Below are positions 1 through 13,902 of a DNA stretch of 13,902 nucleotides, in pieces. The notes under the pieces are model-generated. The model had not been told where the DNA came from, made no database searches, and worked only from the letters and a program-made list of their open reading frames with translations. Both the position numbers and the translations under genes were made by a program. This stretch comes from a virus (lineage: Duplodnaviria; Heunggongvirae; Uroviricota; Caudoviricetes), in the IMG/VR virus record IMGVR_UViG_2541047917_000005, one strand, 5' to 3'. Within the stretch, counting starts at the first letter, position 1. The number at the start of each line of letters is the position of its first letter.

Positions 1-1239
1 ATGAGCAGGGCAATTCATAGACTTAGCGACACTCTTTTACGAAAATTAAGCGGATCACCAACCACAAAAAGCACCTTTTTTAATGATGGTGGCAACCTTA
101 GCGTAAGGCATTCAATCAATGGCCTGTTAACCTGGTATTTCACTTACAGGGCCGGAACTGGTAGGCAGATATCACCGGAACGTCTGAGGCTGGGCAATTA
201 TCCCGATCTGAGCCTGAAAGCTGCCAGGGAAAAAGCGGCACAGTGTCGCGCCTGGCTGGCTGAGGGGAAAAATCCGCGCTATGAACTTAATCATGCTGTA
301 CAGGATGCGTTAGCCCCCGTGACGGTTAAGGAAGCGCTCACTTACTGGCTTGAATCGTACGCAAAGGAAAAGCGCACTGACTACGAATCACTGAAAAGCC
401 GGATCAATAAACACATAATCAGCCAAATTGGCGCTTTGCCGTTGGAAAAATGCGAGCTACGGCACTGGTTGGCATGTTTTGACCAGATGGCAAAGCGAAG
501 CCCAGTATCTGCCGGATTTTTGCTACAGGTATGCAAACAGGCGCTTAAGTACTGCCGAAAACGACGATACGCAATCAGCAACGTTCTTGATGATATGGTT
601 GTCGGTGATGTGGGAAAAAAAGCAGAAGTGAGCGAGCGCGTACTAACAAACAAGGAGCTTGGGGAATTACTCCGCGCCCTGGATGACAAAATATTCCCGC
701 CATACTACAGCGCCCTAATTCGCCTCCTGATTGTTTTTGGATGCCGTACCACCGAGCTAAGGCGCTCTGAGGTGCAGGAGTGGGATTTTAAAGAAATGCT
801 CTGGACAGTACCGAAGGAGCACAGCAAAACGAAGGTCGCCATATTCAGGCCAATACCGGAAAACATTTTGCCGTTCGTCACGCAGCTGGTGGAGCAGAAC
901 AGACACACGAGCTTATTGCTTGGTGAACTGAAAGGACAATCTTCGGTAGCAGAGTACGGAAGAACAGCGCACAAACGAATTAATCAAGCCCCCTGGACGT
1001 TACACGATATCCGGCACACATTTACAACCATGCTGAACGATTTAGGCGTGGATCCGCATATTGTCGAGCAGCTTACAGCCCACCAGATGCCAGGGATGCA
1101 ACGAGTCTATAACCACTCCCGCTACCTTGATGCAAAACGTGATGCTCTTAATCTATGGGTAGACCGTCTCGAGCTTCTCCAGAACAATGATGAAAAAATC
1201 GTTGTTATGACCCCGCGAATTTACCCCCAAAATTCTTGA
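1..1239 (+). CDS. int: Tyrosine recombinase / integrase, P4-type
   Basis: 412-aa ORF. N-terminal region resembles the P4-integrase arm-binding domain (LSD..DGGNLSVR..YPDLSLKAAREKA). C-terminal region has the catalytic signature HDIRHTF...VYNHSRY. ATG sits exactly at the window edge, so the true start could lie upstream. Stop TGA 1237-1239. Confidence 0.9.
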   Translation: MSRAIHRLSDTLLRKLSGSPTTKSTFFNDGGNLSVRHSINGLLTWYFTYRAGTGRQISPERLRLGNYPDLSLKAAREKAAQCRAWLAEGKNPRYELNHAVQDALAPVTVKEALTYWLESYAKEKRTDYESLKSRINKHIISQIGALPLEKCELRHWLACFDQMAKRSPVSAGFLLQVCKQALKYCRKRRYAISNVLDDMVVGDVGKKAEVSERVLTNKELGELLRALDDKIFPPYYSALIRLLIVFGCRTTELRRSEVQEWDFKEMLWTVPKEHSKTKVAIFRPIPENILPFVTQLVEQNRHTSLLLGELKGQSSVAEYGRTAHKRINQAPWTLHDIRHTFTTMLNDLGVDPHIVEQLTAHQMPGMQRVYNHSRYLDAKRDALNLWVDRLELLQNNDEKIVVMTPRIYPQNS

Positions 1240-1658
1240 CAAATTACGGCTGTTTTTTCTTTAAGAGATTACAGCCGTGAATAGATCTTAGAATATCGGG
1301 GAATATCTGCAAATATCTTCTCTTTATATGTGTCAACTATCGAAAAAAATTGAAATGTCTTCTTCTGAGTTCTTATTCTCTGTTTCTTGATTGTTCCAAC
1401 ACCTGATGGTTTATCTATTTGTTTTTAATGATGTAATTCAGGTGTCATGCCAAATGACGACATTTTTTGTTGCGTCGCTTAAAAACTCGTGACACGATTT
1501 TAAACACTAACGAGCTTCTACGAACCTTAGCGAACAAAGCCTTTAGCAAGGTTGTGTTTTTAATTTAAGAGGTGAAAAAGAATCTAAGTAATATCCGATC
1601 TCATATATCTACAGCTAAGAGAAAAGTTTATATACGTAATTTTTATGTAGGTTTTTGT

Positions 1659-1868
1659 ATGCGTGAAATAAATGAAGATCGCGTAATCCGTGAGGATGAA
1701 TGTCGTAAGTTAACTGGAGTGTGCCGCACTACACGTTACGAACTGGAGAAAAAAGGGCGCTTTCCGTCACGTCTTAATCTGGGCGGTCGTTCTGTAGGGT
1801 GGCTGCTGTCCGAGGTTATGGAATGGGTTAAAAGCCGGGATCGCATTAATTCAGGTAAGGCAGTGTAA
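1659..1868 (+). CDS. alpA: AlpA-family helix-turn-helix transcriptional regulator
   Basis: 69-aa product MREINEDRVIREDECRKLTGVCRTTRYELEKKGRFPSRLNLGGRSVGWLLSEVMEWVKSR matches the AlpA/Phage_AlpA pattern (TG.srsTiY.l...G.FP..i.LG.rsVgW...Ev.eW). The ORF-track version starts at GTG 1572, which lies inside its own Shine-Dalgarno (aagaggtg) with no spacer; ATG 1659 gives the expected AlpA length. Confidence 0.8.
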   Translation: MREINEDRVIREDECRKLTGVCRTTRYELEKKGRFPSRLNLGGRSVGWLLSEVMEWVKSRDRINSGKAV

Positions 1869-1895
1869 AGGGGAGCATATGACACATAAAACAAA

Positions 1896-1915
1896 GGCGA
1901 CCGGGGGCGGTCGCC
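1896..1915 (-). terminator. Perfect 8-bp stem hairpin, terminator-like on the minus strand
   Basis: GGCGACCG-GGGG-CGGTCGCC at 1896-1915. On the minus strand it is followed by a T-rich run (TTTGTTTTAT, reverse complement of 1886-1895). On the plus strand it is followed by AATGGGAAAAC, which is not terminator-like. Confidence 0.4.
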
Positions 1916-2237
1916 AATGGGAAAACACTAAACATAAGCCCGAACATCATAGCGATTTGCTGGCTGGTGGGCAAATCCTGAGCGGTCCTGCAATTACAGG
2001 AACTACGGCATTGTCGCGGTTAGGTTGTGCTCAACTTTTTTTCACCTCTATATCGCAAGCGCGCCGTAATAAATCGCCTTTATCGCTTCCGCAAAGATCC
2101 TTTTTCTCGAAGCATGATTTTAAGAGAAAGGCGACGACAATTAATAAAACCGCACAGAGTTTCCAATTTATAAATTTTGACATCTTTTACCCCTATGATT
2201 GTCGCCATCGTTCTTCATGTTATGACGTGATTAATGA

Positions 2238-2417
2238 TTACTCGGATTCACTGGCCTTGCGCCGCTGGCGATATTCAACTTCTCGTTTTAATGCCGCAGT
2301 AACAAATTGCCCCGTACTTTCTCCAGGCATTTTTACCGCCTCAACATTGTTCATAACTTCATGCGGAACCCTTGCCGCAACGGTTTGTGATTTTGCGTTT
2401 ACTGCTTTTGTCGCCAT
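2238..2417 (-). CDS. Putative ribbon-helix-helix (CopG/Arc-like) DNA-binding protein; 59 aa, below the ORF-track length cut-off
   Basis: Hand translation of the minus strand: MATKAVNAKSQTVAARVPHEVMNNVEAVKMPGESTGQFVTAALKREVEYRQRRKASESE. Pattern of beta-strand (QTVAARVP), helix (HEVMNNVEAV), Gly turn, helix (FVTAALKREVEY) fits an RHH fold. GAGGGG Shine-Dalgarno lies about 10 nt upstream of the ATG at 2417. Palindromic operator-like repeats sit 50-100 bp upstream of it. The plus-strand frame over the same bases gives a compositionally implausible peptide. Confidence 0.45.
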   Translation of the reverse strand: MATKAVNAKSQTVAARVPHEVMNNVEAVKMPGESTGQFVTAALKREVEYRQRRKASESE

Positions 2418-2467
2418 GTTGTGTACCCCTCATAAAAAACAAATGCAGTATGCAGGAAAAAAAATAA

Positions 2468-2520
2468 GTGTTCAACACTTGACGTGTTCAACACCTGAGT
2501 TTAAATTGGTGTTCAACACC
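2468..2520. promoter_or_regulatory. Three perfect copies of the 11-bp palindrome GTGTTCAACAC overlapping a sigma70-like promoter (operator array)
   Basis: Exact copies at 2468-2478, 2484-2494 and 2509-2519; each is a dyad (GTGTT-C-AACAC). TTGACG (2479-2484) and TAAATT (2502-2507) are spaced 17 bp, so two copies bracket the -35 and the third lies just downstream of the -10. The region is divergent between the minus-strand RHH ORF and the plus-strand Icd-like start at 2617. Confidence 0.5.
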
Positions 2521-2616
2521 TTGTTGGCGCAAGGTGCAGAAACGACGAAACCCGGCAGTGAGCTAACACTAACCGGGCTTCTAACCACCAACGATAGAAA
2601 GCGTATCGAGGTAGCT

Positions 2617-3231
2617 ATGTTAAATCATACCACACACCCGCAAGGGCGGGATTCGCACAACCTGAATAAATACATCTGGCGTTTTATCGCCCTGAGCACG
2701 GCACAACCGCGCGTGATTACCATCGAGGCCACCAGCGAACAGGAAGCACGCCAGAAAAACCAGTTGATCGCCACTGCCAGCCAGGGCTATGATTTACCCG
2801 CACCAGCAAAATCTGGTGCCGGGATTGGCGTCCTGGAAATGTCAAAGGCGATATATGACGCGCCAGCGTCTTTTTTATCGTCCGCATTCGCTCACATCAA
2901 AGTTATGGTGGGCTGGGCGGGGGCTTCTTCGGAAGCGCCGGTTCCCTTTGACGCCGGTTACGCCAACCCCGTTCAGTCCACCGCCAGCGAAATTGGCGTT
3001 TCCTGCGGTGGAAATTCTTCACTGTCAAAGGAGGCTGCCAACATGGCTACTATCCCTACCCTCGTACATTCTCAAACTGCCTTTATCTGGCGCTTTATCA
3101 TCTTTGGCGCGTCAGAATCTCAAATCGTCCACGTAACCGCCTGGACGGAAGGCGAAGCGCGTAACCGTTGCCCGTCCGGTTGTGTCGCTGTATTCGCCGC
3201 CCGTATTCGTCAGGGGGTGAGTCATGCATAA
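2617..3231 (+). CDS. Icd-like (host cell division inhibitor-like) protein with two tandem Icd-like domains in one frame
   Basis: ATG 2617 preceded by GAGG (2608-2611). Two related segments: NKYIWRFIALSTAQPRVITIEATSEQEARQ and QTAFIWRFIIFGASESQIVHVTAWTEGEARN..AVFAARIRQGV, recognised from memory as the Icd-like family of P4-like islands. No stop codon separates the two copies. The stop-free frame actually extends from 1879, but that upstream part is judged non-coding. Confidence 0.5.
   Translation: MLNHTTHPQGRDSHNLNKYIWRFIALSTAQPRVITIEATSEQEARQKNQLIATASQGYDLPAPAKSGAGIGVLEMSKAIYDAPASFLSSAFAHIKVMVGWAGASSEAPVPFDAGYANPVQSTASEIGVSCGGNSSLSKEAANMATIPTLVHSQTAFIWRFIIFGASESQIVHVTAWTEGEARNRCPSGCVAVFAARIRQGVSHA
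3043..3231 (+). CDS. Second Icd-like copy as a possible independent cistron (alternative to the 2617 start)
   Basis: Near-consensus Shine-Dalgarno AAGGAGG (3028-3034) 8 nt before ATG 3043. 62-aa product MATIPTLVHSQTAFIWRFIIFGASESQIVHVTAWTEGEARNRCPSGCVAVFAARIRQGVSHA has a typical Icd-like size. Confidence 0.45.
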   Translation: MATIPTLVHSQTAFIWRFIIFGASESQIVHVTAWTEGEARNRCPSGCVAVFAARIRQGVSHA

Positions 3232-3451
3232 AATACCCTTTGATGTTCTTGTTCATTCTGAAAACGCATTAATCCGCGCAAAGGAAATGGACGCATTACT
3301 ACTTAAGTTAATTGATGTGCCGGAAAGTGGCGATGAATCTGATTCAATGATGTTTTCTGCCGTGCGTACGCTATTAACGCCTGTTATTAATGAATTAAAT
3401 ACATTGATGGCAATTCACGAGAATAATAAAGCGCAGCACACCGGAGAATAA
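3224..3451 (+). CDS. Hypothetical small protein (75 aa)
   Basis: ATG 3224 overlaps the upstream TAA (ATGCATAA) and is preceded by AGGGGG (3212-3217). Acidic, helical-looking sequence; no family recognised by eye. Confidence 0.55.
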   Translation: MHKIPFDVLVHSENALIRAKEMDALLLKLIDVPESGDESDSMMFSAVRTLLTPVINELNTLMAIHENNKAQHTGE

Positions 3452-3456
3452 AAAAC

Positions 3457-3756
3457 ATGAAAAATAAAAATTCTGGCTTTACCGCCAGCGGCCCTGCTCG
3501 TCCTGAATTTATGAACGGCGATATTTACCGCGATAAATATGGCGGCATGGTAACGATTAAAGGCGTGGCAGAACGGCGCATCACCTACGGTCGTGAAGGC
3601 TACGAATATGATTGCGTGATGCCTGTTTATCAGTTTCGGCGTGATTTTTCTCTGGTACAGGCAGCGCCCCGCAGTAAACCAACCAGCAGGGAGAAAGCAC
3701 GCGCCAATATTCAGGAAATAAAAAAGATGCTTAACGTATTCAGGGGTAAAAAATGA
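3457..3756 (+). CDS. Hypothetical protein (99 aa), translationally coupled to the primase/helicase
   Basis: ATG 3457 with GGAGA upstream. Its stop TGA overlaps the ATG of the next gene (ATGA at 3753-3756). No family recognised by eye. Confidence 0.55.
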   Translation: MKNKNSGFTASGPARPEFMNGDIYRDKYGGMVTIKGVAERRITYGREGYEYDCVMPVYQFRRDFSLVQAAPRSKPTSREKARANIQEIKKMLNVFRGKK

Positions 3757-5501
3757 AACTGGCACCGAACGTAAAAAAACAGCCACGCGGAATAAAACAC
3801 AAAGACACAGAGGTAATTATTTTCGCGGGTAGTGATGCCTGGTCGCACGCGAAACAATGGCAGGAGCAGGATGGCCCCGCATCCGGCGATAATGTGCCGC
3901 CTGTGTGGCTTGGGCCAAATCAGCTTGCCGAACTTGATGCACTGAAAATTGTTCCGGATGGAAAAAAACGCGTAAGGCTGTACCAGGCCGGAGAACTGGA
4001 TTTGGTGGAGACCAAAAAGATTGGTCAGAAGCTGGCGGCGGCAGATATTCAGGACGCAAATTTTTACCCCGAAGGAATGCACGTCCAGAAGTGTGAAAAC
4101 TGGCGGCGCTATCTGAATGCTGAGCGTGAAAATATTGCCGCAGGGCTTACCATGCCGGAGCAGAAAAATACGCAACTGGCACAAATGGCAGACAGTGAGC
4201 GCGCACAGATGCTTGCTGGTCGATTTGATGGCGTTTGTGTGCATCCGGAAAGTGAAATCGTTCACGTATGGCGCGGCGGGGTATGGTGTCCGGTCAGCAC
4301 AATGGAACTTAGCCGCGAAATGGTGGCGATCTATTCAGAGCACAGGGCCACTTTCAGCAAGCGCGTAATCAATAACGCCGTGGAAGCGTTAAAAGTTATT
4401 GCCGAACCAATGGGCGAGCCGTCCGGCGATTTGCTGCCGTTCGCCAATGGTGCGCTTGACCTGAAAACGGGGGAATTTTCCCCGCACACGCCGGAGAACT
4501 GGATCACCACGAACAACGGCATTGAGTACACGCCACCAGCACCAGGGGAGAACATCCGCGATAACGCGCCAAACTTTCATAAATGGCTTGAGCACGCAGC
4601 CGGAAAAGACTCGCGCAAGATGATGCGTATATGTGCCGCGCTGTACATGATTATGGCGAACCGGTACGACTGGCAGATGTTTATTGAGGCCACCGGAGAC
4701 GGCGGGAGCGGTAAAAGTACATTCACACACATCGCCAGCCTTCTGGCAGGGAAACAGAACACGGTGAGCGCGGAGATGACATCGCTTGATGATGCTGGTG
4801 GGCGTGCGCAGGTTGTCGGGAGTCGTCTTATCGTCCTGGCAGACCAGCCGAAATATACAGGCGAAGGCACGGGCATCAAGAAAATCACGGGCGGCGACCC
4901 CGTGGAAATCAACCCGAAATATGAAAAGCGTTTCACTACGGTAATCAGGGCGGTGGTGCTGGCGACCAATAACAACCCGATGATATTCACCGAACGGGCC
5001 GGAGGCGTGTCACGTCGTCGGGTTATTTTCCGCTTCGACAATATCGTAAGCGAGGCAGAAAAAGACAGGGAGCTACCGGAAAAGATTGCGGCTGAAATCC
5101 CTGTCATTATCCGCCGCTTGCTGGCGAACTTTGCCGACCCTGAAAAGGCACGGGCTTTACTCATTGAACAGCGAGACGGTGATGAAGCACTGGCGATAAA
5201 GCAGCAGACGGATCCGGTTATTGAGTTTTGCCAGTTCCTTAACTTTCTGGAAGAAGCACGCGGCCTGATGATGGGCGGCGGCGGTGACTCTTCCAGGTAC
5301 ACGACCAGAAACAGCCTTTACCGCGTCTATCTGGCGTTTATGGCGTATGCAGGCAGGAGCAAACCGCTAAACGTAAATGACTTTGGCAAGGCTATGAAGC
5401 CAGCCGCGAAAGTTTACGGACATGAATATATTACGCGGAAAGTTAAGGGAGTAACGCAGACTAACGCAATAACAACAGACGATTGCGACGCGTTTTTATA
5501 A
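3753..5501 (+). CDS. DNA primase/helicase of the phage/plasmid primase P4 family (D5_N-like region plus SF3 P-loop NTPase)
   Basis: 582 aa. Walker A GDGGSGKST encoded at 4695-4721. Upstream region LLPFANGALDLKTGEFSPHTPENWITTNNGIEYTP is typical of the P4-alpha / D5 N-terminal-like domain. AGGGG Shine-Dalgarno 6 nt upstream of the ATG. The N-terminal ~200 aa (VIIFAGSDAWSH...) could be toprim-like but is not confidently assigned. Confidence 0.9.
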   Translation: MKLAPNVKKQPRGIKHKDTEVIIFAGSDAWSHAKQWQEQDGPASGDNVPPVWLGPNQLAELDALKIVPDGKKRVRLYQAGELDLVETKKIGQKLAAADIQDANFYPEGMHVQKCENWRRYLNAERENIAAGLTMPEQKNTQLAQMADSERAQMLAGRFDGVCVHPESEIVHVWRGGVWCPVSTMELSREMVAIYSEHRATFSKRVINNAVEALKVIAEPMGEPSGDLLPFANGALDLKTGEFSPHTPENWITTNNGIEYTPPAPGENIRDNAPNFHKWLEHAAGKDSRKMMRICAALYMIMANRYDWQMFIEATGDGGSGKSTFTHIASLLAGKQNTVSAEMTSLDDAGGRAQVVGSRLIVLADQPKYTGEGTGIKKITGGDPVEINPKYEKRFTTVIRAVVLATNNNPMIFTERAGGVSRRRVIFRFDNIVSEAEKDRELPEKIAAEIPVIIRRLLANFADPEKARALLIEQRDGDEALAIKQQTDPVIEFCQFLNFLEEARGLMMGGGGDSSRYTTRNSLYRVYLAFMAYAGRSKPLNVNDFGKAMKPAAKVYGHEYITRKVKGVTQTNAITTDDCDAFL

Positions 5502-5512
5502 TTTTTGGCAAT

Positions 5513-5745
5513 TGCTGTCTACCTTGTCTACCTGATTACATAAAAGTTGTTTTAATTCAGTGTATTAATTTAGGTAGACAGCTTTTTTTTACTGTCTACA
5601 AGCTGTCTACCTTGTCTACCTGTTTTTGTAGCCAGCCGGAGGGATGAGTAGACATCAGGTAGATAGCGATTTTTTACTGTCTACTTCCATTAAACCCGCG
5701 TCATTACTGGCCTGAGCATCTATCAGGTAGACAGAGTAGACAAGG
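5513..5745. repeat. Putative replication origin: about 11 iterons with core TGTCTAC(C) in both orientations, flanking an AT-rich stretch
   Basis: Plus-orientation copies at 5515-5523, 5524-5532, 5592-5600, 5603-5611, 5612-5620, 5677-5685. Inverted copies (GGTAGACA) at 5573-5582, 5648-5654, 5658-5665, 5726-5734, 5736-5745. AT-rich segment 5533-5572. Lies immediately 3' of the primase/helicase gene. Confidence 0.6.
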
Positions 5746-5790
5746 TGGGGGTAGGTCCAAAACTTTTTAAACGAGGGGGTAAAAATAAAA

Positions 5791-6048
5791 ATGCACACAT
5801 CAGGAAAATTTAACAATCAGAAGAAATCACATAACCGCGCCATTGACCTTACAGAGCACTGGCTGAGGGTGGCGATAAAAATCATCGACCGCAACGCGGG
5901 AGAAGGATACGCGAAAGCACATCCTGAACTAATAAGCGCATTCATGACCACAGCGGCGGCAAACTTTGCCACGCTGACAGAACGGGAGATTGCCGAAGCG
6001 GAACAGGTAACAACCATCAACGTTAAAACCGGAGAGGTGGAATCATGA
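5791..6048 (+). CDS. Hypothetical small protein (85 aa)
   Basis: ATG 5791 with GAGGGGG upstream (5773-5779). Stop overlaps the SSB start (ATGA). No family recognised by eye. Confidence 0.5.
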   Translation: MHTSGKFNNQKKSHNRAIDLTEHWLRVAIKIIDRNAGEGYAKAHPELISAFMTTAAANFATLTEREIAEAEQVTTINVKTGEVES

Positions 6049-6455
6049 CAGCACAGATAGCCGCTTACGGGCGGCTGGTGGCTGACCCGCAGTTAAAGAC
6101 CACCAGCAAGGGCACACAAATGGCTATGGCAAGCATGGCGGTCCCCCTGCCGTGCAATCAGGCAGATGACGGACAGGCGACGATGTGGTTATCCGTCCTG
6201 GCGTTTGGCAGACAGGCCGACGCACTGGCAAAACACCACAAAGGCGAGCTGGTGAGCGTGGCGGGTAACATGCAGGTAAGCCAGTGGACAGGCCAGAACG
6301 GCGAAACGCGGCAGGGCTGGCAGGTTATTGCAGACAGCGTAATCAGTGCCAGAACGGCGCGACCTGGTGGGAGCCGACGCAAGACCACAGGCACACAGGG
6401 TAATCAGCCACCAGCGGGAGGCGATGACCCTTACGGTGATGATATTCCGTTCTGA
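6045..6455 (+). CDS. ssb: Single-stranded DNA-binding protein
   Basis: 136 aa. OB-fold-like N-terminal region (GRLVADPQLKTTSKG...WLSVLAFGRQADALAKHHKGELVSVAGNMQVSQWTGQNGETRQGWQVIAD), a Gly/Pro-rich linker and the hallmark C-terminal acidic tail ending DDIPF. GGAGAGG Shine-Dalgarno before ATG 6045. Confidence 0.85.
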   Translation: MTAQIAAYGRLVADPQLKTTSKGTQMAMASMAVPLPCNQADDGQATMWLSVLAFGRQADALAKHHKGELVSVAGNMQVSQWTGQNGETRQGWQVIADSVISARTARPGGSRRKTTGTQGNQPPAGGDDPYGDDIPF

Positions 6456-6465
6456 GAGGGTGACG

Positions 6466-6723
6466 ATGGTACATGACCGCATAGCGGAAGAACTCGAGGC
6501 GAAAGGCTTTTACCGGAGAGCGTCGGCGCGATGGGGTGAAGTCATGCTACTGGTGGAGACAGACAAGGAACGGGAGCACATCACGATGCGACGGCTGGAA
6601 TGTTGCAGAAAATCGACAAGGCCAGCACTCGGGCCGGACAATTTCAGCGATATTAAAAAAGCCGCTGATCGTGTTTATGCTGAAATGGGATTAGATAAAT
6701 TAAAGGGGGAAACATGCCAGTAA
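6466..6723 (+). CDS. PerC-family-like transcriptional regulator
   Basis: 85-aa product MVHDRIAEELEAKGFYRRASARWGEVMLL... resembles the PerC/Pch family motif (AEeLEakG.yRRAa.RW.eVm), recalled from memory. ATG 6466 is 5 nt after GAGGG. The ORF-track version starting at 6346 is a 5' extension that overlaps ssb. Confidence 0.6.
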   Translation: MVHDRIAEELEAKGFYRRASARWGEVMLLVETDKEREHITMRRLECCRKSTRPALGPDNFSDIKKAADRVYAEMGLDKLKGETCQ

Positions 6724-6974
6724 CCACAGAGGAAATTAAACGACACCGCGAATTATTCGGCCTTGAACATCCGGCCCACACGACAACGGAGCGTTATCGC
6801 CAGCACCTGGCGGCGGGGGCGATATTCTGGGTTGATCATCATGGTTTTTTACGCAGCACGCTTTCCGGTGAAATTCTGGCGGCTGGTCCTGAACAGATTG
6901 ATGCGCTCATCGCATATCTGGAAAAGGTGAAGCCCCGCACAGTGCAATCAGTACCACCGGAAGACGTTAATTAA
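6714..6974 (+). CDS. Hypothetical protein (86 aa)
   Basis: ATG 6714 preceded by AAGGGGGA; overlaps the PerC-like stop. Followed directly by a strong terminator. No family recognised by eye. Confidence 0.5.
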   Translation: MPVTTEEIKRHRELFGLEHPAHTTTERYRQHLAAGAIFWVDHHGFLRSTLSGEILAAGPEQIDALIAYLEKVKPRTVQSVPPEDVN

Positions 6975-6981
6975 TGGCCCA

Positions 6982-7007
6982 GCCCTGGTTTAACCAGGGC
7001 TTTTTTT
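6982..7007 (+). terminator. Rho-independent terminator closing the early/replication module
   Basis: GCCCTGG-TTTAA-CCAGGGC stem-loop (6982-7000) followed by TTTTTTT (7001-7007), 8 nt after the TAA at 6972-6974. Confidence 0.7.
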
Positions 7008-7129
7008 GTCAGCTTTTGTAAATTATTTGTGCGTGGTTGTTCGTGGTTGTTCAGCGGCATGGCTGGCTTATTTTATCAGGCCCGAACCGTGGTTATTCTC
7101 GCCACTGTTGCCAGGACGCTGGGACCATT

Positions 7130-7168
7130 TTCCCGCCTGTTAATCTCATCAGCGTTAACAGGCGGGAA
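7130..7168. promoter_or_regulatory. Perfect 14-bp inverted repeat about 90 bp upstream of the capsid gene
   Basis: TTCCCGCCTGTTAA (7130-7143), 11-nt spacer, TTAACAGGCGGGAA (7155-7168). Not followed by a T-run. A tandem 10-bp direct repeat CGTGGTTGTT x2 lies at 7032-7051 in the same leader. Confidence 0.3.
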
Positions 7169-7257
7169 GCCTGCATCGGTGTGCATTTCTTTTTGTTCTC
7201 GTACCGTGAGTCTTGCCGCGTCCTGGTGTTTTCCTCTTTGCATCAGGACTTTTTTTT

Positions 7258-8427
7258 ATGCCGAGAATTATCGAATTGCGCCAGCAGAAAACCGCCATCA
7301 AAAATCAGATGCGCGACATGCTGGAGAACGCGGAAAAAGAAAACCGCAGCCTTAACGACGCCGAGGGCGCAAAATTTGACGAATTACGCGCTAAAGCTGA
7401 ATCCCTCGATAAAGACATTTCCCGCCTTGAAGCCGTTGCCGACGAAGAGCGCAGCAAGCCAGGTAAAGCCAGCCAGACCACTGACCCCGCAGAACTTCGC
7501 AACTACATCGTAACGGGTGACGTTCGCTCATTATCCACCACCACCAACGGCGGCAAGGACGGTGGTTATACCGTTATCCCTGAGCTTGATCGCGAGGTTA
7601 TGCGGTTACTGAGTGATGAAAGCGTCATGCGAATGATTGCGACGGTGAAAACGGCGAAATCAAACGAATACCAGAAACTGGTTTCCACAGGTGGCGCAAC
7701 GGTGGGGCGTGGCACTGAGGGCAACAAGCGAACCGAAACAGAAACCCCGAAAGTTGAGCGCGTAAGCATCAAACTTAACCCGATCTATGCCTACCCGAAA
7801 ACCACGCAGGAAATCCTGGATTTTTCAGAAGTGGATGTGCTGGGCTGGTTATCGTCTGAAATCGCCGACACGTTCGCCACGACCGAAGAAGATGATTTTG
7901 TAAATGGTGACGGTACTGGCAAGCCGAAGGGTTTCCTGAATTACACCCGTGATACCAACAACGACAAAGCCCGCGCCTTTGGCACCATTGAAAAAATGGT
8001 TACAACAACCGACGCCATTACAGCGGACGAACTGATCGACATCCTCTACAAGCTGAAAGCGAAATACCGTAAGAACGCCGTATGGGTGATGAACTCGAGT
8101 ACAGCGGCAGCATTGCAGAAGCTGAAAAACCAGAGCGGTGATTACGTATGGCGTGACAGCCTCAAAGAGGGCGCACCTGACACATTGCTGGGCCGTCCTG
8201 TTTATTACCTGGAAAGTATGCCGGACATCGGCAAAGGCAAAACGCCGCTGGCTGTCGGTGACTTTAAGCGCGGTTATTTCATCGTTGACCATGAAACGGG
8301 GATCCGTACCCGACCGGACAACATTACAGAGCCGGGTTTCTACAAGGTACACACGGACAAATACATCGGCGGCGGGGTTGTTGACTCCCGCGCGATAAAA
8401 GTCCTCGAGATGAAAAACGGCGGTTAA
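7258..8427 (+). CDS. Major capsid protein, HK97 family
   Basis: About 389 aa from ATG 7258. N-terminal coiled-coil delta-domain-like segment (ELRQQKTAIKNQMRDMLENAEKENRSLNDAEGAKFDELRAKAESLDKDISRLE) followed by an HK97-fold-like body (…GDFKRGYFIVDHETGIRTRPDNITEPGFYKVHTDKYIGGGVVDSRAIKVLEMK). The track start at 7213 is a TTG extension; no clear Shine-Dalgarno for either start. Confidence 0.9.
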   Translation: MPRIIELRQQKTAIKNQMRDMLENAEKENRSLNDAEGAKFDELRAKAESLDKDISRLEAVADEERSKPGKASQTTDPAELRNYIVTGDVRSLSTTTNGGKDGGYTVIPELDREVMRLLSDESVMRMIATVKTAKSNEYQKLVSTGGATVGRGTEGNKRTETETPKVERVSIKLNPIYAYPKTTQEILDFSEVDVLGWLSSEIADTFATTEEDDFVNGDGTGKPKGFLNYTRDTNNDKARAFGTIEKMVTTTDAITADELIDILYKLKAKYRKNAVWVMNSSTAAALQKLKNQSGDYVWRDSLKEGAPDTLLGRPVYYLESMPDIGKGKTPLAVGDFKRGYFIVDHETGIRTRPDNITEPGFYKVHTDKYIGGGVVDSRAIKVLEMKNGG

Positions 8428-8435
8428 CAGAAAAA

Positions 8436-8462
8436 GGGGCTAAAAAGCCCCTTTGGTGTTTT
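8436..8462 (+). terminator. Hairpin plus T-rich tract just after the capsid gene (possible partial terminator)
   Basis: GGGGCT-AAAA-AGCCCC (8436-8451) followed by TTTGGTGTTTT (8452-8462), 8 nt after the capsid stop codon. Confidence 0.45.
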
Positions 8463-8477
8463 ATGGGTGAAAAAAAT

Positions 8478-9038
8478 ATGAAAAAGAGCATGGAAATCCG
8501 GTCATCAGAAATCACCACCAGCGGAGCCAGTACGCTGACGGGTTACGTTGTTCGCTGGAATAACCTTTCTGATCTGCTATGGGGTGAGTTTTACGAAAAA
8601 TTCCAGCGGGGGGCGTTCAGTGAGTGGCTGGCGGCGGGTAATGACGTTCGCGGCCTGTATGAGCATGACCACAGCATGTTACTGGGGCGCACCCGTTCCG
8701 GCACGCTGAAACTGGAAGAGGACGACACAGGGTTACGCTTTGAACTGACCCCACCGGATACCAGCACAGGGCGGGACGTTATCGAACTGGTTAAACGTGG
8801 TGATATATCCGGCATGAGCTTTGGCTTTCGTTCCCGTAAGGATGTATGGGATACCACAACAGATCCATGCGTGCGCACCGTGCTGGTGGCGGAACTGTAC
8901 GAAATTACCGTTACATCCGTACCGGCTTACCCTGATTCCGGCGTGGATCTGGCCCGCCGTTCCCTGTATGAGCAGCACCCCGAAAAAATGCCACGCGCGG
9001 ATAATCGCCGCTGGTGGGCGGATTTAGCGGGGGTGTGA
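8478..9038 (+). CDS. Prohead maturation protease, HK97 family (S78/U35-like)
   Basis: Motifs GYVVRWNNLSD, YEHDHSMLLGRT, GLRFELTPPDT, ISGMSFGF are consistent with HK97 gp4-type proteases. Start uncertain between ATG 8463, 8478 and 8490; 8478 has GGTGA 7 nt upstream. Stop TGA 9036-9038. Confidence 0.85.
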   Translation: MKKSMEIRSSEITTSGASTLTGYVVRWNNLSDLLWGEFYEKFQRGAFSEWLAAGNDVRGLYEHDHSMLLGRTRSGTLKLEEDDTGLRFELTPPDTSTGRDVIELVKRGDISGMSFGFRSRKDVWDTTTDPCVRTVLVAELYEITVTSVPAYPDSGVDLARRSLYEQHPEKMPRADNRRWWADLAGV

Positions 9039-9039
9039 T

Positions 9040-10254
9040 ATGTGGCCTTTCAGACGAAAACAAGAGCATCGCAGCCTTACGCTGGATGAATTTATGGCGC
9101 TGGCTGGCACATCGAACACGGGGGCGGGTGAGTACGTATCATCGGGGACAGCGGAATCACTCCCCGCCGTCATGAACGCCGTCACGGTCATCTCTGAGGC
9201 GGTGGCTACTATGCCATGCTACCTGTACCTGGTACGCAATGAGAAGGGGAAGGAGGCCCGCGAGTGGCTTGATTCTCATCCGGTCGATCATATCCTCAAC
9301 GAGCGCCCGAACGCGTGGCAGACGCCCTATCAGTTTAAGCGAATGATGGTCCGCCACTGCCTGTTAAACGGTAATGCTTATGCGGTGATTCAGTGGGGGC
9401 GTGATGGTTTTCCGGTGGCTTTGCACCCTTACCCGCCGCAGTCGGTGAATGTTGAGCAGACAGGGGAACATAACTGGCGTTACCGCATCACTGACGCTTA
9501 CAGCGGAAACACCCGCAACTATTTACCGTGGGAGGTTCTCCACCTTCGTTACTCCACGGATGACGGCTTTATGGGGCGCTCACCTGTGACCATCTGCCGC
9601 GAATCGCTGGGGCTTGGGCTGGCCCAACAGCGCCACGGCGCGAGCGTGATGCGTGATGGCATGATGGCAGCAGGGGTTATCACGTCAGGCGAATGGCTGG
9701 ACGGCGTGAAGGGCAAACAGGCATTAGCCGCACTGGAACGCTACAAAGGAGCCAGAAACGCCGGAAAAACGCCCATTCTTGAAGGGGGTATGAGCTATCA
9801 GCAGCTTGGCATGAGTAACCAGGATGCTGAATGGCTGGCCTCCCGTCGCTTCACCATTGAAGACATCGCCCGAATGTTCAACGTCTCGCCGATTTTTCTG
9901 CAGGAATACAGCAACAGCACCTACAGCAATTTCAGCGAGGCAAGCCGCGCGTTTCTGACCATGACGATGCGCCCGTGGCTGGCGAACTTTGAGCAGCAGA
10001 TAAAAAATGCTTTGCTGGTGGCCTCGCCTGTACCTGGTATCCGGTATCAGGTGGAGTTTGACAGCGCGGACCTGTTACGGGCCACACCTGGCGAACGCTT
10101 TGCCACCTATGAACGCGGCATCAAGTCCGGCGTTATGTGCCCGAACGAAGCCCGCGAACGTGAGGGATTATCGCCGCGTGATGGTGGCGATGAGTTCAGC
10201 CAGGCCTGGAAACAGGAGATCGAAGTAAAGGACGATAAAGAGGGCAAATCATGA
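9040..10254 (+). CDS. Portal protein, HK97 family
   Basis: 404 aa with portal-like core (…NGNAYAVIQWGRDG…WEVLHLRY…MRPWLANFEQQI…). ATG 9040 is 1 nt after the protease stop, preceded by GGGGGTG. Confidence 0.9.
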   Translation: MWPFRRKQEHRSLTLDEFMALAGTSNTGAGEYVSSGTAESLPAVMNAVTVISEAVATMPCYLYLVRNEKGKEAREWLDSHPVDHILNERPNAWQTPYQFKRMMVRHCLLNGNAYAVIQWGRDGFPVALHPYPPQSVNVEQTGEHNWRYRITDAYSGNTRNYLPWEVLHLRYSTDDGFMGRSPVTICRESLGLGLAQQRHGASVMRDGMMAAGVITSGEWLDGVKGKQALAALERYKGARNAGKTPILEGGMSYQQLGMSNQDAEWLASRRFTIEDIARMFNVSPIFLQEYSNSTYSNFSEASRAFLTMTMRPWLANFEQQIKNALLVASPVPGIRYQVEFDSADLLRATPGERFATYERGIKSGVMCPNEAREREGLSPRDGGDEFSQAWKQEIEVKDDKEGKS

Positions 10255-10589
10255 GAGCGGGGAGCATGAGGGATCGCATTGTCATCATGAGCGCGAAACT
10301 TTCCCGCCTCCCTTCCGGTGCAATGAAAAGCACATGGGAGGATGTTGCCACCGTATGGGCGGAGGTGAAAGGGATCAGCGGACGGGAACGCATGACCGCA
10401 GGTGCAGAAACGGCACAGGCAACCGTAAGAGTCTGGATCCGTTTTCGTGGGGATGTTACGGCATCCAGCCGGATACGGGTACTCACGGGGGCTTATTCCG
10501 GCAATGAGCTTGATATTGTTGGCCCCCCCGTTCCCGACGGTAAAAGGACTCGTCTGGAAATTCTTTGTAAAACAGGTGCGCCACGATGA
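10251..10589 (+). CDS. Head closure / head-tail adaptor protein
   Basis: 112 aa. Pattern R..I.....SGAM...WEDVATVWAEV...SGRE...AGAE.A....V.IR.R.DV.....R....G.....L.I.G...P..DG.R.RLEILC matches the phage head-closure (head_tail_join) family. ATG overlaps the portal stop (ATGA); AGAGGG upstream. Confidence 0.7.
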   Translation: MRAGSMRDRIVIMSAKLSRLPSGAMKSTWEDVATVWAEVKGISGRERMTAGAETAQATVRVWIRFRGDVTASSRIRVLTGAYSGNELDIVGPPVPDGKRTRLEILCKTGAPR

Positions 10590-10882
10590 CAGCAGAATTA
10601 ATCACCCTGGAAGAAGTGAAACTCCATTGCCGCATTGATGGCAATGAGGAAGACCAGTTAATCAGCGGATACATCGCCGCCGCGCTTGAGGTGTGCCAGA
10701 AACACATCGGCAGGCGCTTTGATGACGGGCTGGAGTTCACGCCAGCCATAAAGATTGGCTGCATGATGTACGTGTCGCAACTGTACGAATACAGGGCCAC
10801 GGTCGGGGATGCAGACACAAAAGAAATCCCGCTGGCTGTAGGGATGCTCTGGTCGGTTTATCGTGATGTGGGGGTGTACTGA
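10586..10882 (+). CDS. gp6-like head-tail connector protein
   Basis: 98 aa. N-terminal LITLEEVKLHCRIDGNEEDQLISGYIAAA is typical of the phage gp6-like connector family. ATG overlaps the upstream stop. Confidence 0.7.
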   Translation: MTAELITLEEVKLHCRIDGNEEDQLISGYIAAALEVCQKHIGRRFDDGLEFTPAIKIGCMMYVSQLYEYRATVGDADTKEIPLAVGMLWSVYRDVGVY

Positions 10883-11322
10883 TGCCGTGGCAACCATTAA
10901 GGCGATGCACTGAGCCGGGCTGTAATAAGCGCGTGAAGTCCGGCAAGTGTGAAGAGCACAGGCGGGCTGCATGGCGTGCAGAGGATGCCAGACGGGGACA
11001 CCGCCGCGCACGTGGGTATTCCCGACAGTGGGACAAATACCGCGCCATGTACCTGAAAAAAAATCCGTTATGTGTGCGTTGTCTGGCTGAGGGTATTTAT
11101 ACGCCAGCCTTTGTGGTGGATCACATTATCCCCATCAATGGTGGCGGTGATGTTCTCTTCTGGCCTGAGTGGAATCACCAGGCATTGTGCCAGACGTGCC
11201 ACAACCGTAAGACGACGCGGGAAGATCCCGCCACGAAAGCAAACCGTAAAGCGGGCATGTATCGCGAGCAGGAAGAACGGGCGGCACACCGTAACGACTG
11301 GATGTATGGCGATGATGACTGA
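10882..11322 (+). CDS. HNH endonuclease (packaging-associated)
   Basis: 146 aa. Cys-rich N-terminus (CTEPGCN...GKCEEH) and an HNH core (VVDHIIPINGGGD...NHQALCQTCHNRKT). Lies immediately upstream of terS/terL, as in HK97-like cos packaging modules. Confidence 0.9.
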   Translation: MPWQPLRRCTEPGCNKRVKSGKCEEHRRAAWRAEDARRGHRRARGYSRQWDKYRAMYLKKNPLCVRCLAEGIYTPAFVVDHIIPINGGGDVLFWPEWNHQALCQTCHNRKTTREDPATKANRKAGMYREQEERAAHRNDWMYGDDD

Positions 11323-11491
11323 ACAGGAACAAAACAGGCTGATTCGTGGACTGATAAGGCAGCATGACGCATGGAAGACACAGGAGACAGGGCACAAAGC
11401 CAACAGGACAGGGCGCACAGAACGCACCACCGCGAAGCGATTAACCGACCGTGACCGCGAGGTCATGGAATGTTTTCGCAATCGCTGGTGA
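11306..11491 (+). CDS. Possible small ORF (61 aa) overlapping the HNH 3' end
   Basis: ATG 11306 in the +1 frame relative to HNH; product MAMMTEQEQNRLIRGLIRQHDAWKTQETGHKANRTGRTERTTAKRLTDRDREVMECFRNRW. No convincing Shine-Dalgarno. May be translated or may simply mark the packaging-site region. Confidence 0.2.
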   Translation: MAMMTEQEQNRLIRGLIRQHDAWKTQETGHKANRTGRTERTTAKRLTDRDREVMECFRNRW

Positions 11492-11610
11492 GGCCGTCAG
11501 AGGGGGTGGGGGTGGTTTTCAGGACGAAACCGTCCCTGCCGGACACCGACCGCCTCCTCAAATTTTTATGCACGGGAATTTTTTGAAAAATAATCTGACG
11601 AAAAATAAGC

Positions 11611-11967
11611 ATGGCAAGACCACCGAAAGCCCCCGCCTACCTGGATGACATCGCCGTGAAGCAGTGGCGGGAAAAATCGCGGCAGCTTGCGGAACGGGGA
11701 GACCTGACCCCCGCCGACTGGAGCAATCTGGAACTGTATTGTGTCAACTACTCCATTTACCGGAAAGCCGTCGCAGACCTTGCGGCGCGCGGGTTCAGCA
11801 TTGTTAACAGTCAGGGCGGCGAGAGCAGAAACCCCGCATTAAGCGCAAAATCCGACGCTGAAAGAGTGATGATAAAAATGGCCTCCTTGCTCGGTTTTGA
11901 CCCGATAAGCCGCCGTAAAAATCCACCGGAAACAGAAGAAGAGGACGAGCTTGACCGCCTGGAATAA
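11611..11967 (+). CDS. terS: Terminase small subunit (P27-family-like)
   Basis: 118 aa (MARPPKAPAYLDDIAVKQWREKSRQLAERGDLTPADWSNLELYCVNYSIYRKA…) resembles P27-family small terminases. Directly upstream of, and overlapping, terL. Confidence 0.85.
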   Translation: MARPPKAPAYLDDIAVKQWREKSRQLAERGDLTPADWSNLELYCVNYSIYRKAVADLAARGFSIVNSQGGESRNPALSAKSDAERVMIKMASLLGFDPISRRKNPPETEEEDELDRLE

Positions 11968-13612
11968 GTACGCAGAAGACGTAAAAACGGGCAAAATTCC
12001 GGCCTGTAAACGGCTGAAACAGGCCGTTAAACGGTACTTTTCGGACCTTGAAAGCCCCCTTTACACGTTCGATCGTGAGGTTGTGGAGCGGTTTATTGCC
12101 TTTTCCAGGGTGTGCGCGCACGTAAAAGGGCCGATGCGTGGCAGACCCATTGAGCTGGAGCCGTGGCAGCAGTTCGCCTTTGCGTGCATCCTCGGCTTTA
12201 AGGTTAAGGCCACCGGACGGCGCAAATACACGAGCGCCTTTATCGAAGTGCCGCGCAAAAATGCGAAATCCACGACCGCCGCGATTCTGGCTAACTGGTT
12301 TTTGATTATGGAGAACGGTCAGCAGGATATCTACACCGCAGCGGTGAGCCGTGACCAGGCGCGGATCGTCTTTGATGATGCGCGTCAGATGTGCCTTTTA
12401 TCCCGACCGTTACGCAGGCGGGTGAATATTCAGGCGCATAAGGTGATACACCCGAAAACCAACAGCCTGTTAAAGCCACTGGCAGCAAAAGCGGCAACCA
12501 TTGAGGGGACAAACCCGAGTCTTGCCATTGTGGATGAATATCACCTGCACCCAGACAACGGGGTTTATTCCGCACTTGATATGGGGATGGGGGCGCGTCC
12601 GGAGGGGCTGTTATTTGCCATCACCACATCGGGGAGCAACGTTGTTTCAGCCTGTAAACAACACTATGACTATTGCTGTCAGATACTGGATGGTGAAGAG
12701 ATGAACGAATCCATGTTCGTTCTGATTTACGAGCTGGATGATGAAAGCGAGGTTGACGATCCGGCGATGTGGATAAAGGCGAATCCAAATATCGATGTTT
12801 CCGTCGATCGTGAAAAACTGGCCTCAACCATCCAGAAAGCGCGGGGTATTCCGTCGCAGTGGGTGGAAATGCTCACCAAGCGATTCAATATCTGGTGTCA
12901 GGGGGCTACGCCGTGGATGGGTAACGGTGCATGGGCGGAGTGCGCCGGAACGTTCACGGAGGAAGATTTACACGGCCAGGAGTGTTACGCGGGGCTGGAT
13001 TTATCATCCACAAGCGATATTTCCAGCGTGTGCTATGCCTTTCCGGTCGGTAAAACCATTATGCTGGTTTCCCGTCATTATCTGCCGGAGTTCCAGCTAC
13101 AGAACCCCGCCAATAAAAACCGCGCTGTCTATCGTCAGTGGGCTAAAGCGGGCTGGATACGCACAACGCCTGGCGACTGCATTGATTACGACCGGATCAG
13201 AGATGACATCATGCAGGACGCGGAGAATTTCAATATCAGGCTGGTGGGTTTCGATACATGGAACGCCACGCACCTGAGGACGCAGCTACAGGGCGCGGGA
13301 TTTGAGGTGGAGCCGTTCCCGCAAACATACCTTCGTTTCAGTCCGGCGGCGAAATCGTTCGAAGTTTTTGTTAACCGGAAGGTGATTGTGCATCGTGGTG
13401 ATCCGGTGCTGGCCTGGTCAATGAGTAATGTTGTGATGCAGAGTGACGCGAACGCCAATATCAAGCCGAACAAGAAAAAATCATCCAACAAGATAGACCC
13501 GAGCGTTGCGGCGCTGATGGCGTTTGGCACATTCCAGGCAGAGCATGAAGATTTTGCCTTTGATATAAGCGACAGCCACAAAGAGCGGCTTGCGGCGTTT
13601 GATGGGGTATGA
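11951..13612 (+). CDS. terL: Terminase large subunit
   Basis: 553 aa. Typical TerL N-terminus (WNKYAEDVKTGKIPACKRLKQAVKRYFSDLE), P-loop region (EVPRKNAKSTTAA), Walker-B-like LAIVDEYH and a C-terminal nuclease-like region. Apparent TTG start at 11951 with GAGGA 5 nt upstream; 17-nt overlap with terS. Confidence 0.9.
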   Translation: MTAWNKYAEDVKTGKIPACKRLKQAVKRYFSDLESPLYTFDREVVERFIAFSRVCAHVKGPMRGRPIELEPWQQFAFACILGFKVKATGRRKYTSAFIEVPRKNAKSTTAAILANWFLIMENGQQDIYTAAVSRDQARIVFDDARQMCLLSRPLRRRVNIQAHKVIHPKTNSLLKPLAAKAATIEGTNPSLAIVDEYHLHPDNGVYSALDMGMGARPEGLLFAITTSGSNVVSACKQHYDYCCQILDGEEMNESMFVLIYELDDESEVDDPAMWIKANPNIDVSVDREKLASTIQKARGIPSQWVEMLTKRFNIWCQGATPWMGNGAWAECAGTFTEEDLHGQECYAGLDLSSTSDISSVCYAFPVGKTIMLVSRHYLPEFQLQNPANKNRAVYRQWAKAGWIRTTPGDCIDYDRIRDDIMQDAENFNIRLVGFDTWNATHLRTQLQGAGFEVEPFPQTYLRFSPAAKSFEVFVNRKVIVHRGDPVLAWSMSNVVMQSDANANIKPNKKKSSNKIDPSVAALMAFGTFQAEHEDFAFDISDSHKERLAAFDGV

Positions 13613-13902
13613 CGAGAATGAGCGAAACCGAACTACTAAAAATAATCCGCCGCGTTACCGGAATCAGCCCGGCAGCAGGCAAACGTGAGGCCACGCAGCC
13701 GGAAACTGTCACCGCTGAAAATTACGCGCGTGTGGTGGCTGAGGTGATGCGCCGTGATGGTATAGAACTTAATGGCGTGGATATGCGCAACATACGAACC
13801 AGAGTTCTTGAGTTGCTGGCCTACCGTCGCCGCGTGGAGATGTATCGGGAGAAGGAGAAAATAACGTACCACTGGAAGAAGCCGGAGCGGTTGCGGCGGT
13901 AA
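13609..13902 (+). CDS. Hypothetical protein (97 aa), stop at the last base of the window
   Basis: ATG 13609 overlaps the terL stop (ATGA); alternative ATG at 13618. Charged, helical-looking; no family recognised by eye. Confidence 0.45.
   Translation: MTRMSETELLKIIRRVTGISPAAGKREATQPETVTAENYARVVAEVMRRDGIELNGVDMRNIRTRVLELLAYRRRVEMYREKEKITYHWKKPERLRR

Follow-up and report, generated by a model that had tools for sequence, protein, structure and literature searches.

The 13,902-nt stretch of DNA analysed here, hereafter the window, is very probably most of a capsid-forming phage-inducible chromosomal island (cf-PICI) integrated at cspD-clpS of E. coli, and a close syntenic relative of EcCIEDL933, the prototype cf-PICI of E. 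coli O157:H7 EDL933 (NZ_CP008957.1, about 1,680,329-1,695,300). The cf-PICI family was described in 2022-2023, and the element is of this already known kind, with its own small heads and without tail genes. An earlier note, made from the letters of the DNA alone, had read the window as a tail-less, capsid-encoding integrative satellite resembling cf-PICIs, a reading borne out by Pfam matches, by the att ends and by synteny with EcCIEDL933; nothing in the sequence contradicts it. The element contains every one of the 11 core components in the cfPICI model described previously (PMC10085698).

The public E. coli contig KE702059.1 matches the window with 100% identity and was used to extend it by 10 kb on either side. 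The extension, which the earlier note had proposed as a search for att repeats, revealed a 21-bp imperfect direct repeat with one copy at each island end: attL, ATAGATGATAGTTATTTATCA, lies 167-187 bp upstream of the window and attR, ATAAATGATAGTTATCTATCA, about 1.03 kb downstream. The att-to-att length is 15,120 bp, of which the window covers 92%, and both island ends fall beyond it, as had been supposed. The island is integrated between cspD and clpS, with the core genes macB-cspD on its left flank and clpS-clpA-infA-aat-cydCD on its right, and the same site is uninterrupted in K-12. Instead of the expected tRNA 3′ end, attB is an intergenic site overlapping the end of the small ORF yljB. Neither the att-bounded element nor the 10-kb flank extensions contained a tail, tape-measure, baseplate or lysis gene, and no window ORF matched tail, holin or lysin families in Pfam or PHROGs, in agreement with the predicted absence of tail, baseplate, fibre, holin and endolysin genes.

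Profile-HMM searches of each ORF gave significant Pfam scores for all the families anticipated and recovered a complete HK97-type head and packaging module, entirely on the plus strand. An HK97-fold major capsid protein with an N-terminal delta domain (7258..8427; Phage_capsid, 2.8e-72) is followed by a prohead serine protease (8463..9038; Peptidase_S78, 1.2e-47), a portal protein (9040..10254; Phage_portal, 8.2e-92), the head closure protein Hc1 (10251..10589; Phage_HCP, 1.4e-23; phrog_25) and the gp6-like head-tail adaptor/connector Ad1 (10586..10882; Phage_connect_1, 1e-10; phrog_40). Then come an HNH endonuclease, a terminase accessory factor (10882..11322; HNH, 1.9e-9), a 61-aa protein (11306..11491), TerS of the P27/Terminase_4 type (11611..11967; Terminase_4, 1.3e-23) and TerL (11951..13612; TerL_ATPase, 7.4e-26; TerL_nuclease, 3.8e-51). 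The last ORF encodes a 97-aa protein (13609..13902; phrog_1561, 3.5e-49) that cf-PICIs and classical PICIs alike conserve in this right-end position. By gene order and 82% identity, the 61-aa protein is the positional homologue of EcCIEDL933 gene 1792, an equivalence obtained by counting from the capsid gene 1786; mutation of gene 1792 causes a severe drop in EcCIEDL933 transfer (10.1101/2022.09.08.507074; 10.1101/2025.02.11.637232).

The capsid protein matched PDB 9gyi, the solved EcCIEDL933 capsid, whose sequence is 100% identical to that of the prototype, with E = 8.7e-173. The next-best solved structures were the Rhodobacter GTA capsids 6tb9 and 6tba (E ~8e-52), as might be expected of a GTA-like head module packaging random host DNA. 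The probability of such a module is close to nil: this similarity is generic HK97-fold homology, and the element carries an integrase, att sites and a replicon of its own, plus a cos-type TerS-HNH-TerL set with a conserved cos-like site, whereas GTAs lack integrase and replication genes but carry tails.

Directly upstream of terS lies a putative cos site (11492..11610, plus strand) formed by a G-run, GACCGCCTCCTCAAA and then an A/T-rich stretch. Its layout is like that of joined HK97 termini, and the stretch between orf61 and terS shows 95% mean column identity over five islands, including EcCIEDL933 (91% identity over the putative cos region). These features suggest that 11492..11610 is the island's own cos site. 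HK97 and the HNH-dependent cos phages (HK106, Stx-type lambdoid prophages) have the same head and packaging protein families, and share with the element the HNH-cos-TerS-TerL logic and a similar cos architecture. Unlike HK97-type phages, the element lacks tail, lysis and lysogeny-switch genes, and its head genes run capsid-protease-portal, against portal-protease-capsid in HK97; at the DNA level it has very little similarity to any phage record.

The phage (HK97) type of these genes, and the many cryptic prophages in E. coli genomes, could also point to a decayed prophage remnant, immobile after deletion of its tail and lysis genes. This origin is highly unlikely. First, the att repeats are intact, and the ORFs are full length compared with their counterparts in the functional prototype (the replicase being aligned over its first 161 aa only), so that no sign of decay is seen. 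Secondly, the same compact ~15-kb int-to-orf97 layout is repeated at three distinct att sites (cspD-clpS, uvrB-bioD and roxA-phoQ). Thirdly, a search of 50,697 phage records yielded almost no close relatives of the packaging module, and AlpA, the D5-type replicase and the iterons mark the front end as PICI-type rather than as a lambdoid immunity/replication region.

The front end of the element begins with a P4-type tyrosine integrase carrying an arm-binding N-terminal domain (1..1239, plus strand; Phage_integrase, 5.4e-19; Arm-DNA-bind_3, 7.7e-16) and an AlpA-family regulator (1659..1868, plus strand; Phage_AlpA, 2.1e-16). In E. coli PICIs, AlpA is the helper-induced activator of the island cycle (PMC6092414; 10.1101/2022.09.08.507074). 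Divergent from the early operon, the minus strand encodes a YlcI/YnfO-family small DNA-binding protein (2238..2417; NCBIfam YlcI_YnfO_N, 2.2e-16), a homologue of which is annotated in strain ZH063, and, downstream of the RHH gene, a tentative 50-aa peptide (2031..2183) whose translation has one hydrophobic helix and no family match. A terminator-like hairpin lies at 1915-1896 on the minus strand. Three operator-like repeats, GTGTTCAACACyTGA, occupy the divergent promoter region (2468..2520), as a tandem repeat at 2468-2498 and a third copy recognised by eye.

A mechanically called ORF of 450 codons (1879-3231) is spurious and was rejected as a single protein; it holds a P1-type C4/isrK antisense-RNA and Icd-like module. 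On the plus strand, this module comprises a first Icd-like ORF (2617..2799; NCBIfam phage_ICD_like, 3.2e-10), whose 3′ limit is uncertain as the frame continues through the RNA genes, an isrK-type RNA element ending with a terminator hairpin and U-run (2800..2876; Rfam RF01394, 75.1 bits for a gathering threshold of 50, E = 3e-16), a C4-type antisense RNA of the P1/P7 c4 class (2901..2988; Rfam RF01695, 82 bits for a gathering threshold of 45, full-length model match) and a second Icd-like ORF of 62 aa with AAGGAGG before its start (3043..3231; phage_ICD_like, 3.4e-15).

The same strand then encodes a conserved 75-aa protein (3224..3451; phrog_2196, 9.5e-10), a DUF4222 protein (3457..3756; Pfam DUF4222, 2.5e-23), whose gene comes before that of the replicase in every relative examined, and a replication initiator of the D5/P4-alpha helicase(-primase) type (3753..5501; D5_N, 1.9e-14; DUF5906, 3.4e-10; Pox_D5, 1.6e-5). 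Of the P4-alpha-type primase/helicase announced by the earlier note, the helicase part was found, while a primase domain as such was not detected by Pfam. The iteron origin it described is based on genuine iterons: the 10 TGTCTAC copies of the window all lie within 5516-5742, directly 3′ of the replicase gene, for 0.71 expected by chance, and none of 200 shuffles reached 10. With iterons in both orientations and A/T-rich stretches, 5516..5742 is a putative replication origin. It is followed, on the plus strand, by a conserved 85-aa protein (5791..6048; phrog_1231, 2e-48), SSB (6045..6455; Pfam SSB, 1.3e-16), a PerC-family transcriptional activator just before the head operon (6466..6723; PerC, 7.4e-36) and an 86-aa protein (6714..6974; phrog_1957, 1e-24). 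The integrase, AlpA and SSB of the PICI/P4-type front end proposed earlier are all confirmed by these significant Pfam scores. A terminator-like hairpin, with a 9-bp stem containing 6 GC pairs and then TTTTTTT (6981..7001, plus strand), stands between the early genes and the head operon. Beyond it are 2.6 tandem copies of TTGTTCGTGG (7027..7052, plus strand), a 10-bp-period motif also present in both att arms; the repeat at 7027..7052 is confined to relatives with the same capsid variant.

The P4-type integrase, AlpA/Vis-like regulator and D5/alpha-type helicase, together with a C4/CI-class antisense RNA encoded ahead of the replication genes, are also compatible with a P4-like satellite that redirects capsid assembly of a P2-type helper and makes no heads of its own. 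We regard this as extremely improbable, as the element encodes a full capsid, portal and terminase set that P4 lacks, and is syntenic with EcCIEDL933 and not with P4, and as none of its ORFs was identified as Sid, Psu, Delta or Epsilon in the Pfam and PHROGs scans, where each one scanned matched a different family or none.

The genes of the element and of EcCIEDL933 correspond one to one and in the same order, from int to the last small ORF, in islands of 15.1 kb and 15.4-15.5 kb, respectively. The packaging module shows 85.5% nucleotide identity across 6.9 kb, and amino acid identity reaches 100% for TerS, 96.5% for the portal, 96% for TerL and 95% for the protease, with lower values for HNH and DUF4222 (84%), the 85-aa protein (83%), SSB and the gene 1792 homologue (82%) and the 97-aa protein (74%). 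The two islands differ in att site (cspD-clpS versus roxA-phoQ), and identity is only 76% for Int and 66% for AlpA. The replicase aligns with the DUF927 replicase of EcCIEDL933 over its first 161 aa only and is of another type beyond. The capsid is 69% identical, with STTTNGGKD at the maturation site instead of STGVPAD, and Rfam finds no counterpart of the isrK/C4 RNA pair in EcCIEDL933. The head-closure protein and adaptor share 51% and 74% identity with those of the prototype. Adaptor and connector proteins, including Hc1, set cf-PICI tail specificity (10.1101/2025.02.11.637232), and the strong divergence of this pair therefore predicts a different range of tail donors.

EcCIEDL933 forms small capsids of its own, packages no DNA but its own and depends on phages for tails alone (10.1101/2022.09.08.507074); its capsid is T=4 (10.1101/2025.02.11.637232). 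By analogy with this prototype, to which its capsid and head-closure protein are only 69% and 51% identical, the element would depend on a helper, make small capsids and use phage tails. The life cycle proposed here is modelled on EcCIEDL933 and on E. coli PICIs in general, the element itself being known from sequence. A helper phage would turn on alpA, and AlpA would activate the early operon. Int-mediated recombination in the 21-bp att repeat would release the island from the chromosome, and the D5-type helicase-primase and SSB would replicate the circle from the TGTCTAC cluster into concatemers. The head operon would then build HK97-fold proheads from the delta-domain capsid protein, S78 protease and portal, which in the prototype are small T=4 shells sized for ~15 kb. 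TerS, TerL and HNH would cleave at the island's cos, immediately before terS, and fill the heads, and the head-closure and adaptor proteins would complete the neck. Helper lysis would free filled, tail-less heads, infectious only after joining phage-made tails.

The closest relatives in complete genomes are the cf-PICI-like islands of E. coli ZH063 (NZ_CP014522.1, 823,851-837,775), IAI39 and CE10. The portal, protease, adaptor pair, HNH and TerS proteins of the ZH063 island are identical to those of the element, its nucleotide identity is 95.6% across 93% of the window, and the C4 RNA is found there too. Its Int is 97% identical, yet the island sits between uvrB and bioD, with a related att core (GATGACAGTT, against GATGATAGTT in the element).

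Classical E. coli PICIs of the EcCICFT073 type, such as the NCTC9112 and CNR85I8 islands, use the same cspD-clpS att site and share the front-end type (int, alpA, Icd-like, DUF4222, replicase, SSB, PerC). They lack portal, protease, adaptors, HNH and TerL, and it is the helper that supplies both terminase and capsids for their packaging; in the published PICI model, portal and adaptor components count as forbidden (PMC10085698). Just beyond the window, near attR, we also observed a second cos-like cassette of 230 bp, of the Stx-phage type. EcCIEDL933 lacks this cassette, as does ZH063, whose right-end non-coding region differs. Helper-type cos sites are a known trait of classical PICIs (PMC6092414), and the 1,058-bp right end of the NCTC9112 island is 99.8% identical to that of the element.

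The window is 100% identical to positions 158,786-172,687 of the E. coli contig KE702059.1 (GCA_000460835.1), identified by searching public assemblies with the integrase and TerL, and a further 10 kb could be read from it to either side. This extension in both directions, called for by the earlier note, led into core genes. The left flank carries genes with the Pfam families of hcp, ybjE, aqpZ, ybjD, ybjX, macA, macB and cspD, and the right flank begins with clpS, directly beyond the element, followed by clpA, infA, aat, cydC, cydD and trxB; no tail or lysis gene was found in the 10 kb on either side. Comparison of the junctions with the K-12 MG1655 intergenic region, where the site between cspD and clpS is empty, revealed that the match of the left flank runs up to ...ATAGATGATAGTTATTTATCA and that of the right flank restarts at ATAAATGATAGTTATCTATCA.... 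The att direct repeats sought outside the window are an imperfect pair of 21-bp copies (19 of 21 positions identical), with attL at -187 to -167 and attR at 14,933 to 14,953. They bound an element of 15,120 bp, of which the window therefore covers 92%; the integrase lies at one end, its start being 167 bp inside attL, and the attR end is 1.03 kb past the last ORF. A tRNA gene, which the earlier note had considered a frequent target, is not the integration site here. The window contains no tRNA gene, and the nearest tRNA-Ser is located past clpA, with no relation to att; attB itself is intergenic and overlaps the small ORF yljB at its 3′ end. A full-text literature search for PICI in combination with cspD or clpS, to which the attB list of the 2022 preprint (Table S2) was external, returned only an unrelated reagent name.

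The genes of the window form a single long run on the plus strand, in which Pfam searches of the ORFs recovered every gene family previously named by motif recognition. The run opens with an integrase carrying an arm-binding domain (1-1239) and AlpA (1659-1868, 2e-16), and continues with a DUF4222 protein (3457-3756), a helicase-primase combining D5_N, DUF5906 and Pox_D5 (3753-5501), SSB (6045-6455) and PerC (6466-6723). The proposed iteron origin was found as ten copies of TGTCTAC, all within 5516-5742, directly 3′ of the replicase gene, against 0.71 copies expected by chance. A terminator-like hairpin (6981-7001) stands ahead of the head operon, which encodes the HK97-type capsid (7258-8427), an S78 prohead protease (8463-9038), the portal (9040-10254), a head-closure protein (10251-10589), a gp6-like adaptor (10586-10882), an HNH protein (10882-11322), a Terminase_4 TerS (11611-11967) and TerL (11951-13612). 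These eight head and packaging components reached at least the Pfam gathering scores, confirming the match of the head genes to HK97-type profiles. As also predicted, tail and lysis genes were absent from Pfam or PHROGs scans of all window ORFs and from the flanks; in PHROGs, the small unassigned ORFs gave no tail, holin or lysin match, and no credible ORF lies in the 1.03 kb that separate the end of the window from attR. For ten uncharacterised ORFs, PADLOC gave no match to defence cargo.

The observation of a tail-less, capsid-encoding island was thus confirmed, its interpretation as a capsid-forming PICI (cf-PICI) is supported, and the element is an ordinary member of this known family. It is a small att-bounded island, of the expected size of about 10-16 kb, with a terminal integrase, a PICI-type front end (AlpA, and the D5_N, DUF5906 and Pox_D5 replicase with its ten iterons immediately downstream) and a complete head and packaging set (capsid, protease, portal, head-tail adaptor, connector/closure protein, HNH, TerS and TerL). 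It also shares the gene order of the validated member EcCIEDL933, the prototype from E. coli O157:H7 EDL933, with 51-100% amino acid identity for the head and packaging proteins. The cfPICI model of SatelliteFinder comprises 11 core components (int, a regulator, a replicase and the eight head/packaging functions), forbids tails and holins, and defines Type A by the presence of all 11 (PMC10085698). Set against this published description, the gene content provides 11 of the 11 components, corresponding to Type A, and the existing detection tool would pick up the element.

Three other types of element were considered. A classical PICI of the EcCICFT073 type is ruled out, as the portal, the adaptor, the closure protein and TerL are all present. 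The full set of own head genes does not fit a P4-like satellite, and none of its ORFs could be recognised as Sid, Psu or Delta, the capsid-size and transactivation proteins of P4, in the Pfam and PHROGs family scans, each ORF matching another family or none. A complete temperate HK97-like prophage, which would carry a lysogeny switch besides its tail, tape-measure and lysis modules, is ruled out by the extent of the element: its 15.1 kb stop 1.03 kb past the last ORF, with clpS directly beyond. The gene repertoire is also distinct from that of phages: when the 6.9-kb head module was compared by megablast with 50,697 phage records, four matched, with a coverage of at most 27% and an identity of about 75%, the best match being a 16.5-kb "induced prophage" record. 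This near absence from phage records fits the published distinctness of cf-PICI gene repertoires (10.1101/2022.09.08.507074).

A census reported 969 cfPICIs, in 13% of Enterobacteriaceae genomes (PMC10085698). Some part of the window was matched by 2,269 of 5,426 complete E. coli genomes, the closest being that of strain ZH063 (95.6% identity over 93% of the window), and the integrase and TerL were found in 182 and 115 indexed blocks, respectively, of a public assembly collection. The family, mechanism, capsid structure and genomic census of cf-PICIs being already published, the element adds only one uncharacterised, common member. Helper-dependent induction, own small T=4 capsids, exclusive self-packaging and tail-dependent transfer are experimental properties demonstrated only for EcCIEDL933, EcCIGN02175 and KpCIDSM30104 (10.1101/2022.09.08.507074; 10.1101/2025.02.11.637232). 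The importance of cf-PICIs lies in their tail-less, DNA-filled heads, which can join the tails of different phages so that DNA moves between species, as established on other members between 2022 and 2025. The practical value of the present element is small and consists of exact ends for the cspD-clpS islands, a predicted cos site, and a natural variant of the adaptor pair usable for testing tail-specificity rules.

In the EDL933 reference genome (NZ_CP008957.1), EcCIEDL933 is located between roxA and phoQ, and its gene order is that of the window. Among the packaging proteins, identity reached 100% for TerS, 96.4% for TerL, 83.6% for HNH and 81.7% for the 61-aa protein encoded between HNH and TerS (11306-11491). 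The head proteins ranged from 96.5% (portal) and 94.8% (protease) to 74.5% (adaptor), 68.8% (capsid) and 50.9% (head-closure protein), and the front end showed 76.4% for Int, 66% for AlpA, 82% for SSB, 74% for PerC and 84% for the DUF4222 protein. The replicase aligned over its first 161 residues only, because the EcCIEDL933 enzyme is of the DUF927 type. The window capsid matched PDB 9gyi, which is 100% identical to the EcCIEDL933 capsid, with E = 8.7e-173. While the two capsids hardly differ over the first 70 residues of the delta domain, the maturation-site motif is not the same: EcCIEDL933 carries STGVPAD, of the form SxGxxAD also reported for HK97, whereas the window has STTTNGGKD (7528-7560, residues about 91-101). 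In one variant among cspD-clpS islands with the same Int (extended loci L006 and L011), portal and HNH flank just one gene, which encodes a 100-aa connector; a Phage_HCP gene is missing, and a ProQ-domain gene takes the place that PerC occupies in the window.

Most steps of the life cycle are most likely carried over from EcCIEDL933. Helper phages are known to induce alpA, and AlpA to activate E. coli PICIs (PMC6092414); mutation of alpA abolishes both induction and transfer of EcCIEDL933 (10.1101/2022.09.08.507074). By analogy, a helper phage would turn on alpA, AlpA would switch the island on, and Int would cut it out at the att core, after which the helicase-primase and SSB would copy it from the iterons. 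Expression of the head operon, past the terminator at 6981-7001, would provide capsid, protease and portal. TerS, TerL and HNH would then package the DNA from a cos site, and the head-closure and adaptor proteins would finish the neck, with tails supplied by a phage. In EcCIEDL933, the shells measure 47.5 nm, with T=4 and room for about 15.5 kb, and the adaptor pair is the determinant of cf-PICI tail specificity (10.1101/2025.02.11.637232). Since the pair encoded in the window is only 51% and 74% identical to that of EcCIEDL933, its tails are predicted to come from other donors. The nearest phage head-closure proteins are 58-64% identical, which is too distant for naming a helper.

A putative cos site of the island was placed upstream of terS, at 11,492-11,610, based on the 95% conservation of this region across five islands, EcCIEDL933 among them, and on its layout, which is that of the joined HK97 ends. 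In both cases, a G-run is followed after about 35-45 nt by a motif and then by an A/T-rich stretch extending to terS. This motif reads GACCGCCTCCTCAAA↓T in the island and GACCGCCGCCAAA↓G at the HK97 terminus, and the ends of the packaged DNA are predicted near 11,560 (...CCTCCTCAAA↓TTTTT).

The right end of the island, beyond the window, folds far better than shuffled sequence (z = -10.2 and -8.8 for the two strands). About ten consecutive hairpins occupy 13,903-14,480 (11,953-12,530 in the extended locus L012). From the stop codon of orf97, the last ORF (13609-13902), onwards, there are about three copies of a 48-nt unit composed of GGTAACnnGyTGAnAyTT and a variable hairpin; EcCIEDL933 has three to four. 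A known RNA was rejected as an explanation of this structured 1 kb, Rfam giving no match at the gathering threshold and one chance-level match at E<1. The right end is a mosaic of pieces that many E. coli PICIs, classical ones included, also carry at their right ends. Inspected by eye for the lambda-type cosN (GGGCGGCGACCT), it showed only a partial GGGCGGC.

Within this mosaic, a cassette of ~230 bp (~14,484-14,716; 12,534-12,766 in L012) lies near attR, about 3 kb downstream of the island's putative cos. At 79-80% identity, it resembles the cos region between HNH and terS in HNH-dependent Stx-type lambdoid phages, keeping the motif blocks (a G-run, GGACACCGCGCCCCCTCTCACGCAGAG and four ATGTTAAC repeats) with diverged spacers, and is flanked by AAAAA(A/T)TCCGG repeats. 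Neither EcCIEDL933 nor the ZH063 island has it. Helper-type cos sites are known in classical E. coli PICIs (PMC6092414), so the cassette may either function as a second packaging site or be left over from an exchange of modules. It is conceivable, though we consider it rather unlikely, that the cspD-clpS cf-PICI lineage has two packaging entry sites, its own cos and the Stx-phage-type cassette. The cassette may equally be an inert remnant of swapping with a classical PICI, which is consistent with the 99.8% identity of the right end, cassette included, to that of the classical PICI of NCTC9112 at the same att site. A working cassette could open two packaging routes to the island, with its own terminase filling its own small heads or the terminase of a resident phage filling phage heads, as happens for classical PICIs, and would make it a functional hybrid of the two satellite strategies. 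It is the only feature of the element that might teach something new.

Between AlpA and the DUF4222 gene, a 450-codon ORF (1879-3231) was rejected as a single protein. It spans a minus-strand gene for a 59-aa YlcI/YnfO ribbon-helix-helix (RHH) protein (2238-2417), a divergent promoter region with three operator-like repeats (2468-2520), two RNA genes and two separate Icd-like ORFs (one starting at 2617, the other at 3043-3231), and its N-terminal translation has a composition that is not protein-like. The RNA genes, an isrK-type RNA (2800-2876) and a C4 antisense RNA (2901-2988), both scored above the Rfam gathering score. A Pfam Phage_ASH match to residues 307-398 of this mechanical ORF (2797-3073) coincides exactly with them and probably arises from conceptual translation of the RNA genes, not from a true protein. 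The c4-icd layout ahead of the replication genes is a P1 immI-like arrangement. The ZH063 island shares it, with C4 and the c4-a1b1 target motif, whereas Rfam finds no isrK/C4 arrangement in EcCIEDL933 or in three other relatives. The RHH gene and a possible membrane peptide of 50 aa that has a single hydrophobic helix (2031-2183, minus strand) form a divergently transcribed pair (2031-2417, minus strand) that ends at a strong terminator-like hairpin (1915-1896). This pair could be a small regulator with a membrane peptide, or a toxin-antitoxin-like accessory module. A similarly placed pair of small minus-strand genes, one of them DUF3950, is seen in other variants (11,979-12,410 in L006).

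On the inner side of both island ends, three to four TTGTTCGnnn units at 10-bp spacing are followed by two GGTGTAGTyAAT units, as direct repeats. We infer that this composite fits the arm-type Int and directionality-factor sites expected of a P4-family attP. The 10-bp-period TTGTTCGnnn repeat is present in the att arms (-161 to -59 and 14,809-14,835, both outside the window) and again at 7027-7052, upstream of the capsid gene. A reading of these repeats as AlpA sites coupling excision to head-operon activation was not supported, because relatives with the same Int and AlpA and other capsid variants have no copy upstream of the capsid. That copy is found only in relatives having this capsid variant, so a regulatory link would be hypothetical.

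The ZH063 island, whose Int is 97% identical and which has the same arm repeats, is inserted between uvrB and bioD (7,800-8,000 and 22,600-22,800 of its extended locus, L001). The core sequence there is GATGACAGTT, as against GATGATAGTT; with two different cores and a near-identical Int, the same type of integrase seems able to use two attB sites. In the host context outside the cspD-clpS islands, a CRISPR repeat lies downstream of clpA (Rfam CRISPR-DR4; 15,929-15,956 in L012), and one strain carries a type I-F cas1/cas2-3/csy1 cluster on the same side (16,610-21,662 in the extended locus L008).

What the first reader, a model, noticed from the sequence alone, without database searches (positions are those of the whole stretch)
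1879..3231. A 1353-nt stop-free plus-strand frame that is probably only partly coding, ending in tandem Icd-like domains
The frame is open from 1879 to 3231, which is very unlikely by chance. Its first ~246 codons give a Ser/Thr/Cys/Phe-rich peptide and run across a perfect hairpin, the RHH-like minus-strand ORF and the operator array, so they are probably not a real protein. The last ~205 codons contain two related Icd-like segments (…YIWRFIALSTA…TSEQEAR… and …FIWRFIIFGAS…TEGEAR…), each with its own Shine-Dalgarno and ATG (2617, 3043), with no stop between them. This could be a fused tandem Icd-like protein, an internal-initiation isoform pair, or a first copy that lost its stop.
Basis: seen in the sequence. 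Interest (0 to 1): 0.5.

Follow-up and report, generated by a model that had tools for sequence, protein, structure and literature searches.

The report
P4-style RNA immunity leader in PICI
The long stop-free frame is real, but it is not a tandem-domain protein: it is a read-through reading frame in an E. coli phage satellite that runs over two small regulatory RNA genes and ends in one small Icd/Kil-like gene, the layout known from satellite phage P4, and its openness is conserved in over a hundred related islands.

Summary
Frame 1879..3231 is open (450 codons; the stop-free stretch starts at 1798), and no shuffle of the window gives one as long.

The stretch between the two Icd-like segments is not a protein linker. 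It holds a promoter-like site (2764-2793), an isrK/seqA-type RNA with its terminator (2800-2876) and a C4/CI-type antisense RNA (2901-2988). The C4 loops are complementary to sites in isrK and to sites at 2994-3000 and 3023-3031; the last abuts the Shine-Dalgarno of the 3043 gene.

Only copy 2 (3043..3231, 62 aa) is a full Icd-like gene. Copy 1 is a C-terminally truncated remnant, left when a 432-bp RNA cassette landed in frame inside an icd gene.

This layout is collinear with phage P4 vis-eta/kil with seqA and CI. The window is a capsid-forming PICI.

Unexpectedly, the first 246 codons are open by more than chance. In about 126 related islands (56 upstream sequence clusters) the same frame usually stays open from the end of alpA to icd. 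It crosses real minus-strand genes in a wobble-matched phase, with spacer lengths differing in threes, but shows no amino-acid-level constraint.

Best reading: an eta-like frame kept open for translation, not for its product. That last step is inferred, not shown.

The parts
1659..1868 (+). alpA (island activator/excisionase family). Its TAA stop lies 10 nt before the ATG of the long frame.
   Evidence: Pfam Phage_AlpA 60.3 bits; sequence context of the junction
1879..3231 (+). The 450-codon stop-free frame (eta-like read-through frame). In-frame ATGs at 1879, 2416, 2443, 2617, 2839, 2905 and 3043.
   Evidence: conservation of openness
1896..1915 (-). Intrinsic terminator (8-bp GC-rich stem followed by a T run) ending the leftward ylcI transcription unit.
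2031..2183 (-). 50-aa small lipoprotein-like ORF (signal peptide plus an LKSC box). It is wobble-matched to the plus-strand frame.
2238..2417 (-). YlcI/YnfO-family gene, the likely repressor of the divergent promoter. It is wobble-matched to the plus-strand frame.
   Evidence: NCBIfam 59.6 bits; exact protein named YlcI/YnfO in NCBI; phase
2468..2519 (.). Three GTGTTCAACAC operators (2468, 2484, 2509) bracketing a rightward promoter-like site, TTGACG-17-TAAATT at 2479-2507.
2617..2799 (+). Conserved leader SD+ATG (2617) and truncated Icd-like copy 1 (core 2671-2754), then the linker that carries the cassette's promoter. The junction with the cassette lies at about 2757/2758.
2764..2793 (+). 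Internal sigma-70-like promoter TTGATC-18-TATGAT. It ends 7 nt before the isrK 5' end and corresponds in position to P4 PLE.
   Evidence: position relative to the Rfam hit
2800..2876 (+). isrK/seqA-type RNA, carrying target sites a1 (2826-2832) and b1 (2840-2848) and an intrinsic terminator (2857-2870 plus T6).
   Evidence: Rfam RF01394 75.1 bits; RF03163 c4-a1b1 45.5 bits, just under its gathering score of 46.7
2901..2988 (+). C4/CI-type antisense (immunity) RNA, with loop b' at 2945-2953 and single-stranded a' at 2960-2966. The ATG at 2905 corresponds to the first AUG of Gifsy-1 orf45.
   Evidence: Rfam RF01695 82 bits; 13 of 27 pairs with compensatory changes; PMC4825925
2991..3034 (+). Downstream targets a2 (2994-3000) and b2 (3023-3031). 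b2 abuts and overlaps the AGGAGG Shine-Dalgarno of the 3043 gene (P4 seqC / P1 a2-b2 equivalent).
3043..3231 (+). Full-length Icd-like (P4 Kil-like) gene of 62 aa, nested in frame at the 3' end of the long frame. Its stop overlaps the next ATG (ATGCATAA, 3224).
   Evidence: NCBIfam phage_ICD_like 55.8 bits, 1-48/48; exact protein WP_248836202.1; third-position excess 14/12/22

Best explanation
The window is a capsid-forming PICI of E. coli. The 1353-nt frame is a composite of four parts.

(1) 3043..3231 is the one conserved protein gene, a 62-aa Icd/Kil-like peptide.

(2) 2764..3034 is a self-contained RNA immunity cassette of the P4/P1 type. It comprises an internal promoter, an isrK/seqA RNA with a leaky terminator, a C4/CI antisense RNA, and downstream target sites, one of which (b2) overlaps the ribosome-binding site of the icd gene. 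In the resting island, C4 would pair with these sites, block icd translation and so cause premature termination before the replication genes. This step is inferred from P4 and P1.

(3) 2617..2757 is the 5' two-thirds of an older icd gene, into which the cassette was inserted in frame.

(4) 1879..2616 is a sequence-unconstrained but open frame. It starts 10 nt after the alpA stop and runs antisense through a small lipoprotein-like gene, the ylcI-type gene and the operator/promoter region.

The whole frame behaves like P4 eta. When the helper phage switches on alpA, ribosomes coupled from alpA would translate continuously through to icd and on into the coupled downstream genes. That would keep the long transcript safe from Rho-dependent termination, from the isrK terminator and from C4 pairing. 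On this reading the frame is kept open for the act of translation, not for its product.

Shown here: the parts, the homology to P4, the covariation of the RNA and its targets, and the conservation of the open frame. Inferred: which starts are used, and the anti-termination role.
For: RNA genes and signals:
- Rfam C4 at 82 bits and isrK at 75 bits, both at full model length.
- The C4 fold has 13 of 27 pairs with compensatory changes across 10 sequences, including P4.
- Loops a' and b' are complementary to a1/b1 in isrK and to a2/b2 downstream. All three sets co-vary in at least 5 specificity types.
- A promoter-like site ends 7 nt before isrK, and isrK carries a terminator.

Homology to P4:
- P4 has vis 9030..8764, eta 8761..8168, isrK 8692..8615 and C4 8507..8420.
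- P4 Eta is Pfam Phage_ASH, as is the window frame.
- The window frame from 2617 aligns collinearly with P4 Eta.

Icd copies and cassette:
- Copy 1 is truncated and copy 2 is complete.
- The cassette is 432 bp in place of 21 bp.
- Cassette junctions lie 108, 123 or 183 nt after the leader ATG in different islands, all in frame.

Open frame conserved:
- Among 101 unique 600-nt upstream sequences, the ORF frame has a mean of 1.73 stops (69 have none). The other two plus-strand frames have 11.95 and 12.82 (none has zero).
- There are 56 upstream sequence clusters, and most are open for 125-641 codons.
- L130, which lacks the anchor leader, is open for 617 codons.
- The spacer from the ylcI start to the leader ATG is 190, 193, 196, 199, 205, 208 or 217 nt in 90 open loci. 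It is 182, 194, 197 or 198 nt in the 5 loci whose frame is broken.
- Every annotated minus-strand gene shares its wobble position with the plus-strand frame.
- In about 50 of about 70 junction types, the first in-frame ATG lies within -11 to +19 nt of the stop of the upstream plus-strand gene, often behind a G-rich SD.

No constraint on the amino-acid sequence:
- Polymorphic sites by codon position are 17/15/15 in the spacer, 13/14/13 in isrK and 16/14/15 in C4. In icd copy 2 they are 14/12/22.

Literature:
- PMC10111431 summarises Forti 1999: eta is coupled to the alpA homologue and its translation prevents immunity termination. It also reports that Rfam C4 and isrK hit several Gram-negative PICIs.
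- PMC6092414: AlpA activates its own promoter, and a reporter fused to the ORF after alpA depends on alpA.
- PMC4825925: the frame over the C4-like RNA (orf45) is translated in Gifsy-1 and couples to the next gene.
Against: - There is no direct evidence of translation or of transcripts for this island.
- 107 of 126 related islands lack C4 and isrK yet keep the frame open. Overriding RNA immunity therefore cannot be the only reason; avoidance of Rho polarity is a guess.
- The SD-to-ATG spacing at 1879 is short, at 3 nt.
- Plus-strand transcription would have to run against the convergent ylcI unit.
- The loci are related islands, not independent samples, and about 15% of them have a short or broken upstream frame.
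- No Rho-dependent terminator can be located by sequence.
- P4's own experimental paper could not be read here.
Confidence: 0.6

Rival explanations
1. The frame encodes a genuine multi-domain protein, either the 204-aa 'Ash family' protein from 2617 or the full 450 aa. Its product would function as a Bro-network regulator carrying two Icd-like modules.
For: Pfam Phage_ASH scores 64-67 bits. NCBI names the exact 204-aa sequence 'ash family protein' on 27 contigs. The frame is conserved. PMC10111431 treats such genes as Bro-network genes.
Against: The Ash match is exactly the isrK+C4 interval. Polymorphism there shows no third-position excess, while the stems and target sites co-vary at the RNA level. 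Copy 1 lacks profile positions 33-48. No family hits 1879-2616, and that part is replaced by unrelated sequence in other islands. A promoter-like site and a terminator lie inside the frame.
Confidence: 0.15
2. Only the 62-aa Icd-like gene (3043) is translated, perhaps with a separate short product from 2617. On this reading the rest of the open frame is an untranslated by-product: an antisense shadow of the minus-strand genes plus RNA-constrained sequence that happens to lack stops.
For: PGAP annotates relatives this way, with pseudogene fragments plus a 189-nt icd. Over ylcI alone, an open antisense frame is not unlikely; my by-hand estimate is about 0.3. The amino-acid sequence is unconstrained.
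Against: There are zero stops in 69 of 101 unique upstream sequences, against about 12 in each other frame. Openness extends through intergenic spacers and through non-homologous replacement segments. Spacer length classes differ in threes. Cassette junctions are in frame at three different sites. Starts are placed at the stop of the upstream gene. Composition alone gives P = 1.6e-6 for this window's first 246 codons.
Confidence: 0.15
3. The arrangement is a recent recombination scar with no function of its own. An unequal exchange between an island with 'leader-icd' and one with 'leader-isrK-C4-icd' left a dead icd fragment, and the in-frame junction is an accident.
For: Relative to the common island type, the window differs by one 432-bp segment. 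Only 3 of 19 C4-bearing loci in my set have the copy-1 core. 74 of 5426 complete E. coli genomes hold at least 80% of the 2560-3260 query.
Against: The same junction occurs in L003 and in the diverged L005 (85.7% identity) with the frame intact. Other junction variants are also in frame. This rival explains the origin of copy 1, which I accept, but not the conserved openness elsewhere.
Confidence: 0.1

Closest known systems
Satellite phage P4 left-operon leader: vis (alpA homologue) - eta/kil nested genes with PLE, seqA, CI RNA and seqC (Forti et al. 1999 J Bacteriol 181:5225, as summarised in PMC10111431; Sabbattini 1995)
   Same: The order of parts is the same: alpA-type gene, then a long frame starting at its stop, an internal promoter, an isrK/seqA-type RNA, a C4/CI-type RNA, downstream targets, and a short Icd/Kil-like gene nested in frame at the 3' end, followed by replication genes including the primase. 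The frame from 2617 is 204 codons against eta's 197. Both hit Pfam Phage_ASH.
   Different: Here the frame is 450 codons. Between alpA and the cassette lie about 740 nt holding a divergent minus-strand unit (lipoprotein-like ORF and ylcI-type gene), three operators, a second promoter and a truncated icd, all crossed in frame. In P4, eta overlaps the vis stop (ATGA); here there is a 10-nt gap with an SD. The isrK-to-C4 spacing is 24 nt here and 107 nt in P4. The host element is a capsid-forming PICI, not a P4-like satellite. Function is untested here.
Phage P1/P7 immI operon: c4 antisense RNA - icd - ant (Citron & Schuster 1990; Riedel et al. 1993; from my own knowledge)
   Same: A C4 RNA flanked by a1/b1 and a2/b2 sites, with b2 at the ribosome-binding site of an Icd-family gene. 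Loops and targets co-vary to give immunity specificities. P1-like phages match the Ash+Icd part as one in-frame tblastn piece (H61-H63).
   Different: No antirepressor follows icd. The downstream genes are a 75-aa ORF, DUF4222 and a D5-type primase. The upstream long frame and the alpA coupling are not P1 features, as far as I know.
Salmonella Gifsy-1 isrK-orf45-anrP locus (PMC4825925)
   Same: An isrK RNA with a leaky terminator. A frame over the C4-like RNA (STnc1160) starts at +107 there and at +106 here (ATG 2905). Its nucleotide sequence is conserved but its amino-acid sequence is not, and it is translated and coupled to the next gene.
   Different: In Gifsy-1, orf45 ends with a stop that overlaps the anrP start. 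Here the same frame runs on without a stop into icd and extends far upstream. The downstream gene is Icd-like, not an antirepressor.
Gram-negative PICIs with C4/isrK hits in their 'Bro zone' (PMC10111431)
   Same: That paper already reports that Rfam C4 and isrK hit several Gram-negative and helper-embedded PICIs, inside genes with Phage_ASH, and proposes an immunity function.
   Different: As far as I read it, it does not describe the frame continuing from alpA across antisense genes, its conservation in islands without C4, the wobble-matched overlap, or the truncated icd copy.

Membership tests
P4-type eta/kil + CI RNA immunity leader | CI/C4-type structured antisense RNA | tested here: met
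   Rfam RF01695 82 bits against a gathering score of 45; 13 of 27 pairs compensatory; P4 CI hits the same model
P4-type eta/kil + CI RNA immunity leader | Upstream (seqA/a1b1) and downstream (seqC/a2b2) sites complementary to the RNA | tested here: met
   a' ACGCCAA pairs with TTGGCGT at 2826 and 2994; b' CCTTTGACG pairs with TGTCAAAGG at 2840 and 3023; co-variation in at least 5 types; Rfam isrK 75 bits
P4-type eta/kil + CI RNA immunity leader | Constitutive promoter inside the long frame, just upstream of seqA | tested here: inconclusive
   TTGATC-18-TATGAT at 2764-2793, 7 nt before the isrK 5' end. This is a consensus match only; activity was not measured.
P4-type eta/kil + CI RNA immunity leader | Short Kil/Icd-like gene nested in frame at the 3' end of a long frame that starts at the stop of the alpA/vis homologue | tested here: met
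   3043..3231 lies inside 1879..3231; the alpA stop is at 1866-1868; P4 comparison
P4-type eta/kil + CI RNA immunity leader | Translation of the long frame makes upstream-promoter transcripts insensitive to immunity termination; Rho-dependent terminator downstream | not testable with these tools
   Only indirect support: conserved openness and start-at-stop placement
P1/P7 immI (c4-icd-ant) | icd followed by a translationally coupled antirepressor gene | tested here: not met
   The downstream genes are a 75-aa ORF with no family hit, DUF4222 and a D5-type primase
Icd-like protein (NCBIfam NF033153) | Full-length match to the 48-position profile above the cut-off | tested here: met
   Copy 2 (3043..3231): 55.8 bits, positions 1-48 of 48
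Icd-like protein (NCBIfam NF033153) | Copy 1 as a complete second domain | tested here: not met
   Copy 1 matches only profile positions 1-32 of 48 (39.9 bits). The sequence after EARQ is cassette linker.
Pfam Phage_ASH (PF10554) as a protein domain | Score above the gathering threshold | tested here: met
   63.8-67.1 bits against 26
Pfam Phage_ASH (PF10554) as a protein domain | Evidence of selection on the amino-acid sequence | tested here: not met
   The match spans nt ~2797-3072, i.e. isrK+C4. Polymorphism by codon position is 13/14/13 and 16/14/15.
Gifsy-1 isrK-orf45-anrP | orf45 stop overlapping the start of an antirepressor gene | tested here: not met
   The frame from ATG 2905 has no stop before 3231, and the downstream gene is Icd-like
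Capsid-forming Gram-negative PICI | int, alpA, primase, and its own capsid, protease, portal and terminase genes in one direction | tested here: met
   Pfam hits; relatives lie next to cspD

The most novel reading that the evidence does not exclude
In a large group of enterobacterial PICIs, a frame of 200-600 codons is kept open from the stop of alpA to the icd/replication operon purely so that ribosomes can follow RNA polymerase across it. It would act as a 'translated bridge' that crosses a divergent repressor module on the opposite strand (real genes, overlapped with shared wobble positions), a promoter/operator region and, where present, an RNA immunity cassette. What would be selected is openness and phase, not the peptide.
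Probability: 0.45. Interest if true: 0.7.

Novelty: new variant of a known kind. Interest (0 to 1): 0.5.

Why it matters
It corrects annotation. Gene callers give this one frame as proteins of 62, 155, 204, 313 or 450 aa, named 'Icd-like' or 'Ash family'. The Pfam Ash match here and in P4 Eta is the translation of two RNA genes.

It places a P4/P1-type RNA immunity switch, with several co-varying specificities, in capsid-forming PICIs. How the resting state of these elements is held is still unclear (PMC6092414).

If the conserved open frame is a translated bridge, it gives a directly testable case of an ORF selected for being translated rather than for its product. It would also be a case of long antisense gene overlap, in an easily manipulated E. 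coli element.

Tried and rejected
- My first viral contigs pattern had a wrong spacer length and found nothing. The 17-mer anchor then gave 120 loci.
- The codon-position test on all loci with the 199-nt spacer was saturated, with almost every site polymorphic. I repeated it on sequences within 12% of the window.
- The anchor and a looser pattern failed on L129 and L130, so I used a frame scan instead.
- Forti 1999 (PMC94026) is not held. The EcCIMP1 paper has nothing on this region.
- A weak Rfam symR match on the minus strand at 2544-2616 (28.6 bits against a gathering score of 61) was judged to be chance.
- The conserved leader folds only modestly better than shuffles (z = -2.07), so no RNA element is claimed there.
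- 'Chance or compositional open frame' was rejected.
- 'Functional tandem Icd protein' was rejected.
- I did not run structure prediction or the large protein searches, because no outcome would separate the explanations.
Full report
**1. The observation.** The frame 1879..3231 on the plus strand is open (450 aa, ATG start). The stop-free stretch starts at 1798, inside alpA, and is 477 codons long. From base composition, the chance of no stop is 7e-10 for the whole ORF and 1.6e-6 for the first 246 codons. The longest open stretch in 300 shuffles of the whole window was 314 codons.

- An 8-bp GC hairpin at 1896-1915. It scores as an intrinsic terminator only on the minus strand.
- A minus-strand ORF at 2238..2417, which is a YlcI/YnfO-family protein.
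- Three exact GTGTTCAACAC sites at 2468, 2484 and 2509.
- SD+ATG at 2617 and at 3043.
- Two Icd-like segments.

**2. Context.** The window is an E. coli capsid-forming PICI. Its plus-strand genes are int (1..1239), alpA (1659..1868), a D5-type primase (3753..5501), SSB, major capsid, prohead protease, portal, HNH, TerS and TerL. Close relatives sit next to cspD in E. coli chromosomes.

**3. What lies between the two Icd-like segments.** Rfam finds two full-length RNA families on the plus strand: isrK at 2800-2876 (75.1 bits, gathering score 50) and C4 antisense RNA at 2901-2988 (82 bits, gathering score 45). A permissive scan adds the 'a1,b1 targets of C4' family at 2787-2839, just under its threshold.

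A sigma-70-like site, TTGATC-18-TATGAT, ends 7 nt before the isrK 5' end. isrK ends in a GC hairpin followed by T6.

The C4 fold is supported by compensatory changes in 13 of 27 pairs across ten copies, including P4's CI RNA.

The C4 hairpin loop (CCTTTGACG, 2945-2953) is complementary to TGTCAAAGG at two places: 2840 inside isrK, and 3023 directly abutting the AGGAGG Shine-Dalgarno of the 3043 gene. The single-stranded ACGCCAA (2960-2966) is complementary to TTGGCGT at 2826 and 2994. In other islands the loops and both sets of targets change together, giving at least five specificity types.

This is the a1-b1 / c4 / a2-b2 layout of P1 immI and the seqA / CI / seqC layout of P4. The P1 details come from my own knowledge; P4 was checked below.

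The Pfam 'Ash' match of the frame (aa 307-398, nt ~2797-3072) is therefore the translation of these two RNA genes. Polymorphic sites there show no codon-position bias: 13/14/13 in isrK and 16/14/15 in C4. Icd copy 2 shows the expected third-position excess, 14/12/22.

**4. The two Icd-like segments.** Copy 2 (3043..3231, 62 aa) matches the NCBIfam Icd-like profile end to end. Copy 1 matches only positions 1-32 of 48.

Alignment with five E. coli islands shows three architectures:
- (a) leader-icd with no RNAs (L002).
- (b) leader-linker-isrK-C4-icd (L001, L004).
- (c) leader-truncated icd-linker-isrK-C4-icd (window, L003, L005).

Against type (a), the window has 432 bp (2758-3189) in place of 21 bp, a difference of 411 nt or 137 codons. 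The left edge of the inserted segment is the -35 region of the internal promoter.

So copy 1 is the 5' remnant of an icd gene into which a promoter-isrK-C4-icd cassette was recombined. It did not simply lose a stop codon. In my set the cassette starts 108, 123 or 183 nt after the leader ATG, always in frame, and 18 of 19 cassette-bearing loci keep the frame open through both RNAs into icd.

**5. Comparison with P4.** In P4 (NC_001609) the alpA homologue ORF88/vis (9030..8764) is followed at once by a 197-codon frame, eta (8761..8168). That frame contains Rfam isrK (8692..8615) and C4 (8507..8420). It is Pfam Phage_ASH and ends in a 65-aa MATT... peptide, kil. The window's frame from 2617 aligns collinearly with it.

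PMC10111431 summarises Forti et al. 1999 as follows:
- A constitutive promoter inside eta makes a transcript that is terminated through CI-seqA interactions.
- Kil is translated on read-through.
- Full-length eta is translated only from the upstream late promoter and is coupled to the alpA homologue.
- Translation of eta prevents termination.

The same paper already notes that Rfam C4 and isrK hit several Gram-negative PICIs.

In Gifsy-1 the frame over the C4-like RNA (orf45, first AUG at +107; here ATG 2905 is at +106) is translated and couples to the next gene. Its nucleotide sequence is conserved but its amino-acid sequence is not (PMC4825925).

**6. The first 246 codons.** I expected this part to be chance. 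It is not.

Using the invariant leader SD+ATG (GTATCGAGGTAGCTATG, ATG = window 2617) as a frame-neutral anchor, I collected 120 IMG/VR loci plus the E. coli loci.
- In 101 unique 600-nt upstream sequences, the leader's frame has a mean of 1.73 stops, and 69 sequences have none. The other two plus-strand frames have 11.95 and 12.82, and none is stop-free.
- The upstream regions fall into 56 clusters by 12-mer sharing. Most are open for 125-641 codons. These include segments unrelated to the window's.
- L130 lacks the anchor leader altogether and is open for 617 codons.
- The non-coding spacer between the ylcI start and the leader ATG is 190, 193, 196, 199, 205, 208 or 217 nt in the 90 loci with an open frame. 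It is 182, 194, 197 or 198 nt in the five loci where the frame is broken.
- Every annotated minus-strand gene under the frame places its third codon positions on the third positions of the plus-strand frame. These are ylcI in five loci, three other genes in L005, one in L003, and the window's 50-aa ORF.
- In about 50 of about 70 distinct junction types, the first in-frame ATG lies between -11 and +19 nt of the stop of the preceding plus-strand gene (alpA, or a Bro/AntA gene), often behind a G-rich SD. In the window it is TAAaggggagcatATG.

At the same time there is no sign of selection on the peptide. No family hits it. The sequence is replaced wholesale between islands. In the spacer, polymorphism is flat across codon positions, 17/15/15. 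Over the ylcI overlap the count is 6/2/22, but with shared wobble positions that cannot be assigned to either strand.

The minus-strand genes look real. YlcI/YnfO is a curated family. The 50-aa ORF keeps a signal peptide and lipobox-like motif in diverged relatives.

**7. How it most likely works.**

Shown:
- The parts and their order.
- The RNA-target complementarity and its covariation.
- The homology to P4.
- The conservation of openness, phase and start placement.

Inferred, resting island: the internal promoter makes isrK, and read-through transcripts yield C4. C4 pairs at a2/b2, blocks the icd ribosome-binding site, and the untranslated transcript terminates before the replication genes. 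The rightward operator-covered promoter (2479-2507) is held by the YlcI-type protein.

Inferred, induced island: AlpA activates its own promoter (PMC6092414). Ribosomes pass from alpA into the long frame and translate without a gap through to icd. From there they continue into the coupled downstream genes: ATGCATAA at 3224-3231, a 5-nt gap before 3457, and ATGA at 3753. This would shield the transcript from Rho, from the isrK terminator and from C4.

One weakness of this model is that 107 of 126 islands have no C4 cassette yet keep the frame open. General avoidance of polarity over about 750 nt that would otherwise be untranslated is my best guess for those islands.

**8. Verdict.** Most of the finding is explained by a known kind of system, P4/P1-type RNA immunity with nested eta/kil-like genes, whose presence in PICIs has already been noted in print.

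What may be new is the extension of the eta-like frame across a divergent antisense module and its conservation in over a hundred islands. I rate this a new variant of a known kind, of moderate interest.

My confidence differs by claim:
- About 0.95 for the anatomy.
- About 0.85 that openness is under selection.
- About 0.5 for the anti-termination role.

Noticed in passing
window 2031-2183 (minus strand): A 50-aa ORF (MSKFINWKLCAVLLIVVAFLLKSC...) that looks like a small lipoprotein, with a signal peptide and a lipobox-like L-K/I-S-C. It is conserved at the amino-acid level in two diverged relatives (L129, annotated as 87 aa; L130). The segment 1975-2234 that carries it occurs in only 10 of 5426 complete E. 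coli genomes. It could be a superinfection-exclusion type accessory gene.
   Followed up: partly
window 2797-3072; L128 (P4) 8171-8761: The Pfam Phage_ASH family matches exactly the isrK+C4 interval, both here and in P4 Eta. Polymorphism there shows no codon-position bias. The family seems to model an RNA-constrained translated frame rather than a folded domain.
   Followed up: partly
window 2540-2670: The leader around the 2617 ATG is almost invariant at the nucleotide level, even in islands whose flanks are diverged or unrelated (alignment A1). It contains hairpins (CCCGG..CCGGG, CGATA..TATCG, CCCGC..GCGGG). Its fold is only modestly better than shuffles (z = -2.07). The reason for the conservation is unknown.
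   Followed up: partly
L001 4274-4362; L003 3815-3902; also L039, L070, L108, L125: Some islands carry a second C4 copy, without isrK, about 480 nt downstream of the first, followed by another Icd-like ORF. These look like tandem immunity cassettes. The window has none.
   Followed up: no
window 2468-2519 and the same position in other loci: The three operator palindromes over the rightward promoter differ between islands (GTGTTCAACAC here, GTGTAAGACAC in another group), while their spacing is kept. This suggests repressor/operator specificity variants paired with ylcI alleles.
   Followed up: no
L033, L039, L091, L099, L101: Five islands have a spacer length that is not 1 mod 3 between ylcI and the leader ATG, and a broken upstream frame. 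They may be decaying islands, or natural tests of whether the frame matters.
   Followed up: no
window 3224-3756: The genes after icd are tightly coupled: ATGCATAA at 3224-3231, a 5-nt gap before 3457, and ATGA at 3753. From alpA to the primase there is therefore no untranslated gap longer than about 10 nt on the plus strand.
   Followed up: partly
public protein records: The same frame is deposited as proteins of 62, 155, 200, 204, 313, 314 and 450 aa, named 'Icd-like' or 'ash family'. Start-site annotation for this locus is inconsistent across genomes.
   Followed up: partly

Follow-up and report, generated by a model that had tools for sequence, protein, structure and literature searches.

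A candidate ribbon-helix-helix repressor with three operator sites at the replication promoter of a capsid-forming PICI

We have analysed, by computation throughout, a 13,902-nt stretch of viral DNA, referred to below as the window, and conclude that a 59-aa gene on its minus strand, ylcI, probably encodes an autoregulated ribbon-helix-helix (RHH) repressor of the rightward promoter P_R, that the specificity of this repressor may be exchangeable, and that it is probably bypassed by AlpA-driven transcription at induction. This inferred function is new for the protein family, which is known and uncharacterised, and the switch itself is of a well-known kind. Judged from its sequence, the window belongs to the capsid-forming PICIs, with genes for integrase, AlpA, D5 primase, SSB, capsid, protease, portal, connectors, HNH and TerL. 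The control region has the following features:

2238-2417, minus strand: ylcI-like gene for a 59-aa predicted ribbon-helix-helix protein, candidate repressor
2426-2431, minus strand: Shine-Dalgarno sequence GAGGGG, 8 nt before the ylcI ATG, read off the sequence
2447-2452, minus strand: putative -10 (CATACT) of the ylcI promoter; almost every related locus has (C/T)ATACT at this position
2470-2475, minus strand: putative -35 (TTGAAC) of the ylcI promoter, inside O1 and 17 bp from CATACT
2468-2478, no strand: operator O1, GTGTTCAACAC, at position -61, which is specific to the window's type
2479-2507, plus strand: P_R, consisting of TTGACG (2479-2484), 17 nt and TAAATT (2502-2507), from the consensus scan; TTGAC is kept in relatives
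2484-2494, no strand: operator O2, equivalent to conserved site B (-77, 30 loci)
2509-2519, no strand: operator O3, beginning 2 nt past the -10 and equivalent to conserved site A (-99 to -103)

The earlier note on this DNA, which was made from the letters alone, had reported three exact copies of a palindrome, and these were readily confirmed: the window contains GTGTTCAACAC at 2468, 2484 and 2509 only, and shuffled sequences held a mean of 0.01 copies, with three copies reached in 0 of 200 shuffles. Each copy is a 5+1+5 palindrome in which the central base is unpaired. The placement that the note had given these sites, around a -35 and after a -10, also stood, for the promoter scan independently called TTGACG, a 17-nt spacer and TAAATT on the plus strand. 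From the called elements and the site coordinates it follows that O1 abuts the -35 of P_R, O2 fills its spacer and O3 covers its predicted start. Repeated sites that overlap the -35, -10 and +1 of a controlled promoter are expected of a repressor-operator switch, and here their positions are conserved in 30 loci. The ORF is indeed divergent from the operon that had been named as its neighbour, which consists of the Icd-like, DUF4222 and D5 primase genes. The ylcI promoter is a putative one that the consensus scan did not call (8 of 12 matches at the -10); O1 covers its -35, and relatives carry a site just past the conserved TATACT.

The 59-aa ORF, with an ATG start, lies exactly where it had been described on the minus strand. 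It had been taken to be unannotated, and in public data this is not so, because RefSeq already annotates close copies: near-identical ones are named 'YlcI/YnfO family protein'. Against the corresponding family, NCBIfam NF041551, the 59-aa protein scored 59.6 bits with residues 9-50 covered, and as the curated cut-off is 30 bits, it is a member. No function is reported for any member of the YlcI/YnfO family in the databases and literature that we searched. We found 74 ylcI homologues, in Enterobacterales, and the family is a small one, since only 80 clusters at 50% identity match it among 1.84 billion representative proteins. A tblastn search of 50,697 phage records (P4 included) with the 59-aa protein yielded no relative, and the idea that helper phages carry a competing ylcI homologue was dropped on this result.

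It had been allowed in the earlier note that the plus-strand frame, rather than the minus-strand ORF, might be the one under selection. Among close relatives, we observed that the ylcI frame is favoured. When substitutions were sorted by their effect in the ylcI frame and in the antisense frame, those synonymous in ylcI and non-synonymous antisense stood at 1.54x expectation (58 changes) and those non-synonymous in ylcI and synonymous antisense at 0.14x (8 changes), which is ~11-fold in favour of ylcI. Because of these substitution classes, we regard the minus-strand protein as the frame under amino-acid selection; on such comparative grounds, the 59-aa ORF is a real gene.

The RHH-like pattern claimed for this protein was checked by HMM and by structure prediction, and it held for the predicted fold and failed as a sequence-family match. 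In an alignment of 45 sequences, M1, T3, N7, S10, H19, G32, E33, S34, Q37, F38, E46 and R50 were invariant, and residues 11-15 formed the most variable stretch. AF2, used with the 45 sequences and a single chain, predicted an extended segment (1-18) and helices at 19-28 and 35-58 with a pLDDT of 86, that is, the strand followed by two helices of the RHH superfamily; the predicted structure is like those of solved RHH proteins, and the protein would consist of an RHH domain and a short basic tail only. Pfam gave no RHH, Arc or CopG match at E <= 1, hhalign gave a probability of 4.5% for YlcI versus Arc, and Foldseek found no match to the 59-aa protein in the PDB. Other leads were set aside: PDB sequence searches, with the single protein or with a profile, returned noise only (DNA polymerase beta and designed cages), the sole Pfam match, Med10, was sub-threshold, and in PHROGs YlcI matched only families of unknown function. 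Because the Foldseek, Pfam and PDB sequence searches were empty, our prediction that YlcI is an RHH protein is based on its predicted fold, its G-E-S turn and its register with Arc, and not on sequence-family membership.

We compared the window with related loci, 35 of them from a scan of species-representative genomes and seven from E. coli genome records; ~30 were usable for site mapping. Gene order in these loci is int, alpA, an optional cargo gene, ylcI on the opposite strand, the control region, the Icd-like ORF and primase. The three-site layout recurs in ~30 related islands, with sites at the promoter spacer, at the start site and at ylcI's own promoter. Relative to the ylcI start, the sites are found at -99 to -103, at -77 beside the conserved TTGAC, and at -32; the last of these, in most relatives, follows directly on a conserved TATACT and falls on the start site of ylcI, and in the window's type it is replaced by the site at -61. 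Copies of the site are alike within one locus and different between loci, as follows for the residues at positions 12 and 14 of YlcI:

Residues T/A: half-site GTGTT
Residues K/E: half-sites GTGTC and GTGGC
Residues R/D: half-site GTGTC
Residues S or A/K: half-sites GTGTG and GTGGG
Residues K/Q: half-site GTGGA
Residues K/S: half-sites CTGGC and CTGGG
Residues S/T: half-sites GTGTA and GTGTC

The outer GTG..CAC of the sites and R16 of the protein are nearly constant. Residue 14 and base 5 pair as Ala with T, Glu or Asp with C, Lys with G, and Gln with A, which would fit ordinary side-chain and base preferences. In these loci, which are not mutually independent, the site sequence varies with residues 12 and 14 of the strand predicted to read the DNA, and we regard the patterns of co-variation as strong circumstantial evidence for binding, to which co-inheritance contributes. 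On this basis, T12/A14 proteins should go with GTGTTGAACAC and K12/E14 proteins, which are of the O157 type, with GTGTCAGCCAC. AlpA was also considered as a binder of the repeats, and was rejected since site type is uncoupled from it: the AlpA proteins of the window and the O157 island are 95% identical, yet the sites are different, and those of the Xenorhabdus and O157 islands are about 41-45% identical, yet strand residues and sites are the same.

The ylcI-operator cassette is present in the prototype EcCICFT073 and in the O157:H7 capsid-forming island beside cspD, which is of EcCIEDL933 type, and both have three matching sites in the majority layout (third at -32). It was found in 509 of 5426 complete E. 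coli genomes (9%), with up to 6 matching places per genome. In E. coli RM10466 (locus L038, 2504-5359), the cassette has a new site type, GTGTAAGACAC, and a RepA-helicase module replaces the D5 primase; because the cassette is here joined to a RepA helicase instead, it appears to move as a unit. Homologues of ylcI were also found with no Int or AlpA match nearby, in Enterobacteriaceae RIT693 and Cedecea neteri (L004 and L005). In these, the three-site layout is missing and the antisense frame is broken by two stops, so that the open antisense frame described below is absent where the satellite context is absent.

To the other side of ylcI, the following features lead back to alpA:

1572-1868, plus strand: alpA (Pfam Phage_AlpA, E = 2e-16), for which a RefSeq-style start is probably near 1659
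1879-3231, plus strand: stop-free eta-like ORF of 450 codons, open from 1798, its ATG at 1879 being 11 nt past the alpA stop
1896-1915, minus strand only: G+C-rich, terminator-like hairpin with T-run, right after the alpA stop, which would end the ylcI transcript before alpA
2031-2183, minus strand: 50-aa hydrophobic ORF (orf50) downstream of ylcI, variable cargo with no family match

The orf50 product has one hydrophobic helix, WKLCAVLLIVVAFLL. In relatives, the slot downstream of ylcI holds various small genes or is empty, and orf50 is probably cargo that is expressed together with the repressor. An Rfam int-alpA RNA motif (RF02996) lies between int and alpA in loci L003, L007, L012 and L016; at the gathering threshold, none was reported for the window.

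The eta-like ORF shares its frame with the Icd-like ORF and lies antisense to orf50 and ylcI, extending over the operators and both promoters. Its ATG at 1879 is preceded by a Shine-Dalgarno sequence, AGGGGAG, and a similar motif stands at the first in-frame ATG in about two-thirds of the loci examined. In 25 of 29 loci, all operator types included, no stop interrupts the frame between a point just past alpA and the close of the Icd-like ORF, a stretch that takes in the cargo, ylcI, both promoters and the leader. Within the 195 nt upstream of ylcI it is without a stop in 24 of 29 loci, against 2-12 stops in each of the other two frames, and dinucleotide shuffles of this stretch were open in 1-4% of trials per locus. 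We considered that openness might be a by-product of YlcI composition; synonymous resampling (P(open) 0.1-0.76 per locus) showed that composition explains the ylcI part weakly, and the explanation fails for the intergenic part (P 0.01-0.04 per locus). The eta-like peptide is not conserved as a protein, and across ylcI it is Cys/Ser-rich and only the mirror image of ylcI. In P4, the Icd-like frame is open from within vis across P_LE. The account of Forti et al. 1999 given in PMC10111431 describes P4 eta as coupled to the alpA homologue and holding a constitutive internal promoter, and its translation as preventing termination. Since P4 shows the same arrangement, with a start beside the alpA stop, a promoter inside the ORF and a common frame with an Icd/Kil-like end, the long ORF of the window is best read as a probable counterpart of eta, with its translation predicted. 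The antisense nesting of the repressor gene inside this ORF is an unusual feature.

The hairpin at 1896-1915 is conserved in sequence in several genera and reads 'KTKA..GR' in the plus frame, and from alpA to 2857 the plus strand has no predicted terminator. With the hairpin acting on the minus strand only, it follows that transcription from alpA can invade ylcI, and not the reverse.

Downstream of P_R we noted these features:

2551-2577, plus strand: conserved hairpin in the P_R leader, with 9 pairs, 8 of them with compensatory changes, in 19 loci
2617-3231, plus strand: first ORF after P_R (Icd-like; NF033153, 85 bits), with Shine-Dalgarno sequence GAGG and an ATG that is aligned across loci
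2800-2876, plus strand: isrK / P4 seqA-like RNA (Rfam RF01394, 75 bits)
2901-2988, plus strand: C4 / P4 CI-like immunity RNA (Rfam RF01695, 82 bits)

Directly after the leader hairpin, at 2578-2600, is a conserved C-rich, G-poor tract, CTTCTAACCACCAACG, which may serve for Rho loading or as a boxA-like element; read on the minus strand, the hairpin precedes a T-rich run. In the Icd-like ORF, an Icd-like motif occurs twice, as YIWRFIAL... close to the N terminus and as the full domain at the C-terminal end. PGAP starts its 'Icd-like protein' upstream of P_R, at an ATG that overlaps the ylcI start (CATG; 2416-2418, or 3931 in L001); for P_R transcripts, the aligned ATG with its Shine-Dalgarno sequence at 2617 is the likelier start. 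A Pfam Phage_ASH match (aa 61-152 of the Icd-like ORF, nt 2797-3072) coincides with both RNAs, and for this reason the Phage_ASH family may in large part represent RNA genes that have been translated. The C4/CI-like and isrK/seqA-like RNAs occur in the window's cassette type only and are absent from the CFT073 and O157 islands. Because they are so limited, the RHH module appears to be the more general control layer.

We propose that the 59-aa protein acts as an RHH dimer on the three 11-bp palindromes and would hold the replication genes silent in the resident island. P_R, which is internal to the eta-like ORF and would be the counterpart of P4 P_LE, would drive the Icd-like gene, DUF4222 and primase. 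Given the location of O2 in the spacer and of O3 on the start site, binding would shut P_R, and given the overlap of O1 with the -35 of the ylcI promoter, negative autoregulation would be expected. As residues 12 and 14 would set the inner half-site bases that are read, many orthogonal 'immunity' types could exist. At induction, the repressor is probably not inactivated; the helper would activate alpA and transcription would be driven from upstream, and the resulting transcript, translated continuously in the eta-like frame and antisense over ylcI and the operators, would reach the replication genes despite the repressor. Bypass rather than inactivation is suggested by the conserved absence of stops on the way from alpA over the cassette. 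A more far-reaching proposal, which we put forward tentatively and which falls short of being likely, is a gene-within-gene switch in which an exchangeable RHH cassette, with at least 8 specificities set by residues 12/14, would keep the internal early promoter off and give satellites mutual immunity, and in which AlpA-coupled translation of the eta-like ORF, stop-free and with no fixed sequence, would pass antisense over the repressor gene and its operators, override and silence the repressor and shield the transcript from Rho- and CI-RNA-dependent termination. If true, this would explain why Gram-negative PICIs look activator-driven and still carry a repressor.

AlpA is described as the activator in Gram-negative PICIs, and a global repressor has been called 'unclear' (PMC6092414); Fillol-Salom et al. 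2018 left open both the existence of such a repressor and the reason for an activator here versus a repressor in Gram-positive PICIs (PMC6092414). In the literature searched, the ylcI cassette gene is not discussed, and no repressor is described for EcCICFT073 or for islands of EcCIEDL933 type, which are the E. coli examples studied most. The cassette now offers a named gene, three defined sites and predicted specificity residues. Its many orthogonal types could be useful parts for engineered satellites, and may explain the coexistence of several satellites in one genome, where up to 6 matching places were counted.

Five other readings of the cassette are, in our judgement, less likely than an autoregulated repressor of P_R. 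YlcI could be a master repressor like Stl, from which a helper-phage protein lifts repression by binding, as the primary induction signal. Divergence from the replication operon, operators on both promoters and the 'unclear' status of the Gram-negative global repressor (PMC6092414) would suit such a role. We nevertheless think it unlikely: a protein of 59 aa is predicted to be RHH domain and short basic tail only, the stop-free path from alpA over the cassette favours bypass, and AlpA overexpression alone induces EcCICFT073 and EcCIEDL933, in which alpA mutants are dead (PMC6092414; 10.1101/2022.09.08.507074; 10.1101/2025.02.11.637232). The same publications bear on the earlier note, which had seen here a repressor-controlled promoter and a master switch: site layout, fold and co-variation agree with the first, and the second seems unlikely, AlpA being published as necessary and sufficient for induction. 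A Cro-like feedback regulator, made after induction and damping P_R rather than keeping quiescence, would also be served by the operator layout, and the sequence is silent on timing. However, ylcI has a promoter of its own and points away from the early operon, and since upstream-driven transcription runs antisense to it, it would be expressed least after induction; this reading seems to us somewhat less probable again than the Stl-like one.

The repeats might also be bound by some other protein (AlpA, a replication initiator or a host factor), with ylcI a mere neighbour, for short repeats close to satellite replication genes can be iterons. This we judge improbable, as site type follows the RHH strand residues and is uncoupled from AlpA, the L038 cassette adjoins a RepA helicase and not a D5 primase, and the sites fall exactly on -35, -10 and +1 elements. 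An RHH antitoxin with the small hydrophobic ORF downstream as its toxin would call for a conserved toxin gene directly downstream, as in type II systems; instead, the content of this slot varies, with no gene in the O157 island or in Xenorhabdus loci (alpA ~230 nt past the ylcI stop), and what is conserved beside ylcI is the divergent promoter and not a downstream gene; we consider the antitoxin very improbable. Least credible of all is that the long plus-strand ORF is the sole real gene and the 59-aa ORF its antisense shadow. In its favour, 25 of 29 loci keep the plus frame free of stops over the region, and PGAP starts its Icd-like protein at the ATG overlapping the ylcI start, but the ~11-fold difference in substitution classes is for ylcI, the Cys/Ser-rich antisense peptide is conserved only as a mirror image, and it is the ylcI frame that folds confidently as RHH and matches a curated family.

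The P_R repressor proposed here may be compared with several known systems. YlcI (DLP12) and YnfO (Qin) of E. coli K-12 belong to the same family, NF041551, as the window protein, which has 21% identity with K-12 YlcI, over 38 aa only. The K-12 gene is divergent from nohD, and the 390 bp that precede it contain no site of the GTG-n5-CAC type; its context is different, and nothing was gained from it as a functional clue. In P22 immI, Mnt and Arc are RHH repressors of the ant promoter, with no detectable sequence-family link to YlcI; there, one operator of 17-21 bp is used and an antirepressor is controlled, whereas the window has three 11-bp palindromes and a replication operon. Stl is a much larger protein than YlcI, with a different DNA-binding fold. 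SaPI Stl and Rpr of Gram-positive PICIs, like YlcI, are encoded between the modules for integration and replication and diverge from the replication operon (PMC6092414). Stl, however, is encoded on the int strand and loses its activity on binding a helper protein (PMC6092414); in the window, int and alpA are on the plus strand and ylcI is on the minus strand. P1/P7 immI (c4 RNA, icd, ant) and Gifsy-1 isrK resemble the window in that C4 and isrK models match just upstream of the Icd-like domain (PMC4825925), and differ from it in that these RNAs, found in the window's cassette type only, form a layer separate from the RHH protein.

The left operon of P4 (P_LL, vis, eta/kil, P_LE, CI RNA, alpha) shares with the window an AlpA/Vis homologue upstream and primase downstream, a long coupled ORF with an internal promoter and in frame with an Icd-like end (PMC10111431), and CI-like and seqA-like RNAs, which appear in the window as the C4 and isrK matches. 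In contrast, P4 has no ylcI relative by tblastn and no gene annotated between vis and the internal promoter, and its P_LE is described as constitutive (PMC10111431), whereas the internal promoter of the window has three operators and, in comparison with P4, a repressor gene, in many loci together with a cargo gene, lies antisense inside the eta-like ORF.

Follow-up and report, generated by a model that had tools for sequence, protein, structure and literature searches.

Positions 5513-5745 of the 13,902-bp stretch of DNA analyzed here (the window) most probably form the vegetative replication origin of an Escherichia coli capsid-forming phage-inducible chromosomal island (cf-PICI), orthologous to the experimentally tested origin of the island EcCICFT073. 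As judged from comparisons of sequence and repeat layout, we put the probability of this reading at about 90%. An origin is thus located for a widespread satellite replicon, which is useful for annotation, for satellite-derived vectors, and for studies of satellite incompatibility.

The Element and Its Distribution

The window is a cf-PICI of E. coli. Its genes follow the order int, alpA, pri-rep, ssb, perC, capsid, protease, portal, connectors, hnh, terS, and terL, which is that of proteobacterial capsid-forming PICIs (bioRxiv 10.1101/2022.09.08.507074). All listed genes lie on the plus strand. Those for a tyrosine integrase (1-1239) and AlpA (1572-1868), an Ash/Icd-like region ending at 3231, and a DUF4222 gene (3457-3756) precede the gene for the initiator Pri-Rep (3753-5501). 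The first gene past the origin (5791-6048) is small and conserved, encodes 85 amino acids (phrog_1231), and is preceded by a conserved ribosome-binding region (5759-5790). It is followed by the genes for SSB (6045-6455) and PerC and, further downstream, by those for the major capsid protein, prohead protease, portal, head completion protein, connector, HNH, TerS, and TerL. Gram-negative PICIs have been described as unidirectionally transcribed (PMC6092414).

Complete E. coli genomes were searched with the ori region plus the last 100 nt of the Pri-Rep gene as query. The ori region found matches in 564 of 5,426 genomes, and the matching locus was chromosomal in every case. A DNA search of a phage database with the ori region returned no match.

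Three observations were made elsewhere in the window. The near-palindrome GTGTTCAACAC occurs three times (2468-2478, 2484-2494, and 2509-2519; 0.26 copies expected) inside a mechanical 450-aa ORF (1879-3231). The copies look like operators in a divergent regulatory region, with two small minus-strand ORFs (2031-2183 and 2238-2417) on one side and the Ash/Icd-like coding part on the other; if they are operators, the 450-aa ORF probably does not represent a single real gene. Between hnh and terS, a gap (11323-11610) contains G-rich runs (GAGGGGGTGGGGGTGG) as well as an AT-rich tract right before terS; this gap is likely where the cf-PICI has its cos or packaging region. The mechanical PerC ORF (6346-6723) shares about 110 nt with the end of ssb. 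Its Pfam match begins only at residue 41, and the true start of perC is probably further downstream, near 6460.

The Repeat Cluster

All copies of TGTCTAC in the window fall within 5516-5742. Ten exact copies, distributed over both strands, are packed into 227 bp, whereas 0.71 copies (S.D. 0.81, maximum 4) were expected in the window from dinucleotide-preserving shuffles, and none of 200 shuffles reached ten. A further site with one mismatch, TATCTAC at 5659-5665 on the minus strand, lies inside the cluster and brings the number of sites to 11. The 13.9-kb window, in which the element is contained from int to beyond terL, has no further cluster of TGTCTAC or TCTACC. Exact 9-bp repeats make up the tandem pairs at 5516-5532 and 5604-5620, and an inverted tandem pair (inverted repeats I1/I2) is present at 5726-5742.

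The initial annotation had described about 11 copies of TGTCTAC(C) in both orientations within about 230 bp, tandem pairs mirrored by an inverted pair, and an AT-rich segment between the pairs. The cluster is real, and this description proved accurate apart from two small corrections. One concerns the core: the repeats exist as described, but the core kept across loci is TCTAC(C) and not TGTCTAC. The other concerns the AT-rich segment, 5533-5572. Its GC content is indeed only 17.5% as compared with 51.5% for the window, but it divides only the first tandem pair from the remaining array, with iterons 1 and 2 on one side and iterons 3-11 on the other. Only three other 30-mers of the window are less stable than the one at 5540-5569 (ΔG of -30.8 versus a mean of -41.9, S.D. 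3.5).

Relation to the Tested Origin of EcCICFT073

EcCICFT073 resides in strain CFT073, where its capsid and head-decoration genes match c1499 and c1500 (PMC6092414). Its pri-ori segment allows a temperature-sensitive plasmid to be maintained at 44 °C (Fillol-Salom et al. 2018, ISME J, PMC6092414). Deletion of pri from this plasmid abolished colony formation, whereas deletion of ori "significantly reduced" it, with some colonies still appearing (PMC6092414). The two islands differ in type: that of the window is a cf-PICI and carries a complete capsid and terminase module, whereas EcCICFT073 belongs to the classical PICIs.

The Pri-Rep proteins of the two islands are 90% identical. The EcCICFT073 ori begins at the same place, 14 nt after the stop codon, and is colinear with the region in the window, having the same 11 sites in the same orientations and with the same spacings. 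The conserved block at 5696-5709 (see below) and the downstream genes are shared as well. The spacers have diverged, and the mean column identity of the two ori regions is 87%; some iterons of EcCICFT073 read TATCTACC, CTCTACC, or ACTCTACC as compared with TGTCTACC in the window. As for the EcCICFT073 type of origin, the region is positioned 3' of the initiator gene, its iterons flank an AT-rich segment, it is orthologous by sequence and layout, and it is part of a PICI.

The initial annotation had read the region as an initiator-binding origin. This reading was supported by the D5/P4-type helicase encoded 14 nt upstream, by the homology of its C-terminal domain to the P4 α structure 1KA8, and by the colinearity of all 11 sites with the EcCICFT073 ori. 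Pri-Rep-dependent autonomous replication has been shown for the EcCICFT073 ortholog and, by transfer, is predicted for the origin in the window.

Architecture of the Probable Origin Region

The repeats occupy the 289-bp gap between the Pri-Rep gene and the next gene (5502-5790), and the first iteron lies 14-15 nt past the Pri-Rep stop codon (5499-5501). The site topology is >>[47]<[21]>[11]>[9]>[33]<[11]<[21]>[47]<[9]<. When read on the minus strand, the last five sites are spaced like the first five, and the origin therefore consists of two inverted modules of about 100 bp each that form a dyad. The left module (5512-5612, plus strand) consists of two iterons, a spacer, an inverted iteron, a T-run, and two iterons. 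The right module (5646-5746) has the same layout on the minus strand, as evident from spacings and alignment, and is identical to the left one at 55 of 101 positions.

Given as 8-mers, iterons 1 and 2 (5516-5523 and 5525-5532, plus strand) read TGTCTACC t TGTCTACC and form a tandem with 9-bp spacing, the TCTACC core of which is invariant in 11 aligned loci. They are followed by the AT-rich spacer of the left module (5533-5572), a predicted DNA unwinding element on account of its GC content and low stability. Iteron 3 (GGTAGACA, 5573-5580, minus strand) faces iterons 1 and 2. A run of eight T residues (5583-5590, plus strand), part of the direct repeat D2, separates it from iteron 4, and iterons 4, 5, and 6 are located on the plus strand at 5593-5600, 5604-5611, and 5613-5620. 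The dyad axis passes through a central 27-bp spacer (5621-5647; 52% GC), the sequence of which is not conserved. On the other side of the axis, iterons 7 (AGTAGACA, 5647-5654) and 8 (GGTAGATA, 5658-5665) lie on the minus strand and iteron 9 (TGTCTACT, 5678-5685) on the plus strand, with a run of six T residues between iterons 8 and 9 (5670-5675). Iterons 10 and 11 (5726-5733 and 5735-5742, minus strand), GGTAGACA g AGTAGACA, are the inverted tandem pair. With 46% GC, the spacer of the right module is not AT-rich.

Single-strand DNA folding of the left module gave z values of -3.5 and -4.2 relative to shuffled sequences, solely through the inverted iterons. A pattern scan of 5480-5800 detected no DnaA box, IHF consensus, GATC, or Fis pattern.

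Two mechanical ORFs, 5483-5647 on the plus strand and 5655-5816 on the minus strand, were rejected as genes because the alignment of the loci contains single-base indels and because conservation tracks the iterons and not codon positions. A match to the AfaR sRNA (Rfam) on the minus strand of 5469-5669 was also dismissed. It was below threshold (25 bits versus a gathering score of 100; E value 0.028), its score was driven by the inverted iterons, and it was judged to be due to chance.

Conservation and Subtypes among E. coli Loci

Among 11 divergent E. coli loci, 44 of the 55 iteron-core (TCTAC) columns were invariant as compared with 48 of the 189 other intergenic columns. The odds ratio was 11.8 with a Fisher p of 4e-13, a value that overstates significance because the columns of related sequences are treated as independent. 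Both the TCTAC core and the positions of the sites were conserved in 14 E. coli loci, in which the spacers diverged. The site offsets from the stop codon were 14, 23, ~70, 81/91, 101, 110, 144, 155, 175, 223, and 232.

The loci fall into two subtypes. In the first, iterons of the form YTG/YTA-TCTACC go along with the C-terminal Pri-Rep sequence VN[DE]FGK; in the second, CCN-TCTACC iterons, the fourth of which is flipped, go along with VA[DE]FSK. The association between the iteron flank and the winged-helix residues, amino acids 542 and 545 of Pri-Rep (window 5376-5385), was perfect in the 14 loci. Because gene and ori are physically linked, this covariation is suggestive only. In the same suggestive sense, the subtypes could correspond to groups of origin specificity, through which satellites residing in one cell would replicate independently of each other.

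A decayed copy of the element is found in E. coli VL40 (NZ_CM177011.1, 1787354-1799804), where insertions of the IS421 and ISSso6 families break the primase gene. The origin region and the downstream gene of this copy have retained 98% identity to the window.

The Initiator Protein

The gene at 3753-5501 encodes a D5/P4-type SF3 helicase-initiator of 582 amino acids, as indicated by Pfam, TIGR01613, the structure 7OLA, and the identity to EcCICFT073 Pri-Rep. It comprises a Toprim-like N-terminal domain (amino acids 1 to ~135), D5_N (151-280), an SF3 helicase domain (DUF5906, 314-415), and a Pox_D5/P4-type C-terminal part. TIGR01613 (P4-family primase_Cterm) scored above cutoff, and the helicase core matched SaPI5 PriRep (7OLA) with 6e-15.

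Residues 486-574 (5208-5474, plus strand) constitute the predicted origin-binding winged-helix domain. A phmmer match to P4 α (1KA8) with an E value of 1.7e-6 supports homology of this C-terminal domain to the origin-binding winged helix of P4 α. The assignment relies on sequence homology because structure prediction of the C-terminal part was poor: AF2 run on the single sequence reached a pLDDT of 48 and yielded, with low confidence, just a helix-helix-helix-hairpin pattern.

The initial annotation had named the gene a primase/helicase. The helicase part of this name holds, but the primase label is doubtful. A primase domain was not recognized, since residues 1-150 had no sequence match in Pfam or the PDB, and hhalign of the N-domain profile against residues 1-330 of P4 α gave a probability of 0.4%, i.e. 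no relationship. The N-domain has a Toprim-like fold that lacks the catalytic acidic motifs and is also found fused to AAA_25/RepA-type helicases. It looks like a degenerate Toprim domain, likely non-catalytic.

Pri-Rep is 100% identical to E. coli proteins. In a search for full-length homologs, all of the matches listed (at least 120) were at least 98% identical and, where names were given, came from E. coli or Shigella. The corresponding search with the C-terminal domain returned only near-identical or frameshifted fragments and no alignment fit for structure prediction. A scan of contigs with the C-terminal part of Pri-Rep yielded a single locus, from Shigella, which made a cross-genus comparison impossible.

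A Conserved Block in the Right Module

The spacer of the right module contains an invariant non-iteron block, CCGCGYCATTACTG (also written CCGCGTCATTACTG), at 5696-5709 on the plus strand. It is unchanged across the E. coli copies compared; within it, the runs 5696-5700 and 5702-5709 were invariant in 11 loci. The core of the block, CGCCATTACTG, also occurs in O157-type loci and is found only once in the window. In the cf-PICI-like element vB_KppS-Ant, the block is absent and AT-rich DNA is present in its place. Scans for a promoter, a DnaA site, or an IHF site that would account for the block were negative, and single-strand DNA folding around it was the same as for shuffled sequences (z of -0.1 to -1.0).

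The block, standing in place of a right-module AT-rich spacer in the E. coli Pri-Rep family, might be a second functional site and, separately, the flank subtypes might be specificity groups, although we consider this reading unlikely. If it is such a site, the block may serve a host or helper factor as a signal for docking or priming, e.g. as a CTG start site for DnaG, and such a start site may offset the degenerate Toprim domain of the initiator. Alternatively, it may be a licensing site that couples replication of the satellite to helper infection.

Alternative Roles of the Repeat Region

In P4, the element directly after α is crr, and ori is about 4.4 kb away. By this precedent, the region could be a crr-like cis-acting replication enhancer and initiation could occur elsewhere in the element. 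Each crr unit aligns with the modules of the window, and the left module of O157-type loci, in which the fourth iteron is flipped, is similar to a crr unit. However, such an enhancer would leave the origin itself to be sought in a window that is free of any second TGTCTAC or TCTACC cluster, and the left module matches P4 ori itself in topology and spacing. The published minimal construct of EcCICFT073 likewise argues against an enhancer, which we regard as improbable.

The location of the cluster, in the gap upstream of the next genes, together with the strict conservation of the ribosome-binding region and of the block at 5696-5709, would also suit a transcriptional operator that serves an operon starting at 5791 (hypothetical gene, ssb, perC, and morphogenesis genes) and is bound by Pri-Rep or by a regulator of the satellite or helper. 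Iteron origins often double in autoregulation, which likewise counts in favor of an operator. On the other hand, a scan of 5400-5900 detected neither a σ70-like promoter on the plus strand nor a terminator, which fits read-through transcription. The topology, with its AT-rich spacer and its 11 sites distributed over two inverted modules, matches that of P4-family origins, and the published phenotype of the ori deletion is a replication phenotype, so that a role as operator is distinctly improbable. Short motifs in both orientations occur at terminase-binding sites and integrase arm sites too, and P4 attP arm repeats are found near crr. Nonetheless, a packaging (cos/pac) or recombination (att, integrase arm-site) element is exceedingly improbable: cf-PICIs have an hnh-terS-terL module, the candidate cos region of which lies about 5.6 kb away in the window, the integrase gene occupies the opposite end of the element, and the motif is related to the type-1 replication iteron of P4.

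Proposed Mode of Initiation

With the region read as a replication origin, helper-phage induction would lead the satellite to express Pri-Rep, and the C-terminal winged helix (amino acids ~486-574) is predicted to bind the eleven iterons through their TCTAC(C) core. These are arranged in two inverted modules of about 100 bp, each with two tandem iterons, a spacer of about 40 bp, an inverted iteron, a T-run, and one or two further iterons. Bound protomers would assemble into SF3 helicase hexamers, presumably loaded on the convergent sites, and the hexamers would then melt the spacer at 5533-5572. Self-loading of the helicases would result in bidirectional replication. Primers would probably be supplied by host DnaG because the N-domain of Pri-Rep looks like a Toprim domain without acidic catalytic motifs.

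The feature class and the mechanism are already known. The analysis does not resolve an open question because both have been published, with tests on an initiator of 90% identity. Its additions are modest: the two-module dyad, the colinearity with P4 ori and crr, a conserved non-iteron block, and a "primase" domain that is likely non-catalytic.

Comparison with Known Replication Origins

Classical plasmid iteron origins (e.g. those of pSC101, RK2, and R6K), which depend on Rep and DnaA, have DnaA boxes, IHF sites, or GATC clusters beside the iterons, in contrast to 5480-5800 of the window. The origins of the Staphylococcus aureus PICIs (SaPIs) count among the closest known systems. They are located just 3' of rep and have 6-12 short iterons in both orientations and a central AT-rich region, with at least two iterons on each side of this region in opposite directions (PMC9371898). 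SaPI Reps are self-loading SF3 helicases, the C-terminal winged helix of which recognizes the iterons (PMC9371898). In the window, there are 11 sites, and iterons 1 and 2 on the plus strand face iteron 3 on the minus strand across the AT-rich spacer. SaPI iterons, from Gram-positive hosts, are penta- or hexanucleotides of unrelated sequence, and their AT-rich region is central, whereas that of the window is off-center because only the left spacer is AT-rich.

P4 is related in protein and repeats alike. The C-terminal domain (1KA8) and the SF3 helicase of Pri-Rep are homologous to α, whereas the N-terminal primase region of α, about 330 residues long, is missing from the window protein. The iterons of P4 were taken from its annotated record. 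The type-1 iteron, TGTTCACC, has the same base as TGTCTACC of the window at six of eight positions; in ori, the record lists three type-2 repeats as well, and the comparison covers the type-1 iterons. Both elements share a module of two tandem iterons, a 42-47-bp spacer, an inverted iteron, and further iterons. In the sense of α, P4 ori reads >>[42]<[23]>[11]>[10]> and the left module of the window >>[47]<[21]>[11]>[9]>, and the AT-rich spacer of the left module aligns with that of P4 ori. The modules of the window also align with each 120-bp unit of crr. In P4, crr (4291-4590) adjoins α, and ori (type-1 repeats at 9310-9413) is separate. Unlike this bipartite arrangement, the window has its two modules fused as an inverted pair in a single cluster directly after the gene. 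The initial annotation had spoken of the usual PICI/P4 arrangement; an ori beside the replication gene is indeed that of PICIs but not that of P4, because it is crr that adjoins α.

A distant relative is vB_KppS-Ant (LR881103), an induced cf-PICI-like element of 16.5 kb. Its full-length homologous initiator is 41% identical to that of the window. Residues 134-581 of this initiator, the helicase and winged-helix region, are 51% identical to P4 α, and the alignment starts at α residue 327. An iteron array follows directly downstream of its gene and shows the same dyad topology as the window, with AT-rich spacers in both modules. The two modules of the window, both halves of the vB_KppS-Ant array, P4 ori, and both P4 crr units could be combined in a seven-way colinear alignment. 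The vB_KppS-Ant iteron is TGTTCACC, exactly the annotated type-1 iteron of P4. Among the internal evidence for the repeats as binding sites of the initiator, this change of iteron is the strongest.

Follow-up and report, generated by a model that had tools for sequence, protein, structure and literature searches.

A PchE-type PerC-family gene next to the replication genes of an Escherichia coli capsid-forming phage-inducible chromosomal island

Results

The element in the analysed window, a 13,902-nucleotide stretch of viral DNA (IMG/VR record IMGVR_UViG_2541047917_000005), is an E. coli capsid-forming phage-inducible chromosomal island (cf-PICI). The cf-PICI gene set is present and comprises int, alpA, primase/rep, capsid, protease, portal, head-tail connectors, HNH, TerS and TerL. 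No tail or lysis genes were found in the island, of which the window covers the part up to position 13,902, short of the far end and the att sites. The integrase (1-1239) is followed by AlpA (about 1659-1868), a YlcI/YnfO gene on the minus strand (2238-2417), a DUF4222/RgdR homologue (3457-3756) and a D5-type primase (3753-5501). The packaging operon, which extends from 7258 onward, encodes the HK97-type capsid, protease, portal, head closure, connector, HNH, TerS and TerL. Its first gene is the HK97-type major capsid gene (7258-8427, plus strand; Pfam Phage_capsid, 243.9 bits), whose start is most likely the ATG at 7258, as annotated for the relatives L001 and Sakai, and not the TTG at 7213 given in the list of open reading frames. 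The gene order is identical to that of Sakai Sp7, also named O-island 51 or CP-933C, which is EcCIEDL933, the prototype cf-PICI (bioRxiv 10.1101/2022.09.08.507074; PMC3378721). The two islands share the element type (int, alpA, RgdR/DUF4222, primase, capsid, protease, portal, HNH, TerS and TerL), although int and alpA of the window show only 76% and 66% identity to their Sakai counterparts. Parts of the island were matched in 2269 of 5426 complete E. coli genomes, and only three of these genomes covered 80% or more of it. In strain SB0258h1, the right half of the island, from SSB to TerS, was approximately 100% identical, while int, alpA and primase reached only 46-49%.

Between the primase and the packaging operon lies a short unit of four genes, ORF 5791, SSB, PerC and ORF 6714, with an origin upstream and a strong intrinsic terminator downstream. 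The replication-origin region (5502-5790, no strand assigned) was delimited from the sequence and from an alignment of its iterons, (C/T)TGTCTAC(C), which occur in both orientations. The iteron sequence varies with the primase type, the alignment giving TGTTCACC in L001 and CGGGTTA in Sakai. With a GC content of 0.365-0.38, the region ranks with the most AT-rich stretches of the island. It probably also contains the promoter of the downstream unit, as the transcript of Sakai pchE starts 10 nt upstream of ECs_1586, the homologue of ORF 5791 (PMC7369912). A sigma-70 promoter scan of positions 5400-7400 revealed no plus-strand site upstream of ORF 5791 or in the 250-nt capsid leader; the only plus-strand match was located at 6613-6642, within the PerC gene. 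The first gene of the unit, ORF 5791 (5791-6048, plus strand, phrog_1231), encodes 85 aa, and its product is 83% identical to that of Sakai and 93% identical to that of L001. It is followed by the gene for a 136-aa SSB (6045-6455, plus strand; Pfam SSB, 61 bits), which is 100% identical in IAI39 and L015, and by the PerC-family gene (6466-6723, plus strand). The last gene, ORF 6714 (6714-6974, plus strand, phrog_1957), overlaps the end of PerC by 10 nt. Its 86-aa product is 41% identical to Sakai ECs_1589, and its AF2 model, built from a five-sequence alignment, reached a pLDDT of 58 and was unfit for a fold search. The unit is closed by the intrinsic terminator T1 (6981-7008, plus strand), in which a hairpin at 6981-7001, with a 9-bp G+C-rich stem and a 3-nt loop, precedes a U7 tract (-16 kcal/mol, z = -3.0); a counterpart hairpin is found in Sakai and CFT073. 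No PADLOC defence model matched PerC or the six neighbouring small ORFs. The PerC gene thus sits between the replication genes (primase and SSB) and the capsid gene, as stated in an earlier reading made from the sequence only (hereafter the sequence-only reading). That reading had also described the gene as the last regulator before a terminator and the capsid operon. The terminator is there, but ORF 6714 intervenes between it and PerC.

The PerC gene starts with ATG at 6466 and ends with TAA at 6721-6723, and its translation is exactly the 85-aa product quoted in the sequence-only reading. A Shine-Dalgarno-like GAGAGGG is located about 5 nt 5' of the ATG, right behind the SSB stop codon. The product matched the Pfam PerC profile (PF06069) with 124.3 bits (E = 2.5e-36), far above the gathering score of 22.6, and residues 1-81 of the protein were aligned with positions 1-81 of the 90 profile positions; PHROG phrog_994 was matched with 127.5 bits. 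The PerC/Pch-like protein that had been proposed for this mobile element was therefore borne out by the profile search. The motif on which that proposal was based, AEELEAKGFYRRASARWGEVM, corresponds to residues 7-27 (nucleotides 6484-6546). It is included in a conserved core of three predicted TPR-like helices, formed by residues 7-50 (6484-6615, plus strand). All the near-invariant residues of the family, i.e., those conserved in 90% or more of 134 family representatives (A7, L10, E11, R17, R18, A19, R22, W23 and C46), are present in the window protein. An identical protein, WP_021546407.1 of E. coli SB0258h1, is annotated in RefSeq as 'PerC family transcriptional regulator'. The gene is thus already annotated, its orthologue PchE has been studied, and it represents no new type of element.

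The closest studied relative is PchE of E. coli O157:H7 Sakai/EDL933 (ECs_1588), which was 74% identical over 82 aa and whose gene sits in the same slot, with SSB in front of it and a small ORF, then the HK97-type capsid operon, behind it. The identity to the longer PchA was only 43% over 76 aa; therefore, by its similarities, the gene is a group 3 Pch (PchE-type) in the published classification (PMC6265319). The two PchE-type genes differ in several respects. PchE has 90 aa, the usual length of the family, while the window protein has 85 and has lost the conserved IWRNY end. The stop codon of the window gene overlaps the next ORF, whereas a 124-nt gap follows pchE in Sakai. The C-terminal third of the window gene, from about codon 50, is of a different lineage than that of PchE (dS of 1.1 versus 0.19). 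In comparison to both Sakai and IAI39, the gene was mosaic, with dS values of 0.12-0.19 in codons 1-50 and of 1.1-2.0 in the tail, and most E. coli matches to the region span only window positions 5702-6624, ending inside the PerC gene.

The loss of the IWRNY end, the recombination joint within the gene and the dispensability of PerC across islands described below would fit a decaying, functionless remnant whose C-terminus was cut off in the joining of the gene to ORF 6714. However, the dN/dS values against ten orthologues were 0.15-0.39 wherever dS could be estimated, well under 1 in core and tail, which identifies it as a coding gene under constraint. The reading frame and the ribosome-binding site are intact, identical copies occur in several independent sequences, and the CFT073 homologue, with 82 aa, is short as well. 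We consider it highly improbable that the gene is such a remnant.

The AF2 model of the PerC protein had a pLDDT of 82, with values above 90 for residues 11-50, and placed helices at residues 5-13, 16-27, 33-50 and 60-73. The protein is accordingly predicted to be small and all-helical, with a TPR-like three-helix core in residues 1-50 and a more variable helical tail. No helix-turn-helix or other recognisable DNA-binding fold was found in the model. A Foldseek search of the model against the PDB gave nothing below E = 1, and the sequence had no PDB match even at E ≤ 10. Word-indexed homologue searches returned 42 matches for PerC and 4 for ORF 6714, all of them close; the diversity of the family was supplied by an exhaustive profile search, which revealed a small family: of 1.84 billion searched, 245 representatives reached E ≤ 1e-3. 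The Pfam PerC profile was matched by 134 of 134 representatives, and 101 of the 134 also matched ANR at E ≤ 0.01 (best E, 6e-12). The window protein itself matched the NCBIfam profile ANR_neg_reg (NF033650) with 17.3 bits (E = 0.003), under the 32-bit cut-off, and the match was in register, covering profile positions 9-51 of 54. Similar ANR_neg_reg matches were obtained with PchE, with PchA and with the CFT073 homologue. The published ANR signature, A10, E14, A22, W26, A29, W43 and R47, is distributed over three helices and includes the motif A-x3-E-x7-A-x3-W (PMC4983702). A7, E11, A19 and W23 of the window protein correspond to ANR A10, E14, A22 and W26 with equal spacing. The ANR proteins Aar, Rnr and Cnr resemble the window protein in size class, in the predicted three-helix core and in the conserved A/E/A/W register. 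The equivalent of ANR A29 is V26, and R42/R43 could match ANR R47. The R-E/D-W motif of other family members reads R-E-H in the window protein, i.e., its W is lost and ANR W43 is not kept, and the window protein differs further from ANR in having an extra fourth helix or tail. Taken by their profile overlap and signature residues, PerC and ANR look like one superfamily, a link that was also suggested for a PICI PerC homologue (PMC11773190).

The capsid leader between T1 and the capsid gene contains several conspicuous elements. Three copies of CGTGGTT(G/A)TTC, at 7032, 7042 and 7088 (7032-7098, plus strand), are partly conserved in Sakai. A perfect 14-nt inverted repeat, TTCCCGCCTGTTAA/TTAACAGGCGGGAA, forms a leader hairpin at 7130-7168 (plus strand; -25 kcal/mol, z = -7.0), which is conserved in Sakai. 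An exact-motif search found this 14-nt inverted repeat in the closest relatives only, so that it is no general cf-PICI feature. A second terminator-like hairpin with a 10-bp stem and a 10-nt loop, followed by U8 (7220-7257, plus strand; -15.4 kcal/mol, z = -4.2), abuts the capsid ATG, and its stem is retained with another loop in Sakai and IAI39. The folding z-score of 7085-7280 was -5.25, and much of this region is conserved with Sakai. The leader was also considered as a site of H-NS silencing on which PerC might act; it is not AT-rich (GC content of 0.48-0.505), and this candidate was rejected.

The sequence-only reading had proposed that PerC activates this late operon, in which case it would act on a promoter between T1 and the capsid gene. 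The Pfam family name, 'transcriptional activator', points in this direction, as does the position of the gene, which in cf-PICIs as well as in classical PICIs lies approximately 535 nt ahead of the capsid ATG. The leader itself, devoid of a sigma-70-like promoter in the scan, offers possible regulatory sites in its three direct repeats and conserved hairpins. A different route, in which AlpA-loaded transcription reads through the terminators, is plausible, because a related AlpA acts as an antiterminator and PICI induction needs alpA. The AlpA of P. aeruginosa, which belongs to the same Pfam family as the island AlpA, is a processive antiterminator (PMC7969949; PMC9371919), and alpA is required for PICI induction (bioRxiv 10.1101/2022.09.08.507074). 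In the literature, we found no paper connecting AlpA antitermination with PICIs, and nothing on PerC, promoters or terminators in the work on cf-PICIs.

The distribution of PerC was determined in 80 IMG/VR loci whose capsid proteins were 70-95% identical to that of the window; this set is redundant, and its members are not independent events. The loci were screened with the proteins of the window and with an HMM built from diverse family representatives, and PerC was sought within 5 kb of the capsid gene. A PerC-family ORF was found in only 8 of the 80 loci, while an ORF 6714 homologue was present upstream of the capsid gene in 67. A match to the primase of the window was detected upstream of the capsid gene in 46 of the 72 PerC-less loci, and in these the stretch from primase to capsid was therefore covered by the search. 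SSB was present in 7 of 8 PerC-positive and 18 of 72 PerC-negative loci (Fisher p = 9.5e-4, calculated on these redundant loci). In PerC-less islands with SSB, the ORF 6714 homologue lies directly behind SSB. Within the clade with 81-82% capsid identity, the 280 nt preceding the capsid ATG were 97-99% identical between PerC-positive and PerC-negative islands, and the capsid gene was 98% or more identical between them.

The gene occurs in a similar position in other elements. In IAI39, it likewise lies directly after SSB and upstream of an HK97-type capsid operon. The CFT073 homologue is found behind replication genes and ahead of a lambda-type capsid/decoration module. The position after replication genes recurs in six other genera; in Pantoea, Erwinia, Lonsdalea, Chimaeribacter and Buttiauxella, the homologue follows a large primase and precedes lipoprotein-like ORFs, and in E. 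albertii it is the last detectable island gene. In phage SfV, a PerC domain forms the C-terminus of orf40, which directly follows the replication gene and precedes Q. Members of the family were also found on 233 plasmids. Judged by this distribution, PerC is an optional gene of cf-PICIs, which moves with the SSB/replication module and not with the capsid operon.

A dedicated activator would be expected to travel with its operon and leader, which PerC does not; the late-operon idea is therefore not supported. PerC is missing from 72 of the 80 capsid-related satellites, including the 46 with an upstream primase match, and the nearly identical leaders are shared by islands with and without it. 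Its homologues follow replication genes in elements with other downstream capsid genes or none, and the model offered no DNA-binding fold. The published expression of the Sakai gene, which is transcribed polycistronically as ECs1586-ECs1587(SSB)-pchE, is on without induction and goes down on SOS (PMC7369912), the opposite of the pattern of a late activator. Overall, we find it very unlikely that PerC is the late activator of the island. The absence of PerC from many islands is also compatible with the gene, where present, stimulating the capsid operon without being essential for it.

PerC could instead be an accessory of the replication module, e.g., by clearing H-NS-type proteins from the AT-rich origin or by aiding SSB or the primase. 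The synteny with primase and SSB is tight and widespread in satellites of several genera and extends to SfV, PerC is statistically associated with SSB in the redundant loci and co-transcribed with it in Sakai, and the adjoining origin has the low GC content given above. However, SSB is kept in 18 and a matching primase in 46 of the 72 PerC-less loci, no data tie any PerC/ANR protein to replication, and the uninduced expression misfits a role confined to replication. A replication accessory is thus, in our assessment, unlikely.

Discussion

According to the comparative data, the PerC-like genes of capsid-forming satellites represent an optional cargo, linked to SSB/replication, rather than a switch for capsid production. 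The reading that we favour, with a probability of roughly 0.6, is that the window protein is an accessory modulator or adaptor that acts on H-NS-family or AraC-type complexes. Based on the PchE orthologue, the PerC unit would be transcribed in the integrated, uninduced island and its expression would drop on SOS induction. The protein would function as a small adaptor and not as a site-specific DNA-binding activator. By altering the occupancy of H-NS-family or AraC-type complexes, or their activity, it would retune the surface and motility programmes of the host during satellite residence. The capsid operon would more likely be reached by transcription passing the terminators after AlpA-dependent induction, with PerC not required.

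The activities reported for the family are consistent with such a role. Over-expression of PchE represses csgD and curli in a ler-independent manner and raises flhDC/fliC expression and motility, and deletion of pchE leads to slightly increased curli production (PMC6265319; PMC7369912). These phenotypes were obtained mainly by plasmid over-expression and with the Sakai/PA20 allele (PMC6265319; PMC7369912). The window allele is 26% diverged from PchE, has a tail of another lineage and is 5 aa shorter, which counts against carrying over the PchE role. [quoted passage not shown] It is associated with chromatin at many loci, and its co-precipitation with H-NS failed, according to unpublished observations (PMC4764244), so that the protein-adaptor step is a prediction for the PerC branch. 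ANR proteins bind AraC-type activators and H-NS, and Aar binds both H-NS and AggR (PMC4983702; PMC5570504). No gene for an AraC-family partner was found in the island when the ORFs of the window were searched with Pfam.

The sequence-only reading had also suggested cross-talk with the host, with ler of LEE-positive hosts as a target. Cross-talk as such is indicated by the PchE literature on csgD/curli and flhDC/fliC, and it is plausible that the window PerC engages in it, though not through ler. PerC of the EPEC EAF plasmid and the group 1 proteins PchA, PchB and PchC of EHEC lambdoid prophages are LEE1 activators or anti-silencers. They belong to the same Pfam family and share the N-terminal core A-E-x-L-E-x-K-G-x-Y-R-R-A-x-x-R-W with the window protein. 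This kinship, together with the 43% identity to PchA, could mark the window gene as an activator of LEE/ler like PerC and PchABC, which would serve attaching-effacing hosts as a virulence regulator. However, PchA has 104 aa with a 28-aa C-terminal extension, which is absent from the window protein; the alignment stops at PchA residue 76, and the tails are unrelated. The group 1 genes are located at a moron-like site near the late region of lambdoid prophages, whereas the window gene is part of a satellite replication module. The nearest relative is PchE, and group 2 and 3 Pch proteins are described as not needed for ler and espA (LEE) expression (PMC6265319, citing Iyoda & Watanabe 2004); LEE activation by the group 3 protein PchE is reported to be absent (PMC6265319; PMC11773190). 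LEE1 fusions reportedly did not respond to the PICI homologues from EDL933 and CFT073 (PMC11773190, citing Porter 2005). Identical or near-identical copies of the gene are carried by a river isolate, by the extra-intestinal strain IAI39 and by other human isolates. We consider it highly improbable that the gene encodes a LEE activator.

A broader picture is put forward only tentatively, and we hold it to be rather improbable. PerC and ANR might form a superfamily of TPR-like mini-adaptors with the primary task of remodelling H-NS-family silencing complexes on the very element that enters the cell. Such mini-adaptors would close the replication or early modules of satellites, lambdoid phages and plasmids, with targets such as the AT-rich origin or the int-alpA control region, and the effects on LEE, curli and flagella would be side effects. 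If so, PerC would help the satellite to escape xenogeneic silencing on entry or induction. Irrespective of this broader picture, the heavy overlap of the PerC and ANR profiles directs further work on PICI PerC proteins to H-NS- and AraC-type partners and to curli, motility and LEE as readouts.

A comparable case is provided by EcCIMP1_025, a PerC-family gene on the classical E. coli PICI EcCIMP1, which was treated as an accessory gene (PMC11773190). An identity of about 40% to the homologues of EDL933 and CFT073 is reported for its product, which in C. rodentium silences LEE1-lux and thus behaves as a LEE1 repressor in an ANR-like manner (PMC11773190).

The ORF at the PerC-capsid junction

The ORF that follows the PerC gene (6714-6974, + strand), which encodes an 86-aa protein assigned to phrog_1957, is tied to the capsid operon far more faithfully than PerC. 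Among the loci with a related capsid (70-95% identical to that of the window), its homologue was present in 67 of 80, compared to 8 of 80 for PerC. The domain and defence-system collections Pfam, NCBIfam and PADLOC returned no match for this ORF, and its AF2 model (pLDDT of 58) was too poor for interpretation. The ORF is a better candidate than PerC for a conserved function at the junction of the PerC and capsid genes. The coding sequence of PerC contains a weak sigma-70-like site (TCGACA, 18-nt spacer, GACAAT; 6613-6642, + strand). As it lies upstream of the ORF, this site may supply the latter with some PerC-independent expression.

The capsid leader (7008-7257), between the terminator and the capsid ATG, was strongly structured (z = -5.25). 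It contained three copies of a CGTGGTT(G/A)TTC repeat, a perfect 14-nt inverted repeat and a terminator-like hairpin with a U8 tract, ending one base upstream of the capsid ATG. The leader was compared with those of the related loci L002 and L014-L094. Each of the 31 distinct leader variants from the resulting 83 loci (31/31) was predicted to form a hairpin in the final ~45 nt upstream of the capsid ATG. The sequences of these pre-ATG hairpins differed, and the U tract was mostly absent.

Probable RNA control module, RgdR homologue and origin-like region

Two Rfam models matched the + strand at the gathering level, namely isrK (2800-2876, 75 bits) and C4 antisense RNA (2901-2988, 82 bits), both within a spurious 450-aa ORF (1879-3231). 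Icd-like genes were annotated at the corresponding region of related islands; therefore, the island seems to carry an RNA control module similar to immI (c4-icd) of phage P1. A DUF4222 protein encoded further downstream (3457-3756, + strand) is the homologue of RgdR (ECs1581; 84% identity), for which a role in regulating type III secretion and motility has been published (PMC3378721). The name-giving motif of RgdR is R-G-D, whereas the protein of the window reads N-G-D at residues 20-22. The primase gene was followed by a replication-origin-like region (5502-5790) of low GC content (0.365-0.38), where the iteron (C/T)TGTCTAC(C) occurs many times and in either orientation. The iteron sequence differed by primase type, being TGTTCACC in the island of strain SB0258h1 and CGGGTTA in that of Sakai.

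Mosaicism of the island and relatives of PerC

The whole island was mosaic: its left part resembled IAI39 and its right part SB0258h1. A recombination joint was identified within the PerC gene itself, at about 6615-6625 (codons about 50-53). The dS of PerC relative to Sakai and IAI39 was 0.12-0.19, rising to 1.1-2.0 past codon 50, and position 6624 was the end point of most E. coli matches.

Of the 134 representatives of the PerC family (P0043-P0185), one had an additional domain, CaiF/GrlA (PF07180, E = 4e-7), and a SEC-C motif was present in another. Such a PerC-GrlA fusion would unite two kinds of LEE regulator within one protein. In loci L005-L010 (Chimaeribacter, Lonsdalea, Pantoea, Erwinia and Buttiauxella), at about 6350-7100, the PerC homologue was encoded after a primase of 850-940 aa. 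Downstream of it came one or two ORFs whose products have lipoprotein-like signal peptides, next an ORF of 108 aa, and finally a gene for a protein of 580-1140 aa. These loci appear to represent a different type of satellite or prophage-like element, possibly one undescribed so far. Another locus, L019 (IMGVR_UViG_2718218136_000009), lacks PerC and carries a capsid gene product only 82% identical to that of the window; its length of 13902 bases, exactly that of the window, is probably a coincidence.

Follow-up and report, generated by a model that had tools for sequence, protein, structure and literature searches.

A probable complete cf-PICI at the cspD/clpS site of Escherichia coli with the capsid-first packaging module published for its family

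Introduction

EcCIEDL933 is the experimentally characterised prototype of the cf-PICIs. Alqurainy et al. established that it is a functional satellite and that each of its packaging genes is required for transfer, and published work on this island describes a T=4 capsid of 240 MCP copies and DNA with cos ends. Helper induction, T=4 capsids that hold only the island, and the use of helper tails have been shown for EcCIEDL933 and a few others only, and the connector/adaptor genes of cf-PICIs were reported to set tail choice. According to Alqurainy et al., proteobacterial cf-PICIs share one order of head and packaging genes, and one Firmicute cf-PICI group retains portal-protease-capsid. Here we compare with these systems a stretch of 13,902 nt, referred to as the window, in which an initial annotation had noticed an unusual order of the head and packaging genes.

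Results

The window most probably represents, with a probability of about 0.93, a complete E. coli cf-PICI of the EcCIEDL933 clade, inserted at the cspD/clpS site and with a gene order that is the published hallmark of these elements. Its DNA is 100% identical to several independent public E. coli assemblies, where the island lies between cspD and clpS and measures ~14.9 kb between 17-bp att-like repeats. In the assemblies with identical sequence, int is found 38 nt from the repeat adjoining cspD, and alpA is annotated as a 69-aa gene. Pfam families identify a PICI backbone composed of int, alpA, a D5 primase, ssb, and perC (Table 1). The features that define a cf-PICI are found together: an integrase at one end with AlpA and a primase/replication module (PF00589, PF05930, PF08706/PF19263); its own HK97-type MCP, prohead protease, portal, and two head-tail connectors, and self-encoded HNH, TerS, and TerL (Pfam, PHROGs); the order capsid-protease-portal-connectors, then hnh-terS-terL; a size of about one third of a phage genome; and packaging proteins 51-100% identical to those of EcCIEDL933, clearly apart from phage homologues (<=37%). 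All the + strand ORFs of the window were accounted for, and none is a tail or lysis gene. The terS-terL-portal-protease-MCP-Ad1-Hc1-tail order of an HK97-like phage is absent, as are its tail genes.

Table 1 Features of the window, with positions counted from its first nucleotide
Feature	Position	Strand	Evidence or remark
int	1..1239	+	PF00589 + PF13356
AlpA-family regulator, PICI inducer gene	1659..1868	+	PF05930, 2.1e-16
D5_N/DUF5906 primase-helicase, replication module	3753..5501	+	PF08706, PF19263, PF03288
Intrinsic-terminator-like hairpin + T7, closes upstream module	6981..7008	+	9-bp stem, 6 GC pairs
Conserved motif TTGTAAATTATTTGT, start of packaging-operon leader	7016..7030	+	unique exact match in window
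Structured 5' leader	7031..7257	+	covariation, folding
Tandem repeats CGTGGTTGTTC in leader	7032-7052	+	
Leader hairpin	7111-7122	+	
Leader alternative pairing	7115-7121 with 7216-7222	+	
Leader 14-bp hairpin	7130-7143/7155-7168	+	
Terminator-like hairpin + U8, directly 5' of capsid ATG	7220-7249	+	
HK97-fold MCP, first gene of operon	7258..8427	+	PF05065, 2.8e-72
GC-rich hairpin + T-run, directly 3' of capsid gene	8433..8454	+	
S78 prohead maturation protease	8463..9038	+	PF04586, 1.2e-47
Portal	9040..10254	+	PF04860, 8.2e-92
Hc1 head closure/completion, HK97 gp7 type, tail-facing connector	10251..10589	+	PF05521, 1.4e-23; phrog_25
Ad1 head-tail adaptor, HK97 gp6 type	10586..10882	+	PF05135, 1e-10; phrog_40, 8e-34
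HNH endonuclease, terminase partner	10882..11322	+	PF01844, 1.9e-09; phrog_144, 8e-45
Conserved 61-aa ORF between HNH and terS	11306..11491	+	annotated in E. coli ZH063 and EDL933
G-rich motif GGGGGTGGGGGTGGTTTTCAGGAC, candidate cos element	11502..11525	+	kept in 23/68 HNH-terS spacers
Small terminase TerS, P27 family	11611..11967	+	PF05119, 1.3e-23
Large terminase TerL	11951..13612	+	PF03354 + PF20441; phrog_9, 1e-178
Conserved hypothetical protein coupled to terL	13609..13902	+	phrog_1561

The order proposed in the initial annotation, capsid-protease-portal-closure-connector-HNH-terS-terL on one strand, is real: all eight genes lie on the + strand (7258-13612), and Pfam and PHROGs uphold all eight families. 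ATGA or TGATG overlaps are present at the portal/Hc1, Hc1/Ad1, Ad1/HNH, and terL/next-ORF junctions. The 61-aa ORF had been overlooked; its protein is 31-100% identical across 31 loci, and, as 1786 is the capsid gene, it is probably the counterpart of the EcCIEDL933 "hypothetical gene 1792".

By reading the chromosome of E. coli O157:H7 EDL933 directly, we placed EcCIEDL933 at 1680329-1694760 of NZ_CP008957.1. Order and content are identical to those of the window, from int/alpA through MCP-protease-portal-Hc1-Ad1-HNH-small ORF-terS-terL-hypothetical, and the packaging modules are collinear with 85.5% DNA identity over 7003-13902, which bears out the synteny with described cf-PICIs suggested as a check. 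TerS is 100% identical, portal and TerL 97%, and the protease 95%, whereas identity falls to 74% for Ad1 and for the ORF after terL, 69% for MCP, and only 51% for Hc1. Because MCP and Hc1 are so much more diverged, capsid size and helper or tail specificity could differ between the two islands. They also differ in the replication protein (D5_N primase in the window, DUF927 in EcCIEDL933), in the region after alpA, and in the integration site, which is roxA/phoQ for EcCIEDL933.

The order MCP-protease-portal-Hc1-Ad1-HNH-terS-terL is kept in homologous islands of other genomes, in 53/53 loci with all eight genes from seven gammaproteobacterial families, and the 27 partial loci are likewise collinear with the window. 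Independent complete chromosomes, including those of E. coli ZH063 and EDL933, display it as well. Exceptions include two Symbiopectobacterium copies with an Hc1-like ORF after HNH. True phages reach at most 37% identity to the island MCP and terL and retain the canonical order; identity thus jumps from <=37% for any phage to 60-82% among satellites. The closest "phage" records are satellite-sized or include a satellite. Among them, vB_KppS-Ant (LR881103) and Pasteurella Pmp7 and Pmp8 have the window order, with MCP 60-71% and terL 68-82% identical, and are filed as phages at 10.7-16.5 kb though they lack tail modules; they differ from the window in their hosts and accessory genes. For Pmp8 (15.3 kb), an independent annotation gives the same order.

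Direct inspection of HK97, HK106, and SfIV confirmed the canonical order to which the locus had been compared, terS-terL-portal-protease-MCP-Ad1-Hc1-tail. HK97 and HK106 (Hendrixvirinae) share with the window the protein families, the HNH-cos-terS-terL junction, an HNH-dependent cos terminase, and a terminator after the capsid gene, but they run portal-protease-MCP-Ad1-Hc1 and then tail, whereas the island runs MCP-protease-portal-Hc1-Ad1 without tail genes. The true rearrangements are therefore two local swaps with the strand unchanged, from portal-protease-MCP to MCP-protease-portal and from Ad1-Hc1 to Hc1-Ad1. The position of HNH-terS-terL is canonical and reflects circular permutation only, since in the cos-to-cos form terS-terL stand at the left and HNH at the right, as in HK97, where HNH is the last gene and terS the first. 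That more than a simple circular permutation is involved thus holds for capsid-protease-portal and for Hc1-Ad1 and fails for the terminase. Fixation of both swaps would predate the spread of the clade through Enterobacterales, Pasteurellaceae, and Orbaceae.

A cos site probably lies between HNH and terS, in the spacer that contains the G-rich motif. In the particle-derived record LR881103, the first nucleotide lies 22 nt upstream of terS, and the sequence runs out beyond HNH, exactly on this motif. As LR881103 lacks ~72 nt found in the spacer of the window, and as 42 nt separate the end of record PQ569648 from the motif, these ends are suggestive for cos, nothing firmer.

Upstream of the capsid gene, we observed a structured leader of ~240 nt that is conserved, shows covariation, and includes terminator-like hairpins; this observation may be new. 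In ~30 related loci, 204-252 nt separate the TTGTAAATTATTTGT motif from the capsid ATG downstream of it, and in the Xenorhabdus group this distance is 116-156 nt. Across 30 leader sequences, 89.7% of cells were paired, compared with 31-44% in slid controls, and 0/500 shuffles were as good; the folding z-score was -3.9, and in the main helix the G-U versus A-C counts do not discriminate the strand. Compared with known RNAs in Rfam, the leader gave no match at gathering score and noise only at E up to 10, and belongs to no Rfam family. A blastn search of the leader against the phage collection gave no match, and a sigma-70 consensus scan of the + strand over 6974-7258 found no promoter. Most of 69 distinct loci keep the hairpin downstream of the capsid gene, although its stem sequences have changed; because HK97 and HK106 have such a terminator with the canonical order, it appears to be ancestral.

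Discussion

The function of the E. coli island can be predicted wholly by homology to EcCIEDL933. A helper phage would turn on alpA, leading to excision and replication of the island, and the one-strand packaging operon would then be expressed. MCP, protease, and portal would form small T=4 proheads; HNH, TerS, and TerL would cleave the putative cos and package one island genome; and Ad1 and Hc1 would seal the head and attach tails taken from the helper. Classical Gram-negative PICIs (EcCICFT073 type) resemble the window in their int-alpA-primase backbone, AlpA activator, size of ~10-15 kb, and helper dependence, but, unlike it, they lack genes for capsid, portal, and terminase and divert the packaging of the helper.

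The same genes could also be read as those of a decayed HK97-like prophage in which tail, lysis, and lysogeny genes have been lost and rearrangements have shuffled the head genes. All the head and packaging proteins are indeed of HK97-type families, and a deletion between the connectors and HNH would leave the terminase genes where they are found. For this reason, the terminase placement after the connectors, taken in the initial annotation as a sign of a satellite, is not diagnostic: circularised HK97-type genomes normally have the junction HNH-(cos)-terS-terL. However, the ORFs are all intact and tightly coupled, order and content recur in the 53 complete loci of seven families, the backbone is of the PICI int/alpA/primase type rather than lambdoid, and no phage exceeds 37% identity. 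In addition, ~14.9 kb fits the T=4 capsid of EcCIEDL933, a near relative whose function as a satellite rests on genetics. Decay is thus very improbable and already largely refuted, and the view of a dedicated satellite rather than a degraded prophage agrees almost word for word with the published description of cf-PICIs. An assembly artefact fusing two modules, named at the outset as what might overturn the observed order, is negligible as an explanation. We found no support for it in the window itself, although PQ569648 (106.5 kb) resembles a fusion of a phage contig and a cf-PICI; the identical independent assemblies, the collinear finished chromosomes of ZH063 and EDL933, and the gene overlaps that cross the junctions of the packaging module all speak against it.

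The unusual order is therefore that of the published cf-PICI architecture, with the E. coli island as a typical representative of the family. Why the capsid gene comes first is a separate matter, and an adaptation of expression, with a regulated leader before this gene and a leaky terminator after it, is possible but doubtful. With the capsid gene first and a leaky terminator next, one promoter would give capsid protein in abundance but only small amounts of portal, connector, and terminase. The conserved leader with its terminator-like hairpins and the conserved hairpin and T-run after MCP are consistent with this idea, as is the succession of genes, which begins with the most abundant product (240 MCP copies) and proceeds to the catalytic ones. 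On the other hand, HK97 and HK106 share the post-capsid terminator despite their canonical order, and the Firmicute group of Alqurainy et al. has portal-protease-capsid.

Tentatively, the ~240-nt leader might be an undescribed cis-regulatory gate of the capsid-first operon, made of the TTGTAAATTATTTGT box, element-specific tandem repeats, covarying helices, and a switch. In such a switch, the 5' arm of the start-proximal hairpin would have two alternative partners, its own 3' arm and an upstream hairpin, and in the window the start-proximal hairpin would both act as a terminator and occlude the ribosome-binding site. If so, the satellite could time and dose capsid production on a helper or AlpA signal, transcription would start just after the TTGTAAAT box, and there would be a functional reason for the capsid gene having moved to the front. 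Control of capsid-operon expression is not addressed in the cf-PICI papers cited here, a literature search combining AlpA, antitermination, and PICI gave no match on it, and the leader is a concrete candidate for it. As P. aeruginosa AlpA is a Q-like antiterminator (PMC7969949, PMC9371919), we considered whether the AlpA of the window might likewise read through the leader terminators, an idea that we set aside as weakly founded. The protein had no detectable sequence match to PDB chains labelled as P. aeruginosa AlpA or as an antitermination complex, its sole PDB match being an unrelated "AlpA family" entry, 8c3t.

For annotation, the order MCP-protease-portal-Hc1-Ad1-HNH-terS-terL on one strand behind int/alpA/primase points to a tail-stealing satellite and not to a defective prophage or a small "phage", a rule that applies to several database satellites misfiled as phages. 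The leader and the relatives without Hc1 could matter more than the gene order itself. Hc1 is missing from eight related loci, possibly a new observation, which suggests that in some satellites the head-closure protein, too, is stolen.

Head and packaging module

The unusual order of head and packaging genes noted in the initial annotation is real, and its satellite reading was correct: the same order is found in EcCIEDL933, the prototype capsid-forming phage-inducible chromosomal island (cf-PICI), which we located directly in the chromosome of E. coli O157:H7 EDL933. Profile searches against Pfam and PHROGs bore out all the gene families previously assigned (see table), and the ORF map of the whole window forms one plus-strand array. 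Start and stop codons overlap at the portal/Hc1, Hc1/Ad1, Ad1/HNH, and terL/next ORF junctions, so that the head-packaging block reads as one operon whose sole break is the 289 nt between HNH and terS. This break contains a conserved 61-aa ORF that had not been listed.

Features of the operon leader and of the head and packaging genes in the window
Feature	Position	Strand	Evidence or detail
Terminator of upstream module	6981-7008		
Invariant box	7016-7030		TTGTAAATTATTTGT
Tandem 11-nt repeats	leader, 5′ of capsid ATG		sequence varies between elements
Local hairpin	7111-7122		
Perfect hairpin	7130-7168		14 bp
Terminator-like hairpin	directly before capsid ATG		10 bp, followed by eight U
Major capsid protein (MCP)	7258-8427	+	PF05065, 2.8e-72 (Pfam)
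S78 prohead protease	8463-9038	+	1.2e-47 (Pfam)
Portal	9040-10254	+	8.2e-92 (Pfam)
Head closure Hc1	10251-10589	+	PF05521; phrog_25
gp6-like adaptor Ad1	10586-10882	+	PF05135; phrog_40
HNH	10882-11322	+	PF01844
61-aa ORF	11306-11491		
Candidate cos site	11502-11525		GGGGGTGGGGGTGGTTTTCAGGAC
P27-type terS	11611-11967	+	PF05119
terL	11951-13612	+	PF03354 and PF20441

Window positions 7003-13902 are collinear with the EcCIEDL933 packaging module (85.5% DNA identity), with gene order exactly the same. Neither this order nor the satellite interpretation is new: Alqurainy et al. (bioRxiv 10.1101/2022.09.08.507074) described the "unusual genetic organisation" of EcCIEDL933, concluded that cf-PICIs form deep lineages as opposed to decayed prophages, and showed with mutants that every packaging-module gene is required for transfer, the mutant in hypothetical gene 1792 being severely reduced. 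A follow-up reported a T=4 capsid of 47.5 nm, cohesive cos ends on the packaged DNA, and adaptor/connector genes that determine which helper tails can be used (10.1101/2025.02.11.637232). Only the operon leader and the Hc1-less relatives described below are possibly new.

At the protein level, the module is a mosaic, with TerS (100% identical to EcCIEDL933), TerL (97%), portal (97%), and protease (95%) strongly conserved, followed by HNH (84%), Ad1 (74%), MCP (69%), and Hc1 (51%). These identities imply that capsid and connector genes would have been exchanged as alleles among cf-PICI lineages. As Hc1 faces the tail and is the most diverged protein, the window island and EcCIEDL933 probably differ in tail specificity. 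A Shigella flexneri island (L018) has the same mosaic pattern. By homology with the steps shown for EcCIEDL933, a helper phage would induce alpA, and the island would excise and then replicate; MCP, protease, and portal would assemble T=4 proheads, HNH, TerS, and TerL would cleave cos and package one genome unit, and Ad1 and Hc1 would finish the head and attach it to helper tails.

Gene order in phages and related islands

The canonical order given in the initial annotation holds in HK97, its relative HK106, and SfIV, which we verified directly to run terS-terL-portal-protease-MCP-Ad1-Hc1-tail. The HK97 genome opens with terS on the left and closes with HNH on the right, so that HNH-cos-terS-terL is the usual junction once the DNA is circular or concatemeric. 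The linear record LR881103 (vB_KppS-Ant), derived from particles, opens 22 nt ahead of terS, and its other end lies just past HNH and the small ORF, on a G-rich motif. The window carries this motif about 90 nt before terS, and it recurs in 23 of 68 HNH-terS spacers; it is a candidate cos site. These HK97 and LR881103 ends make the terminase position relative to int a mere circular permutation around cos. The central earlier point, that the inverted capsid-protease-portal order is not a simple circular permutation, stands: portal-protease-MCP has become MCP-protease-portal, and Ad1-Hc1 has likewise become Hc1-Ad1, with the strand unchanged, which is beyond permutation or inversion. A bona fide lambdoid prophage of EDL933 (L084, 9209-17565) is arranged HNH-terS-terL-capsid (645 aa)-hypothetical-portal (frameshifted)-connector-closure; capsid before portal is therefore not restricted to satellites, being found in one phage head-module type.

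Scanning one genome for each species, we recovered 80 loci with capsids 61-73% identical to that of the window, spanning Enterobacteriaceae, Erwiniaceae, Yersiniaceae, Pectobacteriaceae, Morganellaceae, Pasteurellaceae, and Orbaceae. The window order is kept on one strand in all 53 loci having all eight genes, and the remaining 27 are collinear fragments, none rearranged by tblastn. Profile searching, being more sensitive, revealed two exceptions of detail. Eight loci lack Hc1 (L002, L010, L013, L014, L017, L038, L039, and L064); in these, Ad1 starts at most 70 nt past the portal gene, and no Hc1-like ORF was found within 10 kb to either side of the capsid gene. Two Symbiopectobacterium copies (L047:8164 and L048:13670) instead have an Hc1-like ORF between HNH and terS. 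Together, these cases indicate that the Hc1 slot is labile, and some satellites may take Hc1 too from the helper.

Among the collected phage sequences, capsid and terL were best matched by satellite-sized records (vB_KppS-Ant, 16.5 kb, and the Pasteurella "phages" Pmp7 and Pmp8) or a contig ending in a cf-PICI; beyond these, real phages showed at most 37% identity and the canonical order. GenBank "phage" records that are or contain cf-PICIs include LR881103.1, in which the ORF after terL is labelled tape measure protein, OR544138/OR544139, and PQ569648.1 (L092; 90.6-106.5 kb). The latter, Klebsiella phage P12620-1 (106.5 kb), carries a complete cf-PICI at its end in terS-to-HNH orientation and looks like a chimeric assembly.

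Leader of the operon

DNA homology with EcCIEDL933 begins at 7003, ahead of the capsid ATG. Across 30 aligned leaders, pairing in the proposed helices is 89.7-89.9%, compared with 23-44% in slid controls; none of 500 shuffles did as well, and double changes occur at 10/10 pairs of the main helix. The start-proximal hairpin also has an alternative pairing partner: its 5′ arm complements the upstream hairpin, and does so in at least four distinct sequence versions. In the window, the 3′ arm of the start-proximal hairpin contains the AGGA ribosome-binding site. On the basis of these sequence features, 6975-7257 is a conserved, structured candidate regulatory leader, with a hypothetical mechanism. 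Searches of Rfam and of phage sequences gave no match to it, published cf-PICI accounts (Alqurainy et al.; 10.1101/2025.02.11.637232) do not mention promoters or terminators, and a literature search combining AlpA, antitermination, and PICI returned no match. A hairpin and T-run directly 3′ of the capsid gene is also conserved; it is shared with HK97 and HK106 and thus ancestral.

Island backbone and integration site

Within the EcCIEDL933 clade, the window island is unremarkable. Its head genes are preceded by the Gram-negative PICI backbone of tyrosine integrase, AlpA regulator, DUF4222 protein, D5-type primase-helicase, SSB, and PerC, and genes for tail and lysis are absent. Sequences 100% identical to the window occur in several public E. 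coli assemblies, whose flanks (L097, L087) place the integration site between cspD and clpS. One copy of the 17-bp direct repeat AATGGTGTAGTTAATTT precedes int by 38 nt, and the other follows the last ORF at a distance of 949 nt, giving an element size of ~14.9 kb. Beyond the right end of the window, accessory DNA continues for about 950 nt and includes an ORF of 52-60 aa.

The region 1879-3231, mechanically listed as a 450-aa ORF that is spurious, is a P1/P4-type immunity cassette within the island, with an isrK-like sRNA (2800-2876, 75 bits), a C4 antisense RNA (2901-2988, 82 bits), and an Ash/Icd-like ORF (2617-3231) that comes after these RNAs. A small YlcI/YnfO-like gene is found on the minus strand at 2238-2417.
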